This document shows positions 1 to 64,000 of a stretch of 64,000 bases of DNA, piece by piece. Both the position numbers and the translations under genes were made by a program. Position 1 is the stretch's first letter. Every line of letters starts with the position of its first letter. This DNA comes from Lepidodermella squamata (lineage: Eukaryota > Animalia > Gastrotricha). A model generated the notes under the pieces. It did no database searches. It was not told the DNA's origin and saw only the letters and a list, made by a program, of their open reading frames with translations. Where the stretch lies: the NCBI GenBank assembly GCA_047495785.1, contig JBLDXI010000026.1, forward strand, positions 1,302,001 through 1,366,000, written 5' to 3'.

Positions 1-170
1 CGCTTCCCCCGCTCGGAAAAAAAACCGTGCTAATAATTTATTCAATCAACCAAATCAATACAACGTCATCGTTGACTCCCGCTGAAATTGAGTTAGCAAT
101 TCTAGCAGACGGCGATCATCTTATATTTTGATATTTTTATTTCTCGATCTGTTGATAAATCTTACTCGCC

Positions 171-569
171 ATGAAACTGGTCGTTATCATAGTAATTTTC
201 GCAGCCGTAACTGTTAGTGTTCAGGCCTGGAAAGTGGCCATGGATATGAAATCAGCCGATGAGAAAATCAACGTACTTCTCAGCCAAATGCCTCCAGAAG
301 AAGCAGCAGGCGCGTTGAAGAAAGCTTGCGAGGCCTGTTTCCTGCCGGTGAGTCACTCACTACCTCTGACTCTCGCTGAAAAAATGCACCAATTTTCACG
401 TTTTTCTTTTAAGGATCAACCAAAATTAGCTGAAGTGTGTCAGAGGCAGAAACCGGCGGCTCAGATTAGAATTCTGCGCAGCAAATGCCGCAAAAACGCT
501 GGGCTAATTCGAGCGAAATTGCTGGAGAAAAATGTCTCCCAACCAACCACCACGTCATCGAATGCTTAA
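171..569 (+). CDS. Small secreted Cys-containing protein (~110 aa, exons 171-347 and 414-569), unknown family
   Basis: Signal-peptide-like N-terminus MKLVVIIVIFAAVTVSVQA; in-frame 66-nt intron GTGAGT...TTTTAAG; CxxCF...C-x15-C motif shared with the next gene. Confidence 0.7.
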   Translation: MKLVVIIVIFAAVTVSVQAWKVAMDMKSADEKINVLLSQMPPEEAAGALKKACEACFLPVSHSLPLTLAEKMHQFSRFSFKDQPKLAEVCQRQKPAAQIRILRSKCRKNAGLIRAKLLEKNVSQPTTTSSNA

Positions 570-1908
570 TTTTAGCTTTGCAAAACTTATTCTGCCTTTT
601 ATATGTAACTTTGTTTTTGTTTATATTGTTGTGAATTAATCTTTCGATTATGGCCGCAAATTTTGATTATAAGGCGGTGGTTTTCAGCGATGAAAAGTTG
701 TTTTTAATAAATAATACGGCTATATAGGTACGGATAATAGAACTTTGTCGCAGCTCTATTCTTCAATCTTTTCGCTAACCAACGCGCCTCAATAGCATTT
801 ATTGTTCTGTATGATTGAGTTATGAACAACAGACGTCCAAAACGCTATTAATATACAGGCGCGATATTTCAAAACTTGGGTATAAAAATGATTGAAATAA
901 GGGAACGTTTTTTGCGCTGATTTCATAACCAAGCGTGATAGGGTGACTTCGACATTCCGGGAAAAAAATCGTGCGAAAAATTCACGTGTCATTTTGCGGT
1001 GTTAATTATCCATTTCCATTAATAGGTATCTCAAAATTATTCCATGGAGCATGGCAATCAGAATTAAATGACACATGTCACGTTTTTTTTACCTGCAAAA
1101 TTGCTATATTGCTCTCATCGACCTTTCTATGGCGCCTGGATTCAAACGCTTTTAACGGTATTGAAAAGGAGGCACTACCTCTTTGCAGCGTAAAAAGATC
1201 GAACGAGTCTATTATCGTTGTTATAATACTATTCCGGTGCAAAGCGTCACTTGATAAGCCCTCGGATTTATCGGCGACACTTGGTTAAAAAAACGAACAT
1301 ATTGATTGCTATTCCGATTCATAAATTATTACCGAAAAAAAACGCGCCATTTCGGGATGAAACGTCTGTGCAATTAAGCCGGCTAGTCGCGCTTAGCAAT
1401 TATGTACGCCATAGAGGCGACTCACTGCCCACCTGATGACGTCCGCAATTTTACTGCTATCAAACGCAGGACGGTTTTTTGACCGTTTTGGAGCGCGCTC
1501 GCGATTTTTATCACCGCGCGCAGATCACTCGCGCAGATATAGCATTTTTTTCTTGCGCGATGTCTACTGGCGTAATAATATTTGTTGTCAACAAGCGCCA
1601 TCGCTGTGATTTGTCGTATAAATTATCAGGTGACACTAGTCACTAGACATTGTTTTTGTTTTGCTCCAGTTTTCTTCGTGGACAATCAGCCGATGTAAGA
1701 AATCGTTGCGAATCTTGTTTACAACCGTCTCGTACGAAAAGCTCGTTAATTACTTTCCAGGCTTCTTTCGCGTCCTACACTTTAGCATGATTGGCTTCTC
1801 AGGTTTAAGGTCTCCCTCGAGTAATTATCCTGCACTCAATTTGTCTAATTCAGTGTTCAGTTCAAAATTCTACTGCTATATTATTTTTAGACTTAAAACG
1901 TATTGAAA

Positions 1909-2594
1909 ATGTTTGCAGTTACCATAATCTTCTTCGCTCTGGCCCTTGTTTCCCAAATCTCAGCCTCAAGCGCACCGTGTAAACACCAACCGGGTAAAGC
2001 TGAAGCAGCAATGGTAGCTTTAATGTCCAGCAATTCGTCGGAGAAGTTGGACAAAATTATCGATAAAAATTGCGTGGAAGTCGATCGCCCGAGTATGGTA
2101 AGATCCGGAGCTTCAAAAGCATCCTGGTGGTCACGGTTGACTGGGCTAGATCAAGACAACAACAAATTCAGCCAGGACTTGGCTCAAATTCAGCGAGAAA
2201 TGAGCATCGTCCTCAAGTTCGTTTCGCGCAAAACTCTGGAAAAGTCATCCTATCTCGGCTGCGTTGTTTGCTTTTTTGAGGTTAATTTGTTCAAGTTTTG
2301 CCCGTTCAGCTTGTTAATTTTCATCATTTCTTTCAGTCGGTTTCTGATCAAACTGAGGCTCAAACTTGTATAAAAATGGATACAGTCGAGCGTATCCAAA
2401 TGGTGCGAAAGCAATGCGCGCCTAAAAAGCAGGAATTATTCCGCCGAACTATGGTCGCAGTTTTGCACACTATGGAACGCGATAGGCCGCTCACACAGTT
2501 CGACCCGGCTGCGGTTGCCGCGCTGACGAAATCGCTGACGAGCCGGAAGTCTTCGCACCGGCGCGCGGACAAAGACAAAGTGCAGGCAGATTAG
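1909..2594 (+). CDS. Secreted Cys-containing protein (~209 aa, exons 1909-2280 and 2337-2594), probable paralog of 171-569
   Basis: Signal peptide MFAVTIIFFALALVSQISA; phase-0 GT-AG intron 2281-2336 joins two ORFs; GCVVCFFE|...C-x15-C. Confidence 0.7.
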
Positions 2595-3059
2595 AGCAAC
2601 TTTTAGACACGTGTGATAATTTTAGAGCCGTGTTCAATCGTCATCGATGTATGGTGGATTAGCTGTCATATTCAAATGATTGACGTAGGTGATGAACCTG
2701 CCGGCAGATGATATCACAGCAAATAATCTTGCGATCGCGTCGTCTATAGTCAGCACCCTAGATTTCGGTGTGCGTTTATCACAATTATTTATACTCGGAA
2801 TGCTATGCTGAATAGAAAATCAGAATAAAAAGCAATGTAATTTTAATCGAAGAAGTTCGCAATTTGGCACCTTTTCTGTCTCTGTATGTCTGAGGTTTTT
2901 TTTACACATAGCGAGCACAGGTTATTTTCATTTCAAATAATGCCCTGAGGGAAGACTTTCTATCTCTAGGACAGTTTCGCGTGGGTATCGTCCTGAAAAT
3001 CTTAACCAGAATTTGTTCTAGACAAACCCAAATTAAATTTATTTTTTTAATCAAATTAA

Positions 3060-4742
3060 TCACTGCACTTTATGGTTTTCTTTAACAAGGTTCTTTGTAC
3101 CGGACAGCATCCCACGGACCGTTTCCACTAAGGACACAACAACGGATACTTTGTAAAAAATCGCCCCGTAGTTGGCTAATTTATCGGGTAATTGATAGGC
3201 TTCAGCGTAGATGGGCGTGAAAATAACCACGAAAAACAACACGCGTAGTGTCTCAAGGCCACTGCTCCAGCGTCTCCGATCATAGATGAATCCTAATGAG
3301 CACAAAGTGGTCAAAATAGCAAATGCGGTAATAACAGCCCGCCTCTCGCCGTAGTTCCGCTCATCAATCGGCGTCGCATCCACTGCTATGGCGAAAATTG
3401 CTGTTATAGCTAAGAAATGGGCCATTGTATACACCGACAGCCATTTAGGCATTGGCGTCCCATAGCGGATGATTTTCGATTTATCAACAGGTGGTAGATC
3501 CTTCGGGTCGCCCATTCGTAAATTTGGCTTGCTCGGAAACCAGCCCGGGCCGTAAAATAAGGCTTTGAAAAAATTGATCACACGCGTTCGACCCTCGAAT
3601 TTTTTAGACTTCCAAACCAGGCGAAGTTTGCGGTAAATATCCTTGAAGTGGCTGAACTGGACAAAGAGGGCGTCGAAAGAATTAATATTGTGTATTAGAC
3701 CGAAAGCAACTGGTTCTTCATCCCTCTCCTCAGCGAAAGTTCCTAAAAAATAATTATAAGAACGAAAAATGTTCACTCTTTCGAGATTATACCGAACATT
3801 CGGTCCCAAATTATAAAGAGACCGGCGTAATTTTTGTCGACCGCGTAAGGATTGCGACCATGGTGGACCCGATGATGACTTGCAGTGTTAAAAATCCATT
3901 CAAACGGCCCTAATTTTCCGATTATCTATGGAGAAAAATTTCCAAAATATTTGGAATAAATGGGTGAAAATGCATACCTCGGTATGTAGCCAAAACTGGT
4001 ACAAAAAGTTGAGCTGGAAATGCATGATAGCCATCGGGGGAGGAATAGCCAATGCCATTGGTTGGTAGAAAATCTAATCATAAATTTCAATTTTTGGCAA
4101 TTTTTAAAGCATGGAATCTTACGAAAGATGCGTATTTTTGTATTATCGCTTGTCGCAGAGCCGTTGAGACGTTGTAGTACTCAGAGTTATGATGCGTTTG
4201 ATGGAAGGCCCATAGAATATTCACCTCTATTCAAGGTAAGATGCATCAAAACAAAGCGTAAAATATTGAAGTGTGGCTTTACCATGGGCAGCTCTATGAA
4301 ACCAGTAGTAACAGAAATCAACTGCAAATAAAGCTAGAATCCAAGTTAGAATCGAATCGGTCGGAAGAGTGTACAATCGGTAATTGTTGTAAATCCAAAT
4401 GTAAACAGCCATTTCGATCGATCGACCAAATAAACTTTAGTAATATAAATTTCGAAATAATTTTTCAAATCTTGGTAACTCTGCTTACTCTGGTAGCCGA
4501 GAAAGCAATCCTGCCCCAGCTGATGTGAGAATATCGCCCATCGAATAAATGTCAATGCCCTTCCAGGCTCCAACCAGAATCTCTATCGCCAAAAAACCCA
4601 AGAAGTAGGGAATCGCTGGAACAACTAATCCGGGCACATCATCGACTCGATAAAACGTCGTTTCTTGTGGTGTCACCGCATAAAACATGGACCGCAAAAT
4701 GAAGGTATCGTTCCATAGCGAAGAATTTGGGGGAAATTCCAT
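3060..4742 (-). CDS. AGMO: Alkylglycerol monooxygenase (multi-exon)
   Basis: LRSMFYAVTPQETTF, DFCYYWFHRAAH, further His boxes (HRVHHGRN), GTFAEE, YGPGWFP; short GT-AG introns. Confidence 0.93.
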
Positions 4743-5135
4743 TGTTAAAAAATCCTAATTTGAACTTGCTGCTTGCAAATGATGCTTCAAACTGCTAATG
4801 GTGGAGAAATATCATCGGCATCGAGCTATGATAAGAAAACTTGATAAGAGGCACGTGTTCAGCTTGTGCGTCATGAGTCATAAGCGTCATGAGAAAAAAG
4901 TAAAATGGATGGTCGCGTGTGGTCCTAAAATGCTAACTTCCATTCAAATGTTCAATTATTGGCGAAATTTGCTGTTTTATTCCGGCAGATGATCAAACAA
5001 AGAAGACACGCGTATTTATGATAGAATTTTTTATTTTAGCTTTCTTTCTCTTTCGAACATCACTCTTTTCCTCATCGCAAACGCGGCGAATCAGCAGCAC
5101 TAATAGACTTTGGAAAAATGTCCTCAGCACCAGAT

Positions 5136-6316
5136 TTACTCGGCACCTTCGACGAGCTTCTTCATGAAGTGCCTCTTGCGCTGGACGATGCGGTTCTTGC
5201 GGCCCGCCAGAGACAACCGCGGCTTCTTGAACGACTTCATCTTCTTGCGCGCCTCGGCGGACGGCTTCTGCGCCTTCTTCGGCACGAACTCGGGGTTGGC
5301 GCGGATCGCCTTGTGCGCCTTCTCGTACATAGACTCGACCATATCACCAGAAATGCCGTGCTTGACGTACTGCGAGAACAGCTTCCTAAAAACCACACAA
5401 AATATGCATTAATTAAAATTGCGCATAAAAAAGATATTTTAAGGAGGATTTTCCAATTTTAAAGTCGAACTAACTTGTATTGATCGGGATCTTCACCCTG
5501 GAGGGTCTTCATGTAGGAAGCGATGTGCTTGCCGAAGATGCGATCGCGGTGGGCCTTAGCGTCGTAGTTCTTCTTCTCCTTCTTGAAGCCGAAGAAGCGC
5601 TTGGTCGAGTGGGGAATGTCAAGACCGCCGTCGAGGGCGCCCTTCAGCACGCCGAAGATGCGCGAGCCGGTGGTGGTGCGGCGCAGACCGAGGTCGAGGA
5701 AGCAGCGGAACGGACCCGCTCCGTCATCGACGCCCTCAACCTGGTAGTCGTCACCGGTCACCTTCTCGACGCCCTTGTACACGCCGTCGAGCTTGAGCTT
5801 CTTGAGCACACGGCGGGCCAACAGAAGGCCGGTCGCGTACGCCGCCGAGTAGTTGGTCAGACCAACAGTGATGCCGTAGCGGCGCAGCTCGTGCGCATAG
5901 GCAGCCGCCATGACGATATCACCTTCGATGCGGGCATAAATGATCTGAAAGATAATCAAAATTTGAACAAAAGGAACAAAAAACGCCAAAATGATTTCGA
6001 AAATGAGCAAGATTTTTGATATTTTAATCATGGAAAATATTTGAAATTTGAAGGAGGATTTTTACATCAAAAGGGAGACTAATAAAGCCAAATCTAAAAC
6101 TCCAATTATTCAATGCAGCAAAATTACCTGAGCAGTGATGTTCTTGTTGCTGAAGCGGACAACAATACGGTACTTGGGCGTATTAAATTTGTTTTTGTCC
6201 TGGGTGATGAGACGCTTGCGGGCGTAGTAGTCGGTGCGGCCCTCCCGACGCCTGCGGAACTTGGGCTGGTAGCGCTTGAAGTACGCGCGGTTCTTGACAA
6301 CCTTAAGGAAACCCAT
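5136..6316 (-). CDS. RPL5: 60S ribosomal protein L5 (uL18), 3 coding exons
   Basis: [75 protein letters not shown]. Confidence 0.98.
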
Positions 6317-6599
6317 TTTCCCAATTAATGCTATAAAAGCACCTAAAATAATCAAATAAATAAACAGTCAATTAAGAACTAAATTTTATAATCAATCAGC
6401 AAACAAAAAATGCAGCTGAACATCACAGCAGAGAGATTATTCAGAACCGAATGAATATTATATTGCACGATTCAAGGCAGCAGAAAACAAAGCACTGAAC
6501 GTTTTGTTCGAATCATTCAATAATGCTCGAAGTCTAAAGCGAACAAACAGTAAAATCAAACAATAAATTATCACGTCAATTCGAAGATTCATTCCGTTT

Positions 6600-7766
6600 T
6601 CACAGCTCCTCGTGGCGCAGAGCGTGCTTATCGCCCATACCAAAGTATTGCGACCACTTGTGGTGCTGGAATCGATGGCGGTAGACAAAGGCAGAGAAAG
6701 AAGAGATGCAGTTTCCAATGAAAAAATCAGCCTCGGTCAGTAGAGCAACGTCCAATATCACATCTTGGTTATCGGGAATTTTGACTATCGGAATATCAGC
6801 CCGGTCGATCTTCCGCATCTTGTCGCGAATGGCCTGCTTCAAATCGTCGTTATCAGTTGCGATGAAAATCGTTTTGATGTCGTGCTTTTTCACGGCTTTC
6901 GCAATTTGATTGGTGATCTTCTCGGTCGGCGGGAAGCATAAATCATATTTCAGCGGGCCGTTTTCGAAGTTGGAGCCAAGGCACTGTGGACTATCCATCA
7001 TATGCTGCTTCTTACCCTCGATGTTTTTCACGTGGTCACAGGCACCCTTCCAATCCACACCGTTGCGCAGATGAATTCCAATGTAAGGCCGTTGAATGTT
7101 TTGGGTGATGAAGGCCTCCATTTTGTAAGTCACGAAATCTGAGAATTGATAGGCGTGCTTTTGAAGAGGCCAAGCTTGGGGCTGGGGCGGGTAGGGTGAC
7201 GGGGCGCCGGTGAAGGCTAAAACCGGGTACTTATCAGCAGGATAACGACGCTTCCATTCAGCAGCTGAAGACGGAATTTCAGCAGTGTAGTACAGCGGCT
7301 TGAAAAACTCGGATGAATCGAACTCGATTTTGAAGGTATCCCAGAAAGAGTCAAATGGGTTTCCAGCTCGAGCATTGCAGTCGTTTTGCTTCGGCCCATG
7401 AGTATTTGCATCGTAGCAAAATGAGATTCGTTTACCCTTTGGCCAAACCGTCGGTGCAAACTTCGACATGAATTCTTGCATGAGAATCGAACGGTGGAAT
7501 TTGGCAATATGCTCCACCTTGAAATAACGATCGAAAGGCACTTGAACAGACCGAACGGAGCCAGGTGGGTATTCGACCCAGTGAGGCAAGATCAGGGTTC
7601 TATCGAGAGATTTCGCGAAGAGTAATGAGCCAAGAAATTGATCGGCTTGGTTTCCAAAACGACCCATACAAGGACAAAACATCACATAGCCGTTAGGGTC
7701 AGCTTCGTTTTGAGCATTGGCAAGAATCATCGACCCAAACAGCGCGATCACAGATAAGAAATTCAT
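6600..7766 (-). CDS. POFUT1: GDP-fucose protein O-fucosyltransferase 1, intronless CDS
   Basis: DPNGYVMFCPCMGRFGNQADQFLG, IHLRNGVDW, FIGNCISSFSAFV, C-terminal HEEL ER-retention signal; ATG at 7766 follows an acceptor. Confidence 0.97.
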   Translation of the reverse strand: MNFLSVIALFGSMILANAQNEADPNGYVMFCPCMGRFGNQADQFLGSLLFAKSLDRTLILPHWVEYPPGSVRSVQVPFDRYFKVEHIAKFHRSILMQEFMSKFAPTVWPKGKRISFCYDANTHGPKQNDCNARAGNPFDSFWDTFKIEFDSSEFFKPLYYTAEIPSSAAEWKRRYPADKYPVLAFTGAPSPYPPQPQAWPLQKHAYQFSDFVTYKMEAFITQNIQRPYIGIHLRNGVDWKGACDHVKNIEGKKQHMMDSPQCLGSNFENGPLKYDLCFPPTEKITNQIAKAVKKHDIKTIFIATDNDDLKQAIRDKMRKIDRADIPIVKIPDNQDVILDVALLTEADFFIGNCISSFSAFVYRHRFQHHKWSQYFGMGDKHALRHEEL

Positions 7767-7917
7767 TCTATTAAGGCGTCCTAAAATAAAATCGAAAATA
7801 AATAACAACCCGTAAGAAAGAAAGACTTTTGGTGCGATGCGTGCATATTTTTCTCAAATTATCACTCTCTTCTCCAAGACAATAAAGCACACTCTGAAGA
7901 ACATTATAAAGGAAGCT

Positions 7918-8488
7918 TTACTTAGCACCCTTCTTCGACACACCGACAGTGCGACCACGGCGACCAGTAGTCTTGGTGTGTTGACCACGGACACGCAGAC
8001 TAAAAATATTGACATAAGAAAATAAGAGGTGATGAATTCAAAAAATTACCCCCAGTAGTGGCGGAGACCCCTGTGGGCACGGATCTTCTTGAGACGCTCC
8101 AAATCTTCACGCAGCTTGGTATCTACGTTGTTGGAGACGATTTGAGAGTACTTGCCGTCGCGGATATCCTTTTGCCTGTTAAGCATCCACTTGGGGATCT
8201 TGAATTCGAGGGGGTTGTTCATGATCTCAGCGATCCGGTCAACTTCGGATTCGGAGAGCTCACCAGCGCGCTTGTTAACATCGATATCAGCCTTGCGGCA
8301 AATAATGAAGGCGAAGCGGCGACCGATACCCTAACAAAGCAACCAATTCATCAAGAAATTCGTGAAGATGGCCAAGATTATACCTTGACGGAGGTCAGAG
8401 CGTAGGGGACTTTGCGTTGACCATCGATGTTGGTGTTCATGAAACGCAACATGTGCTGAAACTTCTCAGGGAACAGAAGGGACCCCAT
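7918..8488 (-). CDS. RPS18: 40S ribosomal protein S18 (uS13), 3 coding exons
   Basis: Manual translation gives [36 protein letters not shown]...[11 protein letters not shown]...[21 protein letters not shown]. Confidence 0.96.
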
Positions 8489-8766
8489 CCTAATGCTTTT
8501 TTCAGCTAAAGTCTAAAAATAACAACAAACGAATGAAACATTGACATTGAGACACATTCTTAACCATTGGCAAATAATAATATTATTTCACAAGAATAAC
8601 GCATGCACCTTGAACCACTGAAACATATAATGATCGACGCCAGGAATGAAAGTTCATAGACACAGCCACGAAGATTATATTTTGACCAATAATAATAATA
8701 TAATAGTACGAATAAGCAGATGACAGGATTCCATCAAGTTTTCACAGTCGTAAAATTCGAAATTAG

Positions 8767-9464
8767 TCACTTATCCTTCTTGCCACCGCCTTGGAGATCG
8801 GCAATTACTTCAGCTTTAGCTGAGTTGAAAAGATCCAAGATCTTTCGTTTGAATTCTGATTCAACCAAAACAACACCGTTAACGTCAACGAATTCAGTGA
8901 CGCTGGTAATAATAGACTTGGTCACTGATGCGTTCCTGTATGCAGTGAAAATGTTAGCGCAGGCAACAATTGATTATAACGGTTTTACCTTTCCGAGCGC
9001 TTATTGGCATGCTCTGGGGTGGCAGTAATTTGCAATGTCAAAGTATACTCGTCATCGTAACGCTTGAGATTAGAAAACACATTGATATCGAGAAGAATAG
9101 CGAGCGAGCCCTCAATCTTGATTGTCAGATCACGAGCATAGCCAACGAAGAAAATACCTCGCTCCACAAACTGAACATACAACGTAGCAATGACTGTGAT
9201 GATGAAATAGCTAACAGCGCATTTAGCTAGGACCCCGGAACTGGCAGGGAATGGATAAAGCCAATCCCATAGTAAGGCAAACAGCGCTACCACAACTGCC
9301 AATGTACAGAGAGCGAGGCGGATGTCACACAAGTAAAACTTTTCATTGAAATCCAGATCTTCAGCAAAAATCTTCCGGGCACCATCATCAAGAGCATTTT
9401 TGACAGCACATCCGTCCCACTTGTCAACCTTGATAGGCTTCTTTGACATGTCCTCTTTCGACAT
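8767..9464 (-). CDS. SPCS2: Signal peptidase complex subunit 2 (SPC25), 2 exons
   Basis: KVDKWDGCAVKNALDD, two TM segments (ALLWDWLYPFP, CAVSYF), LKRYDDEYTL; exon 2 has SVTEFVDVNG. Confidence 0.93.
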
Positions 9465-9624
9465 TTACTTTAGAGTTAGTTTTAAACACCTACAATTAAA
9501 ATGGCATTAGTTAGAACATATCAGGAACACAACTCCATCTTTTTGAGGTCAGAATGTTTGAGCAAGAATTGATGCAAAGTACCGATTTCACAAAAGTTAC
9601 CACAGGTTGCCCTTATTTACCAGG

Positions 9625-9795
9625 TCACTGAGCATTCGGAAGCTCGGGGTCAGTCAGTAGGTTCTGGGAGCTTCGCGCTTTGAGACTTCGCAAGCTTGAT
9701 GATCCTCCACCCCACGTTAGCGCTCTCCCAACGTAAGCGATCGACGCTGAAACCCCGGCAAAAACACCCAACTTCGCTAAAACACGCGGCTTCAT
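9625..9795 (-). CDS. Putative 56-aa microprotein (too short for the ORF track)
   Basis: ATG...TGA ORF MKPRVLAKLGVFAGVSASIAYVGRALTWGGG...DPELPNAQ; GC-richer than its flanks; acceptor AAATTAG ends 3 nt before the ATG, as in neighbouring genes. Confidence 0.5.
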   Translation of the reverse strand: MKPRVLAKLGVFAGVSASIAYVGRALTWGGGSSSLRSLKARSSQNLLTDPELPNAQ

Positions 9796-9978
9796 TTTCT
9801 AATTTACATAAGTTTAATACCAATACTAAACATTTATTTAATGATTAATTATACATTTAAGGGTAATAAGTGTTGAGATCTGAAAACTGGCGCTATTTAT
9901 GTTTTTCGAAGGCGATGACGCGCAAAAGAAATCTTCTCGCCAAATAACCGGCAACCTTTAGGCTTTAGGCACGGCGGA

Positions 9979-9994
9979 TGACGTGGTGACGTGA
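9979..9994 (+). promoter_or_regulatory. Tandem UPRE/CRE-like elements TGACGTGG-TGACGTGA in a divergent promoter
   Basis: Two adjacent matches to the XBP1/ATF6 UPRE consensus TGACGTG(G/A), between the SPCS2 cluster and COPA. Confidence 0.5.
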
Positions 9995-10352
9995 TGTGAT
10001 GCGAGTTGCGCATTGTGAAGGGAAATGTGCATTTCAAGTCAGAATTGACCAGTAAGCAGCTCGCTTCAGGGACATTATTTTCCGGGATGCAATAGATGTG
10101 AAAATCGGCGACTTCACCCTCATCGCTACATCAGAAAACAGCTTCAATCGTTCTCAAAACTCAAGTTCAGTTCTCAGTTGATAGGTGGAACTTTCTAATT
10201 CTTTTCCTGTCCTCGTTGCTGATTGATGAAACCACATTTTGGAAAAGCGTTTTATGGCTGCAATTTTTAGTTTTCAATCATTTTGGCATTGTATCCACTA
10301 ATCACATTTGATTTTTTTTCTTAAATGCTTATAGAGTTTAATTCGTCTAAGG

Positions 10353-13300
10353 ATGAATAAAGGCGACGTAATTATCAAGTTGGAGACCAAATCGGCCAGA
10401 GTGAAAGGTAAAATTCTTCCTTTGTTAAGTTTGAGCAATCACCCGATGCCTGTTTTCCCCAGGTATTTGCTTTCACCCGAAGCGCCCATGGGTCTTGGCT
10501 AGCTTGCACAATGGTGTCATCCAGCTTTGGGACTTCCGCATGTCCACGCTGATCGACAAATTCGATGAGCACGACGGACCTGTTCGTGGTATTGATTTCC
10601 ACTTCAACCAACCTCTATTCGTTTCGGGAGGCGATGATTACAAAATCAAAGTATGGAACTACAAGCAACGCCGCTGCTTGTTTACTCTATTAGGACATTT
10701 GGACTACATTCGAACTACTTTCTTCCACCGGGTATGTTTGGTTTTAGCTGCATACTGAAATATTCAAATTAAACATTGAACACAGGAATACCCGTGGATT
10801 CTGAGTTGCTCTGATGACCAGACTCTTCGTATTTGGAACTGGCAGTCGCGTAATTGCATCTCGTGAGTTGTTTGAATGTCAACTAGTCCCAATTTTATAT
10901 TTGTCTATTTCTCGTAGCATTTTGACTGGACATAGCCACTACGTTATGTGTGCTCAGTTCCACCCTACCGAGGATTTAATTGTGTCTGCCTCGTTGGATC
11001 AGACCGTCCGTGTATGGGACATCTCTGGCCTGAAGCGCAAATCTATTGCTCCTACGTCGACCACTCTCGACGCTGATCACCGCATGCCGTCGTCTTCGTC
11101 TGTCGGCGGAACTAATAATCAGCAAATGGACCTTTTTGGCATGCCTGATGCTGTTGTGAAACACGTTTTGGAAGGACACGATCGTGGCGTAAACTGGGTT
11201 GCCTTTCACCCTACGCAACCATTGGTTGTCTCTGGCGCTGACGATCGCCTTGTTAAATTATGGCGTATGAACGAGTCCAAGGCCTGGGAAGTCGATACTT
11301 GCCGAGGCCACTATAACAACGTCAGCAGCGTTCTATTCCATCCTCGCCAAGACTTGATCCTCAGTAACTCCGAAGACAAGTCGATCCGAATTTGGGATTC
11401 TAGGAAGCGACAAGCCGTTCAAACTATTCGTCGTGATAACGACCGTTTCTGGATTATGAACGCGCATCCGAATCTTAACTTGTTTGCCGCTGGTCATGAT
11501 TCTGGTTTGATCATTTTCAAGCTGGAACGTGAGCGACCCGCCTACACTGTTTCTGGCAATTTGCTGTTCTACCTGAAGGATAAGCAAATTCGCCGTGTTG
11601 ATTTGACGACTTCGAAGGACGTCGCCGTGGGCCAGTTGCGTGAAACGCCTCGACCTGCCGTTCATGCCCTGGCTTACAACCAAGCTGAGAATGCGATTTT
11701 GTTATCGACTCGTATTGCATCTGGCGCTGACCAGCCTGCTTTTGAGCTAGTCATCCTGCCTAAGGAACCCACTGGTGGCGAGCCTGATGTTGTTGACTCA
11801 CGCCGTTCACCTGGCGCTGATGCTGTCTGGGTCGCCCGTAACCGATTCGCCGTTCTTGAAAAGGGCCATAACGTCGTTATTCGAAGCCTTACTAATGAAG
11901 TTTCGAAGAAAATTCCGCTCTCAAACTGCGATGAAATTTTCTACGCTGGAACTGGTTGCGTTTTGCTCCGTGATGGCGACAACATCACCCTGTTTGATGT
12001 CCAACAAAAGCGCACTCTCGCTACTGTTCGATCACCGAGAGTTAAATTTGCCTGCTGGTCACCTGACATGTCTCAGCTGGCTTTGCTCGGTCGCACTGTC
12101 ATTACTATCTGCGATCGTCGTCTCACCTCGCTCTGCTCGATTCAAGAGAGCTCGCGAGTTAAGTCTGGAGCTTGGGACGATTCAGGAGTTTTCGTCTACA
12201 CGACTGCTTCTCATATCAAATATCTGCTACCGAATGGGTAAGTATCGCAATTATTAAGGAGTATGCTGTATAACACATTTTATTTTTGTGATCTCATTTA
12301 ATTCATTTGATTTACAATTTGCAGTGATGCCGGTACTATCCGCACTCTCGATGTCCCACTATACCTGACTCGAGTTAAGGGCAACCAAGTTTTCTGTCTG
12401 GATCGCGAATGCCGCCCGCGCGTTTTCAACATCGACCCAACCGAATTCCGTTTCAAGCTTGCTTTGATCAACCGCCGCTACGAAGACATTCTACACATGG
12501 TCCGAAGCGCTCGTTTGGTTGGCCAGTCGATTATCGCCTATCTGCAGAAGAAAGGTTACCCAGAAGTTGCGCTTCACTTTGTCCGTGATGAGCGCACCCG
12601 TTTTGCTCTTGCTCTCGACTGCGGTAATCTCGACATTGCCCTGCAATCTGCTCGTTCCATCGACGAGAAATGGGCATGGGAGAAACTGGGCGAAGCTGCC
12701 CTGCTTCAAGGCAACCAGCAAATTGTCGAAATGGCGTATCAGCGCACGAAAAATTTCGAAAAGTTGACCTTTTTGTACCTGGTCACCGGAAATTTGGAGA
12801 AACTGCGCAAAATGATGAAAATCGCTGAGATCCGCCGCGACAGCTCGGCCCAATTCGTCGACGCCATGTTCTTGGGCGATGTCGAAGAGCGCGTTAAATT
12901 GCTGAAAGCATGCGGACAGAAGACGCTGGCTTTCGCAACTGCTGCTACCCATGGGTTGGACGAGGAAGCTCAGGAGCTAGCTGAGTCGTTGGGAGAGAGC
13001 ATTCCTACCCTGAAACCTGATGCTGAGATGATCATGCCACCACGACCAATTGCCCCGCTTCAGACAAACTGGCCACTTCTGGCTGTTCAGCGAGGTGTTT
13101 TCGATGCGGTTATGACCACGGCTAAGGCTCATGAAGATACGGCTGCCCCGGTTGCAGGTGGAGCTGCGGCTACTTCGGCCACTATGATGCCGATGGACAC
13201 CGATGTTGACGGGGCTGGTTGGGGCGATGACGATGTCGTTCTCGAAACTGACGGAGCCGGTGTTGAGGGAGGTGAGACCGGAGAAGACGGCGGCGGTTGG

Positions 13301-14320
13301 GATGTCGATATTTCTGCTGATATTCCTCTACCGACCCCGACTGCAGACTCTAGTGGAGCTAATGTTGAAGTCGTTCCATCGACCGGCCAAACTGTTGAAC
13401 GATTCTGGGCGGCGAATGCCCAACTAGCCCACGATGCTTTGAAGGCGGGTGCTTTCGAAACAGCCGGAGCGTTATTGAACAGCCAAATTGGAGCTGTCAA
13501 CCTGGAGTCGATCCGTCAAATCGCTGTTCAATTGCGTTCATCCTCAACCGCTTTTGTCCCGACTTTACCTGGTCTATCTGCTGTGAGCGTTCCGTTGAAT
13601 CGGAACTGGAAAGAAGCGTCGCCCCGAAACTGGCTACCGGCTGTTGGAGTTCGCTTGGCTCCTCTTCTCGAACAGCTTCAATCTGCCTATCAATTGACAA
13701 CTCAAGGCAAATTCTCCGATGCGTTGAATCGGTTCCGATTCTTGCTTCAATCCGTTCCATTGTTGGTTGTCGAGACGAAACCTGAAATCGGAGAGGCGAC
13801 TCAGCTGATTGAAATTTGCCGTGAATACGTTTTGGGCTTATCGATGGAAGTTGCTCGGAAGCAATTGCCTGAATCTGAGCTGAAACGTAACTGCGAAATG
13901 GCGGCATACTTCACCCATGTCGGTCTTCAACCTCTCCACAAGCAACTGACCCTCCGCACCGCGCTGAGCATCGCGTTCAAGGGGAAGTGCTATAAGACTG
14001 CTGCTAGTTTCGCTCGGCGGTTGTTGGAAATGGGCCCGAAACCCGATGTTGCGACTCAAACTCGCAAAATCTTAGCGGCTTGTGAACAGCAAGCGGCGAG
14101 TGGCGATGCCTTTGCGTTGGTTTACGACGAGCTGAACCCGTTCGACGTTTGCGCCGCGACTTTCACGCCCATCTACCGTGGCCGCCCCATCGTGAAATGC
14201 CCGTTCTGTTCATCTGCATACCAACCGGATGCTGGAGCAGGCCGGACGTGTCATATTTGTCAGCTTTGTGAAGTTGGAAAAGCTGTGAGCGGTCTCAAGA
14301 TCGCGACGTTCCAACGTTAA
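10353..14320 (+). CDS. COPA: Coatomer subunit alpha (5 coding exons)
   Basis: [34 protein letters not shown]40 repeats, [24 protein letters not shown]-terminal Cys-rich region ([11 protein letters not shown]...CPFC). Confidence 0.98.
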
Positions 14321-14581
14321 AATATTTCTGCTGCAAAGACTACTAACTTTATCTATGATATAATTTGTGACTGTGACCGAAAAATAATTCCGGCTCTTGG
14401 AAATGGTTAGTGCATGATTAATATTTGGTTCAACCATGTTATTCCCTCCTGAGCTTTTGGGTGAAAGGCATGTGCAAACATTATTTCGGTGTTAACTTGC
14501 AAATAAAAAAAGTTATTCACAATTTTCGTCGTTTTTTATTCTAAAATTATCAATGGTTGTAATTTATTTGATCACATTGTG

Positions 14582-15337
14582 TCAGTTTTTGTTTTCTTTC
14601 GAGTCAAGAAACCGCTTCAAGTCAGCACGAACGTCGTATTGATAGCCGCCTTTGCGAGCTAGGTCGACCTGACTTTTAATAAAAGCTTCCGGATCAAAAG
14701 CGTCAGCTGATTTAGCAACAGTATCCAGCTCTTCCTGGAAAGATTTCGCCTTTTTCTTCTCACGTTCAAAACGAATTTTACGTAGCTTGAAGCGCATTCG
14801 TTTCAGCCACTTGACATAACGATGGCGACGCATGCGAATGCGCCGTAGCCGCTTTACGTTTCGGCCCTGGTGCATTTTACATTGGATACCAGCTGGTGAT
14901 TGTTTGCCAACTTCTGGATCAGAAATCTACAGCAAAAATATAGGAAATAACAATAAGCGGGATAACTTAGTGGCGCAACTTGCCTCTTTCCTCGGCAAAA
15001 CCGATGGCGGAACGTCGTAGTTGACATTTTCTTCGATATCGAAGTCAAAATTAATCCATGTATTGCTAAACGTCGAGTTGAAGGCTTCTGGTAGAGGAAG
15101 CGGCACCGGAGCTTGGTTGACTGGCGTCCTCATTGGCATCGAGTAAACCAGGTTTATCGCACATGCAGTTGGCAGAGAAATCACGGTATTCCGCTGCGTC
15201 GGATCGACAACTGGTGCCAAAGGCAATCGACGCGTCGGCAAAATTTTTACTCCATTGGCAGGGTTAGCTTGGATCGCGGGAATAGAAATGCACTCATTCA
15301 AGCGCAGCAACCTCCGAATCGGAGTTAACCGAGACAT
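14582..15337 (-). CDS. AURKAIP1: Mitoribosomal mS38 / AURKAIP1-like protein (exons 15337-14984 and 14926-14582)
   Basis: Basic presequence-like N-terminus; RRIRMRRHRYVKWLKRMRF basic motif typical of DUF1713/COX24; in-frame splicing uses a GC-AG intron. Confidence 0.75.
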
Positions 15338-17556
15338 TTAAAAATTTCTACAGGGACAAAACCGCATATTTTCGTTCGATTAAAAGTTAAGCAAGATTTG
15401 TACGCAAGCAAAAATTATATCCACTCATCTTGGGGATATGTACTATGTACTATACTGAAATTGCAGTAACTAATCGTGAATCTCAACAAGGACATCTCGA
15501 AATCAGAGTTAGCCCAAACAGAGAGTGAAAAGTGGCATACTCCACCACAACAATAAGGCTTCGGTTGGAATTATCAGCAAAGATCATTCGCTAAAATCAT
15601 GAGGCCAAACGAAGGCTATGGCACGGGATATATGTCCTTCTGTCCTCCTCTGCCAAATATAGTGCTTCAAAATCCTAACTTCAAGATGAAGACGAAGCAG
15701 GAGAGAACAAACCAGTTGCGAGTGTGATTTTAAAAGTTATTCTCGGCCACTGTTTAGACGAATTGGAAACAGTACACATTTTGAATAAAGAATAGTGAAG
15801 TTTTAGGTATTCTGTTTGCATTATCTCACAATGCAATGCACATTATTAAATAATCGCCATTCGTAAAGCTAACGTTTTTCGTTCGTTTTGGGTTTAAAAA
15901 CACGTCGCTGAAAGATTAAGTTACGATTAAGTTACTCATAATAAGTATATTTTGCTCCGCTACGTTTGCTCCGCTATTTTTGCTTCTGCTACTTTGCTAG
16001 GCCGCAGTTTACTTAGCTTGTTAGTTGAGCCTCTAAATGCCGCCAGTCTCTATACCAAATAGCTACCCTTGGGGCTGGCGAGGTGCCTGCTCGTCAATTG
16101 CGATGCACTTTTCGAGCCTACGCAATATCTTCTCAAGGGTAGGTGTCCGATATGCGACAATAATTTCACTACCCATACGACGTCACGGACGGATGGGCAC
16201 TACTCATCCCCTACACACTTTACCACAAATATACATGGGGAGCGATGAACCCCTTCCGTTCCAGCGCAAATTCCAGGCAGTATAACGAAAGCGACCTAAG
16301 TAAACTTTTAAATCTAGAGTCCAACGACGACAATGAAGCCTTGCCAATAATAAAGAACCTTCTCTTTAGCGTTAGCTTTAAATTTAAAGCTTTAAATGAC
16401 CATACCGGCCAAACCGGCGGCTTAAGATGGAAGATGTTGAAAATTAGAATTAGGTGAAACTTTGCGAACTAAGAGTAAGTACTAATTCAAGCTAGTACTA
16501 ATTGATCGTTTCGCAATGGAATAAGAATCCGGAAAGCGAGGAATATCTTACTACTAATTCTTCAAAGCAGTTCCAAACTTCATAAAACAAAGATTTTCGG
16601 TGTTTTCACCACTTGGAGCTAAGTATTGAAAAAGCACCTAAATTCGCATTGGAGTTACACGTGGGACGGAGCTTGACACTTGATGAACGTTACAGCGTTG
16701 CAGTAGGATGAGATAAAATTCAGCAACAACAAAGACTCCACTCGACGACAACCGGCATGAAAGCTGCAAGAAGGCAGACTCCACTCTCGGCGGAACGCCA
16801 AAAAAACTCACACCGGCAAAAAAGTTTTCGCGATCAGCTGAGACACGTGTTTTTTATTTTATTTTCATTAAAAACCTCAACAACGTGCTAGTAATAGAGC
16901 ATTTTACGGTGTATCATGTGAATGCAAAAATTTGCGAACAAATAAACATGTGAAAAGCATTTGAGTGTCAGGTGGTTTTTCTGCTTGTCGCCGAGTCATT
17001 ATTCACTGATGTCTTTTTTTGAAACCTGGTCCAAGTCAGCACCTTCACCTGAGGCTTGATAGACTCGTACTTCGTACTCGATTTGACGTAATCGCATACT
17101 TATATGTTCTTTCTTACCATGATACATCGATTTTGGTGGTGATTTTTATTCGCAGTCAAGTGAAAAGACAACAGCTGACGCATGATCGTTATTGCGCAAC
17201 GCCCTATTCTATTAGGCAAGAGAGAGCAACTTATTACCTCAATCGCTTTGCGGGTCCCGTTTATGTTAGCCCGTTAGCCTGTAGTGCTTAGCTTTTGTAC
17301 TAATTTTTTTAAATTAGTTTCTCAATCGTAACTCTGTTAATTTATTTTCCCTGGAATGAATGCTGAAGCATCAAGCTTGTACGGATTTTCGTCATCGTCC
17401 TATAGTGTCCCTGATAGAGCGTGTATCAATAAAATATCTTTATTATTTGAGCATAGGTAATAGGCGTAATCGCGAATTGAAGAGCAATGATAGCCATGTC
17501 TAGCGTGATTTTTGATGGCTTAGATAGGTTCTAATTTTAGGGCACCTGTATTTAGA

Positions 17557-18588
17557 ATGAGAATATTCTTGTCGTTGTTCCTGTTCGCGCTGTTGGGCAG
17601 TTCCTCTTACTGCTGGTTCGGTATGGGTGACGATGCGACTGTTACCGACAAACCTCCTGCGGAAGCTGCAACTGCTGAAACCCCTAAAACAGAAACCACA
17701 ACCACTGCCGGTGAAACCGTGACCGCTGCGGCCACAGAACATGCTGCTGGTGACGTTCACGAAACGCCTGCTGAAGAAGGAAGTGAAACTTTCCATGAAG
17801 GAGAGCAACCTGAGGCTGACTCCGGTGTTCAAGAAGAAAACCCTTATGATGCATGGGATTTCTACATGTACACTGTTAAGGACATGGCGGGCAACGATTT
17901 TTCGCTTGAGGCTTACCGTGGCTACGTATGTTTTGCTTACCGAATAGTTTTGAACAGTCATTTGAGCAAGTCATTTTAGGTTACTCTTGTCGTTAATGTT
18001 GCTAGCAACTGCGGTTATACCGATGCCGGTTATAAAGACTTGGTCGCTCTTCAAACTAAATTTGAACCTACTGGAGCTTTCACGGTTTTGGCCTTCCCCT
18101 GCAACCAATTCTGGGAGCAAGAACCTGGGGTGAGATTTTCAAAACGAACAGAGTTGCCATACATTTGATGTTGTAGACTAACGAAGAAATTCTGCGCCTT
18201 GTCACCGACAAATACCAAGCTAATTTCCCCATTTTCGGCAAGACCGACGTCCATGGTGACAATGCTACTGATGCTTGGCATTATCTTGCCCGTATGCTCT
18301 CGTTGTTATTCATTACGATCATGTCGCTTATTACAACATTTTACAGAGGCGACCGGCTATGCTCCTCAGTGGAATTTCTGGAAATATCTAATTGATCAAA
18401 ATGGTAAAGTTATCGATGTCTGGAGCCATGAGACCGCCGCCATCGAATTGGAAGGATGGATTGAAGATGCCATTAGCAAAGCCCTTGCCCAAGCTGAAGG
18501 TTCGTTCGTCGGCGAAGGAACTTTTTCTGACTTCGACGCCGGAAACGAGACTACCCACTCCCACCACGAGCATGCTGAAGAGCTATAA
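17557..18588 (+). CDS. GPX7: ER glutathione peroxidase GPX7/8-like (Cys-type), 4 exons
   Basis: Signal peptide; [28 protein letters not shown]; C-terminal AEEL; Thr/Glu-rich N-terminal extension. Confidence 0.85.
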
Positions 18589-19019
18589 TTTTGATATTGA
18601 CTGATTACAAATCTTGTCAACAAACGCTTAATTCCCGGCGTCTGTTCCTATTAAACATGCATCCGTAGCAATTTTAGCCGGGTTAGTTATTAAACTGCAT
18701 GAGTCCCGGGTTGTGCATTTTTTGAGCTTTAAATTTGCTCCATCTCTACTTTCATTATGACTAAAACGAGTGATTTCTTCCCTCAATTCACTTTTTGCTT
18801 TAATGTATTGTTGGCATGAGCTTCCATTTGAAGTATTATGTGAAATGCAATTATTTACTACAAAATAATATATTCACACTAGTATTTGTGACGAAATGTA
18901 TGACAACGAAAGAATCTCGATAACGAAATGATATAAGGCTTCAAAGCTGTGACATTCCACAAATATACGCCCAGCTTGTTTCGATTTGTCATCTCAATCT
19001 TAGGGTTGTTTAAATAAAA

Positions 19020-20565
19020 ATGTTTTTATTACGGAGATGCGCAATTCGTTGTTATTCATCCTCCACAGCAGCGCCAGTTTCTCAAACGAAAGCATCTCGA
19101 GAGGTAACAAGCGATTACTCAAGAAATTGTAACAAAAAATGCCGCTTCTAGCCTGTAGCTGATATTAAGGTGGCTGAGTACGTGAAACGACGTGCGGATT
19201 TGGCGAATTTTCTCTCGAGCTTGTCACCAGAGCAAAGTCATTACGTCATCGTGCCTGGCCTGAGTTTATCTTTCAGCGCTCCTGACGTGCCTCATCTCTT
19301 CAGACAACGTGCCTCCTTTCGTTACCTCACTGGAATAACAGACCCGAATGCGTGTTTACTGTTGCAAGTGAACAACCCGGGTAAACACATCAAAAGCACC
19401 GTATTTTACGAGGAGACTAATGAGGAGATACGCATTTGGGAGGGAAAGCGTCTGGATGCCGACTCAGCTGTTTCTCAATCAGGAGCCGATGAATCGAAGC
19501 CAATTAACGAATTTCATTCAGTTATATCGCAAAATTTGGCACGTAAAAACAAGTCCGCGTATCAATTGTGGTTTGATGACTACAATTTGGCTGATAGTGG
19601 TGCGCCGCCTGTTCCGCGTGAGGTCAAGGGTTTACAGGGGAATTACGGCTCATTTCGCTCCGTTAGTTCTCACATCCATCGTCAGCGAGTGGTTAAATCT
19701 GAGCAAGAAATTGCGCTTATGCGATACGCAGCCAACGCGGCGGCTAATTCTATGAAGAGCGCGGCGCGTTTCAGCCGTCATGCCGTGTCAGAATTCGCGC
19801 TAGAGGCCGCTTTCGAGCACTCGGTGAAGACGCAGTACGACTGCCGGCGATTATCTTTCCCGAGCGTTGTTGCCGCGGGTGAAAATGCGACAGCGCTGCA
19901 TTACCTTGCCAACGAAAAACGACTAGTAAATAACAGCAATGAAACGGTGTTGATGGACGCGGGTTGCGAGTATCGGGGCTATTGCAGTGATATGAGTAGA
20001 GTGTGGCCGCTGTCCGGCCGCTTCTCGCCGGCCCAACGCTGTCTCTACCAGGCTTTGTTATCAGTGCACGAACAATGCGTTCACCTGGTTCGTCCGGGCA
20101 TTTCGCTAGAACTGGTCTACTCACGTATGCTGGATATGATCGGCAGCGCGGCGAAAGAAGTCGGCATAATCAAGTACGTGCGACTTGTTTGCGTTATTTT
20201 GCGTAACATTGTATTAATGTTTGTGCTGCAGAAATTCGAGCCGGGTCAACAATTTGCCGCTTTCCGCGATCGGCCGGCGTCTTTGTCCGCATCACGTGTC
20301 GCACCATTTGGGGCTCGACGTTCACGACTGCTCGCTAATTTCGCGTGGTGAGCCTCTGCTGCCCAACTCGGTCGTCACAGTCGAGCCGGGCATTTATATC
20401 AGGCCCGAGTGGAGTGCCGACTACCGCCCGGAATTTTTAGGCATCGGCATGCGGCTCGAGGATGACGTTGTCGTGCAGCAAGAAGCGTCTAAATCACCCG
20501 AAATATTAACTTCAGCTTTTTTAATGAAAATCGACCATGTCGAGAAATTGGTTTCCGACGCTTAA
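19020..20565 (+). CDS. XPNPEP3: Mitochondrial Xaa-Pro aminopeptidase 3 (Icp55-like), 3 exons
   Basis: Presequence MFLLRRCAIRCYSS; FRQRASFRYLTG; M24 metal ligands in DAGCE..SD, HHVSHHLG, EPGIY, RLEDD. Confidence 0.92.
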
Positions 20566-20972
20566 CATATTTTGATAATTGGAAAAAGATTAATGAAAAA
20601 TTATTTTCAAAAATATATCTTCATGTTTTTTCTCTTTCGTCTGTGCAAAAGATTTGTCAGGGGCGGAATCGAATTATAAAGAATTTAAAATCACATTTGT
20701 TAAATTTAAATTACGGGGGAAATGTAGCGGCAAAAATGAAATTGATCCAATTAATCAATTAGGAATGTCTGAGCATTAACTGTTATTCGTTGTCATTTGA
20801 CAATGAGATCAATAGGACGAATATTTGGAAAAAGACGAAATCTTTCGACATTTTCATGTCTTTGGCAAAAGGTCGTAACCCATTTAATCTCGACTAGACA
20901 CGGCTTGACAGCTGCAATTGGGCAAATGATAACCTAATATTATCTAGTTTAAACCGGTTTAAAAATTGGGAA

Positions 20973-22077
20973 ATGGCTAGTCTTAGGACAAACAAAGTCC
21001 ATTTAATGCATTATTCAATTCCGCCATGTCTGACAATTCTTTTTCACGACACTAGCATGTCAAAGTCTAGCCCGTTAAATTATTGTGTTAGTCTGGTGAA
21101 AAAACTGGATTATGAGGGCTACCTAGCGACGTTATTCTACCCAAAGGACGCTCGATCACCTGCTTTCACGGTCAGAGCTCTCAATCTCGAGCTAGCCCAA
21201 GCTTATCACGCGAGTAAAGACCGACACGTCTCGAAAGCTCGTCTCCAATTTTGGATGAATGTCAGTTTGAGAAAATGACAGAAAAACGAAAAGATGTAAA
21301 AAAAAATAATTTTTTAAGGCGGTTGAAAATATTTGCCGAACGGCCAAAAGTGGTGGTGATTTAACGAAACTACCTCCTGATACCCCGGCGACACCCGTTT
21401 GCCAAGCCCTGGCGAAATATGCCGCTGATCGAAAGTTGCCTGAATACTGGTTGAAACGCCTCGTTAGCGCTAGGCTGACTGCCTCAGAAACATTTGCCAC
21501 CCTGGCCGAAATGGAACAGTACGGCGAAGATACACAGGCTACGATGAACTATTTAATGCTTCATGTGTTGGGTATCAAAGAAATGAGTGCCGATATGGCG
21601 GCTCGGCATCTCGGGAAAGGCGTGACAATCGTCAATTTTATCCGATCAATCCCTACCTGTGCGAGGCGAAGTCTCCCTCCCCCTGTTCCAACAGCTTTGA
21701 TCGAAAAGCACAAAGTTCCCCATGTAAAAATGAATTTTTCAAAGTTTACTGATTTTTTTTCAAAAATTAATTTATTTCAGCAAGCTTTGATGAAGGGTAA
21801 AGCTGATGCTGCGCTTCGAGCTGCGATTTTTGAAATGGCTGATGCCGCGAATAGTCACTTTGTTCTTGCGGCTGATTTGCGTAAGAAAATCAAAACCGAA
21901 GCTCGGCTTTTATACCTCCCAGCCGAACCAATCCAACGGTACCTGGATCAATTGCGAAATGCTTATTTCAATCCGTTCGACCAAGAACTGCTCAAACTTG
22001 AACAGAAACGAAACCACCTCTTAGCCTGGCGACTATGGGCGTTGAATTACAAAAACAAACGCCTTAAAAATCCTTGA
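20973..22077 (+). CDS. NDUFAF6: Complex I assembly factor 6 (phytoene/squalene synthase fold); start codon uncertain
   Basis: YCVSLVKKLDYEGYLATLF, RALNLELA, RLQFW, EQYGEDT, AARHLGKGVTIVNFIRSIP, FNPFD. Confidence 0.9.
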
Positions 22078-22151
22078 TTATCTGAAATAAATAATATAAT
22101 TTTCGAAAATTTTTTTTTTAGGATTTTTTTATTTTATAAAATTAGCTACAA

Positions 22152-23934
22152 ATGCAATTTTTGCGGTTATTTCAGTCTTCATCATTCGTCTCGAAGCAGC
22201 CGATTTTAATAAGGGCCTTATCGACTGCGCAGACAAAACCAGTGGAGGGTAGCCAGCAAAAGGACGCAGTTCGTGAACTTCGCAAACGTACGGGTTATTC
22301 GTTTTCGCACATTAAAAAAGCGCTAGAAAAGCACAATTACGACATTGCCGAGTCTGAAAAATGGCTGCGTGCCGAAGCGAAACGATTGGGCTGGGAGAAG
22401 GCGACAGGTCTGGCGTCCCGCGTGTCTAAACAGGGCCTAATTGGAGTCCTTGAATCAGACAACGGTTTGACGATGATTGAGCTAAATTGCGAGACAGACT
22501 TCGTGGCGAAAAACAAGCGATTTCACAATTTACTCAGCACGATCTGTCACTCAGTGTCTAAAGCCACACCGGCTAGTCAGCCAATCAACAACAAAAAATG
22601 GTAATTGAATTGTGATTTGATCAAATTTAACGGTCCATTAATTTAGATGAGATCTGACCATTAATTACGAATATGCAGGAGATTTACTACTCCTAAATGC
22701 GCCGAAATTGAAGGAAATTCTGACGACAAGTGGGCTTATACTTGAAGTTCTTGTGAAATTCGTCTCAGACTTAATAATTCTGAACATTTCATTTTTTAAT
22801 TAAAAAAAACATTTCCTTCACAATTTCCAATGCAAATTGGATGCATTCGCAAATGGGCGTCCAAAATTACTCACAAGTTATTCAGAGTTCAACACGTTTA
22901 AAATGGACAAAATCCAGCTAAAAATAGAATAATTTTTAAATTTACTGGAAAATCCGAAGTCACCCTTTTTATATTTCTTTTTTTTTGCATAGCTGATTTT
23001 TAGCCTTCGGAAAAAATGTATGTGTCTTTAATTAACCCTTTACGGTACCCTGAGCTGCAATTGAAAGCTGGCTTAAAGCTTAATGAGTAAATTAATTAAG
23101 TAAACATGCAGTTTCGATGATTTTGATGTAGATTAGAAGACAAAATTTAGAGGATTCGGAGACGTCCTGCCTTTGCACTGATCAGTTTCCTGCAAAAACA
23201 GACATTTTTTGCTGTACTTGATTATCAATTATTGAAACCGTATGAAAATTGTCGTAATCCAACAGACATGAGATTGAAATGTCAATACAAACCAATTAAC
23301 CCATTGTCTTTACATATGATTCAAGTTCGATTCTATTCCAATCAGGTCCGATTTGAATGTCACCGCTGTTTCAGCAGCTAAAGCGATTTCAGGCGGTTCT
23401 TCAATCGCTGATTTGATAGCCGGAGAAGTCGGGCATATCGGCGAGAAAATTCAGCTACGCCGCGGGCTTTTCTGGCCGAAATCCGGCGGAAACGACGCCG
23501 CTGTAGCCTATATGGTGCACCCAGTGTCAACCATGCCCGGGGTTGTTGAGACTGAACTTGGCCCGTTGAATGTTGGCAAATACGCGGCGATTGTCGAGGC
23601 GCGTCGCGACGCTTCGAAGCCAAAAGTTGACGCTGAAATCGAGCATTTACCCGTTCAAACCGCGTGCCAACAACTGGCTCAACACGTCATCGGCATGAAC
23701 CCGGATAAAATTCACCCGGAGAAGAAGGAAAAACAAGAAAAATCAGATGAAAACGAAGCGAAAGAGGCGGAACCGCAGCGGGACGATCGCGCCTTAGTCA
23801 ATCAAACTTTTGTGCTAGATGAAGACATTTCGGTTGGCGAATTTCTCGAGGAACAGTCTATCGAAATTGTCGATTTTGTGCGTTTCGAAGTTGGCGAGCC
23901 GACTGCAGCCGATGAGACAAAAAAACACGATTGA
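22152..23934 (+). CDS. TSFM: Mitochondrial elongation factor Ts (exons 22152-22600 and 23346-23934)
   Basis: ELRKRTGYSF..KKAL, ELNCETDFVAKN, GEKIQLRRG, LAQHVIGMNP, FVRFEVGE. Confidence 0.95.
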
Positions 23935-25179
23935 CCTAATTTTTCCTGATAGAATTGAATTTGATTAAAATTGATGCTTCGATTCTGTGCCAAAAGCTGC
24001 TCTAAAACGAATAAAATAAGCTCATTCGGTTTTTTTAAGTTGAATATATGACAGTTGCGGTTATTAAATTCGTCCGAATCAATATTGGTCGGCGTGAATA
24101 ACCTGGGTTTATATTTAATTTGTGTTTTTTCTTCGCATTTTTTCTGAGAGAAGTTTTTCAGCAGCAGCAGCAGCAGCGAATTTAATTTTGAATGAGTAAG
24201 TTAAACCGCTATGCTATTACCAGCGATCAGCACAATCGCATTTGACGTTTGTTATCGACCATGACCCTGCTCGCAGTTGATTGTCATCATACAGTGCCTT
24301 ACTAAGCGCACAAAAATAGCCGTGCTAATTCTTACAGAACAGCTCATTTTTGTTTGACTAGACAGTATATTTCTTTGCTAAGTAAATTGATCAATATTTT
24401 CGACATTATTCCGTTATCGAGCCGGTTGCATAGCTAATATTCGTTTGCTGGAGATTAAGTATACTAATTTGTAGATAAAGCCTGAGGATAATTAAGATGG
24501 TTCTTGATATCAACTTTTTTTGCGTTTTTTGATAGTTCGAAATTTTCACGAGTCGAGATAAATTTTCTGCGCATGTCTCCCCTAGTTTTCTCACCTTTCG
24601 CCATTCTATTCGGCTATAATCACTGACCAGTGCAAAATGACATTATATAGACGGCTGCTCAATTTGAAGCATGACATAACGTGGTTGATTTAAATGAATT
24701 TTATTGAACTTGACAGGCTATCACAAATAATACGTTATAACGGGCTGGCAAGTCACGCAGTCGATCAAAGGGCATATTTTCATCTAGAAATTAAAAGGCT
24801 TCAGATTTTTCTACGCGTGTCTCGGGTTATTGAAACGGTTAATCAGCCGATTGTTTTCGGTGCGGGACATTGTAAATTACGCCAGCTATGATGCTCGTAG
24901 ATTCAGTAGCCTAGGGCGGAAGCACACATGCATCATCGTGTCACAGTATTCTTTCAATATTATAATAGAATAGAATAGGATTTGTAACTGAATGGATTCC
25001 GTCTAATCATAAAGCATTGTGCTGCCAAATTTGTTTTTTTTGCGTCCCGAGGGATTTCGATAATCTCTGTCTATGTTTTATCTAAAATGCTGATCTCTAT
25101 CGACCCCCGAGACACGCTATTCCTTATATATGTAGTCCCATGATCATTGATATGGCTATTATTTATCTTTCAGAATTGT

Positions 25180-26378
25180 ATGGCTTCAAGTTTTTTGCAA
25201 GAATGTTACGGACTACCGGAAGGCGCTGACTCGGCAATCAACCAGTCTTGGGTTTGCAGTGGCAATGATTCCGAATGCCACTTCCTGTACTTTCAACAGT
25301 TCAACCGGCCGATTCACTGCGTGTACGGCGAGGCCAGCCTGATGACGATCGTCGCAATGCTAGGAGTGCCGGCTAATATTCTAGCTGCAAAAAGCTTTTC
25401 GAAAGCTAAACTCGAGCTGTTCGTGCTCATGATCGCCCTGTCTTGCTTGAATATACTCTCGACGCTGGTCAGCCTCGTGAAAAGCGTTCAAAACGTTTTC
25501 ACGGAAAATTGGCCACTCGAAAATTTCGGTTGTGTATTTTTCGTAATATTCTTTGCCTTCTCCATTCCTGTTCAGGTAAAATTTGAAATTAAATTATTTT
25601 CGAAGTTTTATTGTTCCATTTTTAGAGTTGGATCATGGTTCTAATCAGCTTCGAAAGGCTAACTTCAGTTTCCTCACGAGTGATGATAGCCAAAGTCGCG
25701 AAATATTCGCGAATTCGAAAAATCTCACTAACCCTAGGCTCAACGGTTTTAGTCAACATTTTACTGACCATTCCCGTGGCTTTCGTCACCAGCATTCAGT
25801 ATTCCTATATCGATGGCAGGCGCATCAACTATTGCACAATGGATCTATGGGCTATTTTCCCCAACATTTGGGCTCAAATCAGCTACACAATTTTGTCATT
25901 CGTTTTACCGCTCATTATAATTGCTGTGAATAATCTGTAAGTTCCTCATTATTTGTTACATGATTTATTTTACGAATTTTATTTCAGGGTGATATGGATT
26001 AAGGTACACAACACTGCTAGGTCTCTAACTAGAGCTTTAACAGTTCGCCGGCAGAGGGAAATGACGTTAGCGAAGGTGATGTTCGGAACTGTTTTGTGGT
26101 TCTCGGTTTGCACAATCCCAATTCACATCGTCCTTTTTCTAATCCGGTTTCAATACAAGTCCGAATCGAAATCAATTCAATCATCCGTGTTCTGGGCTGC
26201 TAACCTGATGGCTAATATTCGAGCTGCAGTGAATCCGATATTATTGAGCATTTTTATTTGGAAGCGACGTGTTCGTCGCAGTTCTCCGACAACCGGTGAC
26301 GGAGGTACACTGAGCAACAATTCGAAATCTTCTTACCATCAAGATGGCCCGTTAGTCACTTGCGAAGTGCAAGTTTGA
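25180..26378 (+). CDS. Rhodopsin-class GPCR, FFAR4/GPR120-like (paralog 1, 3 exons)
   Basis: Seven hydrophobic segments; FLYFQQFNRP N-terminal motif, FTENWPLENFGC, SFERL, CTIP in TM6, VNPIL in TM7. Confidence 0.8.
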
Positions 26379-26448
26379 TAGATATTTATTGATTAATAAA
26401 TTCCCGAGTGACTCCTTCTCCGTATTTATTATCACGACTGACGGAAGT

Positions 26449-28056
26449 TCAAATACCTAAACCGAGTCCTACGCTCCACTTATCTTCTTCAGCTCGAATT
26501 TTCAGGAAAGCTCTAGCAGCAGCGCGGACATTTTCGTTGTACAATGTCGGCTCTTCGAACGCGGCGAAATGACCCCCTGACGGCATGTCAGCGTAATGAG
26601 CCAGTCGCTTGAAGCTTCGTCGCAGAACCTGGATAGTGTTTCAAGTTGAAATTAGAACTTTTTTCAATATATGACTTGTTTTTTACATTTTTGTGAACGC
26701 AAAACGCCTCGGCTGGGTAACACGCGGCGGCAGTAGGAACTTCGATGTGCGGGATCGACAGCCATTCAAGCAGATTAGAGCGAGCGTTTTCCCTGTGAAT
26801 AAATTGTCACGAGTTGATGTAAATAAAACAAATTAGTCGCAACGTACTTGTAGAATCGAAGAGCTGGCGTAGCTTGATTACCGATCCAGAAAATCATGAT
26901 ATTAGTTAGGAGTTCATCGTTGCCGAGCCCTTTCCCGGATTTAAACTGAACGTGATGTGACCAGGTTGCGAATTTTTCTAGATAATAGCCAGCAAGTGCA
27001 GCCGGGCTATCAGATAGACCGAATCCTAGCGTCTCAGGTTTCGTGGACTGGAAAAATTAATTTAAATTATTAGCCAAAACAATTCGAAAAATTCCAACCT
27101 GCTCATGGAAATAGCCAGTTTCCTCAAGTAACCACAAGGCATGGCTCGGTTTGAATTTATTATCAGGCTTCTCGTCCTGTTCCAAGAAAAACGAAGGGAA
27201 AGCAGCAGCCCCGACCACGTGTAAAAGGTCCATTGGAGTCCCAAGCACAGGTACTGCGAAGTTGGAATGGTAGCCGATAACCTTATCCGGGTACATGTGG
27301 GTTAGGACAGTTCCAATCAGGGTTCCCCAATCGCCGCCTTGGTAGATGAACTTATCGTAGCCGAGACGAGCCATTAGTGCTTGGAAAACCTCGGCAGCTG
27401 CCATGCAATTGAACCCAGCCTTAGTCGGAGCTTCGGAGAATCCATACCCGGGAATCGAGGGTGCTACAACATCGAAAGACAACCCGTTGTTATTAGCAGT
27501 AAGGAGAGGAATAGCCTTGTAGAATTCAACAATTGAACCAGGCCAGCCGTGGACTAGCAAGAGAGGAACCCTGAGAACAGTTCAACATCAAAGGTAAAAT
27601 TAAGATAGTTGATGACAAATAGAACCTAGTTTTAGCAGAAGAATCTCCCTTAATGTGCAAAAAATGAACGTTCAAGCCATGAATGACAGTCTGAAATTGC
27701 GGTAGGGAGTTCAGTTGAGCTTCAGCTTTTCGCCAATCATAAGAATCTCGCCAATACTTGATGACTTCAGCCAGTTTCTGAGAAGGCAGGCCGTACTCGT
27801 AACCAATTTCTTGGAAGGTAGGTGCCGGCTGTTTCCAGCTGTCGAGGCGTTTTTTAAGTTCAGCCAAAACTTCATCGGAGACTTTAACACTGAAAGGTTT
27901 GATTTCCGTGTTCTTTGAATCCGATTTGCCCCAGACCTGAGGTTGACCGCGCTTGTAGGTCTTCAGAGGATCAGGGAACAACCGAATATTAAGAACCGCG
28001 TACGATACGATTCCGATCAAAGCCGTGACAACTGCGAAAGTAGCTAAACGACCCAT
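26449..28056 (-). CDS. Microsomal-type epoxide hydrolase EH1 (5 exons)
   Basis: N-terminal anchor, EHN domain (YWRDSYDWRKAE), HGWPGS, GGDWG, TKPETLG, RFYK, CYPAE, GGHFAAFEEP. Confidence 0.93.
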
Positions 28057-28813
28057 CAGAGCAAAAATCCTAGAAAAACAAAATAATGTGGTTGAATTTA
28101 TTATATTTTGAGTTACTAATGTTTTTGTGGTCACGCGTTCATACGCATTTTCAACTATATACAGGGTTTCCCCATTCAGAGATTAAAAAAAACAGGACTT
28201 TTTTATCATTATTTTTTGTTTGTGGCCACAATATCAGTTGACCAGGAAAAATTCCTCAATGCGACTAAACTAGACTCGGAAACTAGGGCGATAAAACCCA
28301 GGGAACTATTCACTATAAAGGAGATAAGATAGACAAATCCCGGACTATTTATTATATCGACTTCTAAAAAACAAATCCGCATGAGACCGGTTTCATAACA
28401 TTAAAAAGGAAGAAAATTAATAAAACCAAGCAACACTTCACTGAAATTACGCAACAATATGGAAGACTAAAACTATTGACGAAAAAAGTGACATATGGGA
28501 ATGAGTGGAACCTGAAAATGCAAACCTAAAATTAAAAAAAAATTGTCCGAACTTGGAGCTATTTACCGAGCCGTGAAAACATACCTAATTAACAGCCGAC
28601 TCTCAGACAATATATCTTGGGATGAAATTAATCCGTTCACACTACTGAGTCGGCTTTTTACACTGACCTAATTTTGATCGAAAGCGCGGATAAAAAAACA
28701 GGTGAGTATAATTACCGCAACCCTAATAAAAACCTTCCGAATCATCAGTTTCACTTCATCGAAAAATAAATCATACACGACATCAGGTTTTCATAGCTCT
28801 CAGATTCTTCAGA

Positions 28814-29952
28814 ATGTTCGAAGCTTGCTACATATCGACCTCGCCTTCTGCTGTGAATAAATCATGGCTTTGCGATTTTAACAGTAGCAGGTGTAATTTT
28901 CTTTATTTCCAGCAACTGGACCGACCTTCAGCTTGTTCCATGATCGAAACAATTTGGTCACTAGCTATTTTTATGGTGACGATACCTGTCAACGTAGTCG
29001 CGGCAAAAAGTTTCCGAAAAAGCAAGTATGATCTTTACATCCTTATGTCATTCTTGGCCCTCGGCGACATTTTGCTGGCGGCTCTTGTTCTTACTAAAAA
29101 CATTTTGAGCGCAATCAGTTCGTCATGGCTGCTCGGCAATTTCGGCTGTAACGTGTTTTTCTGGCTTTCCGCATGGCTTATCATTCTGCCCGCTTGGACT
29201 TTAGACCTGATCGGAATAGAGCGAAGATTGGCGATGACTTCAAGTCGAACAAATGGCATGAGAAGCGCTCATACCGCCAGAGTTTTCATTTTTATTTCAG
29301 CCGTAGTTATAATCAGTGGCCTCTACTTGTTCAGCCATAGCTACTTTGGTCTCGTCCTGATATCAACAAATGACATGGAAATAGCGCCTATGTTACCTGA
29401 TCAAGTCGAAACCTTTCAGACTTGTACGATGTCTGTGAATGGAGACCTCCCGCCCTATCTCGTCGAGGGCATTTTCACCGCGGCCACATTAGTCATCCCT
29501 GTCTTCATCAATATCTTAAATTATACGTGAGTTTCCATGTCTAATTTTCCGAGCGAGCTCAATAATTTCGTGTAATTAGATCGATTTGGATCAGGGCGAA
29601 AAACGCCTCTTCGGTTCTAGTTTCTCACCCTAGCCGTGATTTTAACCTAGGAATCTTGATCTTCACTGGCATTCTGGTCTTCACGGTTTGCACGATACCT
29701 TGCCATGCGGCTATTATGACTGTAGCTTACCAGCGATCTAGCCCAGGTTACGCGAAGAAAACCATGGAATCGTCGACATTTTGGGTCGCTTACTGCTGCA
29801 TTTTATTCCGAGGAATATTCAATCCTTTAATTTCGAGCTTTTTTAACCTGAAAAGACGCCGTCGCCTGAGAAGCCAATCTTCTGGAAGTCACTTGCATCG
29901 CAATCAAACCGCACTAACGGCTATTTCTAAAAACACGGAAAATTCAGCATGA
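28814..29952 (+). CDS. Rhodopsin-class GPCR, FFAR4-like (paralog 2, 2 exons)
   Basis: FLYFQQLDRP, IETIWSLAIF, WLLGNFGC, IERR, CTIP, FNPLI. Confidence 0.8.
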
Positions 29953-30818
29953 TTCGATATATAATAATTATAGTTTCACGCTATTGTTGTTCTGTATTCT
30001 AATTTCAGAACAAAGGACTCTGTTGATGCGTAATTCGATCAGGTGATGTACACACTTTAAAGAACGCTAATACATGTATAATAAAAAGCTCTGCTTACGT
30101 TTCCGCCGCTGACAGCTTTTTTTTACTGCGATTTGTCAGATAAAGTGAGATAAGATCTGAAGTCACGGGACTGTATTACTTTTGATAAGTTCAAGTGTTA
30201 GTCCTGTGGGCTTTTGGCCGCTTGTCAAATGTCTGGCGCAGCTGCGCGGCGCTCTTCAAAATCGAGCCATTTTCAATCTGTGAAATGCGAATAGCAGGCA
30301 TTTTACTTAATCCCGAATGCACTATTTTATGCACATGGACAATATCTACGGAGCCTATTAGTTGAAGGATTACAAAGTGACAAATATAGCATCAAATGTT
30401 ATATGAAATCCTCAGACATATTGGGCTTAGTGTCATCATTTAAATTTAAATAGACAACTGTTTATATAAATCTGACCATAAGTCTGGTCTGATTTTTGAT
30501 AATGAGATTACCTGATGTGCTCTATTTTTCTGAAATTATTGCCCTTGAAATGTAATTTCGGAATATACGGTCATATAAGCGCACCTTAATCAGATTGTTT
30601 TGATATGTCTTATACTTAAGTTCAAAGCTTGGCTTCAAGAATGTTCACCAACTGCTGTCATCGATTGTCATTTTATTAATAACCATACGCTGTTTAAGTA
30701 CAGAGTGGAGGCGACAAAACGCCTCTGCCGGAAAACTTGTATGTACTCTAAAAGGACTGATAGTGTCAAAAAATGCTTCTTCTATTCTAGTTTCTAGTTT
30801 AAAATTTCCTAACATCCG

Positions 30819-32006
30819 ATGTCAATATTTGACGAGCTATCTTCATGCTATTCTTTTTCCGAGAATCAAACTTCGGCAATCAACGAATCTTGGATCTGCA
30901 TCAACCAAAACGAATCCGATTGCTATTTCCTCTACTATCAACAGTTTGGAAGGCCAAAGGTGACAGCTTTAATAATATCCTCCTTAACTAAATTGTTAAA
31001 ATTTTAGATATGCCATGGCGTTGAGTCAGTTGTAGCAGTTCTAATGTTCGCGCTATGCGTCCCGGCAAATGCGATATCGACTTACAGTTTTTACCAGAGC
31101 AAAGTTCGATTGGAGCTGCTGCTGCTTATCGCTCTTCTAGCAATTTGCAACTGCGTGATGACGCTACTTGGAGCTTTCCAAAGCATTCTAAGGACTTTCA
31201 CCGACAATTGGATCTTGGGCAAAATCGGCTGCATCGCATTTATCAGCTCTTTCTGGCTCTTGATAGTCGTACCCGCCTGGATGTGGACCTTGGTCAGCTT
31301 CGAACGCAGATTTTCGGTTGTTCTGCCTTCTAAAAAGCCGATACCTCAGGCTCAGAACAGCAGATTCAAGTCAACAATAGCTGCACTGATTATCATTGTT
31401 CTATTAAGTGTTGCCCTTATCTGCTACATGCTTTTCGCCCTTAAAATAGCCGACACGCATGATGTTTACGTTGATCGATACAAAAACGGCGAAGAGCCTG
31501 TCACAGTTTGCGCAGTGATGGATCTCGGGAGCGGATCATATTTGGTTGTTGAGATTCTCTTCACATTTCTGACTTTAATCCTACCTGCTTTAATCAACAC
31601 TGTCAACTATTCGTAAGCGAAAACATTAGAAAAAGTCTCCTTAATCTTTCAAATTTATTTTAGAAAAATTTGGCTCGTAGTTCGCCGTAGTTCGATGCGA
31701 ATTCGAGGCGGCAAACGTAAGGAGGTGACCATTGCCTACTTTCTGGGAGCAACTATCGCGCTGTTTGTGATATGCACTCTGCCGATTCATGCCGCCCAGG
31801 CGCGGATAGCTTACGATCGATATCATTCGAAAACAATGCAAGCGTCAATTTACTGGCTTTCGAAATTTCCACTCTACCTTCGGGCGACGATTAACCCGTG
31901 GATTCTCAGCTATTTCGTGCGTAAGCGACAGAATCTGTCGACAACGGCTAGTTTGGTAGAAAACAGGAGCGATCCTAGAGTTAATGAACTCCTTAGTACT
32001 TCTTGA
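30819..32006 (+). CDS. Rhodopsin-class GPCR, FFAR4-like (paralog 3, 3 exons)
   Basis: FLYYQQFGRP, FTDNWILGKIGC, SFERR, CTLP, INPWILSY. Confidence 0.8.
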
Positions 32007-32629
32007 AGTTTTTCACGCAATAAAAAGTATCCTAATTTATTCACAGGCTCCTGATTTTTCAGAATGCGATCGACTGTACTGATTCGCCACAGAATGCGCT
32101 CGTTTTGGCGGAAACACTGTCTGTTTCTGTAAAATCGAAATTCGCCCACCGATTTTCGGATTTCGGATTAGGCATTTACATGATTGTTTCTCGACAAACT
32201 TGATGGCAAAACCGCGTTATCAATCACACACCCTCTGAAACCAGCTATATTGTCCGAAAAGCGAGGTGAAATCAGAGTTTCTTCTAGAGGCCAGCATCTA
32301 ATTTATAACATTTCAACTGCGCACGGTGTGTAGCTGGATACATATGCAATGGCTTATTATAGTCTATGAAGACTTACGTTCATTCTGAAAAAAAGAATCA
32401 AAGCGTAAAAAAAACGACGACAATTATATACTCAACGATTATTCAACTCAAATGTGTTTGTATTCGTGATGTTTGCGGTTTCCATTTGACCCCCCGCGCT
32501 GCGACAAAAATAGGGTAAATGCTCAGAGACAAGAGCGGTTATCAAGAAATTTTTCCTTATCAACATGCATCAACTGCCTAAGCCGGTCGTAAATTATCAT
32601 TCCCTTTAATTCCTTACTAGGTCACAGAG

Positions 32630-34043
32630 ATGGGTTTCATGAAAACAATTCTTTCGCTTCTGGTTCTAGCAATAGGTGTTTTAGCAGCCTACCGTTTCTA
32701 CGGCCCCAAACCAGAACCAGACCTTGATCGTTTCAAATTACCTGAACCGATACAATGGGGCGAATCCAACAATGTCGATATTGCTATCAAGCCATTCGTG
32801 GTCAACATTTCAAAGGATGTTATCGACGACGTGAAGCGACGAGTTGCCGCTTACAAGTTTGTCCGAGCTCTTGACGGAGCTGGTTATGATTACGGCATGT
32901 CATTCGACGCCCTAACATCGGTGGTGAAATTCTGGCAAGAAAGGTATGACTGGTCCAAAGCAGAAGCCAAGTTGAACTCCCTGCCGCAGTTTCAGACCGT
33001 GATCCATGGAATAAACCTCCATTTTATTCATGTCAAAGCTGTTGTAAAGAACGATCAAAATGTCAAAAGGATTCCGTTGTTGATGGTACATGGGTGGCCA
33101 GGTTCAGTTCTGGAATTCTACCAGGCTATACCTCATCTGCTTGAACCGAAAGACGGAGTAGTGTTCGATATAGTCGCGCCGTCGATTCCAGGCTATGGTT
33201 TCTCTGAAGCACCGACGAAGCAAGGCTGCGGACCCCTCGCAGTCGCTCAAATGTTGGGCGAATTGATGAAAAGACTTGGTTACAACAAATACGTCTACCA
33301 AGGTGGTGATTGGGGTGCAATGATTGGAAATATCCACGCAAGGATGTTCCCCGAGAATGTAATCGGATACCATTCGAACTTCGTAACGGCTCCGGCTACT
33401 ACAAAAATAGATTTGTTCAGATTTATTTCGGCGACAGTCATTCCAAGCACGTATCTCTTTGGCGATGATGTCCATAAAGTCAGCAAGGAAAAGTTTAATT
33501 GGCTGCTTGGCGAATTCGCTTATGCCTTTGAGCAAATGACGAAGCCAGATACGGTGGGGGCAGCTCTTTCTGACACACCGGTCGGCTTGGCCGCTTATAT
33601 TCTAGAGAAATTCGCAACATGGGCGGAACACGTTGAGTTCAAGGACGGAAAAGGCATTACGAACGAAGATATGATTACAAATGTGATGGTCTACTGGGTT
33701 TCTGGGCATGCAACATCCTCACTCCGATTTTACCGGTAAAATATATTTATCGCATTTCCGAAATTCTAATTCGTTTAATTATTGCAGAGAAATGGCTAAA
33801 TCTTTAAAAGAGACCGATTCTTGGTTGAGACATCCCTACGAAATTCCGACTGCCGTGGCTTGCTATCCCGGGGAGCTAATGTGCTCTCCAAAATCCTTGC
33901 TCAGCTACGAAATGCCTCGTCTAGTTCATTATGTCGATATGCCTTCTGGAGGACATTTCGCGGCTTTTGAAGAGCCAACACTGTTTTCTGAGGACCTTCG
34001 TAAAGCTACCTTGGCTTTCATCAAGGCCGATGAGCACAAGTAA
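32630..34043 (+). CDS. Epoxide hydrolase EH2 (2 exons)
   Basis: HGWPGS, GGDWG, TKPDTVG, RFYR, CYPGE, GGHFAAFEEP. Confidence 0.95.
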
Positions 34044-34179
34044 CCGATTTGCCACGGCATGATAAATGAATCAAAATAAATGAATGCTAATTACTAATCC
34101 TATATATCCTCTATCAAAACTAGGGCCTCTCTGAGGGCTCGGGGTGGTTATAGATGGGCGAAGCCACCCGAAAGTACTA

Positions 34180-34356
34180 CAGTAAGTAATCGCCATAGTG
34201 CACTTTCACGGGGGACAAGAAAAAGGTGTACCTAAGCGAAAAGTGTACCCTTGCGAGTCAAAATTAGCTTGTTAACTCATAATTGGGACCGGCCAAAACG
34301 TGTACTATGACGAATAAGTGCACCTTAACGGAGTGTACTATGGCGAGGACTCACTG
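34180..34356. mobile_element. Tc1/mariner-type MITE
   Basis: Imperfect TIRs CAGTAAGTAATCGCCATAGTGCAC / GTGTACTATGGCGAGGACTCACTG, with TA on both sides. Confidence 0.75.
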
Positions 34357-34809
34357 TACCAGATATTTAGATTTTCTCGTATGCACGTCATATCTAGAGC
34401 AGCCTCCGACATGAAAAACCCTGATGTCCTTTTTTCAATATTCAAAATCTGATTCCGGCGACGAGGAAAAAATTGATGAATGCCTGATATTTCTTAATTG
34501 GAAAGAAAATGTATGTCCCACGCTACAATAACATTGATTGATTTCGCAGTATGCATGAAGTGCCATTGTGAGACATCATATATTACCAACATAGATATTA
34601 GGCTATCAATGTGTGGCGGAATAATTGAAGTCGGTAGATTTATTGAAAATTAACGCCTTAATTACGCCTTAGGACTTGGGACATAAATGAGCTACAGCTG
34701 AGCTTTCTAACTTTTTCTAAAAACGGATGAATGGCTCTTAAATAAATAAATAAATAGGAGACCTCATCGAACTAGGTGGCTAGATTCGGTAGAAAGAAGT
34801 CTAAGAAGA

Positions 34810-34960
34810 GTGGGTCCTATAGCCGAAAATATAATGAGGAAGAAAGCTGACGGGTCCCATGGCAGACCTCGTAAAAATGGTAGTAATATAACTGAAATTA
34901 TCGAAACAACTGCACTAGATCGAGACGAATGGCGTAAAATAGTAGAGACTTCAGGAGATT
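34810..34960 (+). mobile_element. Degenerate 3' end of an RTE-like LINE
   Basis: GRPRK...TALDRDEWRKIV resembles the RTE ORF2 C-terminus. Confidence 0.45.
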
Positions 34961-35899
34961 TCGAATTTTACAACAAAAGCAAGAAACTCTCGGACATGGG
35001 AGCGGGTGACTGATTCTTTTGCTTTGCCTTGCCTTCGCCTTTCTCCAAACCCGAAAGGGTATGGACGTTCAGGGAAGTAACACAAAAAATAATGTTCACA
35101 ATGACCTTCGTTCAACCTACTTTTTTACCGCCATCAAAGCGTCTTGGCCAGGCGCTGTTTTTGAAAATCGACGCTACGCTGTTCCGTTTATTTCGGTTCT
35201 TTTTCTGATTTTGCTGTATATGCGCCAGTTTTACCGCCTGCACTTGAACTTTGACATTTAAGTAGGACAATTTTGCCGCCGAATAAATGTTTACCGCCGG
35301 ACGAGCTCGTAAACGAGAGAAACCTAAACTTCGCGCATATTAATTCGAAATGTTTGCGCGAAGTTTTAATTTTATTTGCGCGCTGAAGCCTAAATCCGAG
35401 TTATTAAACGACGCTAACGACATGATAGATAGGAAGCCAAGGAAGGGTCGCGAATCTGGTGTCATGGCACATCACATAATTGGTTATCAGGCCGGGCGGT
35501 TGATCTCGAGGAATTCATTAATAAAAGACTTGCCGAGCGTTATTCCTTTTATAACTTCGCCACTTCTCACGGAACGATCGAGTTACTATCATCGCGTGTA
35601 ATTTTCTAGATGGTGAAATGCATCATTATTAAACAGTGAACCAGTTTGTGAACAGCCGAAATATAATGCATTGCCATGCCTCTGTGGCTATCCTTTCAGT
35701 CTGAAACGAGCCAAAGTGCAAAAAATGTCGAAACCTCAATTCTATTTTAATTTGACCCCTGCGTAGCGACAAAAAATGCGGTATAAATTCCCCAAGACGA
35801 AAGCATGTTCTCATTTTGCCCTCATACATTTCCATTCAACAACTCCGTTCTGAGTGAGACCCATCAATATTTGCTCCAATTTTCTTACTGCATCAAATT

Positions 35900-37294
35900 A
35901 TGAAGATAATAATTTCGCTTCTCGTCCTGGCTGTCAGTGTTCTGGTGGCCTACAGCATTTACGGCTCGAAATCAGAAGCAGCGCTAGACAGGTTTAAATA
36001 TCCCGAACCTCTCCAATGGGGCGAATCCAACAACGAAAATGTTGCTATCAAGCCTTTCGTTGTAAACGTTTCAAAGGATGTTATTGACGATGTGAAGCGA
36101 CGAGTTGCCGCTTACAAGTTTGTTCGAGCTCTTGATGGGGCTGGTTACGACTACGGCATTTCATTCGACGCCTTAAAATCGGTGGTGAAATTCTGGCAAG
36201 AAAAGTATGACTGGTCCAAAGCTGAAGCCAAATTGAACTCACTGCCCCATTTTCAAACCGTGATACACGGAATAAACCTGCATTTCATTCACGTCAAGGC
36301 CGATGTTAAGAATAATCAAAATGTCAAAAGAATCCCGTTGCTCATGGTGCATGGATGGCCAGGATCAGTTCTCGAATTCTATCAGGCTATTCCTCAACTA
36401 CTAGAGCCGAAAGATGGTGTGGTATTTGATATAGTCGCGCCGTCAATTCCAGGTTACGGCTTCTCTGAATCGCCAACCAAGCAAGGCTGCGGACCTGTTG
36501 CTGTCGCTCAAATGTTCGGCGAATTGATGAAACGACTCGGCTACAGTAAATACGTCTACCAAGGAGGAGATTGGGGCGCTGCGATTGGATATGTCCACGC
36601 TAGAATGTTCCCCGAGAATATAATCGGATACCATTCGAATTTCGTAAGGGCTCCCTCTAATACCAAATTGGACTTGTTCAGATTAATATCAGCGACTCTC
36701 ACTCAAAGCACTCATCTATTCGGCGATGATGTTCACAAAGTTAAAATGGACAAGTTTAGTTGGTTTTTGAGTGAAATGGCCTATGCATACGAGCAAATGA
36801 CCAAGCCAGATACGGTAGGCGCAGCTCTCTCTGATACACCAGTTGGATTAGCGGCGTATATACTCGAGAAGTTCGCAACATGGGCGCAACACGTTGAGTT
36901 CAAGGACGGAAAAGGTATTTCAAATGAGGACTTGATTACAAATGTGATGATTTACTGGGTCAATGGGCATGCAACATCCTCACTTCGATTATACCGGTAA
37001 AATATTTATCGCTATTTACGGAATTCTAATACGTTATATTGTTGCAGAGAAATGAGTAAATCCCGAAAAGAGTTCGATTCTTGGCTGAGGCATCCCTACG
37101 AGGTTCTGACTGCCGTGGCTTGCTATCCCGCTGAGTTGTTGTGTTCTCCGAAATCCTTGCTCAGCTACGAAATGCCTCGTCTAGTTCAATATTCTGATAT
37201 GCCTTCTGGTGGACATTTCGCGGCTTTCGAAGAGCCAACACTGTTTTCTGAGGACCTTCGTAAAGCTACCTTGGCCTTCATCAATGCCAAGTAG
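35900..37294 (+). CDS. Epoxide hydrolase EH3 (2 exons)
   Basis: All catalytic motifs present; close paralog of EH2. Confidence 0.95.
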
Positions 37295-37930
37295 CAGAGG
37301 ATTCGCCACCGCATGAAAAAGGAAAGAAAATAAATGAATGATAATTGACCAATTCTGTTTTTCTCTTAAAAACGATGAAGCCTCTCTCAGGGTGATTATC
37401 AGGGTAATAACCAGAGCTCAGCGTCATTATTGATGAGTTTAGAGCCACCAAGTTTCTCCAAAGCGTACCGCCTGAAATGAAAGCATTTCCTTGCCGTTCA
37501 TTGCTCAGGTTTGGATCACCTTATCTTGCTCAAAGTTGAATCAAATTCATAATCGAGGAGATGCAAAAAGGCTTCTCGACCTTTCCTTTTTGCACGTCCT
37601 GGAACCATCTAGTTACTATCATTACATGTTTTCTAGAGATTGTAAATTCCAAAATTTTTGACCGGTATAACAGCCGGAATAATGCAATGAAATGCCTCGG
37701 CGTGTTTATCCTTTCATTCTCTAATGAGCCAAAGCGTAAAAAAACAGACCAATAGTACTCCATTCATAAATTTTTTCGTTTAATTTGACCCCTACGTAAC
37801 GACAAAAACGAGGCATGCTCCGTGAAGAAAGCGTTTTTACAAAATTTGCCTTTAAATATTATCTAAATCAACCTACAAGGCTGGGTGTAACGCATCATAA
37901 TTTCTGACTATACTTCAAACGTTGGGTATT

Positions 37931-39730
37931 ATGAAAACTATTATATCACTTCTGGTTCTGGCTTTCAGTGTTCTGGTGGCCTACAATCTCTGCGGCTCGA
38001 AATCAGGGCAGGACATAGACCGGTTCAGATACTCCGAACCTCTCCAATGGGGTGAATCCAACAATGTTGATATTGCTATCAAGCCGTTCGTGGTCAACGT
38101 TTCGAAAGATGTTATCGACGATGTTAAACGAAGGGTTGCCTCTTACAAGTTTCTTCGAGCTCTTGATGGAGCCGGTTATGATTACGGCATTTCTTTCGAT
38201 GCCCTAAAATCGGTAGTGAAATTCTGGCAAGAAAAGTATGACTGGTCCAAAGCCGAAGCCAAGTTGAACTCACTGCCCCAATTTCAAACTGTAATCCATG
38301 GCATAAACCTGCATTACATTCACATCAAGGCTGATATCAAGAATGATCAAAATTTCAAGAGAATTCCGGTGTTGATGGTACATGGATGGCCAGGGTCAGT
38401 CCTGGAGTTCTACGAAGCAATTCCTCAGCTATTGCAGCCGAAAGATGGGGTAGTGTTTGATATAGTCGCACCGTCAATTCCAGGCTACGGCTTCTCGGAA
38501 GCGCCAGCTAAGCAAGGTTGCGGACCTGTAGCTATCGCTCAAATGTTCGGCGAATTGATGAAACGATTAGGCTACAAGAAATACGTCTACCAAGGTGGCG
38601 ATTGGGGTGTTTTAATCGGAAATATCCACGCGCGAATGTTTCCTGATAACATCATTGGCTTCCATTCGAATGGTGCCATGGTCCCAGCTTCAACTAAATT
38701 CGACTTGTTCAGATTAATATCAGCGATTGTCACTCAATCTTCTTATCTTTTCGGTGATGACGTCCATAAAGTTAAAATAGACAATTTTAGTTGGCTGCTG
38801 AGTGAATTGGCATATGCTTACGAGCAAATGACGAAGCCAGATACGGTAGGCGCAGCTCTTTCTGACACACCGGTCGGATTGGCCGCTTATATTCTAGAGA
38901 AATTCGCAACATGGGCGGAACACGTCGAGTTCAAGGACGGAAAAGGCATTAGGAATGAAGATTTGATTACGAATGTGATGGTCTACTGGGTCTCAGGACA
39001 TGCAACATCGTCACTCCGAATCTACCGGTAGGATTTTTTTCGTTCAACATCTTTTCTGCTCAGAGCTCCTCAAATGCGCTTGCTGATAATAATCGTTTTC
39101 TCGTACCCAAATTTAGCTATTTCCGTTTTTTAGCTATTATCAGCTATTACCGTAGAGCGGTACAATTTTGAACAGGGTACAACTTTGAACATTTTTTCAA
39201 AAGTACAATTGTGAACGAACGTTTGCATTGAAAAAAATGAAAGTGTTCAAAATTGTACTTTCGTGAGTGTGAAGTACAATTTTGAACATTAACGAAATTT
39301 TCAATGCAAACGTTCGTTCAAAATTGTACTTTTGAAAAAATGTTCTACTTTGTACTTGTTCAAAATTGTACCGCTCTACGGTATCAGACAAAAAGGGTAC
39401 GAAGAGATTATTCACAAGCGCATCATGAAGAAATCGAGCGTAAAAGCTACATTTTTTCCTACTTCATTTTTAAATTGCAGCGAAATGGGTAAATCTCTGA
39501 AAGAGTACGGTTCTTGGTTGAGACATCCCTACGAGGTTCCGACTGCCGTGGCTTGCTATCCCGCTGAGCTGTTGTGTTCTCCGAAATCCTTACTGAGCTA
39601 CGAAATGCCTCGTCTTGTCCATTATGTCGATATGCCTTCTGGGGGACATTTCGCGGCTTTCGAAGAGCCAAAACTGTTTTCTGAGGACCTTCGTAAAGCT
39701 ACTTTGGCTTTTATCAAGGCCCAAGAATAA
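37931..39730 (+). CDS. Epoxide hydrolase EH4 (2 exons; MITE in the intron)
   Basis: All catalytic motifs; first ATG at 37931 (TTG at 37922 corresponds to the ATG of EH2); last exon starts near 39481. Confidence 0.92.
39150..39381. mobile_element. Palindromic 232-bp MITE (Tc1/mariner-type), copy A
   Basis: TIR CCGTAGAGCGGTACAATTTTGAACA, TA target duplication, nearly full-length foldback. Confidence 0.92.
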
Positions 39731-39740
39731 AAATGACGTA

Positions 39741-39972
39741 CCGTAGAGCGGTACAATTTTGAACAAGTACAAAGTTGAACATTTTTTCAAAAGTACAATT
39801 TTGAACGAACGTTTGCATTGAAAATTTCTTTAATGTTCAAAATTGTACTTCACACTCACGAAAGAACAATTTTGAACACTTTCATTTTTTTCAATGCAAA
39901 CGTTCGTTCAAAATTGTACTTTTGAAAAAATGTTTAAAGTTGTACCCTGTTCAAAATTGTACCGCTCTACGG
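39741..39972. mobile_element. Palindromic 232-bp MITE, copy B (inverted relative to A)
   Basis: Same TIRs and TA duplication; near-identical to the reverse complement of copy A. Confidence 0.92.
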
Positions 39973-40833
39973 TACTGGTTGTTTAGGAATGACGAAGCAA
40001 TTGTAGTTAAACAAATGAATAAAAAGAATTGATTGACTTCTGAGTTGACGCGCTAGGAATATTTCCTATTATTGCTAACTGTTTAGAACTTCAGGTTCAG
40101 AACATATAACTAAAAGTATGGTTTTAACCATCTCAATTGTAGCCGTCGATGTTCCAATAAAAGGGCGCATCTCCAGCAATTTGTAACTGAGTATTGTAAC
40201 ATCGGCCTTTGGCAAGTTGCGGCTTGCTCAGGTCTTTAAGCAATCGGCAATAATTCTTGGCCCTGGTGGATTTTCAGCTGAATCCAAACTGATCTAGCGG
40301 CCAAGCTAGGCCCGCTCTCGTTCCTGTCTATTTACGACAAAGTCCTCAACATGTTAATTTTCTCGTAATTTCGGAATGAAAAATGTAGGCCGGGGAAGGC
40401 GAGGAAAGGGCTGGTTGCGCGCAATGACTGTCTGTTGCCCGAAGTAACCATAGGAAGTAACAGATTAGTTGCGTATGCTAGTTTATTGAGTTTCAGTGAT
40501 AAGGTCGAATACATTCTAGAACTCTGCAGGTCGAATCCAGTATTTGACACCTGCGAAGAAAGGTGCAAACAGGTGGAAATATGCAATGACATGCCTCTGT
40601 CATGCGGCTCTCCTTTCATTCATGAATGAGCCGAAGGGCAAAAAACTCCATTTCAAACGTTCGTTCGTAACAAAAGCGGTTTAAATTTGACCCCCAGTAG
40701 CGACAAATTCTAGCTATACGCTCGAGACAAGAACGGTGATCAAAATTTGCCCTTTTTAATTTACATCGACCAACATAGTTGGGAATAGCGCATTATTACT
40801 ACAGTCTCTCTCATTTCTTACGAAGTCGCAGAG

Positions 40834-42247
40834 ATGAGTTTTATAAAAGCAATTACTTCACTGCTTGTTCTGGTAGTTAGTATTCTCTTAGCATGCAGCC
40901 TCTACGGCCGAAAATCAGAACCAGAGTTTCATCGTTTCAGATACCCTGAACCTATACAATGGGGCGAATCCAACAACGCTGACGTAGCTATCAAGCCGTT
41001 CGTGGTCAACGTTTCGAAAGATGTTATCGACGATGTTAAGCGACGAGTTGCTGCTTACAAGCCTGTTCGAGCTCTTGACGGAACTGGTTATGACTACGGC
41101 ATTTCATTCGACGCCTTAAAATCGGTAGTGAATTTTTGGCAAGAAAAGTATGACTGGACGAAAGCCGAAGCAAAACTGAACTCCCTGCCCCATTTTCAAA
41201 CCGTGATCCACGGAATAAACCTGCATTTCATTCACATCAAGGCCGATGTCAAGAATGATCAAAATGTCAAAAGAATCCCGTTACTCATGGTGCATGGATG
41301 GCCAGGATCAGTTCTAGAATTCTACCAGGCTATTCCTCAACTACTAGAGCCGAAAGATGGCGTGGTTTTCGACATTGTAGCACCGTCAATTCCAGGTTAC
41401 GGCTTCTCGGAAGCGCCAACTAAGCAAGGTTGCGGACCTGTAGCTATCGCTCAAATGTTCGGCGAATTGATGAAACGATTAGGCTACAAGAAATACGTCT
41501 ACCAAGGTGGTGATTGGGGAGCTATTATTGGAAGAATCCACGCGAGAATGTTTCCTGATAACGTCATCGGCTACCATATGAATGTAGCCGGTGCCCCAAC
41601 TTCAACTAAATTTGACCTGTTCAGATTAATAACCGCGACCATCACTCAATGCCCATATCTCTTCGGTGACGATGTCCATAAAGTTAAAAAAGACAATTTT
41701 AGTTGGCTGTTGGGTGAAACTGGATACTTCTATGAGCAAGCAACAAAGCCCGATACGATAGGAGCTGCTCTTTCTGATACCCCAGTCGGATTAGCGGCTT
41801 ATATTCTAGAGAAATTCGCAACATGGGCGGAACACGTTGAATTCAAGGACGGAAAAGGCATTTCGAACGAAGATATGATTACAAATGTGATGATTTACTG
41901 GGTCTCTGGGCATGCAACATCTGGTGTACGATTCTACCGGTATAACCCGATTTTTTGATAGTTTCGCATTTTGCATCTATAATAATTTCAGGGAAGCGGC
42001 TAAATCATTTGATATAATGAATTCGTGGGTGAAGCATCCTTACGAAGTTCCGACTGCCGTGGCTTGCTATCCCGCTGAGCTGTTGTGTTCTCCGAAATCC
42101 TTACTGAGCTACGAAATGCCTCGTCTTGTTCAATATTCTGATATGCCATCTGGTGGACATTTCGCGGCTTTCGAAGAGCCAACACTGTTTTCTGAGGACC
42201 TTCGCAAAGCTACTTTGGCTTTCATTAAAGCCCCAGAACAAAATTAG
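40834..42247 (+). CDS. Epoxide hydrolase EH5 (2 exons)
   Basis: All catalytic motifs; ETGYFYEQATKPDT. Confidence 0.95.
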
Positions 42248-42431
42248 CCAATCGACCACGTGTTTTCGAACATTGAAATATTGAAATAGATGAAAAGAAT
42301 CAGTGTCTGTTTTGTTATTTCCATTTTATTTTTCCCGTCTCACAGGTAAAGCGGCTAGTTCAAAAAATCACAACAATTACAACAAGCAAATCACTCTCTC
42401 AAAATAAATAATTTCCAACGCTCTTTAAATC

Positions 42432-43975
42432 TCATTTTGGATCTTTGGCTGTAGCAGCTTTCGTTTCGTCCTCGGCCCTGGCAGCCAAAATAGCAGCAGC
42501 AGCCGCTCGGAAATCCTTGGCAAATATCTCAGGGACTTCCATAGCAGCGAAATGGCCACCATTAGGCATATAAGAATAATGGACTAGCCTCGGCATTGAG
42601 CTCTTCAAAAGTGCCTTGGGCGTGCAAACCATCTCCAACGGGTAGCAAGAAACACCGGACGGGACAACAATCGGCTTCTTCAGCCAAGCGTTGATATCAC
42701 TCTGATACTGAACATATTCCCTAGAAAATACCAAATAATTAGCAAATCAATCACTAAATCGCTAAAAATTACTTGTAAAATCGAAGCGAGGAGGTCGCTT
42801 GGTTCGTTACCCAGTACAACATGATATTGGTCAGCATGTCTTCGTTCGAAATTCCATCGTTATGGCCCTTCACTTCAGCCCGTTCGGAAGCTCGTTCGAA
42901 TTTTTCAGCGATCCAAGATAGAAGTCCGGCAGGGCTATCGGTAAGAGCCACTCCGAGAGTATCCGGCTTCGTTGCCTATATTCCAGGATCCAAAACAAAT
43001 TATTTTATCAATAAGAACATCTCAATTTTTCCACCTGAATATGAAAATAGCCGAATTTTTGCCAAATAAATGATAGCAAGTCGAGTTTAACGAATCTTGG
43101 AACATCCTCTTCGTCCAGCAATAAATTCGGCAAAAATCTAGCAGCCAGTAAATGAAGTTTTTCACATGTTGTAGCCATAGGGAATGACATTAAATTAACA
43201 TGGTGACCGATCACACTTTCCGGGTAAATTCTGACCAGCAAATTACCAACAATAGATCCCCAATCTCCTCCTTGATAAATGAATTTTTCATAACCAAGAC
43301 GCTTCATTAGGGTGTGATAGACTTGTGCAGCGGCTACCTGGTTGAAACCAGGCTTTACCGGGGCTTCCGAAAAAGCGAAACCGGGAATGGACGGGGCGAC
43401 AATATCAAACGCGACGCCATCAGGGCCGGGTGAGGTAAGCAGAGGAATAAATCGGTAAAATTCGACAACAGAGCCCGGCCATCCATGACTGATCAAAAGT
43501 GGGACTCTTAGAAAAAATTGAAAAATTAACCCGAATTAATGTGAAAATATTTCAATTTGTACTTCTTCGTAGCCTTAGGATCAGCTTTTACGTGGACGAA
43601 ATGAACTTTCAGCCCTTGAATGACAGTAGTAAATTGCGGGAATTGATTAATCCTCGACTCGAATTTTGCAAAGTCGAATTTTTCACGCCAATACGTGACC
43701 AATTTGTTCATATCTTCGCCGGCAAATCCGTAATCCTGGCCAACCCCAGCCATCACGTCAAAAGGGCGGTATCTAGCCAAGCGACTTTTCAGGTCTTCAA
43801 TCACTTTCGGGTCCGATTTGTAGACGAATTTCGTGATTTTTTCGTCCGGCTTTGAGTTGCCCCAAACGTAATCATCCGGGTATAAAAATGGTTTTTCATT
43901 TGTATCATTACAGCAGCGGGTCGCTAGATAAGCAACAAGCCCAACTGAGGCTCCAAAAAATAATAATTTAAGCAT
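42432..43975 (-). CDS. Epoxide hydrolase EH6 (4 exons)
   Basis: HGWPGS, GGDWG, RFYK, CYPLE, GGHFAAME. Confidence 0.93.
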
Positions 43976-44090
43976 AGCCCTGGCGAGAAAAACGAAAATA
44001 ATGTAATCAAAAAATGATTGTCAATTAAAATAATCTCAAAAATCATGATAAAATAATTTCAATTATAACCGGATAAAAAATTCAAATATT

Positions 44091-45541
44091 TCAAACAATG
44101 GTTTTTTCTTTTTGGCGAGCGTCCAGTATAGCGATAGCAGCGGCTCGAACGTCTTTTGCGAAGAATTCCGGCTCTTCCATAGCGGCGAAATGACCGCCCC
44201 GCGGGCTGTCCACGTAATGAACCAGTTTCGGGGCCATGCGAGACAAAAGAGCCTTAGGCGAGCACGAAAGTTCGAACGGATAACACGTGACACCCATCGG
44301 AACTGAAATCGGGAGACTTTGCCAAGCTTGGATATCTTTGAATGTTTGAATGGTTTCCCTAAAACCAAGTTTTGAACCCTTTTCTACAGAAAAAATATTG
44401 AAGGGCATACTTGTAGAAACGGCCAGCAGAGGTTATGTGATTATTGATCCAATAAACCATTAAATTAGTGATGACATCATCGTTTGAAATGCCGAATCCA
44501 GGCTGGCTGCCCTTGACCTCGGCATCTTGCGTGTATTTGATGAATTTCTCAACAATCCACGCAGCAAGTCCGACAGGGCTGTCAGATAAGGCTACACCCA
44601 GCGTATCCGGCTTAGTAGCTTGCATATGGAAGTAACCAGTTTCTTCCAATAATTCGCCAAAACTCATCTTCGCCAACTTTGCCGCGTCATTTTCACCGAC
44701 GACCAATTTCGGGGCTACCATCGCGGCGAACAATTGAATTTTTTCGATAAAGCTCGCAGTAGGCGTCGTGACGAAATTTGTGTGGTAACCAATCACGTTT
44801 TCGGGGTACATGCGAGATATTTGCATACCGATAATCGAGCCCCAATCCCCGCCTTGATAGATGTACTTATCATAGCCGAGCCGCTTCATTAGCAAGTTGA
44901 AAACTTGGGCAGCTGCGACTGGGTTGAAACCTGGCTTTGAAGCAGCTTCTGAAAACGCGTAGCCCGGAATCGACGGGGCAATTACGTCGAAAGCCAGGCC
45001 ATTCTCGTCGGCCTTGGTCAGGAATGGAATCGTTCGGCAGAATTCTACGACTGATCCCGGCCAACCGTGAACCATAAGCAACGGAATCCTAAACAAAAAT
45101 CGGTTTGAATACCGAATTTGAACTCGAAATTTCTCACTTTTTCGTAGCTTTCGGGTCAGCCTTAGCGTGAATAAAATGAACTTTAAGGCCCTGGATAACA
45201 GTCGTGAATTGCGGCAGTGAATTAAGGTGGGCTGCCGCTTTCGCCCAGTCGTACTTCTCCCGCCAGTATTTGACCAGATTATCGAGCTTCTCACCGGCGA
45301 AACCGTAATCGAAACCGACGTTTTCCATCGGCGAATGTCGTCTCCAGCGGGCGAGCCTGTCCTTCAAATCGGCAATAACATTTTGGTCGAATTTTACCAC
45401 GAATTTTTGGATCGATTCATCAGCCTTTGATTCGCCCCATATTGTTGATTCGGGGTAAATCGCCGGTACATCTGCCTCTTGTTTAGAAAAATAAAGCGCG
45501 GCTCCCAACACCAAAATTGAGAGGGCAATTAAAATTTTCAT
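44091..45541 (-). CDS. Epoxide hydrolase EH7 (3 exons)
   Basis: HGWPGS, GGDWG, ETGYFHMQ, CYPFE, GGHFAAME. Confidence 0.93.
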
Positions 45542-45761
45542 GATATAAATACAAGCCCTAAAAATTATTAAAATAAAATTGAAATATAGTTGATAATTGC
45601 TATGCTGGCTAATATAACAGCTAGAACGTGTTTCTATGCCAAAGAAACATGTAGTAAAAACATGGAAATCGACTAAACTATGATTTTCATAGGGAGAATC
45701 ACCGATTTTTCAGGCCAAGGCAAGTTCTTGTTATGTATTGTCTCATCACAATTTGAGTTTG

Positions 45762-48700
45762 TCATTTTGAGCCAAGAAAGGCGACACAGGCAGATCGAAC
45801 GTCGTTTGCGAAAAACTGCGGTTCTTCGATAGCCGGAAAGTGGCCACCGTGCGGAGCGTCGACGTAGTGGACCAGTTTAGGAAATTGATGAGAAAGAAGC
45901 GCCTTCGGAGCGCATACTGTCATGTCATGGGGGTAACACGTGATTCCGATCGGAACGGTGACAGGCAAAGCCATCCAAGGGTTCGTTTTGTCGCCGGTGT
46001 GGATCGCCTCTCTAAAATGAAATTTGAATTAATGATGAGTAATTATTATTTCGAGTTGTTGCAAAGTTGTTTCTAATGATTTTAACCGCTTTCGCATTAT
46101 TATAGGGCTTGTACGTGATACGTTTTGTACATTCTGTCATAACAGATCCGATTGTTGGAAATTGATATTAGTGAGCGAGCTGTCATATTAGTTCTATGGC
46201 AGCAAGTGAACGTTTTATGATACATCATTCAGTTTATAGTATCATTAAGTTTATGGTGTTTATGATGTTACTTGGACTAGGCTTTATAAGCTCAAGTTTT
46301 AAGTCAAATAAATGTCTCTTAGTCGCGGTCTGACTTATAGTTTTCAACACCGATCAAGGATCGAAGCATTCTTCCACGACGAGGAAAGCTCCATAAACCG
46401 TGCTGATGGTAGTCTCTGATAAAGTTAGGACTTTTTCTTATGCTAATTGGGCTTTTACTGCTGTAGTTGATAGCAGTTATAGCGAATAAATCAGAATAGT
46501 CACAGTGTCTCTGTTGGCCAAGAATAAAAGCATTTGAGTTACTCATGTGAGTGGCCCTAAAACAACCTTTTCCCCTTTGAAGTACTTTCCTATATAGCAT
46601 GTCTGATTTCGAGATGCCCCAGCTCAACGTGGCTCTGCCCGATCCCGAGTCTGATAATCGTACTTATGAGGCTGAGTTGTCGTCCCTATTCGGTCTACCT
46701 TGCTCGGTGTATCTTAGGAAATTACGTCGGCAAAAACGTGCCATGCTTTTGCGTTCTTCAACTCGAAAGAAGAACTTGAAATGGCAAAGTAAACTTTCTT
46801 GAGGTCTTTTTCGCGTTGTAGAGCGTTGAATTACAGCATCGGCGAGTCGATTATCAGTGAATACATTCAGAAACAGACTACCGGGAAAGTTGAGAAGATC
46901 ACGTTTTACAACTCCGCAGTCGACAAAATAAGACTGGAGAGCGAAATATTCAAATCCGACCCATGCACAGCAGGTTTTCATGTAGCCGGTGGGCATGACC
47001 CTTTCACAGCCTATGCCGTATTTGAAAGTCTGCTTGGAGATGGCAACAGATCCAAAGTGACCGAAGAGTGGTTCGCAACGAACTACGCCCGATTTTTCAG
47101 CGGTCACCTAGACAATAACACATTTGGTTTTCTTTGCTACATTTACGGGGAAGCGTTCGAAAAGGGTGTCAGGGTTGCGATAGCCTACAACTCAGCATAC
47201 CTGATTATAACCATAACGTTAATCCTTGTGTCTTAACAATGGCTCTGCAATGTCGCCAGTTTACTGTCATATCAGCTTTGTCAAACTTAGCTGACGACGC
47301 ATCGACAATTGGCCTTACCTTTGACATAGCTGATGGAGAAATTCGCGAAACACACGAAATGAGCAAAGCTTGGTTGGATATTTTTCCGTTCGACAATCAG
47401 CAGCTATACGCAGATCTATGCAAACATAACTGCAGGGGCTACTGTTCTAATGGACTAGAATTTTGTCCAATTTTGACATACCTGCATGCTCTTCTCAACG
47501 TTCGAGTTTCTATATCCGGCCTTTACGGTTTTTTCCTCCAGGATGGTTCAGGTGGAGCCTATTTGGGCGAATCTTCAGATCTAAACAAACGATTCAATGC
47601 GCACATAAACCGCTATAGCGCTGCCATCTGCTCTACCGGAAAACACGCGTGACCATACCTTTTACTACGGCGCCATCGGAAGGCGCCCTACTCCGAAAGA
47701 CCCTTTCAATCTGTTGTAGGACACAGTTCAGAGGGTGGTTTGACCTCATCAAATGAAACAAAAGCAAGTAAAAAGTTGCCACGCATGCTTTGCAAGTCTT
47801 CAAAGGAAGCAATCGTCAGATGCGAATTATAACAAGCATTCCATCTTATGTGATTGGAGTTATTATTATTTTTATAATTTGCTCAACGTTTGGTGCCTGT
47901 TTTTCGATATTTGTACTACATGCGCATTTTCTTCATTACCACTTGCGTTAGCGAATGCAGCATGTAGCTTATGCAGTTTTTTAAAGCAATGGTCTTCCTT
48001 TCTTGATTTTCGACGCTACTCCATTGTCATAAGTTTCATACGCAGTTTTCTTTTGTTAGTCATCTGTTGCGGGCTGATACTTTGTATATTTCAGCTTATC
48101 TATTTCGGCTTGGAGAAAATATCAATAAATTGCAAACGTTGAAGTATTACAAGTATTGCTTCTGTCTGTTTATTGGAATTAACTATCGAACTCGAAGCCC
48201 AAGCTGCTACACCAACACCAGCGGCTAACGCCAAAGTTGCGATAAATTCGAGTACGATCTGCGTCATCTATACCCGCGTTTTTCCCACAAAATCCGCGCG
48301 AAACGGAAGCTCTCCTGACAAGAAAGCTGGTGTCTGTTTTCGAGTCACCTCGCTGACTTACTGCTGGGCTGATCGTATCGTCTACAACAGACCCGAAACT
48401 GCGATCATCACGGGTTTCAAGTGGCCGTCTCATCGCACCGAATTCGAACACCTTTTACGCTACAACAAATCTCTGGAACCTTCTTGCTGCTATTGATAAT
48501 TGTCCTATGATGCTTATTTTTTTCAGTTCCATCGAGTTGATGTATGAAGAACTGCGAAAATCTGAGCATGCTGCTGTTTATGAAAAATTCATCGCTAACT
48601 TCGATAAGACCTATGTCCGTAGCCCTCTGGCTTGTTGGTACGAAGGTGCCCATGATCATAACATGACAAACAACGGTGTAGAAGCTAAAAACAATGCGAT

Positions 48701-51700
48701 GAAGGATGAACACGATGCATTCGCTAACAAGTTTCTTTCCCATCTCTTACAACGTCCTCCATGATTGGACGATTGAAAGGGCAAATAGTACTACTGCGAG
48801 TGTGCAACATTGACCACGTCTGCAAACATGCCATTGGAACATTGGCTTATCGGAACAAAGAACTCATGCCGGAGGAGGACGCGAACATGTTCCAGAAAGT
48901 CGAAAAGAAGCGCCACATTGGTGGGCACGAGCTACCAATTCGGCCTTGAACAAAGAAAAAACGAGGCCGATTTGTACGATGCATCTGACCTAGCCTAGCC
49001 AAAGCTGTTGAATTCGACATGCAACTGAACCGGCAGCTAAGCGTAGCTACCGAAAGCTGTTGAGTCAGCTGTGCGAGGACGCAAAGCCCCTTAGGCCCAT
49101 TAACCGAGAAAAAGTAGGAAAATCTCAGGGCAGGATGAAATTAGAATCGAGGTGCTCGGGGCACTTGAAGAGACAGGAATTGATTGGCTACACAACTTCT
49201 TTAATAAGATATGGATTGAAAATATATTTAGAAATGATATTTTGATTTTATTGCTAGTTCCAATACCGAAAAGGAGACACCAAAAATCCAGCAACTACCA
49301 ATGAATCAGCATAAAATTAGCGCTGTGGCCAAATGTTACGCAAGAATTCTCGAAAGGAAATTACGCGCGAGGGCGAAGAAAATACTAGAAGATAACCAGC
49401 GCGGCTTCATGGAGCAGAAATGACGCAGAAATAGGAGAATTTACGTCTATGTTGAAATAAATTCTCGAGAAACTCATTGTTGAAGCTTGTCAGACTCTAG
49501 GGTTGAAAATAAACGAGCCCAAAACTAATACGTAACAGAAATAAAATCAGTATCCTTGTCAAGATCCTTATCAGCGAGCTGATCTGTCCTTTCTAGGTGA
49601 ATCGACATGATATTATTAAGGAAGTAGAAAAAGATCATGGTGGCAAAGGACCTCATCAACGAGATATTTCGAAATGTCAATGATTGGAAATGTCTTGAAA
49701 GCCTCAACTTGAAAACTTCGCATCGCGAACTTGTCCGAATCCAGTTACCGACTCTCAATTTTTCCGATTATCAAAAAACCCTAAAATTAACGAAAATAAA
49801 ATAATGTTATCAGACTCTTTGGAGCCGATATTGCTCTATGGTCTATGGTGCGCCTGCCGGGTTCTGCCTTCCCCCTTCAGCCTTCAGCCGCCTTGTGGAC
49901 CTAGAAGCCTGTTGAGTCTTCCTCATAAAATCCACCCTATTGATGTCATCGCATTTGTCTGAGTCACAGTGATCGACCTCATAATAATTTGAAAAGGCGC
50001 GAGAATTCAGGTATAAGGTTTGACGACGAATAACTAGAGTTTTATCGTCGAATTTGCATGCAATTTGCATTCAAAATGAATAATACAATTTCGCCCCAAT
50101 TGCTCACTTTTTGCAGGCCTTGGCAGCTATTTTTCGCACGCCTGGCTTGATGGTATCTACTCTAAATCAGCAATCACCCTTTGCTCCGATTTACTCGGCG
50201 GGTTTATACCGAAACTTGCAGCCAGCCGATATTTGCACACCTGGTGCTTCTTCGCATTCGCAAGTACCGAATTTCCCGTTCTTACCGCCGCAACCTGCAA
50301 CTCAACAGCCTCAACCACCAAGATTGCTACAATCTCAGCCTCCGAATTAAACCTAAACGACGCGCTAAAACATCGAAGCCAAAACTACCCGCCAGCGAAC
50401 CGAAGGAGACACTGCCGATACCGAAGTCGAAACTGAAAAAGACGTCGAGGCGCCTCTCGGACTAGCTTCAGAAAACACTCCTCAGCCAATATGTACTTGT
50501 CTAACTTGGCTTTAAAGTCCTCAACTTTTTCGAAAAACATTCAAATGAATAATTTATCGGCTACTTTTACCTAATCTACGTGGCATAAGTTATCGCGCCT
50601 CGAGCGCCGCGAGGCGGATGGTTGTTAAAATAAAATCTCGATATGCCAGCAGAAAAAATAATTTCAAACTGGAATTTTTATAATCGCAACTTACTTGTAG
50701 TAACGAGCAGCAGACGTAGCGTGGTTCGAAAACCAATGCAACAAGACATTAGTGATCAGGTCATCATTCGAAATCCCCTTGCCAGCCTGGCTGCCTTTGA
50801 ACTCGGCATTCTCCGAATATTTCACGTATTTCTCAACGATCCAGGCCGCCAAACCGACCGGGCTGTCAGACAATGCGACTCCCAACGTATCCGGCTTGGT
50901 CGCTTGAATGTGGAAATATCCGGTCTCTTCCAACAGATTTGACCATTTGACGTCGCTAAGTTTCGAAGCGTCCTTCTCTCCAACGACCAATTTCGGGGCA
51001 ATTAAGGCGGCGGTTGTGTGAGTAGACTCGACAAAACTGCCGAAAGGCAGCATGGCACCAATGAAATGGCTACCAATCACGCTCTCCGGGTACATTCGGA
51101 TCATCAAAGCGCCGATACCTGACCCCCAATCACCTCCCTGGAAAATGAATTTTTCGTAGCCGAGACGTTTCATGAGTGTGTGGAAAATCTGGGTAGTAGC
51201 TAGGATGCCGAAACCGGGTTTAGTTGGGGCTTCTGAGAGCGCGAATCCGGGAATCGAAGGGGCAATCACGTCGAAGGCAACACCATTCTTATCGGGAGTC
51301 GTTAAAAATGGGATGGCACGATAGAATTCGGCGACAGTGCCAGGCCAGCCATGAACCATTAGAATAGGGACCCTATAGAAATTTCAAAAATATTCGTTTT
51401 TGGAACAATTTTTCAGCGATAAAACCAACTTTTTCGAAGCTTTTGCATCGGCCTTAGCGTGGATGAAATGGACCTTTAACCCTTGGATAACGGTCGTAAA
51501 TTGAGGCAGAGAGTTGAGATTGGCCTCGGCTTTGGCCCAGTCGTACTTTTCACGCCAATATTTGACCAAATTGTCCAAATATTCACCCGCTAAGCCGTAG
51601 TCATAGCCAACCCCCTTCAATGGCTCGTGACGGCGCCAGTTATCCAAACGTTCCTTCAAATCTTGGAGAGCTCGCTGATCCACCTTAACAGTGAAGGGGG

Positions 51701-51866
51701 TTATCGAATTGTCTGGTTTCGAGTTGCCCCATACGGTTGAATCTGGATACGCAGTGGGGACGACCTTTTCCTTGCCACAAAAGAAATAGGAAGCCACGCC
51801 GACCAAAACGGCGACTAATAAAAATGTCTTCATGTAAGAACGAGATTCAGATTTTTCCGGTGACAT
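45762..51866 (-). CDS. Epoxide hydrolase EH8 (3 exons; last intron ~4.7 kb containing TE debris)
   Basis: Exons 1-2 at 51866-50693 have no nearby exon 3; an orphan exon 3 at ~46012-45762 (CYPHD, GGHFPAIEEP) has a phase-compatible acceptor. Confidence 0.8.
46599..47652 (+). pseudogene. Fragmented ORFs ending in a GIY-YIG-like nuclease motif
   Basis: SGLYGF...AYLGESSDLNKRFNAH fits the GIY/YIG/R/H pattern; reading frame is broken. Confidence 0.45.
48400..48950 (+). mobile_element. Degenerate MULE (Mutator-like) transposase remnant
   Basis: WYEGA...TNNGVEAKNNAMK followed by SWIM-like CKHAIG; stops and frameshifts. Confidence 0.65.
49320..49520 (+). mobile_element. LINE reverse transcriptase fragment
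   Basis: Manual translation AKCYARILERKLRARAKKILEDNQRGF resembles the start of a non-LTR RT domain. Confidence 0.5.
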
Positions 51867-52052
51867 GCCCTAAAAATTGCAAATATTTCCAAGTTTCATC
51901 TTTGATGTTTAATCACAGCTCAAATATCGAGTCATATAATTGAACAATGACATGAATAAATAGGATTGCAAAATAGAAGCTTGATCCACCTAAATCTAGA
52001 GTTCTCTTCCACTTCATTTTGCAGGCACAACAACTTATTGATGGGTGAATGT

Positions 52053-53668
52053 TTAATTGCTTTTCTTCTTCTCATCCTCAGCACGCGCAGCTAAGATGGC
52101 AGTAACACCTTTGCGGAAATCAGCAGCGAAAATCTCGGGAACTTCCATCGCAGCGAAATGGCCGCCATGGGCGATGTCTTCGTAATGAACGAGGCGACGA
52201 ATCGAGTTCTTGGCAAGGGCCTTCGGGGCGCAGTTGATGTCGTTCGGGTAGCAACCGAGAGCTGTTGGGACGGTGATTGGCTTTTTCGCCCAACCATTGA
52301 ATTCATTGTGAAGCTGAACATGCTCTCTGGAAAATTAAAAAAAATTTAAATTTAAAAAATTAAAAATTTAAAAATTATAATTAATTAATTTATTATAATT
52401 TAATAAAAAATCAAGTATGTATTTAAAAATTGCCACTTAATTTTTAAAGCTCAATTCCTTTCAAGTTTGTTTCTTCAAATTTGATTACTCAGCTTGAAAC
52501 ATAAATTTGCAAAAAAGTAAGAACTCACTTGTAAAATCGGCCAGCAGAGGTGATGCGGTTCTTCAACCAGTACACCATGACGTTGGTAAGGAGGTCATCA
52601 TTGGAAATGCCGCCTTTATCTCCCTTGAATTCAGCTTGCTCCGTTGCGAGTTCAAACTTTTCGGCAACCCAAGCAAGAAAACCAACCGGGCTGTCAGAAA
52701 GCCCGACGCCTAGCGTATCAGGCTTGGTAGCTTGAATGTGGAAATAGCCGGATTCTTCGAGTAGCATTTCCTTGAATTTGATATTTCCAAGCCTGGCAGC
52801 GTCTTCGGCGTCCAGAACAAGGGACGGGGCAATTAAAGCAGCGGCTAGGTGAAGCTTTTCGCAGGTTGTCGCAATGCTAACCGGGAACATATTGAGATGA
52901 ATGCCAATAACGCTATCAGGGTCGATTCTAGCAACCATATTGCCAATGGCCGAACCCCAATCTCCGCCTTGATAGATGAATTTTTCATAGCCGAGACGTT
53001 TCATCAAAATGTGGTACATCTGAGCAGCGGCGATTGGGCTGAAACCGGGTTTGACTGGAGCCTCGGAAAATGCAAAACCAGGAATTGAAGGGGCAACAAT
53101 ATCAAACGCAACTCCATCAGGTCCAGGCTTCGTCAGAAGAGGAATAATGCGGTAGAATTCGACCACTGAACCCGGCCATCCGTGGCTAATTAGAAGCGGG
53201 ATCCTTTGAACAAAGTAAAAATAGCAATTTTTAACAAAATTTCATCATATCTCACTTCTTGGTTGCCTTTGGATCAGCTTTCACGTGAATAAAGTGAAGT
53301 CTGAGTCCTTGAATAACGGTGGTGAATTGCGGGAATTGGTTCACGCGAGACTCGAATTTCGCAAAATCGAATTTTTCACGCCAGTATTTGACCAAATTAT
53401 CAAGTCGCTCGCCGGCGAAACCGTAGAACCTACCGACGCCTTGCAGAGGTTCGTGACGGCGCCACGATGCCAGACGGCTTTTAAGGTCTTCAATATCTTT
53501 CGGGTCAACTTTAAACGTGAACGGCTTGATTATGACATCAGGCCCCTTTTGATTGCCCCAAATTACGTCATCGGGGTGTAAGAACGTTTTCCCGTCATCA
53601 TTGCAACACCGGGTATAGAAGTAGGCTCCAGCCGCTACCAAAGTTCCCAAAATTATTAAACCCTTCAT
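52053..53668 (-). CDS. Epoxide hydrolase EH9 (3 exons)
   Basis: GGDWG, EESGYFHIQ, RFYK, CYPND, GGHF; ends KKKSN. Confidence 0.93.
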
Positions 53669-53799
53669 TTCTAGAAAAAAAATTAATAAATAAAAATCCA
53701 AAGTATTCTTTGATTGACGCAGATCAACAAGAACGTCAAAAAATCTTCGAAAAATAAATAGTTAAATGAACACCAGGATATTGCCGAAAATAACAGAAT

Positions 53800-55269
53800 T
53801 CATAATTCTGATTTTTTCACTTCTTCGGCTCGAGCTGAAAGAATTGAAGAGACAGCTTTGCGAAAATCTGCGGCAAAAATTTCAGGGACCTCCAAAGCAG
53901 CAAAATGGCCGCCGTGCGCGATGTCTTCGTAGTGAACCAGTCGGGGCATTGAGTTTTTAAGAAGACCCTTCGGGGCGCACCTAATTTCTTTCGGGTAGCA
54001 GGCAACAGCAGTTGGTATGGTGATCGGTTTCTTTGACCAAATATTATATTCATGACTCAGCTGTATACTTTCCCTGATTTTAAAAAATTACTAATAATTG
54101 ATCATCTCAAAATAAAAAATCTAACTTGTAAAATCGCATCGAAGAGGTAACGTGGTTGTTCAGCCAATAAACCGTTAGTCCAGTAAGGAATGCATCGTTA
54201 GAGATACCACCCTTGTCTCCCTTTAACTCAGCTTGCTCGGCTAAAATTTCCACTTTATCGGCAACCCAAGCCAGAAATCCAACAGGGCTGTCGGTGAGGG
54301 CAACGCCTAAAGTATCTGGCTTTGTTCCTTGAACGTGGAAGTAGCCCGATTCGTCCAGCAACCACTGCTTGAATGGGAAAGCAGCCAGACGGGCAGCGTC
54401 CTCGGAGTCTAGGACTAATGACGGGGCGATTAGAGCGGCGGCTAATTTGAGTTTATCCCAGGTATTAGCCAGAGGGAATATAGCCATGTTAAGGTGGATG
54501 CCAATTAGATTTTCCGGGAAGATCCGAGCGAAAACGCTACCAATAGCCGCGCCCCAGTCGCCAGCTTGGAATATGTATTTTTCGTAGCCGAGCCGCTTCA
54601 TCAGGGTATGGTAGACCTGAGCAGCAGCGATGGCGTTGAAACCAGGCTTGGCAGGGGCCTCGGAAATTCCGAAACCAGGAATCGTTGGAGCGATGATATC
54701 GAAAGCAACGCCGTCAGGCCCAGGTTTTGTGAGTAGGGGAATAATACGGTAGAATTCCAAAGAAGAACTAGGCCAACCATGGCTGATAATAAGAGGGATC
54801 CTTCGAATAATATTTAAATAAGCTGGGTAATTAGCTGGGTAATGAAAGGAAAAACTGACTTTTTAGTAGCTTTAGGATCAGCTTTCACGTGGACGAAATG
54901 AAGACGAAGGCCTTGAATGACGGTGGTGAATTGAGGAAACTGGTTGACATGCGACTCCAATTTCGTGAAGTCATACTTCTCACGCCAATATTTGACCGCA
55001 TTTTCGAGCCGCTCGCCGGTAAAACCATAGGAACTCCCAACGCCACTCATCGGCTCATGGCGCCGCCAAGAATTCAATCGTCGCTTCAGATCATCAATGT
55101 CCTTGGGGTCAGCTTTGAAAGTGAATGGTTTGATTGAAGCGTCTTCTTTTGAGTTGCCCCAGAAAGTGTCTTCAGGGTATAAAAACAATTTCTCGTCTTT
55201 ATGGCAGCATCGAGTGGCTAAATAGACACCAATTGCCGCCAATAAGCCGAGAATAATAAGTCCTTTCAT
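53800..55269 (-). CDS. Epoxide hydrolase EH10 (3 exons)
   Basis: HGWPSS, AGDWG, ESGYFHVQ, CYPKE, GGHF; ends KKSEL. Confidence 0.92.
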
Positions 55270-55485
55270 CTTAAAAATCTGAATAATCGAGAAAAGATGG
55301 ATATAGTTTAGTAATGAAATTAAAATAATGTTTTGTAATGAAAGAGAGAGTCACTTTACTCGGTCAGAATCACAGATCACAATAACGAGACACTACAACC
55401 GATGAGAATATAAATTGGCTAAACTTTCCATTTCAGCTTGTCTATTCCGGAATATATGATTTATGATTTCACATCAGTGATTCGG

Positions 55486-56220
55486 TTATTGTTTAGCTTT
55501 CTTTTCTTCTTCGGCGCGAGCTGCAAGGATGGAGTTAACAGCTTTGCGGAAATCTTTGGCGAACAAGTCAGGGACCTCCATTGCAGCAAAATGGCCACCG
55601 TGGGGCAGATCTTCGTAATGAACCAAATTTGGCATTGCAATTTTCACCAAAGCCTTTGGAGTGCAGGAGATCTCGTTCGGGTAGCATGAAACACCAGACG
55701 GCACAGTTATTTGCTTCTTGGCCCAAGCATCAAACTCATTGTGAAGTTGGACATGCTCCCTGAAAATCAAAATTAGTCAAAGAAAAGAGATAAACCAATC
55801 AAATTCAAACTTTTTAGTGGCTATTGGATCAGCTTTGGCATGGATGAAATGCACCTTCAGACCTTGAATAACCGTAGTAAACTGCGGAAACTGGTTAACG
55901 CGAGACTCGAAGTTCGCAAAATCAAACTTTTCCCGCCAATATTTGACAAAGTTGTCCAACCGCTCACCGGCAAATCCGTAAGATCGGCCAACACCTGGAA
56001 GCGGTTCGTGGCGGCGCCATGAATTCAATCGGCGTTTCAGATCTTCGATGTCCTTGGGGTCAGCTTTGAAAGTGAATGGTTTGATGGAAGCGTCCTCCTT
56101 AGAGCTGCCCCAAACTGTATCATCCGGGTACAAAAATAGTTTCTCTTCATCATGGCAGCACCGAGTAGCTAAATAAGCACCAAAGGCAACGAGAGCTCCG
56201 ATTATAACATAACCTTTCAT
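55486..56220 (-). CDS. EH11: epoxide hydrolase lacking the central catalytic exon (in-frame 227-aa product); mini-protein or pseudogene
   Basis: Exon 1 (56220-55811) joins exon 3 (55759-55486) across a 51-nt GT-AG intron, both phase 2; no HGWP or GDWG. Confidence 0.8.
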
Positions 56221-56426
56221 TGTAAGAAATCTATAACTTGAATAAAAAGATATAACAAATCAGGCCACCAAAAAAAACAGGGAATATTGTTCAAAAAGGA
56301 CGGATTGGCTTGATTTGAAAATAACTTTCGTTATGCGAACCAACCAGCAAATATAAAAAACTATTATGCTTAGTCCGAGAAAATAGGCAAGATGTCAGAA
56401 GTTAGCTGTTTCTCTTGTTAGTCTCA

Positions 56427-58197
56427 TCAATGCTTCTTTTCTTCTTCGGCGCGAGCAGCAAGGATAGAGTTAACAGCTTTGCGGAAGTCTTTGGCGAACA
56501 ATTCTGGCACCTCCATGGCAGCAAAATGGCCTCCGTGGGGCAGATCTTCGTAGTGAACCAATTTAGGAAGCGAAATTTGCACCAAAGCTTTCGGGGCGCA
56601 GGCGATCTCGTTCGGGTAGCATGATACACCGGAAGGAACAGTCACTTGCTTCTTGGCCCAAGCATCAAACTTGTCAGAGAGTTGTATATCCTCCCTAAAA
56701 ATTGATAGGATCAAGTAGAATCCAAGTTGAAGTATCATTTGAGCAAATTAATCAAACTAATAAACTCTGGCCATATTTCAGTGACGTATAACCTAATGTA
56801 GCTTTTCTAGCAGAGGGCCCCGGTTTTTTTCAATGCAGTAAATCGCAGAAATTGGGGTGGCATTATCAAATCCAATTAATAATCGGAGTTTCAGAATATT
56901 CTGGACTTTCGGTTCTGGAACTGTCTTATCGCATCGAAACGCTGTTTTTAACTTCTACGGTGGTGTGAATGTCGAGCAGACCTTATAGAGATGATGTCGA
57001 TATAATCAGAAAGCGTTCAGAAGATCATTCTAACATTTTCCCAAAACAAGGATTCTCTTACTTGTAAAATCGACCGGCCGATGTTATGTGATTCGTCAAC
57101 CAATAAAGCATGACATTCGTCAGGAGATCTTCATTCGGAACTCCACTTTTGTCGCCCATCAACTCAGCTTTCCCCGACCAAGTTTCAAATTTCTCCGTAA
57201 TCCATGATAGAAGACCGACCGGACTGTCCGTTAGGCCTACACCGAGCGTGTCTGGCTTAGTGGCTTGCAAATGAAAATAGCCGGATTCTTCAAGCATGAT
57301 TTCCGTGAATTTGAAATTTGTTAATTTGGGCGCATCCTTTGCGCCGAGGACCAAGGTGAGGCAATCAAGGCAGCGGCAAGATAAAGTTTCTCACGCGTGC
57401 TAGCGACAGAGAACGGGAAAAAGTTGACGTGGAGTCCAATCAAACTTTCCGGGTACATTCTAGCAACCAAGTTTCCAATGATTGAGCCCCAATCACCGCC
57501 CTGATAAATGAACTTTTCGTAACCGAGACGCTTCATTAGAGCGTGAAACACTTGAGCGGTAGCGATTGGGCTGAAACCGGGTTTGACCGGAGCTTCGGAG
57601 AATGCAAAACCGGGAATAGAAGGGGCAACGATGTCAAACGCAACCCCATCAGATCCAGGTGTCGTGAGAAGTGGAATAAGGCGGTAAAATTCAACAACCG
57701 ACCCAGGCCACCCGTGGCTAATTAGAACAGGAATCCTACAAAAAATAAAAGGAATTCAAAGAAGGCAAGTAAAACCGCTGGGAAATCAACTTTTTAGTGG
57801 CTTTCGGGTCAGCTTTGGCGTGGATGAAGTGTAACTTCAGGCCTTGAATGACCGTTGTGAACTGCGGAAACTGGTTTACGCGAGACTCGAATTTTGCGAA
57901 ATCAAACTTTTCACGCCAATATTTGACCAAGTTGTCCAACCGCTCACCGGCAAATCCGTAAGATCGGCCAACACCTGGAAGTGGTTCATGGCGGCGCCAT
58001 GAGGCTAATCTGCGTTTCAGATCTTCAATGTCCTTAGGGTCAGCTTTGAAAGTGAATGGTTTGATTGAAGCGTCCTCCTTAGAATTGCCCCACACTGTAT
58101 CATCCGGGTACAAAAACAGCTTCTCCTCATGACAACACCTAGTGGCTAAATAGGCCCCAAGGGCTACCAGAATTCCAATAATTACGAGACCTTTCAT
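56427..58197 (-). pseudogene. Epoxide hydrolase EH12 with a 1-nt frameshift in exon 2 (pseudogene or assembly error)
   Basis: LAAALIA and LVLGAKDA lie in different frames at ~57355-57360, whereas EH9 reads LAAALIAPSLVLDAED. Confidence 0.75.
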
Positions 58198-59091
58198 TGT
58201 AAGAAATCTGTTTAAGAGAAATTAATTGAGTTATGAAATCAATTTGACGGTTAAAATTGCCAATGTATAAGTGGATATTTTTTGCCAGTTGTCATGGCCA
58301 AGGAACCAGAACGAATAGAGGAAATATTTTGTGAACTTTCTTGCTAATTTGATCGGCTTCCAGCTCTCTCATACCTTTGAAAATGAGAATTCGCATGAGA
58401 TGTTAGGAAACAGCAAATGGATTTATTAGATTAATCTTAAGGCGGCTTAATTCGCTGCTCGACCCTAAAATAGAATTTCCAGAATATGTCCACGTAAATG
58501 AGGGTTGGAATTCGTGGCTTGAAATAAAGACCCTGATAATTGACAAAAAATGAAAGCTGCGGTAGGACAAATATAGCACCGGCAAAAAATCGTGTATAGT
58601 ATTTCTGCAAGCATTCACTCTCACCTTTTTTCATATATTCCAGGTATATTATTGTATACACACTGCCTGAGGCTCTTTTATGAAGCAGGATAAAAAAATA
58701 CGGTTCTCTTTTTTACCTCAGCAAATAATTCCACTGTCCGGATAGATTTTGACCATCAGAGTTAAAAAAATGAAGATTAACTCTAGGACAGAAAACAAAG
58801 ATAAGATAAAAATCATTGGTCATTTTTATTGCTTGTTCCTTCTCTCGCTCTCATTTTGTCGCCAGTCAGACAAAAATTACACATTCATTTCATTCAAATC
58901 AAATCATAACAATAAATGGCCTAAGCATTATTATTATTATTAGCAGTTATATCAGATCACCGATTGCATAGAAGGTTCAGTACATGGACTAGAGAATTCA
59001 TTACATATATTATATTGATGGCACGGGGTTTTTCACACGTAGCACTTGAATGTTATGAGGCGCAATAATTGACTGATTACAGCTGCGAAAT

Positions 59092-61450
59092 TCAACGCTT
59101 GCCTGCTTCCTTCTTCTGCTCTTGCTTCGGAGCCTGAGTTGTCGTGCTAGGCTTCTGAGTCGTGGTAGTAGTGGTGGTGGTGGTTGGCTTCTGGGTAGTT
59201 GTGGTAGCCTTGGTAGTGGTGGTCGTGGGTTTCGGGGTGGTAGTTGTGGTTGGCTTGGGGGTAGTTGTAGTTGTAGTAGTCGGCTTCTGAGTAGTCGTAG
59301 TTGTCGGTTTTTGCGTGGTAGTGGTCGTCGGCTTTTGGGTCGTAGTTGTAGTCGTAGGTTTCTGAGTTGTGGTAGTCGTAGGCTTAGGGGTGGTGGTAGT
59401 TGGTTTAGCAGTCGTGGTAGTAGTCGTAGTAGGCTTAGCAGTGGTTGTGGCTGTGGTCGGTTTCGCCGTAGTAGTGGTAGTTGGCTTCTGGGTAGTCGTG
59501 GTCGTAGTAGTCGTAGTTGGTTTCTGGGTGGTGGTTGTTGTGGTAGTTGTTGGTTTCTGAGTAGTAGTTGTAGTGGTCTGTTTCGCAGTGCTAGTCGTCG
59601 CAGTTTTCACCGGTTCCTCAGCCACCTTCTTGCCCTTAGCAGTCACTTCCTTCTCCCGAGCCTCGACAAAAGCCGCAACAGCATTTCGAACATCCTGCGC
59701 GAAGAAAGCCGGCTCTTCAAACGCAGCGAAATGGCCACCGTGTGGGCTGTCAACGTAGTGGACCAGTTTAGGCATTTGGAATTTCAGCAACGCTTTCGGG
59801 GTGCAGAGAAGTTCGAATGGGTAGCAGGTGTAACCAGCCGGGATTTTGATCGGATGAGCCATCCACGCTTCAAAATCAGCCCTGGTCTGAGTGTTCTCCC
59901 TGAAAATTAATCAATCAATTGAAAAACTTGAAAAATCCTCCTTAATTAATGAAAAATTTCAGAAATGACAAAACTATACACCGCAGCGAGGGGTTTTGCT
60001 TAAATGATTCAGGGAAACAAAGGTTGGCAGGATGATTCCATATTTTCCTGCAAATTTTGAAAATTTTCTATTTTTTCATCATTCTTGCAGTCTAGCGGCT
60101 ATTCGCAGTTGACAGGTCACCGTTTTTCAAGCTAATAAGCACATAATCCTCCAGAAGTACGGACGGGCGGAAGGACGGAACACGCCCACAACAGGGTGGA
60201 TTCCCCGCCATCCAGGAGGTTGCGATTAATTATAAAATTCCGCGAGTAAGGTTCAGCATGAATTTTGAAGATGAGTAAACAAACCCTGGAGATATAATCA
60301 AACTTACTTATAAAATCTAGCCGCTGATGTAGCACTGCTAGTGACCCAGTAAAGCATGACGTTGGTCAGGATATCATCGTTGGACAGTCCCTTGCCAGCA
60401 GGGCTGCCTTTGAACTCGGCATTCTCCGAAGCCTTGATGAAAAGCTCAAGAAGCCAAGAAGCCAAACCAACCGGGCTATCAGTGAGCGCGACGCCAATCG
60501 TATCAGGCTTAGTCGCCTGGACGTGGTAGAAGCCCAAATCCTCTAGAATTTCGAAAATCGACAACTTTGAAACTTTAGCAGCATCCTGAGGCCCGACGAT
60601 AATTTTCGGCGCGACTAAAGCAGCGGCTAGTTGCAGCTTATCAGCGATAGTGCCCATCGGAATAATCTCAAAATTAAGGTGGACGCCGATAACACTTTCA
60701 GGGAAAAGACGTGCCGCCATATGGCCAATCATAGAGCCCCAATCGCCGCCTTGATACACGAATTTTTCATACCCGAGGCGTTTCATTAGCGTATGGAAGA
60801 CTTGAGCGGCGGCGATTGTGTTGAAGCCAGGCTTGGAAGGAGCCTCAGAAAATGCAAAGCCAGGAATAGACGGCGCAACAACGTCGAACGCAACTCCGTT
60901 TTTATCAGCAGTTGTCAACAATGGAATGACTCGGAGAAATTCAGCAATTGACCCAGGCCAGCCGTGAACCATCAACAGCGGGATTCTAAATTTTCGAGAA
61001 ATTTCAAATATTCCAAATATTCAAATATTTCCCTGATTTTCCTTACTTTTTAGTAGCTTTCGGGTCAGCTTTTGCATGAATAAAGTGAACTTTGAGGCCT
61101 TGAATGACTGTCGTGAAATGAGAAAAGGAGTTGAGGCGAGCTTCCTGCTTGGCCCAATCGTACTTCTCCCGCCAATATTTCACTAGATTATCAAGCTTCT
61201 CGCCGGCGAATCCATACGAATCACCGACATTTTTCAGCGTCTCGTGACGCCGCCAGTGGGCTAGTCTATCTTTCAAATCAATCAGCACTTTTTGATCCAC
61301 CTTAACAGTAAACGGCTTTATCGAGGCATCTTCCTTCGAGTTGCCCCAAATCGTGGTTTCGGGATAGGCGGTTGGATGAGATTTGTTCTTATTGGCAATA
61401 TAAAACGCCAATCCGGCGACCAAAACCGCGAAAATTATAAATTTCTTCAT
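59092..61450 (-). CDS. Epoxide hydrolase EH13 with a C-terminal Thr-rich mucin-like tail (3 exons)
   Basis: HGWPGS, GGDWG, RFYK, CYPFE, GGHF, then ~160 aa of (Q/A/P)KPT(n) repeats in the same ORF. Confidence 0.92.
59130..59600 (-). repeat. Coding Thr-rich degenerate repeat, KPT(4-9) units
   Basis: Runs of ACN codons with varied third positions. Confidence 0.9.
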
Positions 61451-64000
61451 AATAAATTAACGTAACCGCCTAAATTTGCACCAACTTATCATTTCGTAGT
61501 TCATTTTCAATCAGTTTTCGACCATCGAATGGACTATATTTTTCGCTCTGGTTGAAAACAAGCTCATTCATCACCCGGGGCGTGTAGTTAATAACAAAAT
61601 ATCCGTCAGGCGCATAATAAATGTATATAATATAATTATTGCCCTTCACATTACTGGTGAAAAGCTGTTGATTCGAGCCAGTGTATGTATCGATCACATA
61701 AATCGGCGAAACCGCTCATTAACCATATGGTGCATAAAAGCGCGCTTTCATCGCCGATTTGAAATATTATTCGCCATAAATATATTACTTATAAGCTTAT
61801 AGCAGTTCATCAGACAGATAATGATAAGTAATGATGATAGGTTAAATACGCCGGCGCCGCTCGACAGATCGCCGGCCCACACATGTTGCAGCAGTGAGAA
61901 AACGTGCTGATTTCGCCTCGGAGCGCGGTCCACAACGGGTCATTAGCAATTTTACTACTATTATCTGCCCCCATTAAAGCGATGAGAACGAACGCCCTCT
62001 ATAGCACAACATAGCATTATTTTCTTTCATGCGATTATTATATTATGAGGCCGTGGCGCGGAAGTGCGAGGGTGCGAGGGCTCCTACAGGGGCTCCGTGC
62101 AACAAACGAAACGCTGCTTTGTTTGCGCCTGACAACGCTAATGATGAACGTGGCTGAGATTGCGCGCTTTGTGTCGCGCCGCATCTGCGTAAATACGCCA
62201 GCTGGTTGTTGTGTTAAGGATGATATTTTGTTTGCGCGAGCGCTCGCAAAAAGTAGCGCATCCTCCCCTCCTCATCCTCAGGCGCAGTGTTTTTCGGTAT
62301 TATAGTATTATTATCATTTATCGTCATCATCACACACAACGCACATACACCGCACTCCCCACCACTCGCTCTTAAAGGCCGCGACTATATACTTATATTG
62401 GAAAAAGCACCGTGGCCGGCAAAATAAAAGAGCGCGCAAAATTTAGGAAGCGCACACGCGCACAAGAGGCCGAGGCACAAAACAATTGTGAGGTGAAAAG
62501 AAAACAGGCGCGTATAATGATATAGGCTGCTATTTTTACAGTGCGAAAGAAGGTGCGAGCTAAACATTTCTTCGACCCCACACGTATTTACCAGCTGATA
62601 GTTGAATAAAAAGCCCTCCGGCGTACGAAAATCGATCAACAAAAATAACCGATTTGCTGAAATTCACAACAATAGAATCACAAAAGAAAATCTCATTGTG
62701 CAAAATTAATTGAAAATCAACAGAAAAGGTGGAAAAATTCGAGGGAAATGATAACAAAGGAGCGAAAAACGCTATTCTTAATAGTTCTCAAAGGTATAGT
62801 ATATATATTGTAATAATAGCGGCGCGTTGATATGTGAAAATCCCTGGAAATAACGGAACGCCGCCGGAAAAAATCGCCATTATTCGCCGGTATAAGATCA
62901 ACCAGGCCGCAGCTATTTATATACATGTCCGATTTTTTTTCCTCGCTGCTGCTGTTGCTGCTGCTGCTCTGTACTCAATGAACATCAATAATATTATTGT
63001 CATGTTACATCCTTTGTACATCCTCGGTGTTAGCCATGCCGAAAAATGATGAGGCGGCCAGCCTGAACAGCACACTTGATTAACATTCAGCCTGAAGCGC
63101 CATATGGATGCCGGAAAAATCACGCTCTTATTTTTTGGCACTTACAAATACAAGGTAATTACCATAGGTGTACCCGCGAAAAAAATCCGCCTTAAAAACA
63201 TAAGCTCACAGGATAATACTGTCATTAACGTATATCCCACTACTTTTTCGGTCCCATTTTATGGATATAGACTCGAAGTTTAGAGCACTTCCCAGGACTT
63301 GTTGTAACGCTGTTGTGTCGCCGGGAAGCGGCAATAAAAACAAACATTACGATAATCACGAAATAACACACGCGTGTAGTGAATAGCAGCGCTAAATTCG
63401 CTTCATTTTGCAGCACGCGAGCGCGATAAAGATGAGCAAGAGCGGCATTCATTCATGATTGTAACGCACATACACAACAATCAACAAATCGATAAAAAAG
63501 CCACTGGGCAAATTGCTGTGCGATTACCTCTATTTAGCGAGCACTCTGTAAATATTGTAAAATGTAGTTGATTGAATGCTATACACATAGACAAAAGGAA
63601 GTAAGACGGTTCCGCGGCTGCTCCTGCCTGTCTTCGGGGAATAGCAAAATAATAGAGCGGAAAAGACTCTTTCAAAGCTACAAGGTTGTGGAATATACCG
63701 CGTTAATGAAGTACAAAGTCTATTTAATACTAGGCATTAGATTATAATATTCGAAAACCGGTCGTGTGTGGTATGTATGGAGATAAGGTTATCTGTATAA
63801 AAGCGGAAAACACGCTTTTATAGTAAACATTTCTGAACAAACACGTGTACATCCATTTTTGATCCGTACAAAATTGTGGACAGCCCGCGGGAACAAACCG
63901 CGAAAAATTGAAAAATAACCACTAGAGGCAAAAGAGCAAATTAGTTCATATTTATCATCAATTTTTACTTCATTGTCATCATCGTTCAATTGATACGAAA

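Follow-up and report, generated by a model that had tools for sequence, protein, structure and literature searches.

Among described animal enzymes, the closest counterparts of the hydrolases treated here are those of the EPHX1/JHEH family, in which an N-terminal anchor is followed by an EHN domain and an alpha/beta-hydrolase core. In Drosophila, three paralogues of this family (Jheh1-Jheh2-Jheh3) form a tandem cluster tied to the oxidative-stress response (PMC6093896; 10.1101/2020.04.27.063297). For the receptors that accompany the hydrolases, FFAR4 appears to be the nearest characterized relative, although only marginally so. R99 of FFAR4 is the proposed carboxylate anchor (PMC11941992), while F27 lines the pocket, and W277 (W6.48) and Y321 (Y7.53) act in activation of the receptor (PMC13490442).

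The locus described below lies in a window of 64,000 nucleotides from Lepidodermella squamata (JBLDXI010000026.1:1302001-1366000). Its epoxide hydrolase (EH) genes share with the EPHX1/JHEH family the same domain architecture and identical catalytic residues, and the paralogues are arranged in tandem, as in Drosophila. In contrast to the three genes of the latter cluster, however, the array contains 13 copies from three old subfamilies in 36 kb, and one member (EH13) bears a mucin-like tail. Three GPCR genes are embedded in the same region, and the first-pass annotation had proposed that receptors and enzymes form a co-expanded locus for the perception and processing of epoxy-lipid signals. 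In our analysis, the locus probably represents two unrelated tandem gene families lying side by side in a very compact genome, rather than a conserved functional module.

Organization of the locus

The order and strands annotated previously (GPCR1, EH1, GPCR2-3, EH2-5, EH6-13) match the gene models exactly, and both family assignments were likewise correct: the GPCR exons contain Pfam 7tm_1 (E values from 1e-7 to 4e-9, with 5.6e-10 for GPCR2), and the EH genes contain EHN and Abhydrolase_1. GPCR1 (25180-26378, plus strand) is a spliced model with an intact ORF of 365 aa in three exons (25180-25575, 25626-25936 and 25988-26378), the 7tm_1 match falling on exon 3. It is followed by EH1 (26449-28056, minus strand), a subfamily B gene of five exons encoding 462 aa with the full catalytic set. 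GPCR2 (28814-29952, plus strand) is a spliced model of two exons (28814-29526 and 29580-29952; 361 aa), and GPCR3 (30819-32006, plus strand) is modelled in three (30819-30959, 31008-31612 and 31664-32006; 362 aa). These two receptor genes occupy the head-to-head gap between subfamilies A and B. The interleaving is tight, with only 70 bp between GPCR1 and EH1, which are positioned tail-to-tail, and 757 bp between the divergent EH1 and GPCR2; such spacings speak against coincidence.

The remaining hydrolase genes form two blocks. The plus-strand block (32630-42247) consists of four subfamily A gene models of two exons each, namely EH2 (32630-34043), EH3 (35900-37294), EH4 (37931-39730) and EH5 (40834-42247). 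The minus-strand block (42432-61450) begins with the subfamily C genes EH6 (42432-43975, four exons) and EH7 (44091-45541, three exons), and includes two further intact members of this subfamily, EH9 (52053-53668) and EH10 (53800-55269). Catalytic motifs are present in the models of all four, those of EH10 reading AGDWG and HGWPSS. The other members of the block (EH8 and EH11 to EH13) are considered in the following section.

As annotated, no other recognizable gene type occurs in the 36 kb, apart from ORFs within an insert in EH8 and two copies of a MITE-like element. The latter is a palindrome of 243 bp, whose arms are 97% complementary; one copy lies in the intron of EH4 (39141-39383) and the other directly after this gene (39739-39981). 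An Rfam scan of the whole window yielded zero matches. Outside the cluster, a genuine AGMO fragment is located at 3060-3809 (Pfam AGMP_C, E = 5e-7). Its proximity, to which attention had been drawn, is not meaningful, because about seven unrelated housekeeping genes intervene, including RPL5, POFUT, COPA, aminopeptidase P, an NDUFAF6-like gene and EF-Ts, and the connection was dropped.

The epoxide hydrolase array

Searches by tblastn, using Lingula EPHX1 and EH5 as queries, detected 13 EH loci in the window. The array of 13 copies reported in the first-pass annotation is therefore upheld as a number of loci, of which 11 look intact, whereas EH11 and EH12 are defective. In EH2, the EHN domain (PF06441, E = 1.2e-31) is followed by Abhydrolase_1 (E = 9e-17). 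The EH proteins are 40-48% identical to animal EPHX1/JHEH sequences, and their closest solved structure is the Bombyx JHEH (4QLA, E = 1e-78).

Twelve of the 13 copies have HGWP, the oxyanion-hole motif, as well as the nucleophilic Asp of G-x-D-W-G, the exception being EH11, in which the relevant exon is missing. All 13 have the GGHF His, with Glu or Asp at the aligned acid position. The ring-opening Tyr residues occur in G-Y-F-H and R-F-Y-K/R motifs, with a one-residue shift in EH13. In every copy that contains the core (12/12), HGWP is retained together with the GDWG Asp, the two Tyr residues, the acid residue and the His of GGHF. At the N-termini, as read from the models, a hydrophobic stretch of ∼20 residues would constitute a putative single membrane anchor. 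The full-length proteins are predicted to be catalytically active epoxide-to-diol hydrolases, which may have diversified in substrate range.

Several copies depart from the common pattern. EH11 (55486-56220, minus strand) is a truncated, in-frame stub of 227 aa, in which exon 1 is joined straight to the C-terminal exon, with loss of the ∼225-aa core exon, in which HGWP and the nucleophilic Asp would reside. In EH12 (56427-58197, minus strand), the core exon is disrupted near 57355-57377 by a −1 frameshift, but the copy is otherwise 90% identical to EH11. EH8 (45762-51833, minus strand; exons 51833-51430, 51372-50694 and 46007-45762) reads as intact only when a last intron of 4.7 kb (46008-50693) is spliced out. 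This insert occurs only once in the window, lacks terminal repeats and contains no above-threshold Pfam domain; one of its ORFs (47134-47652) gave a weak, below-threshold match to GIY-YIG (E = 0.046). Finally, EH13 (59092-61450, minus strand) is an intact hydrolase that ends in a mucin-like tail of ∼190 aa (∼59092-59650), which is rich in Thr and Pro and contains tandem repeats.

The EH copies are old and under purifying selection. Their amino-acid identities to one another range from 41 to 85%, and three subfamilies (A, B and C) can be distinguished among them. Even the tandem copies EH2-5, which are 81-85% identical among themselves, show dN/dS values of 0.11-0.17 at dS of 0.57-0.80, and the value for the pair EH11/EH12 is 0.09. 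In the EH tree, the window genes and those of relatives form one clade (SH-aLRT 100), in which each of the three subfamilies includes a relative's gene; the EH1 orthologs P0001 and P0022 are 62% identical to EH1. The flatworm Macrostomum is placed as the sister of this clade, with weak support (SH-aLRT 85). The tree points to a non-arthropod source, and juvenile hormone therefore need not be the substrate of these enzymes.

The cluster would thus be ancient, having reached 13 copies, 11 of them apparently functional, through repeated tandem duplication within three subfamilies, and EH11 and EH12 would have been disabled recently. Many diversified copies are the usual pattern for xenobiotic- or lipid-epoxide-metabolizing "defensome" families, and the array most likely reflects an expansion for detoxification or lipid-epoxide metabolism. 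It is a large but conventional EPHX1/JHEH expansion, whose three-subfamily core arrangement is kept in at least one distant relative, and it should be useful for the study of such metabolism in small invertebrates of a group that has been little sampled.

The receptor family and its resemblance to FFAR4

The three receptors belong to a distinct clade (SH-aLRT 100) of 37 sequences, all of which derive from ENA/Logan contigs. Within it, GPCR1-3 group with P0121 (SH-aLRT 89), an ortholog of GPCR1 (45% identity, shared intron position), and this group is sister (SH-aLRT 90) to P0173 and P0130 of relatives, consistent with the trio having arisen after that split. The three genes are themselves old duplicates (pN about 0.46). 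An AlphaFold2 model of the family member P0124 predicts seven helices and a helix 8 (pLDDT 84.5, pTM 0.84). A homologous-protein search with exon 1 of GPCR2 returned no matches, while that with the family alignment returned 10, with uninformative names; scans of metagenome contigs with the EH2 protein and with the GPCR N-terminal alignment gave no confirmed relatives. Judged by sequence, this is a previously undescribed, lineage-restricted family of putative orphan class-A receptors.

The resemblance to FFAR4 noted in the first-pass annotation holds to the extent that FFAR4 was the best characterized match in three comparisons, but it is faint, at ∼15-20% identity and with margins of 1-5 bits. 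In an HMMER search of 1.84 billion proteins, FFAR4 was the best-scoring of the 20 weaker hits (ranks 21-52) whose names were retrieved (E = 2.4e-5). Against PDB, the full-length family profile scored 87.7 bits with FFAR4 versus 86.5 with CCKAR and KOR, and the TM1-5 profile 63.4 versus 58.7 bits for the next structure; the profile alignment to FFAR4 begins at residue 25. With Foldseek, FFAR4 gave the top TM-score (0.72-0.74).

The motifs singled out earlier do align residue for residue with FFAR4. Both proteins have T-E/D-x-W-x-L/F-G-x-x-x-C in ECL1 and S-x-E-R. The pre-TM1 motif [C/Y]F-x-F-[F/Y] aligns with the FPFF segment of FFAR4, and C-x-F-L-Y-F/Y-Q-Q with Y/R-F-P-F-F, which is a likeness at the level of the motif only. 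The TM1 Glu of the family aligns with E43, and a consensus Arg (Arg2.64) with R99. This Arg is found in most relatives but is absent from GPCR1, GPCR2 and P0121, so that GPCR3 is its sole keeper among the window trio. Since FFAR4 tops the three comparisons and pocket-forming motifs are shared, a lipid ligand is not implausible. In contrast to FFAR4, however, the family lacks W6.48 and Y7.53, having C-[T/Y]-x-P and N-P-x-x-[L/S/I] in place of the respective motifs; most members have Asn for D2.50; and an N-terminal hairpin with a Cys pair and N-glycosylation sites is added. The S-x-E-R sequence, previously described as standing in place of DRY, is the plain E-R-x form of E/DRY, a common variant of that motif.

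Peptide receptors (tachykinin/QRFP-like, GnRHR, TRHR, CCAPR, CCKAR and opioid) follow within a few bits. The profile scores of the CCK-A, kappa-opioid, neuromedin-B/bombesin and tachykinin/QRFP-like receptors lie 1-5 bits from that of FFAR4, the Foldseek E-values of peptide class-A receptors equal or better those of FFAR4, and an ECL2 beta-hairpin and an E/DRY-type motif are likewise common to them and the family. On the other hand, the alignments of these receptors do not begin before TM1 (at profile positions 39-49, versus 29 for FFAR4), and they lack an aligned Arg2.64 or TM1 Glu, unlike the family consensus. The phylogeny sets the family apart from all named GPCRs, with a polytomy in the position of the sister group. 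In the profile scores, FFAR4 leads by 1.2 bits (full length) and 4.7 bits (TM1-5). FFAR4 may be the nearest characterized relative of the family, in which case the family would bear on how FFAR4 arose in evolution.

Linkage of receptors and hydrolases

The single synteny test available for the proposed co-expanded locus argues against it. In a metagenome relative (contigs L012/L011), the EH genes are arranged as C(+) A(-) B(+) B(+), which corresponds to the minus-strand order of the window. The C, A and first B genes lie within 5.5 kb, and A is separated from B by 220 bp with no GPCR between them; these contigs extend for only 4-5.5 kb, and a GPCR may be located just past their ends. Beyond the second B copy, the contig shows only the 33-aa tail of a gene on the opposite strand. 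Conversely, no EH was detected within up to 10 kb of any of the six related GPCR loci of relatives (6/6), the neighbors of which are MFS transporters, GH20, Fringe, Cys-loop channels, sulfotransferases, UBA1 and chitinase. In two closer relatives (the species behind SRR23086389 and SRR21279729), orthologs of GPCR1 and of EH1 are likewise present, on contigs of 1-2.3 kb; the flanks covered by three such contigs (L015-L017, 1.1-2.3 kb) contain no recognizable GPCR or EF-Ts sequence. As far as the contigs of the sampled relative show, the EH cluster predates its association with the GPCRs. A shared lipid-signalling function of receptors and enzymes is not supported, and the two are probably not functionally coupled. 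Rather, three old GPCR paralogues would have entered or adjoined the head-to-head gap between A and B after the split from this relative, and their adjacency to the hydrolases may reflect genome compaction, together with local duplication or rearrangement.

Other readings of the locus were weighed against this one. It is unlikely that the region constitutes a chemosensory or xenobiotic-response island, in which fast-evolving chemoreceptors and degraders of odorants or xenobiotics share a chromatin or regulatory domain (e.g., in the gut or a sensory epithelium) without any specific tie between ligand and enzyme. The GPCR family is indeed large, lineage-restricted, very divergent and dispersed (37 sequences), and it lacks canonical activation residues, as do many chemoreceptor-type expansions; the EH genes show birth-and-death dynamics, with two copies disabled and insertions of TEs and MITEs, and the mucin-like tail of EH13 suggests a lumenal or extracellular site. 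Yet the window contains only three GPCRs, which are old duplicates, their linkage with EHs is absent from the relatives' loci examined, and we know of no chemoreceptor function for this family.

Quite unlikely is the proposal that the GPCRs are FFAR4-like lipid receptors, whose epoxy-lipid ligands are made or destroyed by the adjoining EHs, the linkage having been selected for co-regulation or co-inheritance. The tight interleaving of the two families would fit such an arrangement, as would the rank of FFAR4 among the names examined, PDB matches and Foldseek TM-scores, and the alignments with R99, E43 and the pre-TM1 aromatic segment (PMC13490442; PMC11941992). Against it stand the narrow lead over peptide receptors at such low identity and the polytomy in the tree; the missing Arg of GPCR1 and GPCR2; the lack of W6.48, Y7.53 and mostly D2.50 (PMC13490442); the same EH order in the relative with no GPCR between A and B; and the six related GPCR loci without a nearby EH. 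The EH copies, moreover, look like those of an enzyme family undergoing diversification, and not like one dedicated ligand-processing enzyme. A younger version of this idea, in which distant FFAR4 relatives sense lipid epoxides or the corresponding diols, three of these receptors having joined the expanded EH cluster to form a lineage-specific, locally co-regulated signalling unit, is very unlikely. If the receptors did sense substrates or products of the EHs, the locus would be a rare case in animals of a receptor physically linked to the metabolism of its ligand, but the synteny evidence speaks against a conserved module of this kind.

It is extremely improbable that the array is an over-expanded or mis-joined tandem repeat created during assembly, despite the homopolymer-type frameshift in EH12 and the breaks of relatives' assemblies at the ends of their own EH arrays. 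Collapsed or duplicated assemblies are expected to give near-identical copies, and this explanation was rejected because the EH copies are highly divergent: they differ by 15-59% in protein sequence, and their intron structures, intergenic DNA and insertions are all distinct.

Gene content and order of the locus

Spliced models were made for all genes between 25.1 and 61.5 kb of the window. Their order along it is GPCR1(+), EH1(-), GPCR2(+), GPCR3(+), EH2-5(+) and EH6-13(-), where GPCR1-3 are orphan rhodopsin-type receptors and EH1-13 are epoxide hydrolases of the EPHX1/JHEH type; the gene order and strands of the first-pass annotation are matched exactly. The receptor exons were assigned to Pfam 7tm_1 and the hydrolases to EHN plus Abhydrolase_1. 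Using Lingula EPHX1 and EH5 as queries, tblastn detected 13 EH loci and none further in the window, and pieces of the receptors detected only three GPCR genes. The window is that of a very compact animal genome, with introns of ~46-61 bp bounded by GT...(T)nAG and intergenic steps of 0.1-1 kb. Upstream lie an AGMO fragment, RPL5, a protein O-fucosyltransferase, COPA, aminopeptidase P, an NDUFAF6-like gene and EF-Ts. Given this company, the AGMO fragment, whose proximity had been pointed out, is just one among many unrelated neighbors. No recognizable feature was found at 61.5-64 kb of the window.

The epoxide hydrolase array

Complete reading frames were obtained for 11 EH copies (~443-462 aa, with EH13 at 629 aa), that of EH8 only after removal of a 4.7-kb last intron (46008-50693). 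Each copy begins with a hydrophobic anchor, and all core-bearing copies have kept the HGWP motif, the G-D-W-G nucleophile, both Tyr, the acid residue and the GGHF His. The top database matches were animal EPHX1/JHEH proteins (40-48% identity), and the nearest solved structure was Bombyx JHEH (4QLA, E 1e-78). In EH11, an exon-precise deletion has fused exon 1 straight to the C-terminal exon, such that the core exon with HGWP and the Asp nucleophile is gone and an in-frame product of 227 aa results, while the core exon of EH12 carries a -1 frameshift near 57355-57377. This pair (55486-58197) is 90% identical, with a dN/dS of 0.09 at dS 0.6; the lesions are therefore recent, and both genes were constrained until not long ago.

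Amino-acid identity among the copies ranges from 41 to 85%. For EH2-5, dN/dS was 0.11-0.17 at dS ~0.6-0.8, and synonymous sites were saturated in most of the remaining pairs. These values show the copies to be old and constrained, as is typical of an enzyme family that has persisted and diversified over a long time while losing some of its genes. Neither a recent amplification nor an assembly artefact would leave such a pattern.

A maximum-likelihood tree took in the window hydrolases, four EH genes (relA-relD) from the ENA metagenome contigs L011-L014 and two Logan proteins, all of which formed a single clade (SH-aLRT 100). Subfamily A comprises EH2-5 and relA; subfamily B contains EH1 with its orthologs P0001 and P0022, relB and relC; and subfamily C consists of EH6-13, with relD nested within. 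EH1 and relB have a common C-terminal ending, ...EDKW..GLGI. Since enzymes of this family have been found in tandem clusters before, as in Drosophila Jheh1-3 (PMC6093896; 10.1101/2020.04.27.063297), the array is a large addition to a known type of cluster. Judging by the family to which they belong, their full catalytic sets, the purifying selection on them and the birth-and-death dynamics of the array, the window enzymes most plausibly have a range of epoxides, xenobiotic and/or lipid, as their substrates.

Several copies bear additional features. The EH8 insert (46008-50693) lacks both an identifiable domain and terminal repeats, and it occurs only once in the window; its ORF at 47134-47652 gave a weak, sub-threshold GIY-YIG match (E 0.046), and the insert may be a decayed mobile element. 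A palindromic, MITE-like element of 243 bp, with the terminal repeat TACCGTAGAGCGGTACAATTTTGAACA, occurs in two copies, one of which (39141-39383) enlarges the EH4 intron from ~52 to 453 bp, while the other (39739-39981) lies directly 3' of the EH4 stop codon. EH13 ends in a Thr/Pro-rich, mucin-type tail of ~190 aa (59092-59650, minus strand) with imperfect TTTTTQKP-like repeats. Microsomal-type epoxide hydrolases do not usually carry such a tail, which hints at a lumenal or extracellular orientation of EH13.

The orphan receptors and their likeness to FFAR4

The three receptors are 29-41% identical over aligned pieces. Common to them are an N-terminal S-A-(I/V)-N-x-S-W-x-C ... C-x-F-L-Y-x-Q-Q-x-x-R-P motif with N-glycosylation sites, a TM1 Glu, W-x-L-x-x-x-G-C in ECL1, E-R-x at the DRY position and a conserved intron after TM5. 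For remote searches they were entered exon by exon. HMMER, run exhaustively against 1.84 billion representative proteins, returned only 52 matches at E <= 1e-3, 13 of them at E <= 1e-10; the ten best-scoring matches looked up (nine at E <= 1e-12) were all unnamed proteins assembled from ENA metagenomes or Logan reads. In the tree, the family (37 sequences) stood apart from every named GPCR (SH-aLRT 100). Within it, GPCR1-3 grouped (89) with P0121, a GPCR1 ortholog of identical intron position, as sister (90) to P0173 and P0130/P0180 from relatives. The Cys-pair N-terminal hairpin and post-TM5 intron are shared by family members in the metagenome relatives, such that the family represents a lineage-specific class-A expansion, which appears to be undescribed so far. 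About 25 distinct clusters of the family were observed in these relatives, some in tandem (L005 5494-9363; other ENA loci L001-L009, L018-L019).

The receptors had been called FFAR4-like. Among 20 weaker HMMER matches (ranks 21-52) whose names were looked up, avian FFAR4 scored best (E 2.4e-5), practically level with a tachykinin/QRFP-like receptor (E 2.6e-5), followed by an opsin and then by GnRHR-, TRHR- and CCAP-receptor-like proteins. Against the PDB, the full-length family profile ranked human FFAR4 first (87.7 bits, versus 86.5 for the CCK-A and kappa-opioid receptors). The TM1-5 profile gave FFAR4 63.4 bits versus 58.7 for the next receptor, and only the FFAR4 alignment reached the pre-TM1 segment. 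With an AlphaFold2 model of P0124, a member of the family (pLDDT 84.5), Foldseek E-values were slightly better for many peptide and chemoattractant receptors, and the top TM-scores (0.72-0.74) and top identity (20%) belonged to FFAR4 structures. In HMMER and MAFFT alignments, the TM1 Glu corresponds to FFAR4 E43, a consensus Arg to R99, T-D/E-N-W-x-L-G to W-T-E-A/N-W-L/V-L-G, and the aromatic C-x-F-L-Y-F to F-P-F-F. According to published work, R99 has a role in ligand carboxylate binding (PMC11941992), and the N-terminal F27 of FFAR4 lies in the orthosteric pocket (PMC13490442).

Conversely, identity to FFAR4 is only 15-20%, the Arg aligned with R99 is missing from GPCR1, GPCR2 and P0121, and the FFAR4 activation residues W277(6.48) and Y321(7.53) are not present in the family, in most of which D2.50 is also replaced by Asn. 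The tree, in which FFAR4 was represented by an isoform without TM6-7 (P0144), resolves no sister group. The evidence for FFAR4 likeness is thus more favorable than expected, yet weak: FFAR4 is the best available comparator, and the receptors are at most candidate members of its family and, by the same token, candidate lipid receptors.

A 468-aa receptor from a Logan contig (P0165) clustered with vertebrate FFAR4 (SH-aLRT 96, flagged as a long-branch join) and carries YFTFYGEFHR, the TM1 Glu, TR-ITESWIFGDxxC and DRY. This could be an FFAR4-like receptor from outside the vertebrates, in which case it would help in rooting the FFAR4 question.

Association of receptors and hydrolases

The relative's EH genes are arranged as C(+), A(-), B(+), B(+) inside 5.5 kb. 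Order and orientation are alike in the window, which on its minus strand reads Cx8(+), Ax4(-), GPCR3(-), GPCR2(-), B(+), GPCR1(-). The head-to-head A/B gap measures 220 bp in the relative versus 4.6 kb in the window, where it holds GPCR2 and GPCR3. The relative's contigs end at the array edges, one extending 200 bp more into the tail of an opposite-strand gene without identifiable family. The hydrolase cluster thus appears to predate its association with the receptors, which would have moved into the A/B gap once the lineage of this relative had branched off.

Six GPCR-family loci in related metagenome organisms, including those of P0173 and P0180, the nearest relatives of the window trio, were inspected with up to 10 kb of context per side, and none (0 of 6) had an epoxide hydrolase within it. 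Their respective neighbors were MFS transporters and GH20; a Cys-loop channel and UBA1; a second GPCR, amine oxidase, sulfotransferases and a short-chain dehydrogenase; RING and chitinase genes; ANF-receptor and CUB-trypsin; and a Fringe glycosyltransferase. Two closer organisms have both gene types (EH1 orthologs at 62% and a GPCR1 ortholog at 45% identity), on contigs of only 1-2.3 kb. No additional relatives emerged from scans of JGI metagenomes.

The first-pass annotation had proposed a co-expanded receptor and ligand-processing locus, and had listed absence of the linkage in relatives among the observations that would refute it. That absence is what the sampled relatives display, distant as they are (EH identity 42-58%), and the short A/B gap likewise speaks against co-expansion. 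A receptor and ligand-processing module is accordingly given only an outside chance, which it retains because the FFAR4 signal is consistent, though marginal, and because the GPCR and EH genes are tightly interleaved. The best-supported reading is side-by-side placement, in which an ancient, expanding EPHX1-type cluster and a short tandem run of orphan GPCRs are neighbors in a gene-dense genome.

Most of the EH and GPCR genes are preceded by an acceptor-like tttcag/ttttag located 1-25 nt 5' of the ATG, and EH6-EH13 (42.4-61.5 kb) occupy one strand with gaps of only 115-220 bp. This spacing, together with the acceptor-like sites, resembles spliced-leader trans-splicing and an operon-like organization.

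What the first reader, a model, noticed from the sequence alone, without database searches (positions are those of the whole stretch)
59092..61450. Epoxide hydrolase fused to a mucin-like Thr-rich tail, with an altered lid tyrosine
Seen: ~160 aa of KPTTTTT repeats after the catalytic domain. Synonymous codons are diversified, so the repeat appears maintained at the protein level. The first lid motif reads DLGFYHVQ instead of E(S/T)GYFHxQ, putting Phe at the Tyr299-equivalent position. Established: microsomal EHs normally end shortly after GGHF and face the cytosol, while mucin-type O-glycosylation needs luminal or extracellular exposure. Inference: a secreted or surface/mucus-tethered EH that could act on extracellular ligands of the neighbouring GPCRs, possibly with changed chemistry.
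Basis: partly seen in the sequence, partly recalled or inferred. Interest (0 to 1): 0.75.

Follow-up and report, generated by a model that had tools for sequence, protein, structure and literature searches.

The report
Epoxide hydrolase with mucin-like tail
One gene in a 13-copy array of microsomal-type epoxide hydrolases in a small invertebrate carries a real, transcribed, selectively maintained 170-residue threonine-rich (mucin-like) tail seen on none of about 285 relatives, which suggests this normally cytosol-facing detoxifying enzyme is exposed to the secretory pathway or the outside, though its location is untested.

Summary
A three-exon minus-strand gene (61450..59092, 629 aa by my splice model) encodes a microsomal/juvenile-hormone-type epoxide hydrolase (Pfam EHN + Abhydrolase_1). 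Its last exon runs, with no stop, from the catalytic His (GGHF) into a 170-aa tail: 102 Thr in about 17 units of (Q/P/A)KPT4-9.

An intron-free contig in run X1 confirms both introns, and another X1 contig bridges the catalytic-domain/tail boundary.

A second copy or haplotype in three runs differs in the tail by 14 synonymous changes against 1 replacement (p=2e-7). All tail indels are multiples of 3, so the tail is kept as protein.

None of the 12 paralogs in the window has such a tail. Neither do about 285 fetched homologues. Two other lineages have non-Thr disordered tails.

HGWP, nucleophile Asp, Glu, His and the second lid Tyr are present. The first lid Tyr is swapped (GFYH instead of GYFH), as also in a springtail homologue.

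Secretory or extracellular exposure is plausible from the MKK N-terminus, the lineage-specific Cys pair and the tail composition. It is not shown. The link to the neighbouring GPCRs has no support.

The scan had already noted the array itself on this same window.

The parts
61047..61450 (-). Exon 1: residues 1-134 plus two bases of codon 135. It holds the N-terminal hydrophobic segment and most of the EHN domain.
   Evidence: Pfam EHN E=1.2e-24. The donor AAAA|GTAAGG is read. The junction 61047/60985 appears in X1 contig record 7, with one synonymous difference.
61394..61441 (-). Hydrophobic signal or anchor segment F4-A19 (FIIFAVLVAGLAFYIA). It is preceded by M-K-K and followed by N-K-N-K.
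   Evidence: Translation. All 13 paralogs have the same kind of start. Its orientation and any cleavage were not testable here.
60986..61046 (-). Intron 1 (61 nt, GT..AG).
60308..60985 (-). Exon 2: residues 136-360 plus parts of two split codons. It holds the alpha/beta-hydrolase core strands and the whole lid.
   Evidence: Pfam Abhydrolase_1 E=1.4e-20. Match to 4QLA JHEH E=2e-54.
60955..60966 (-). HGWP oxyanion-hole motif (residues 142-145).
60742..60744 (-). Nucleophile Asp216 in GGDWG.
   Evidence: The role is assigned by homology to Asp226 of human EPHX1 (PMC8331186).
60523..60534 (-). First lid motif G-F-Y-H (residues 286-289). Phe287 sits at the canonical Tyr position and Tyr288 one residue later.
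   Evidence: Alignments. The Tyr codon carries a synonymous TAC>TAT variant in the second copy.
60349..60351 (-). Second lid Tyr347, in NVMLYW.
59900..60307 (-). Intron 2 (408 nt, GT..AG, TTTTCAG acceptor).
   Evidence: X1 record 7 skips 59898/60307 (cut +1), and X1 depth is zero across 59935-60274.
59605..59899 (-). Exon 3, catalytic part: Cys386 and Cys393 flanking the acid Glu390 (YTCYPFELLC), His417 in GGHF, and the C-terminal helix.
   Evidence: Among the homologues fetched, the Cys pair occurs only in this lineage.
59095..59604 (-). Exon 3, tail: 170 aa of Thr/Pro/Lys/Gln-rich mucin-like repeats, ending ...QAPKQEQKKEAGKR. There is no C-terminal hydrophobic segment.
   Evidence: X1 record 5 spans 59492-59673 across the domain/tail boundary. 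Variants are 14 synonymous to 1 replacement, and indels are 3, 3 and 12 nt. The single-sequence model shows no confident structure.
59092..59094 (-). Stop codon TGA, followed by the 3' UTR. AATAAA-like signals lie near 58935 and 58830.
   Evidence: X1 record 1 covers 59000-59115.

Best explanation
This is a functional, expressed member of the microsomal epoxide hydrolase / juvenile-hormone epoxide hydrolase family. It is the end copy of a 13-gene tandem array.

Origin of the tail (inferred): the short Lys/Glu/Ala-rich C-terminus seen in its paralogs has grown, inside the last exon, into a 170-aa Pro/Thr-rich (PTS, mucin-type) repeat domain.

Catalytic machinery (shown by sequence): the HGWP oxyanion hole, Asp216 nucleophile, Glu390-His417 relay and second lid Tyr347 are all present. 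The first lid Tyr has moved one position (Phe287-Tyr288). I therefore expect ordinary two-step epoxide hydrolysis, perhaps with altered substrate positioning.

Proposed mechanism (inferred):
- The N-terminal MKK + 16-residue hydrophobic segment directs the chain into the ER with the bulk of the protein on the lumenal side, as a cleaved signal or a type II anchor.
- The Cys386/Cys393 pair closes a disulfide around the loop that carries the catalytic Glu.
- The tail is densely O-glycosylated in the Golgi.
- The tail then acts like the C-terminal mucin tail of carboxyl ester lipase: an extended, hydrated, protease-resistant appendage that aids secretion and stability, or holds the enzyme in a mucus, glycocalyx or cuticle layer. 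There the enzyme would hydrolyse environmental or dietary epoxides.

Shown here: gene structure, transcription, purifying selection on the tail, uniqueness of the tail, intact catalytic motifs. Inferred: topology, glycosylation, disulfide, site of action, substrate.
For: Gene and domains:
-.

Splicing and transcription:
- X1 record 7 removes both introns. X1 has no depth in intron 2. X1 contigs cover the tail and 3' UTR at depths like those of the catalytic exons. Record 5 bridges the domain/tail boundary.

Selection on the tail:
- A second copy or haplotype is present in all three runs. It differs in the tail at 15 listed sites: 14 are third-position synonymous changes and 1 is Ala>Thr (binomial p=2.4e-7 against 28% synonymous sites).
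- Indels of 3, 3 and 12 nt keep the frame.
- The catalytic part shows 23 of 24 synonymous changes.
- Thr codon usage equals that of the rest of the gene. The tail is therefore old, equilibrated coding sequence rather than a fresh microsatellite.

Uniqueness:
- The 12 paralogs stop at most about 20 residues past the last residue aligned to the target's catalytic part.
- No fetched homologue has a 40-aa window with more than 15 S+T. Here it is about 28.

Hints for lumenal or extracellular exposure:
- The N-flank (MKK, +2 plus the free amino end) is more positive than the C-flank (+1 net over 15 residues).
- Vertebrate mEH, a type I protein with a cytosolic catalytic domain (PMC5696493), starts MWLE (P0294).
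- mEH remains active when its topology is inverted (title of Friedberg et al. 1996, cited in PMC5696493; the paper itself is not held).
- The whole protein has only two Cys. They lie 7 residues apart around the catalytic Glu. They are conserved in all 12 paralog copies whose alignment reaches that loop and in the nearest metagenomic relatives, but in none of the other homologues.
- The word search with exon 3 matched only Thr-rich linkers on secreted-type domains: CAP, DPBB/RlpA, fn3 and a 'predicted secreted protein'.
- Unchecked scan notes report many mucin stalks on extracellular proteins of this genome.

Precedent:
- Carboxyl ester lipase has an O-glycosylated C-terminal repeat tail thought to protect it from degradation and to aid secretion or solubility (PMC8692231). 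That it is an alpha/beta-hydrolase-fold enzyme is my own knowledge, not from the passages read.
Against: - No topology, signal-peptide or O-glycosylation predictor could be run, and no protein data exist.
- The N-terminal segment is of the same kind as in the 12 tail-less paralogs. It also resembles many invertebrate homologues: 55 of 138 full-length homologues with a scorable hydrophobic run have a net positive N-flank. Nothing targeting-specific came with the tail.
- The C-flank (NKNK) is also basic, so the charge bias is small.
- The 16-residue hydrophobic stretch is compatible with a membrane anchor of either orientation.
- The catalytic domain has no N-glycosylation sequon. The only one is N22, right beside the hydrophobic segment.
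- One paralog ends KKSN, a dilysine-like motif that would work only on a cytosolic C-terminus. This is weak evidence, because the paralog tails are Lys-rich anyway.
- The tail is distal to the catalytic domain and ends without an anchor, so it cannot be a stalk.
- X1 is only guessed to be RNA by the tool. My evidence that it is RNA is the intron-free contig.
- The tail is covered by several short contigs, not by one.
Confidence: 0.55

Rival explanations
1. Same gene and same enzyme, but with the classical type I orientation of mammalian mEH: N-terminus in the lumen, catalytic domain and tail in the cytosol. The tail would then be an unglycosylated (or O-GlcNAc- or phospho-modified) disordered spacer or 'entropic bristle'. 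It would change solubility, crowding or partner access on the ER surface.
For: - mEH and P450s are type I proteins with cytosolic catalytic domains (PMC5696493).
- The N-terminal segment does not differ in kind from the tail-less paralogs.
- There are no N-glycosylation sequons in the catalytic domain.
- One paralog has a KKSN ending.
- Other lineages carry non-mucin disordered tails on this enzyme. The tick R. sanguineus EPHX1 isoform X1 has about 150 aa rich in P/A/K/Q. The metagenomic relatives have about 70 aa rich in K/Q/S/E. A disordered tail as such therefore does not need the secretory pathway.
Against: - A tail of 60% Thr with regularly spaced Pro is the signature of O-glycosylated PTS domains of secretory-pathway proteins. 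This rests on established knowledge. The tail-driven hits are all on secreted-type domains.
- The positive N-flank differs from the MWLE start of vertebrate mEH.
- The lineage-specific Cys pair also fits a lumenal setting.
Confidence: 0.27
2. The tail is a functionally neutral repeat expansion (replication slippage in the 3' coding end) that is merely tolerated. The gene may be drifting towards loss of function, with the lid Tyr-to-Phe change as a first sign.
For: - It is a single gene among 13, and no orthologue with the tail was found.
- The array contains degenerate members: a copy lacking exon 2 and copies with AYAF/AYAY lids.
- Length variation of 3-12 nt exists between copies.
Against: - 14 of 15 tail differences between the two copies are synonymous (p=2e-7). 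All indels are in frame. The catalytic part shows 23 of 24 synonymous changes.
- Codon usage is equilibrated and the DNA repeats have diverged, so the tail is old and has been kept open.
- All catalytic residues but one are intact, and the missing Tyr reappears at i+1.
Confidence: 0.13
3. Annotation or assembly artefact: the tail is not part of the mature mRNA (a cryptic intron or alternative 3' end), or the repeat is mis-assembled.
For: - The tail is assembled only as short contigs in the runs. Depth dips at 59255-59339 in X1.
- X1 is labelled 'RNA?' only.
Against: - The ORF is continuous in the window.
- Identical tail pieces are recovered independently in three runs from three studies.
- X1 record 5 bridges the domain/tail boundary, and X1 record 1 runs from the last codons through the stop codon into the 3' UTR.
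- No joint skipping the tail was reported (table 5).
- The synonymous-only divergence is in the minus-strand frame.
Confidence: 0.05

Closest known systems
Microsomal epoxide hydrolase EPHX1 / insect juvenile hormone epoxide hydrolase (Bombyx mori JHEH, PDB 4QLA)
   Same: - EHN N-terminal domain plus alpha/beta-hydrolase core and lid.
- E=2e-54 to 4QLA over exon 2.
- HGWP, GGDWG Asp, PFE Glu, GGHF His and the second lid Tyr are all present.
- An N-terminal hydrophobic segment is present.
   Different: - It has 213 residues from the GGHF motif to the C-terminus, against a family median of 31.
- 170 of these form a Thr-rich repeat.
- The first lid Tyr (Tyr299 in human, Tyr298 in Bombyx; PMC8331186, PMC5806408) is Phe, with Tyr at +1.
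- A Cys pair flanks the catalytic Glu.
- The N-flank is MKK instead of the vertebrate MWLE.
Carboxyl ester lipase (CEL / bile-salt-stimulated lipase)
   Same: It is an alpha/beta-hydrolase-fold enzyme (my own knowledge) whose last exon encodes a C-terminal tandem-repeat, Pro/Thr-containing tail. The tail is heavily O-glycosylated. It is thought to protect against degradation and to help secretion or solubility (PMC8692231).
   Different: - It belongs to an unrelated hydrolase subfamily and is a classical secreted protein.
- Its repeats are 11-aa units of different composition.
- O-glycosylation is demonstrated there and only inferred here.
Rhipicephalus sanguineus epoxide hydrolase 1 isoform X1 (XP_037518579.1; P0170), and the metagenomic relatives P0016 / L001:7316-7798
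   Same: They belong to the same enzyme family and carry a long low-complexity C-terminal extension after the catalytic domain, of about 150 aa and about 70 aa.
   Different: - Their tails are Pro/Ala/Lys/Gln-rich, or Lys/Gln/Ser/Glu-rich, not Thr-rich.
- They show no (Q)KPTn repeat.
- No 40-aa window in them has more than 15 S+T.
- P0016 is closest to a tail-less paralog (45087..44413, 62% identity) rather than to this gene (57%). These tails are therefore independent.
Allacma fusca EH homologue CAG7712467.1 (P0095)
   Same: It has the same GFYH swap of the first lid motif.
   Different: It is 44% identical and has no Thr-rich tail. It lacks the GG[HN][FWY] His motif (RSLGRF at the expected place), and its C-terminal region looks mis-predicted or degenerate.

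Membership tests
Microsomal-type epoxide hydrolase (EPHX1/JHEH; Pfam EHN + Abhydrolase_1) | EHN N-terminal domain followed by an alpha/beta-hydrolase fold | tested here: met
   PF06441 E=1.2e-24 on exon 1 and PF00561 E=1.4e-20 on exon 2. Match to 4QLA E=2e-54.
Microsomal-type epoxide hydrolase (EPHX1/JHEH; Pfam EHN + Abhydrolase_1) | Catalytic triad (Asp nucleophile in GGDWG, acid Glu, His in GGHF) and the HGWP oxyanion motif | tested here: met
   HGWP142-145, Asp216, Glu390 and His417 are found by motif and alignment. Roles are assigned from PMC8331186 and PMC5806408.
Microsomal-type epoxide hydrolase (EPHX1/JHEH; Pfam EHN + Abhydrolase_1) | Two lid tyrosines that polarise the epoxide (human Tyr299, Tyr374) | tested here: inconclusive
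   The second Tyr is present (Tyr347 in NVMLYW). The first position is Phe287, with Tyr288 next to it. Whether Tyr288 reaches the active site needs a full-length 3D model or structure, which was not made here.
Microsomal-type epoxide hydrolase (EPHX1/JHEH; Pfam EHN + Abhydrolase_1) | N-terminal single membrane anchor with a cytosolic catalytic domain (type I) | not testable with these tools
   A hydrophobic segment F4-A19 is present. Its orientation and any cleavage cannot be predicted with the tools at hand. The charge bias mildly favours the opposite orientation.
Microsomal-type epoxide hydrolase (EPHX1/JHEH; Pfam EHN + Abhydrolase_1) | Epoxide hydrolase activity | not testable with these tools
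   This needs an enzyme assay.
Mucin-like (PTS) domain | Long tract dominated by Thr/Ser with Pro, arranged in tandem repeats, with no stable fold | tested here: met
   The 170-aa tail has 102 T and 19 P in about 17 (Q/P/A)KPTn units. TRF periods are 21-36 nt. AlphaFold single-sequence pLDDT is mostly below 50-65 with almost no secondary structure (a weak test).
Mucin-like (PTS) domain | Exposure to the Golgi lumen and dense O-GalNAc glycosylation | not testable with these tools
   Only indirect hints exist.

The most novel reading that the evidence does not exclude
The whole lineage-specific EH array, not only this copy, may have been re-targeted to the secretory pathway. The signs are a positive N-flank and a lineage-specific Cys pair that could lock the loop carrying the catalytic Glu with a disulfide. 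The tailed copy would then be the first natural mucin-tethered extracellular epoxide hydrolase of the mEH family. It would be a natural counterpart of the engineered topology-inverted mEH. It would work in gut or surface mucus on environmental epoxides, with a lid in which the epoxide-polarising Tyr has slid one residue.
Probability: 0.3. Interest if true: 0.65.

Novelty: new variant of a known kind. Interest (0 to 1): 0.45.

Why it matters
mEH-family enzymes are textbook ER-membrane enzymes with a cytosolic catalytic domain. Reports of alternative topologies in mammals have stayed controversial. A naturally occurring family member whose C-terminus carries a domain type that normally makes sense only in the secretory lumen would be a clean test case. 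Tag it, test it for O-glycans, and the orientation of the whole enzyme is read out.

If it is extracellular, it would show that animals can move epoxide detoxification, or oxylipin inactivation, outside the cell. It would also add a second example, after carboxyl ester lipase, of an alpha/beta hydrolase stabilised or tethered by a C-terminal mucin tail.

The Tyr slide (GYFH to GFYH), seen independently in a springtail, is a small but testable point about how rigid the lid-tyrosine geometry really is.

Tried and rejected
1. Word search with exon 3 including the tail. The candidate list was swamped by Thr-rich linkers and returned no EH. It was useful only as a hint that such tracts sit on secreted-type domains.

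2. Scan of JGI metagenome contigs with exon 2. It returned only 39-45% identical loci, mostly from soil-type samples and apparently microbial (not checked). There were no close relatives, so conservation of the tail across species could not be tested.

3. Search with the nearest relative P0016. No annotated protein of this genome and no closer relative appeared. The best named hits are about 40% identical (arthropods, Macrostomum, Lingula, fish).

4. The search of earlier findings by sequence and by words for mucin tails came back blank.

5. The Friedberg et al. 1996 topology-inversion paper could not be read. Only its title, from the reference list of PMC5696493, is used. Details of which charges were changed are my own recollection and are not relied on.

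6. AlphaFold on exon 3 alone gave mean pLDDT 48. It shows no confident fold in the tail but is too weak to say more.

7. The antisense ORF 59122..59910 (+) is rejected. It is the mirror image of the ACN-rich frame, and the variants are synonymous in the minus-strand frame only.

8. P0016 as an orthologue with an 'ancestral tail' is rejected. It is closer to the tail-less paralog at 45087..44413.

9. The GPCR-ligand link was considered and dropped for lack of any evidence beyond residence in the same 64 kb.

10. All searches were exon by exon, by reference. Residue numbers of the joined model are arithmetic only.
Full report
**What is there**

The interval 59092..61450 is one minus-strand gene with three exons.
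- Exon 1 is 61450..61047. Exon 2 is 60985..60308. Exon 3 is 59899..59095, followed by the TGA at 59094..59092.
- Donors are GTAAG. Acceptors are TTTAG and TTTTCAG. The two split codons both read Lys.
- The model gives 629 residues. Exon residue numbers were added arithmetically. The joined protein was never sent to a search or fold tool.

Domain and structure matches:
- Exon 1 matches Pfam EHN (E=1.2e-24). Exon 2 matches Abhydrolase_1 (E=1.4e-20).
- The best solved relative of exon 2 is Bombyx mori juvenile hormone epoxide hydrolase 4QLA (E=2e-54). Next come bacterial and fungal microsomal-type epoxide hydrolases.

The motifs that define the catalytic machinery of this family are present. Roles are assigned from PMC8331186 and PMC5806408.
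- HGWP (142-145).
- Asp216 in GGDWG.
- Glu390 in YPFE.
- His417 in GGHF.
- The second lid Tyr347 in NVMLYW.

**The tail**

Exon 3 continues without interruption from the C-terminal helix of the hydrolase into 170 residues (59604..59095).
- The composition is 102 Thr, 21 Lys, 19 Pro, 13 Gln and 9 Ala. These form about 17 units of (Q/P/A)KPT4-9. The tail ends ...QAPKQEQKKEAGKR, with no hydrophobic end.
- At the DNA level the repeats are only 63-80% alike, with periods of 21-36 nt.
- The four Thr codons are used 40/32/16/14, in the same proportions as in the rest of the gene (chi-square p=0.87). This is old, equilibrated coding sequence, not a recent single-codon expansion.
- A single-sequence AlphaFold run on exon 3 gives no confident structure for the tail (a weak test).

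**Is it in the mRNA, and is it kept?**

Three public runs from three studies hold the locus.

Run X1 behaves like cDNA.
- It has no depth across intron 2 (59935-60274).
- Its 914-nt record 7 joins 59898/60307 and 60985/61050. These are exactly the two introns of my model. The three letters between the sides of the second joint amount to one synonymous AAA>AAG change.
- X1 contigs cover the tail and the 3' UTR at depths similar to those of the catalytic exons.
- Record 5 spans 59492-59673 and so bridges the domain/tail boundary at 59604. Record 1 covers 59000-59115, that is, the last seven codons, the stop codon and the 3' UTR.
- No joint that skips the tail was reported.
- Caveats: the tool only guesses that X1 is RNA, and the repeat is assembled in short pieces.

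All three runs hold two versions of the locus, which are haplotypes or a duplicate.
- Of the 15 listed differences in the tail, 14 are synonymous third-position changes and one is Ala>Thr. The binomial p is 2.4e-7 against the 28% of sites that are synonymous.
- The three tail indels are 3, 3 and 12 nt.
- The catalytic part shows 23 of 24 synonymous changes.
- The tail is therefore under purifying selection about as strict as that on the enzyme.

**Context**

The gene is the last of 13 tandem EH genes between 26.5 and 61.5 kb.
- None of the other 12 has a tail. They stop at most about 20 residues past the last residue aligned to the target's catalytic part, typically ...AARAEEEKK(x).
- All 13 begin with Met-Lys (or MG-R or similar) followed by a hydrophobic stretch.
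- Two rhodopsin-type GPCR ORFs lie at 28.8-31.6 kb, about 27 kb from this gene.

**Relatives elsewhere**

An exhaustive HMMER search with exon 2 found 7088 relatives.
- The best is P0016 (57% identity). It comes from ENA metagenome contigs of an unidentified organism with 38% G+C that also has EH arrays.
- Two of its EH genes have C-terminal extensions of about 70 aa, Lys/Gln/Ser/Glu-rich in P0016 and mixed hydrophilic in its neighbour, with no Thr runs.
- P0016 is nearer to a tail-less paralog than to this gene.
- The tick Rhipicephalus sanguineus EPHX1 isoform X1 carries a Pro/Ala/Lys/Gln-rich tail of about 150 aa.

Among about 285 family members fetched:
- The median distance from the GGHF motif to the C-terminus is 31 residues (213 here).
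- None has a 40-residue window with more than 15 Ser+Thr (about 28 here).
- A literature search for epoxide hydrolase together with mucin-like or threonine-rich terms found nothing relevant.
- Disordered C-terminal tails on this enzyme are therefore not unique. A mucin-type tail is unique within what I could reach.
- The limits are these. Only the best 150 and 120 hits of the two searches could be inspected. No annotated proteome of this animal or of close kin exists in the collections. The JGI metagenome scan gave only 39-45% identical loci.

**The lid tyrosine**

- The motif is DLGFYHVQ. Seven paralogs read E(E/T/S)GYFH, one reads GYFY, and three read AYAF/AYAY.
- In 4QLA the aligned residue is the first lid Tyr.
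- Among 112 representative homologues with a recognisable motif, Phe at this position occurs in two: Allacma fusca (GFYH) and Argiope bruennichi (GFLH).
- Counting this gene, two of the three Phe cases have Tyr at the next position. Among proteins with the canonical Tyr, about 5 of 105 do (Fisher p=0.01; small numbers).
- GYYH also exists and gives a plausible path GYFH > GYYH > GFYH.
- The Tyr288 codon carries a synonymous difference in the second copy.
- I read this as a one-residue slide of the tyrosine that is probably compensated, not as a loss. Whether Tyr288 reaches the epoxide needs a full-length model or a mutant.

**Where does the protein go?**

For a lumenal or extracellular location:
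- The tail has the composition of O-glycosylated PTS domains (established knowledge).
- The tail-driven hits sit on secreted-type domains.
- The N-flank MKK is more positive than the C-flank. Vertebrate mEH, a type I protein with a cytosolic catalytic domain (PMC5696493), starts MWLE.
- mEH stays active when its topology is inverted (title of Friedberg et al. 1996, cited in PMC5696493; the paper is not held).
- The protein has only two cysteines, at 386 and 393, bracketing the catalytic Glu. They are conserved in all 12 paralog copies whose alignment reaches that loop and in the nearest metagenomic relatives, but in no other homologue. That pattern suggests a disulfide.
- Unchecked scan notes say this genome uses mucin stalks widely on extracellular proteins.

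Against it:
- The N-terminal segment is no different from that of the tail-less paralogs or of many invertebrate homologues.
- The C-flank NKNK is also basic.
- The catalytic domain has no N-glycosylation sequon.
- One paralog ends KKSN.
- The tail is distal and unanchored, so it is a tail and not a stalk.

**Most likely mechanism**

It is an active epoxide hydrolase delivered to the secretory pathway. Its C-terminal PTS tail becomes heavily O-glycosylated and works like the mucin tail of carboxyl ester lipase (PMC8692231). The tail would protect, solubilise or retain the enzyme in a mucus or glycocalyx layer.

- Probability about 0.55.
- Rivals: a cytosolic disordered tail (0.27), a tolerated neutral expansion (0.13), and an artefact (0.05).
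- The suggested link to the GPCR neighbours has no support.

**Verdict**

- This is a new variant of a known enzyme family, of moderate interest.
- The 13-copy array and the exon-2-less copy had already been noted by the scan on this same window.

Noticed in passing
window 26485-61450: There is a tandem array of 13 microsomal-type EH genes. A plus-strand group lies at 32.6-42.2 kb. A minus-strand group lies at 42.4-61.5 kb, with one more copy at 26.5-28.1 kb. Introns are very short, and in several plus-strand copies exons 1 and 2 fall in one ORF.
   Followed up: partly
window 55507-56220 (-): This EH copy has exon 1 (56220..55813) and exon 3 (55758..55507) but no exon 2 between them. It therefore lacks the nucleophile and the lid.
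   Followed up: partly
window 33071-39025 (+), three paralogs: Three paralogs read AYAF or AYAY in place of GYFH in the first lid motif, and one (41275..41937) reads GYFY. The lid motif is diversifying across the array.
   Followed up: no
window 59803-59826 (-), the same position in the 12 paralog copies aligned there, and L001/L082-L085: A Cys pair 7 residues apart flanks the catalytic Glu (C-Y-P-x-E-x-x-C). It is conserved in this lineage and in its nearest metagenomic relatives. It is absent from the other homologues fetched, which have C..H, A..H or S..H. It may be a disulfide.
   Followed up: partly
window 27569-26850 (-): The exon 2 equivalent of this paralog has 16 extra residues inside the lid motif (GYFHEQVGIFRIVLANNLNFFQSTKPE). 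This is probably an unrecognised 48-nt in-frame intron.
   Followed up: no
window 45765-51833 (-): The paralog with exons 1 and 2 at 51833..50697 has no exon 3 nearby. The next exon 3-like piece is at 46010..45765, about 4.7 kb away. Either the intron is long, or these are two partial genes.
   Followed up: no
window 52055-52325 (-): This paralog ends ...AEDEKKKSN, which matches a KKxx dilysine ER-retrieval pattern. That pattern would work only on a cytosolic C-terminus. It may be chance in a Lys-rich end.
   Followed up: no
proteins P0075, P0108, P0137, P0093, P0101, P0145 and others: A set of EH homologues from other organisms have a C-terminal hydrophobic segment. They end in SKL-, SRL- or SKA-like tripeptides that resemble peroxisomal targeting signals.
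   Followed up: no
L001:7316-7798 and its copies in L082, L084 and L085: One EH gene of the metagenomic relative has lost the catalytic Glu (CYSSAGMC) but keeps GGHF and a hydrophilic tail of about 70 aa.
   Followed up: no
window 59772/60389 in run X3: One X3 contig joins 59772 to 60389, skipping 616 nt with CA..GT ends. This is not a canonical intron. It is probably a chimeric or paralog-derived contig.
   Followed up: no
window 6600-7808 (-), 10814-14320 (+), 19170-20351 (+), 28814-31616 (+): Other genes in the window are a GDP-fucose protein O-fucosyltransferase, coatomer alpha (COPA), an Xaa-Pro aminopeptidase (M24) and two rhodopsin-family GPCR ORFs.
   Followed up: partly
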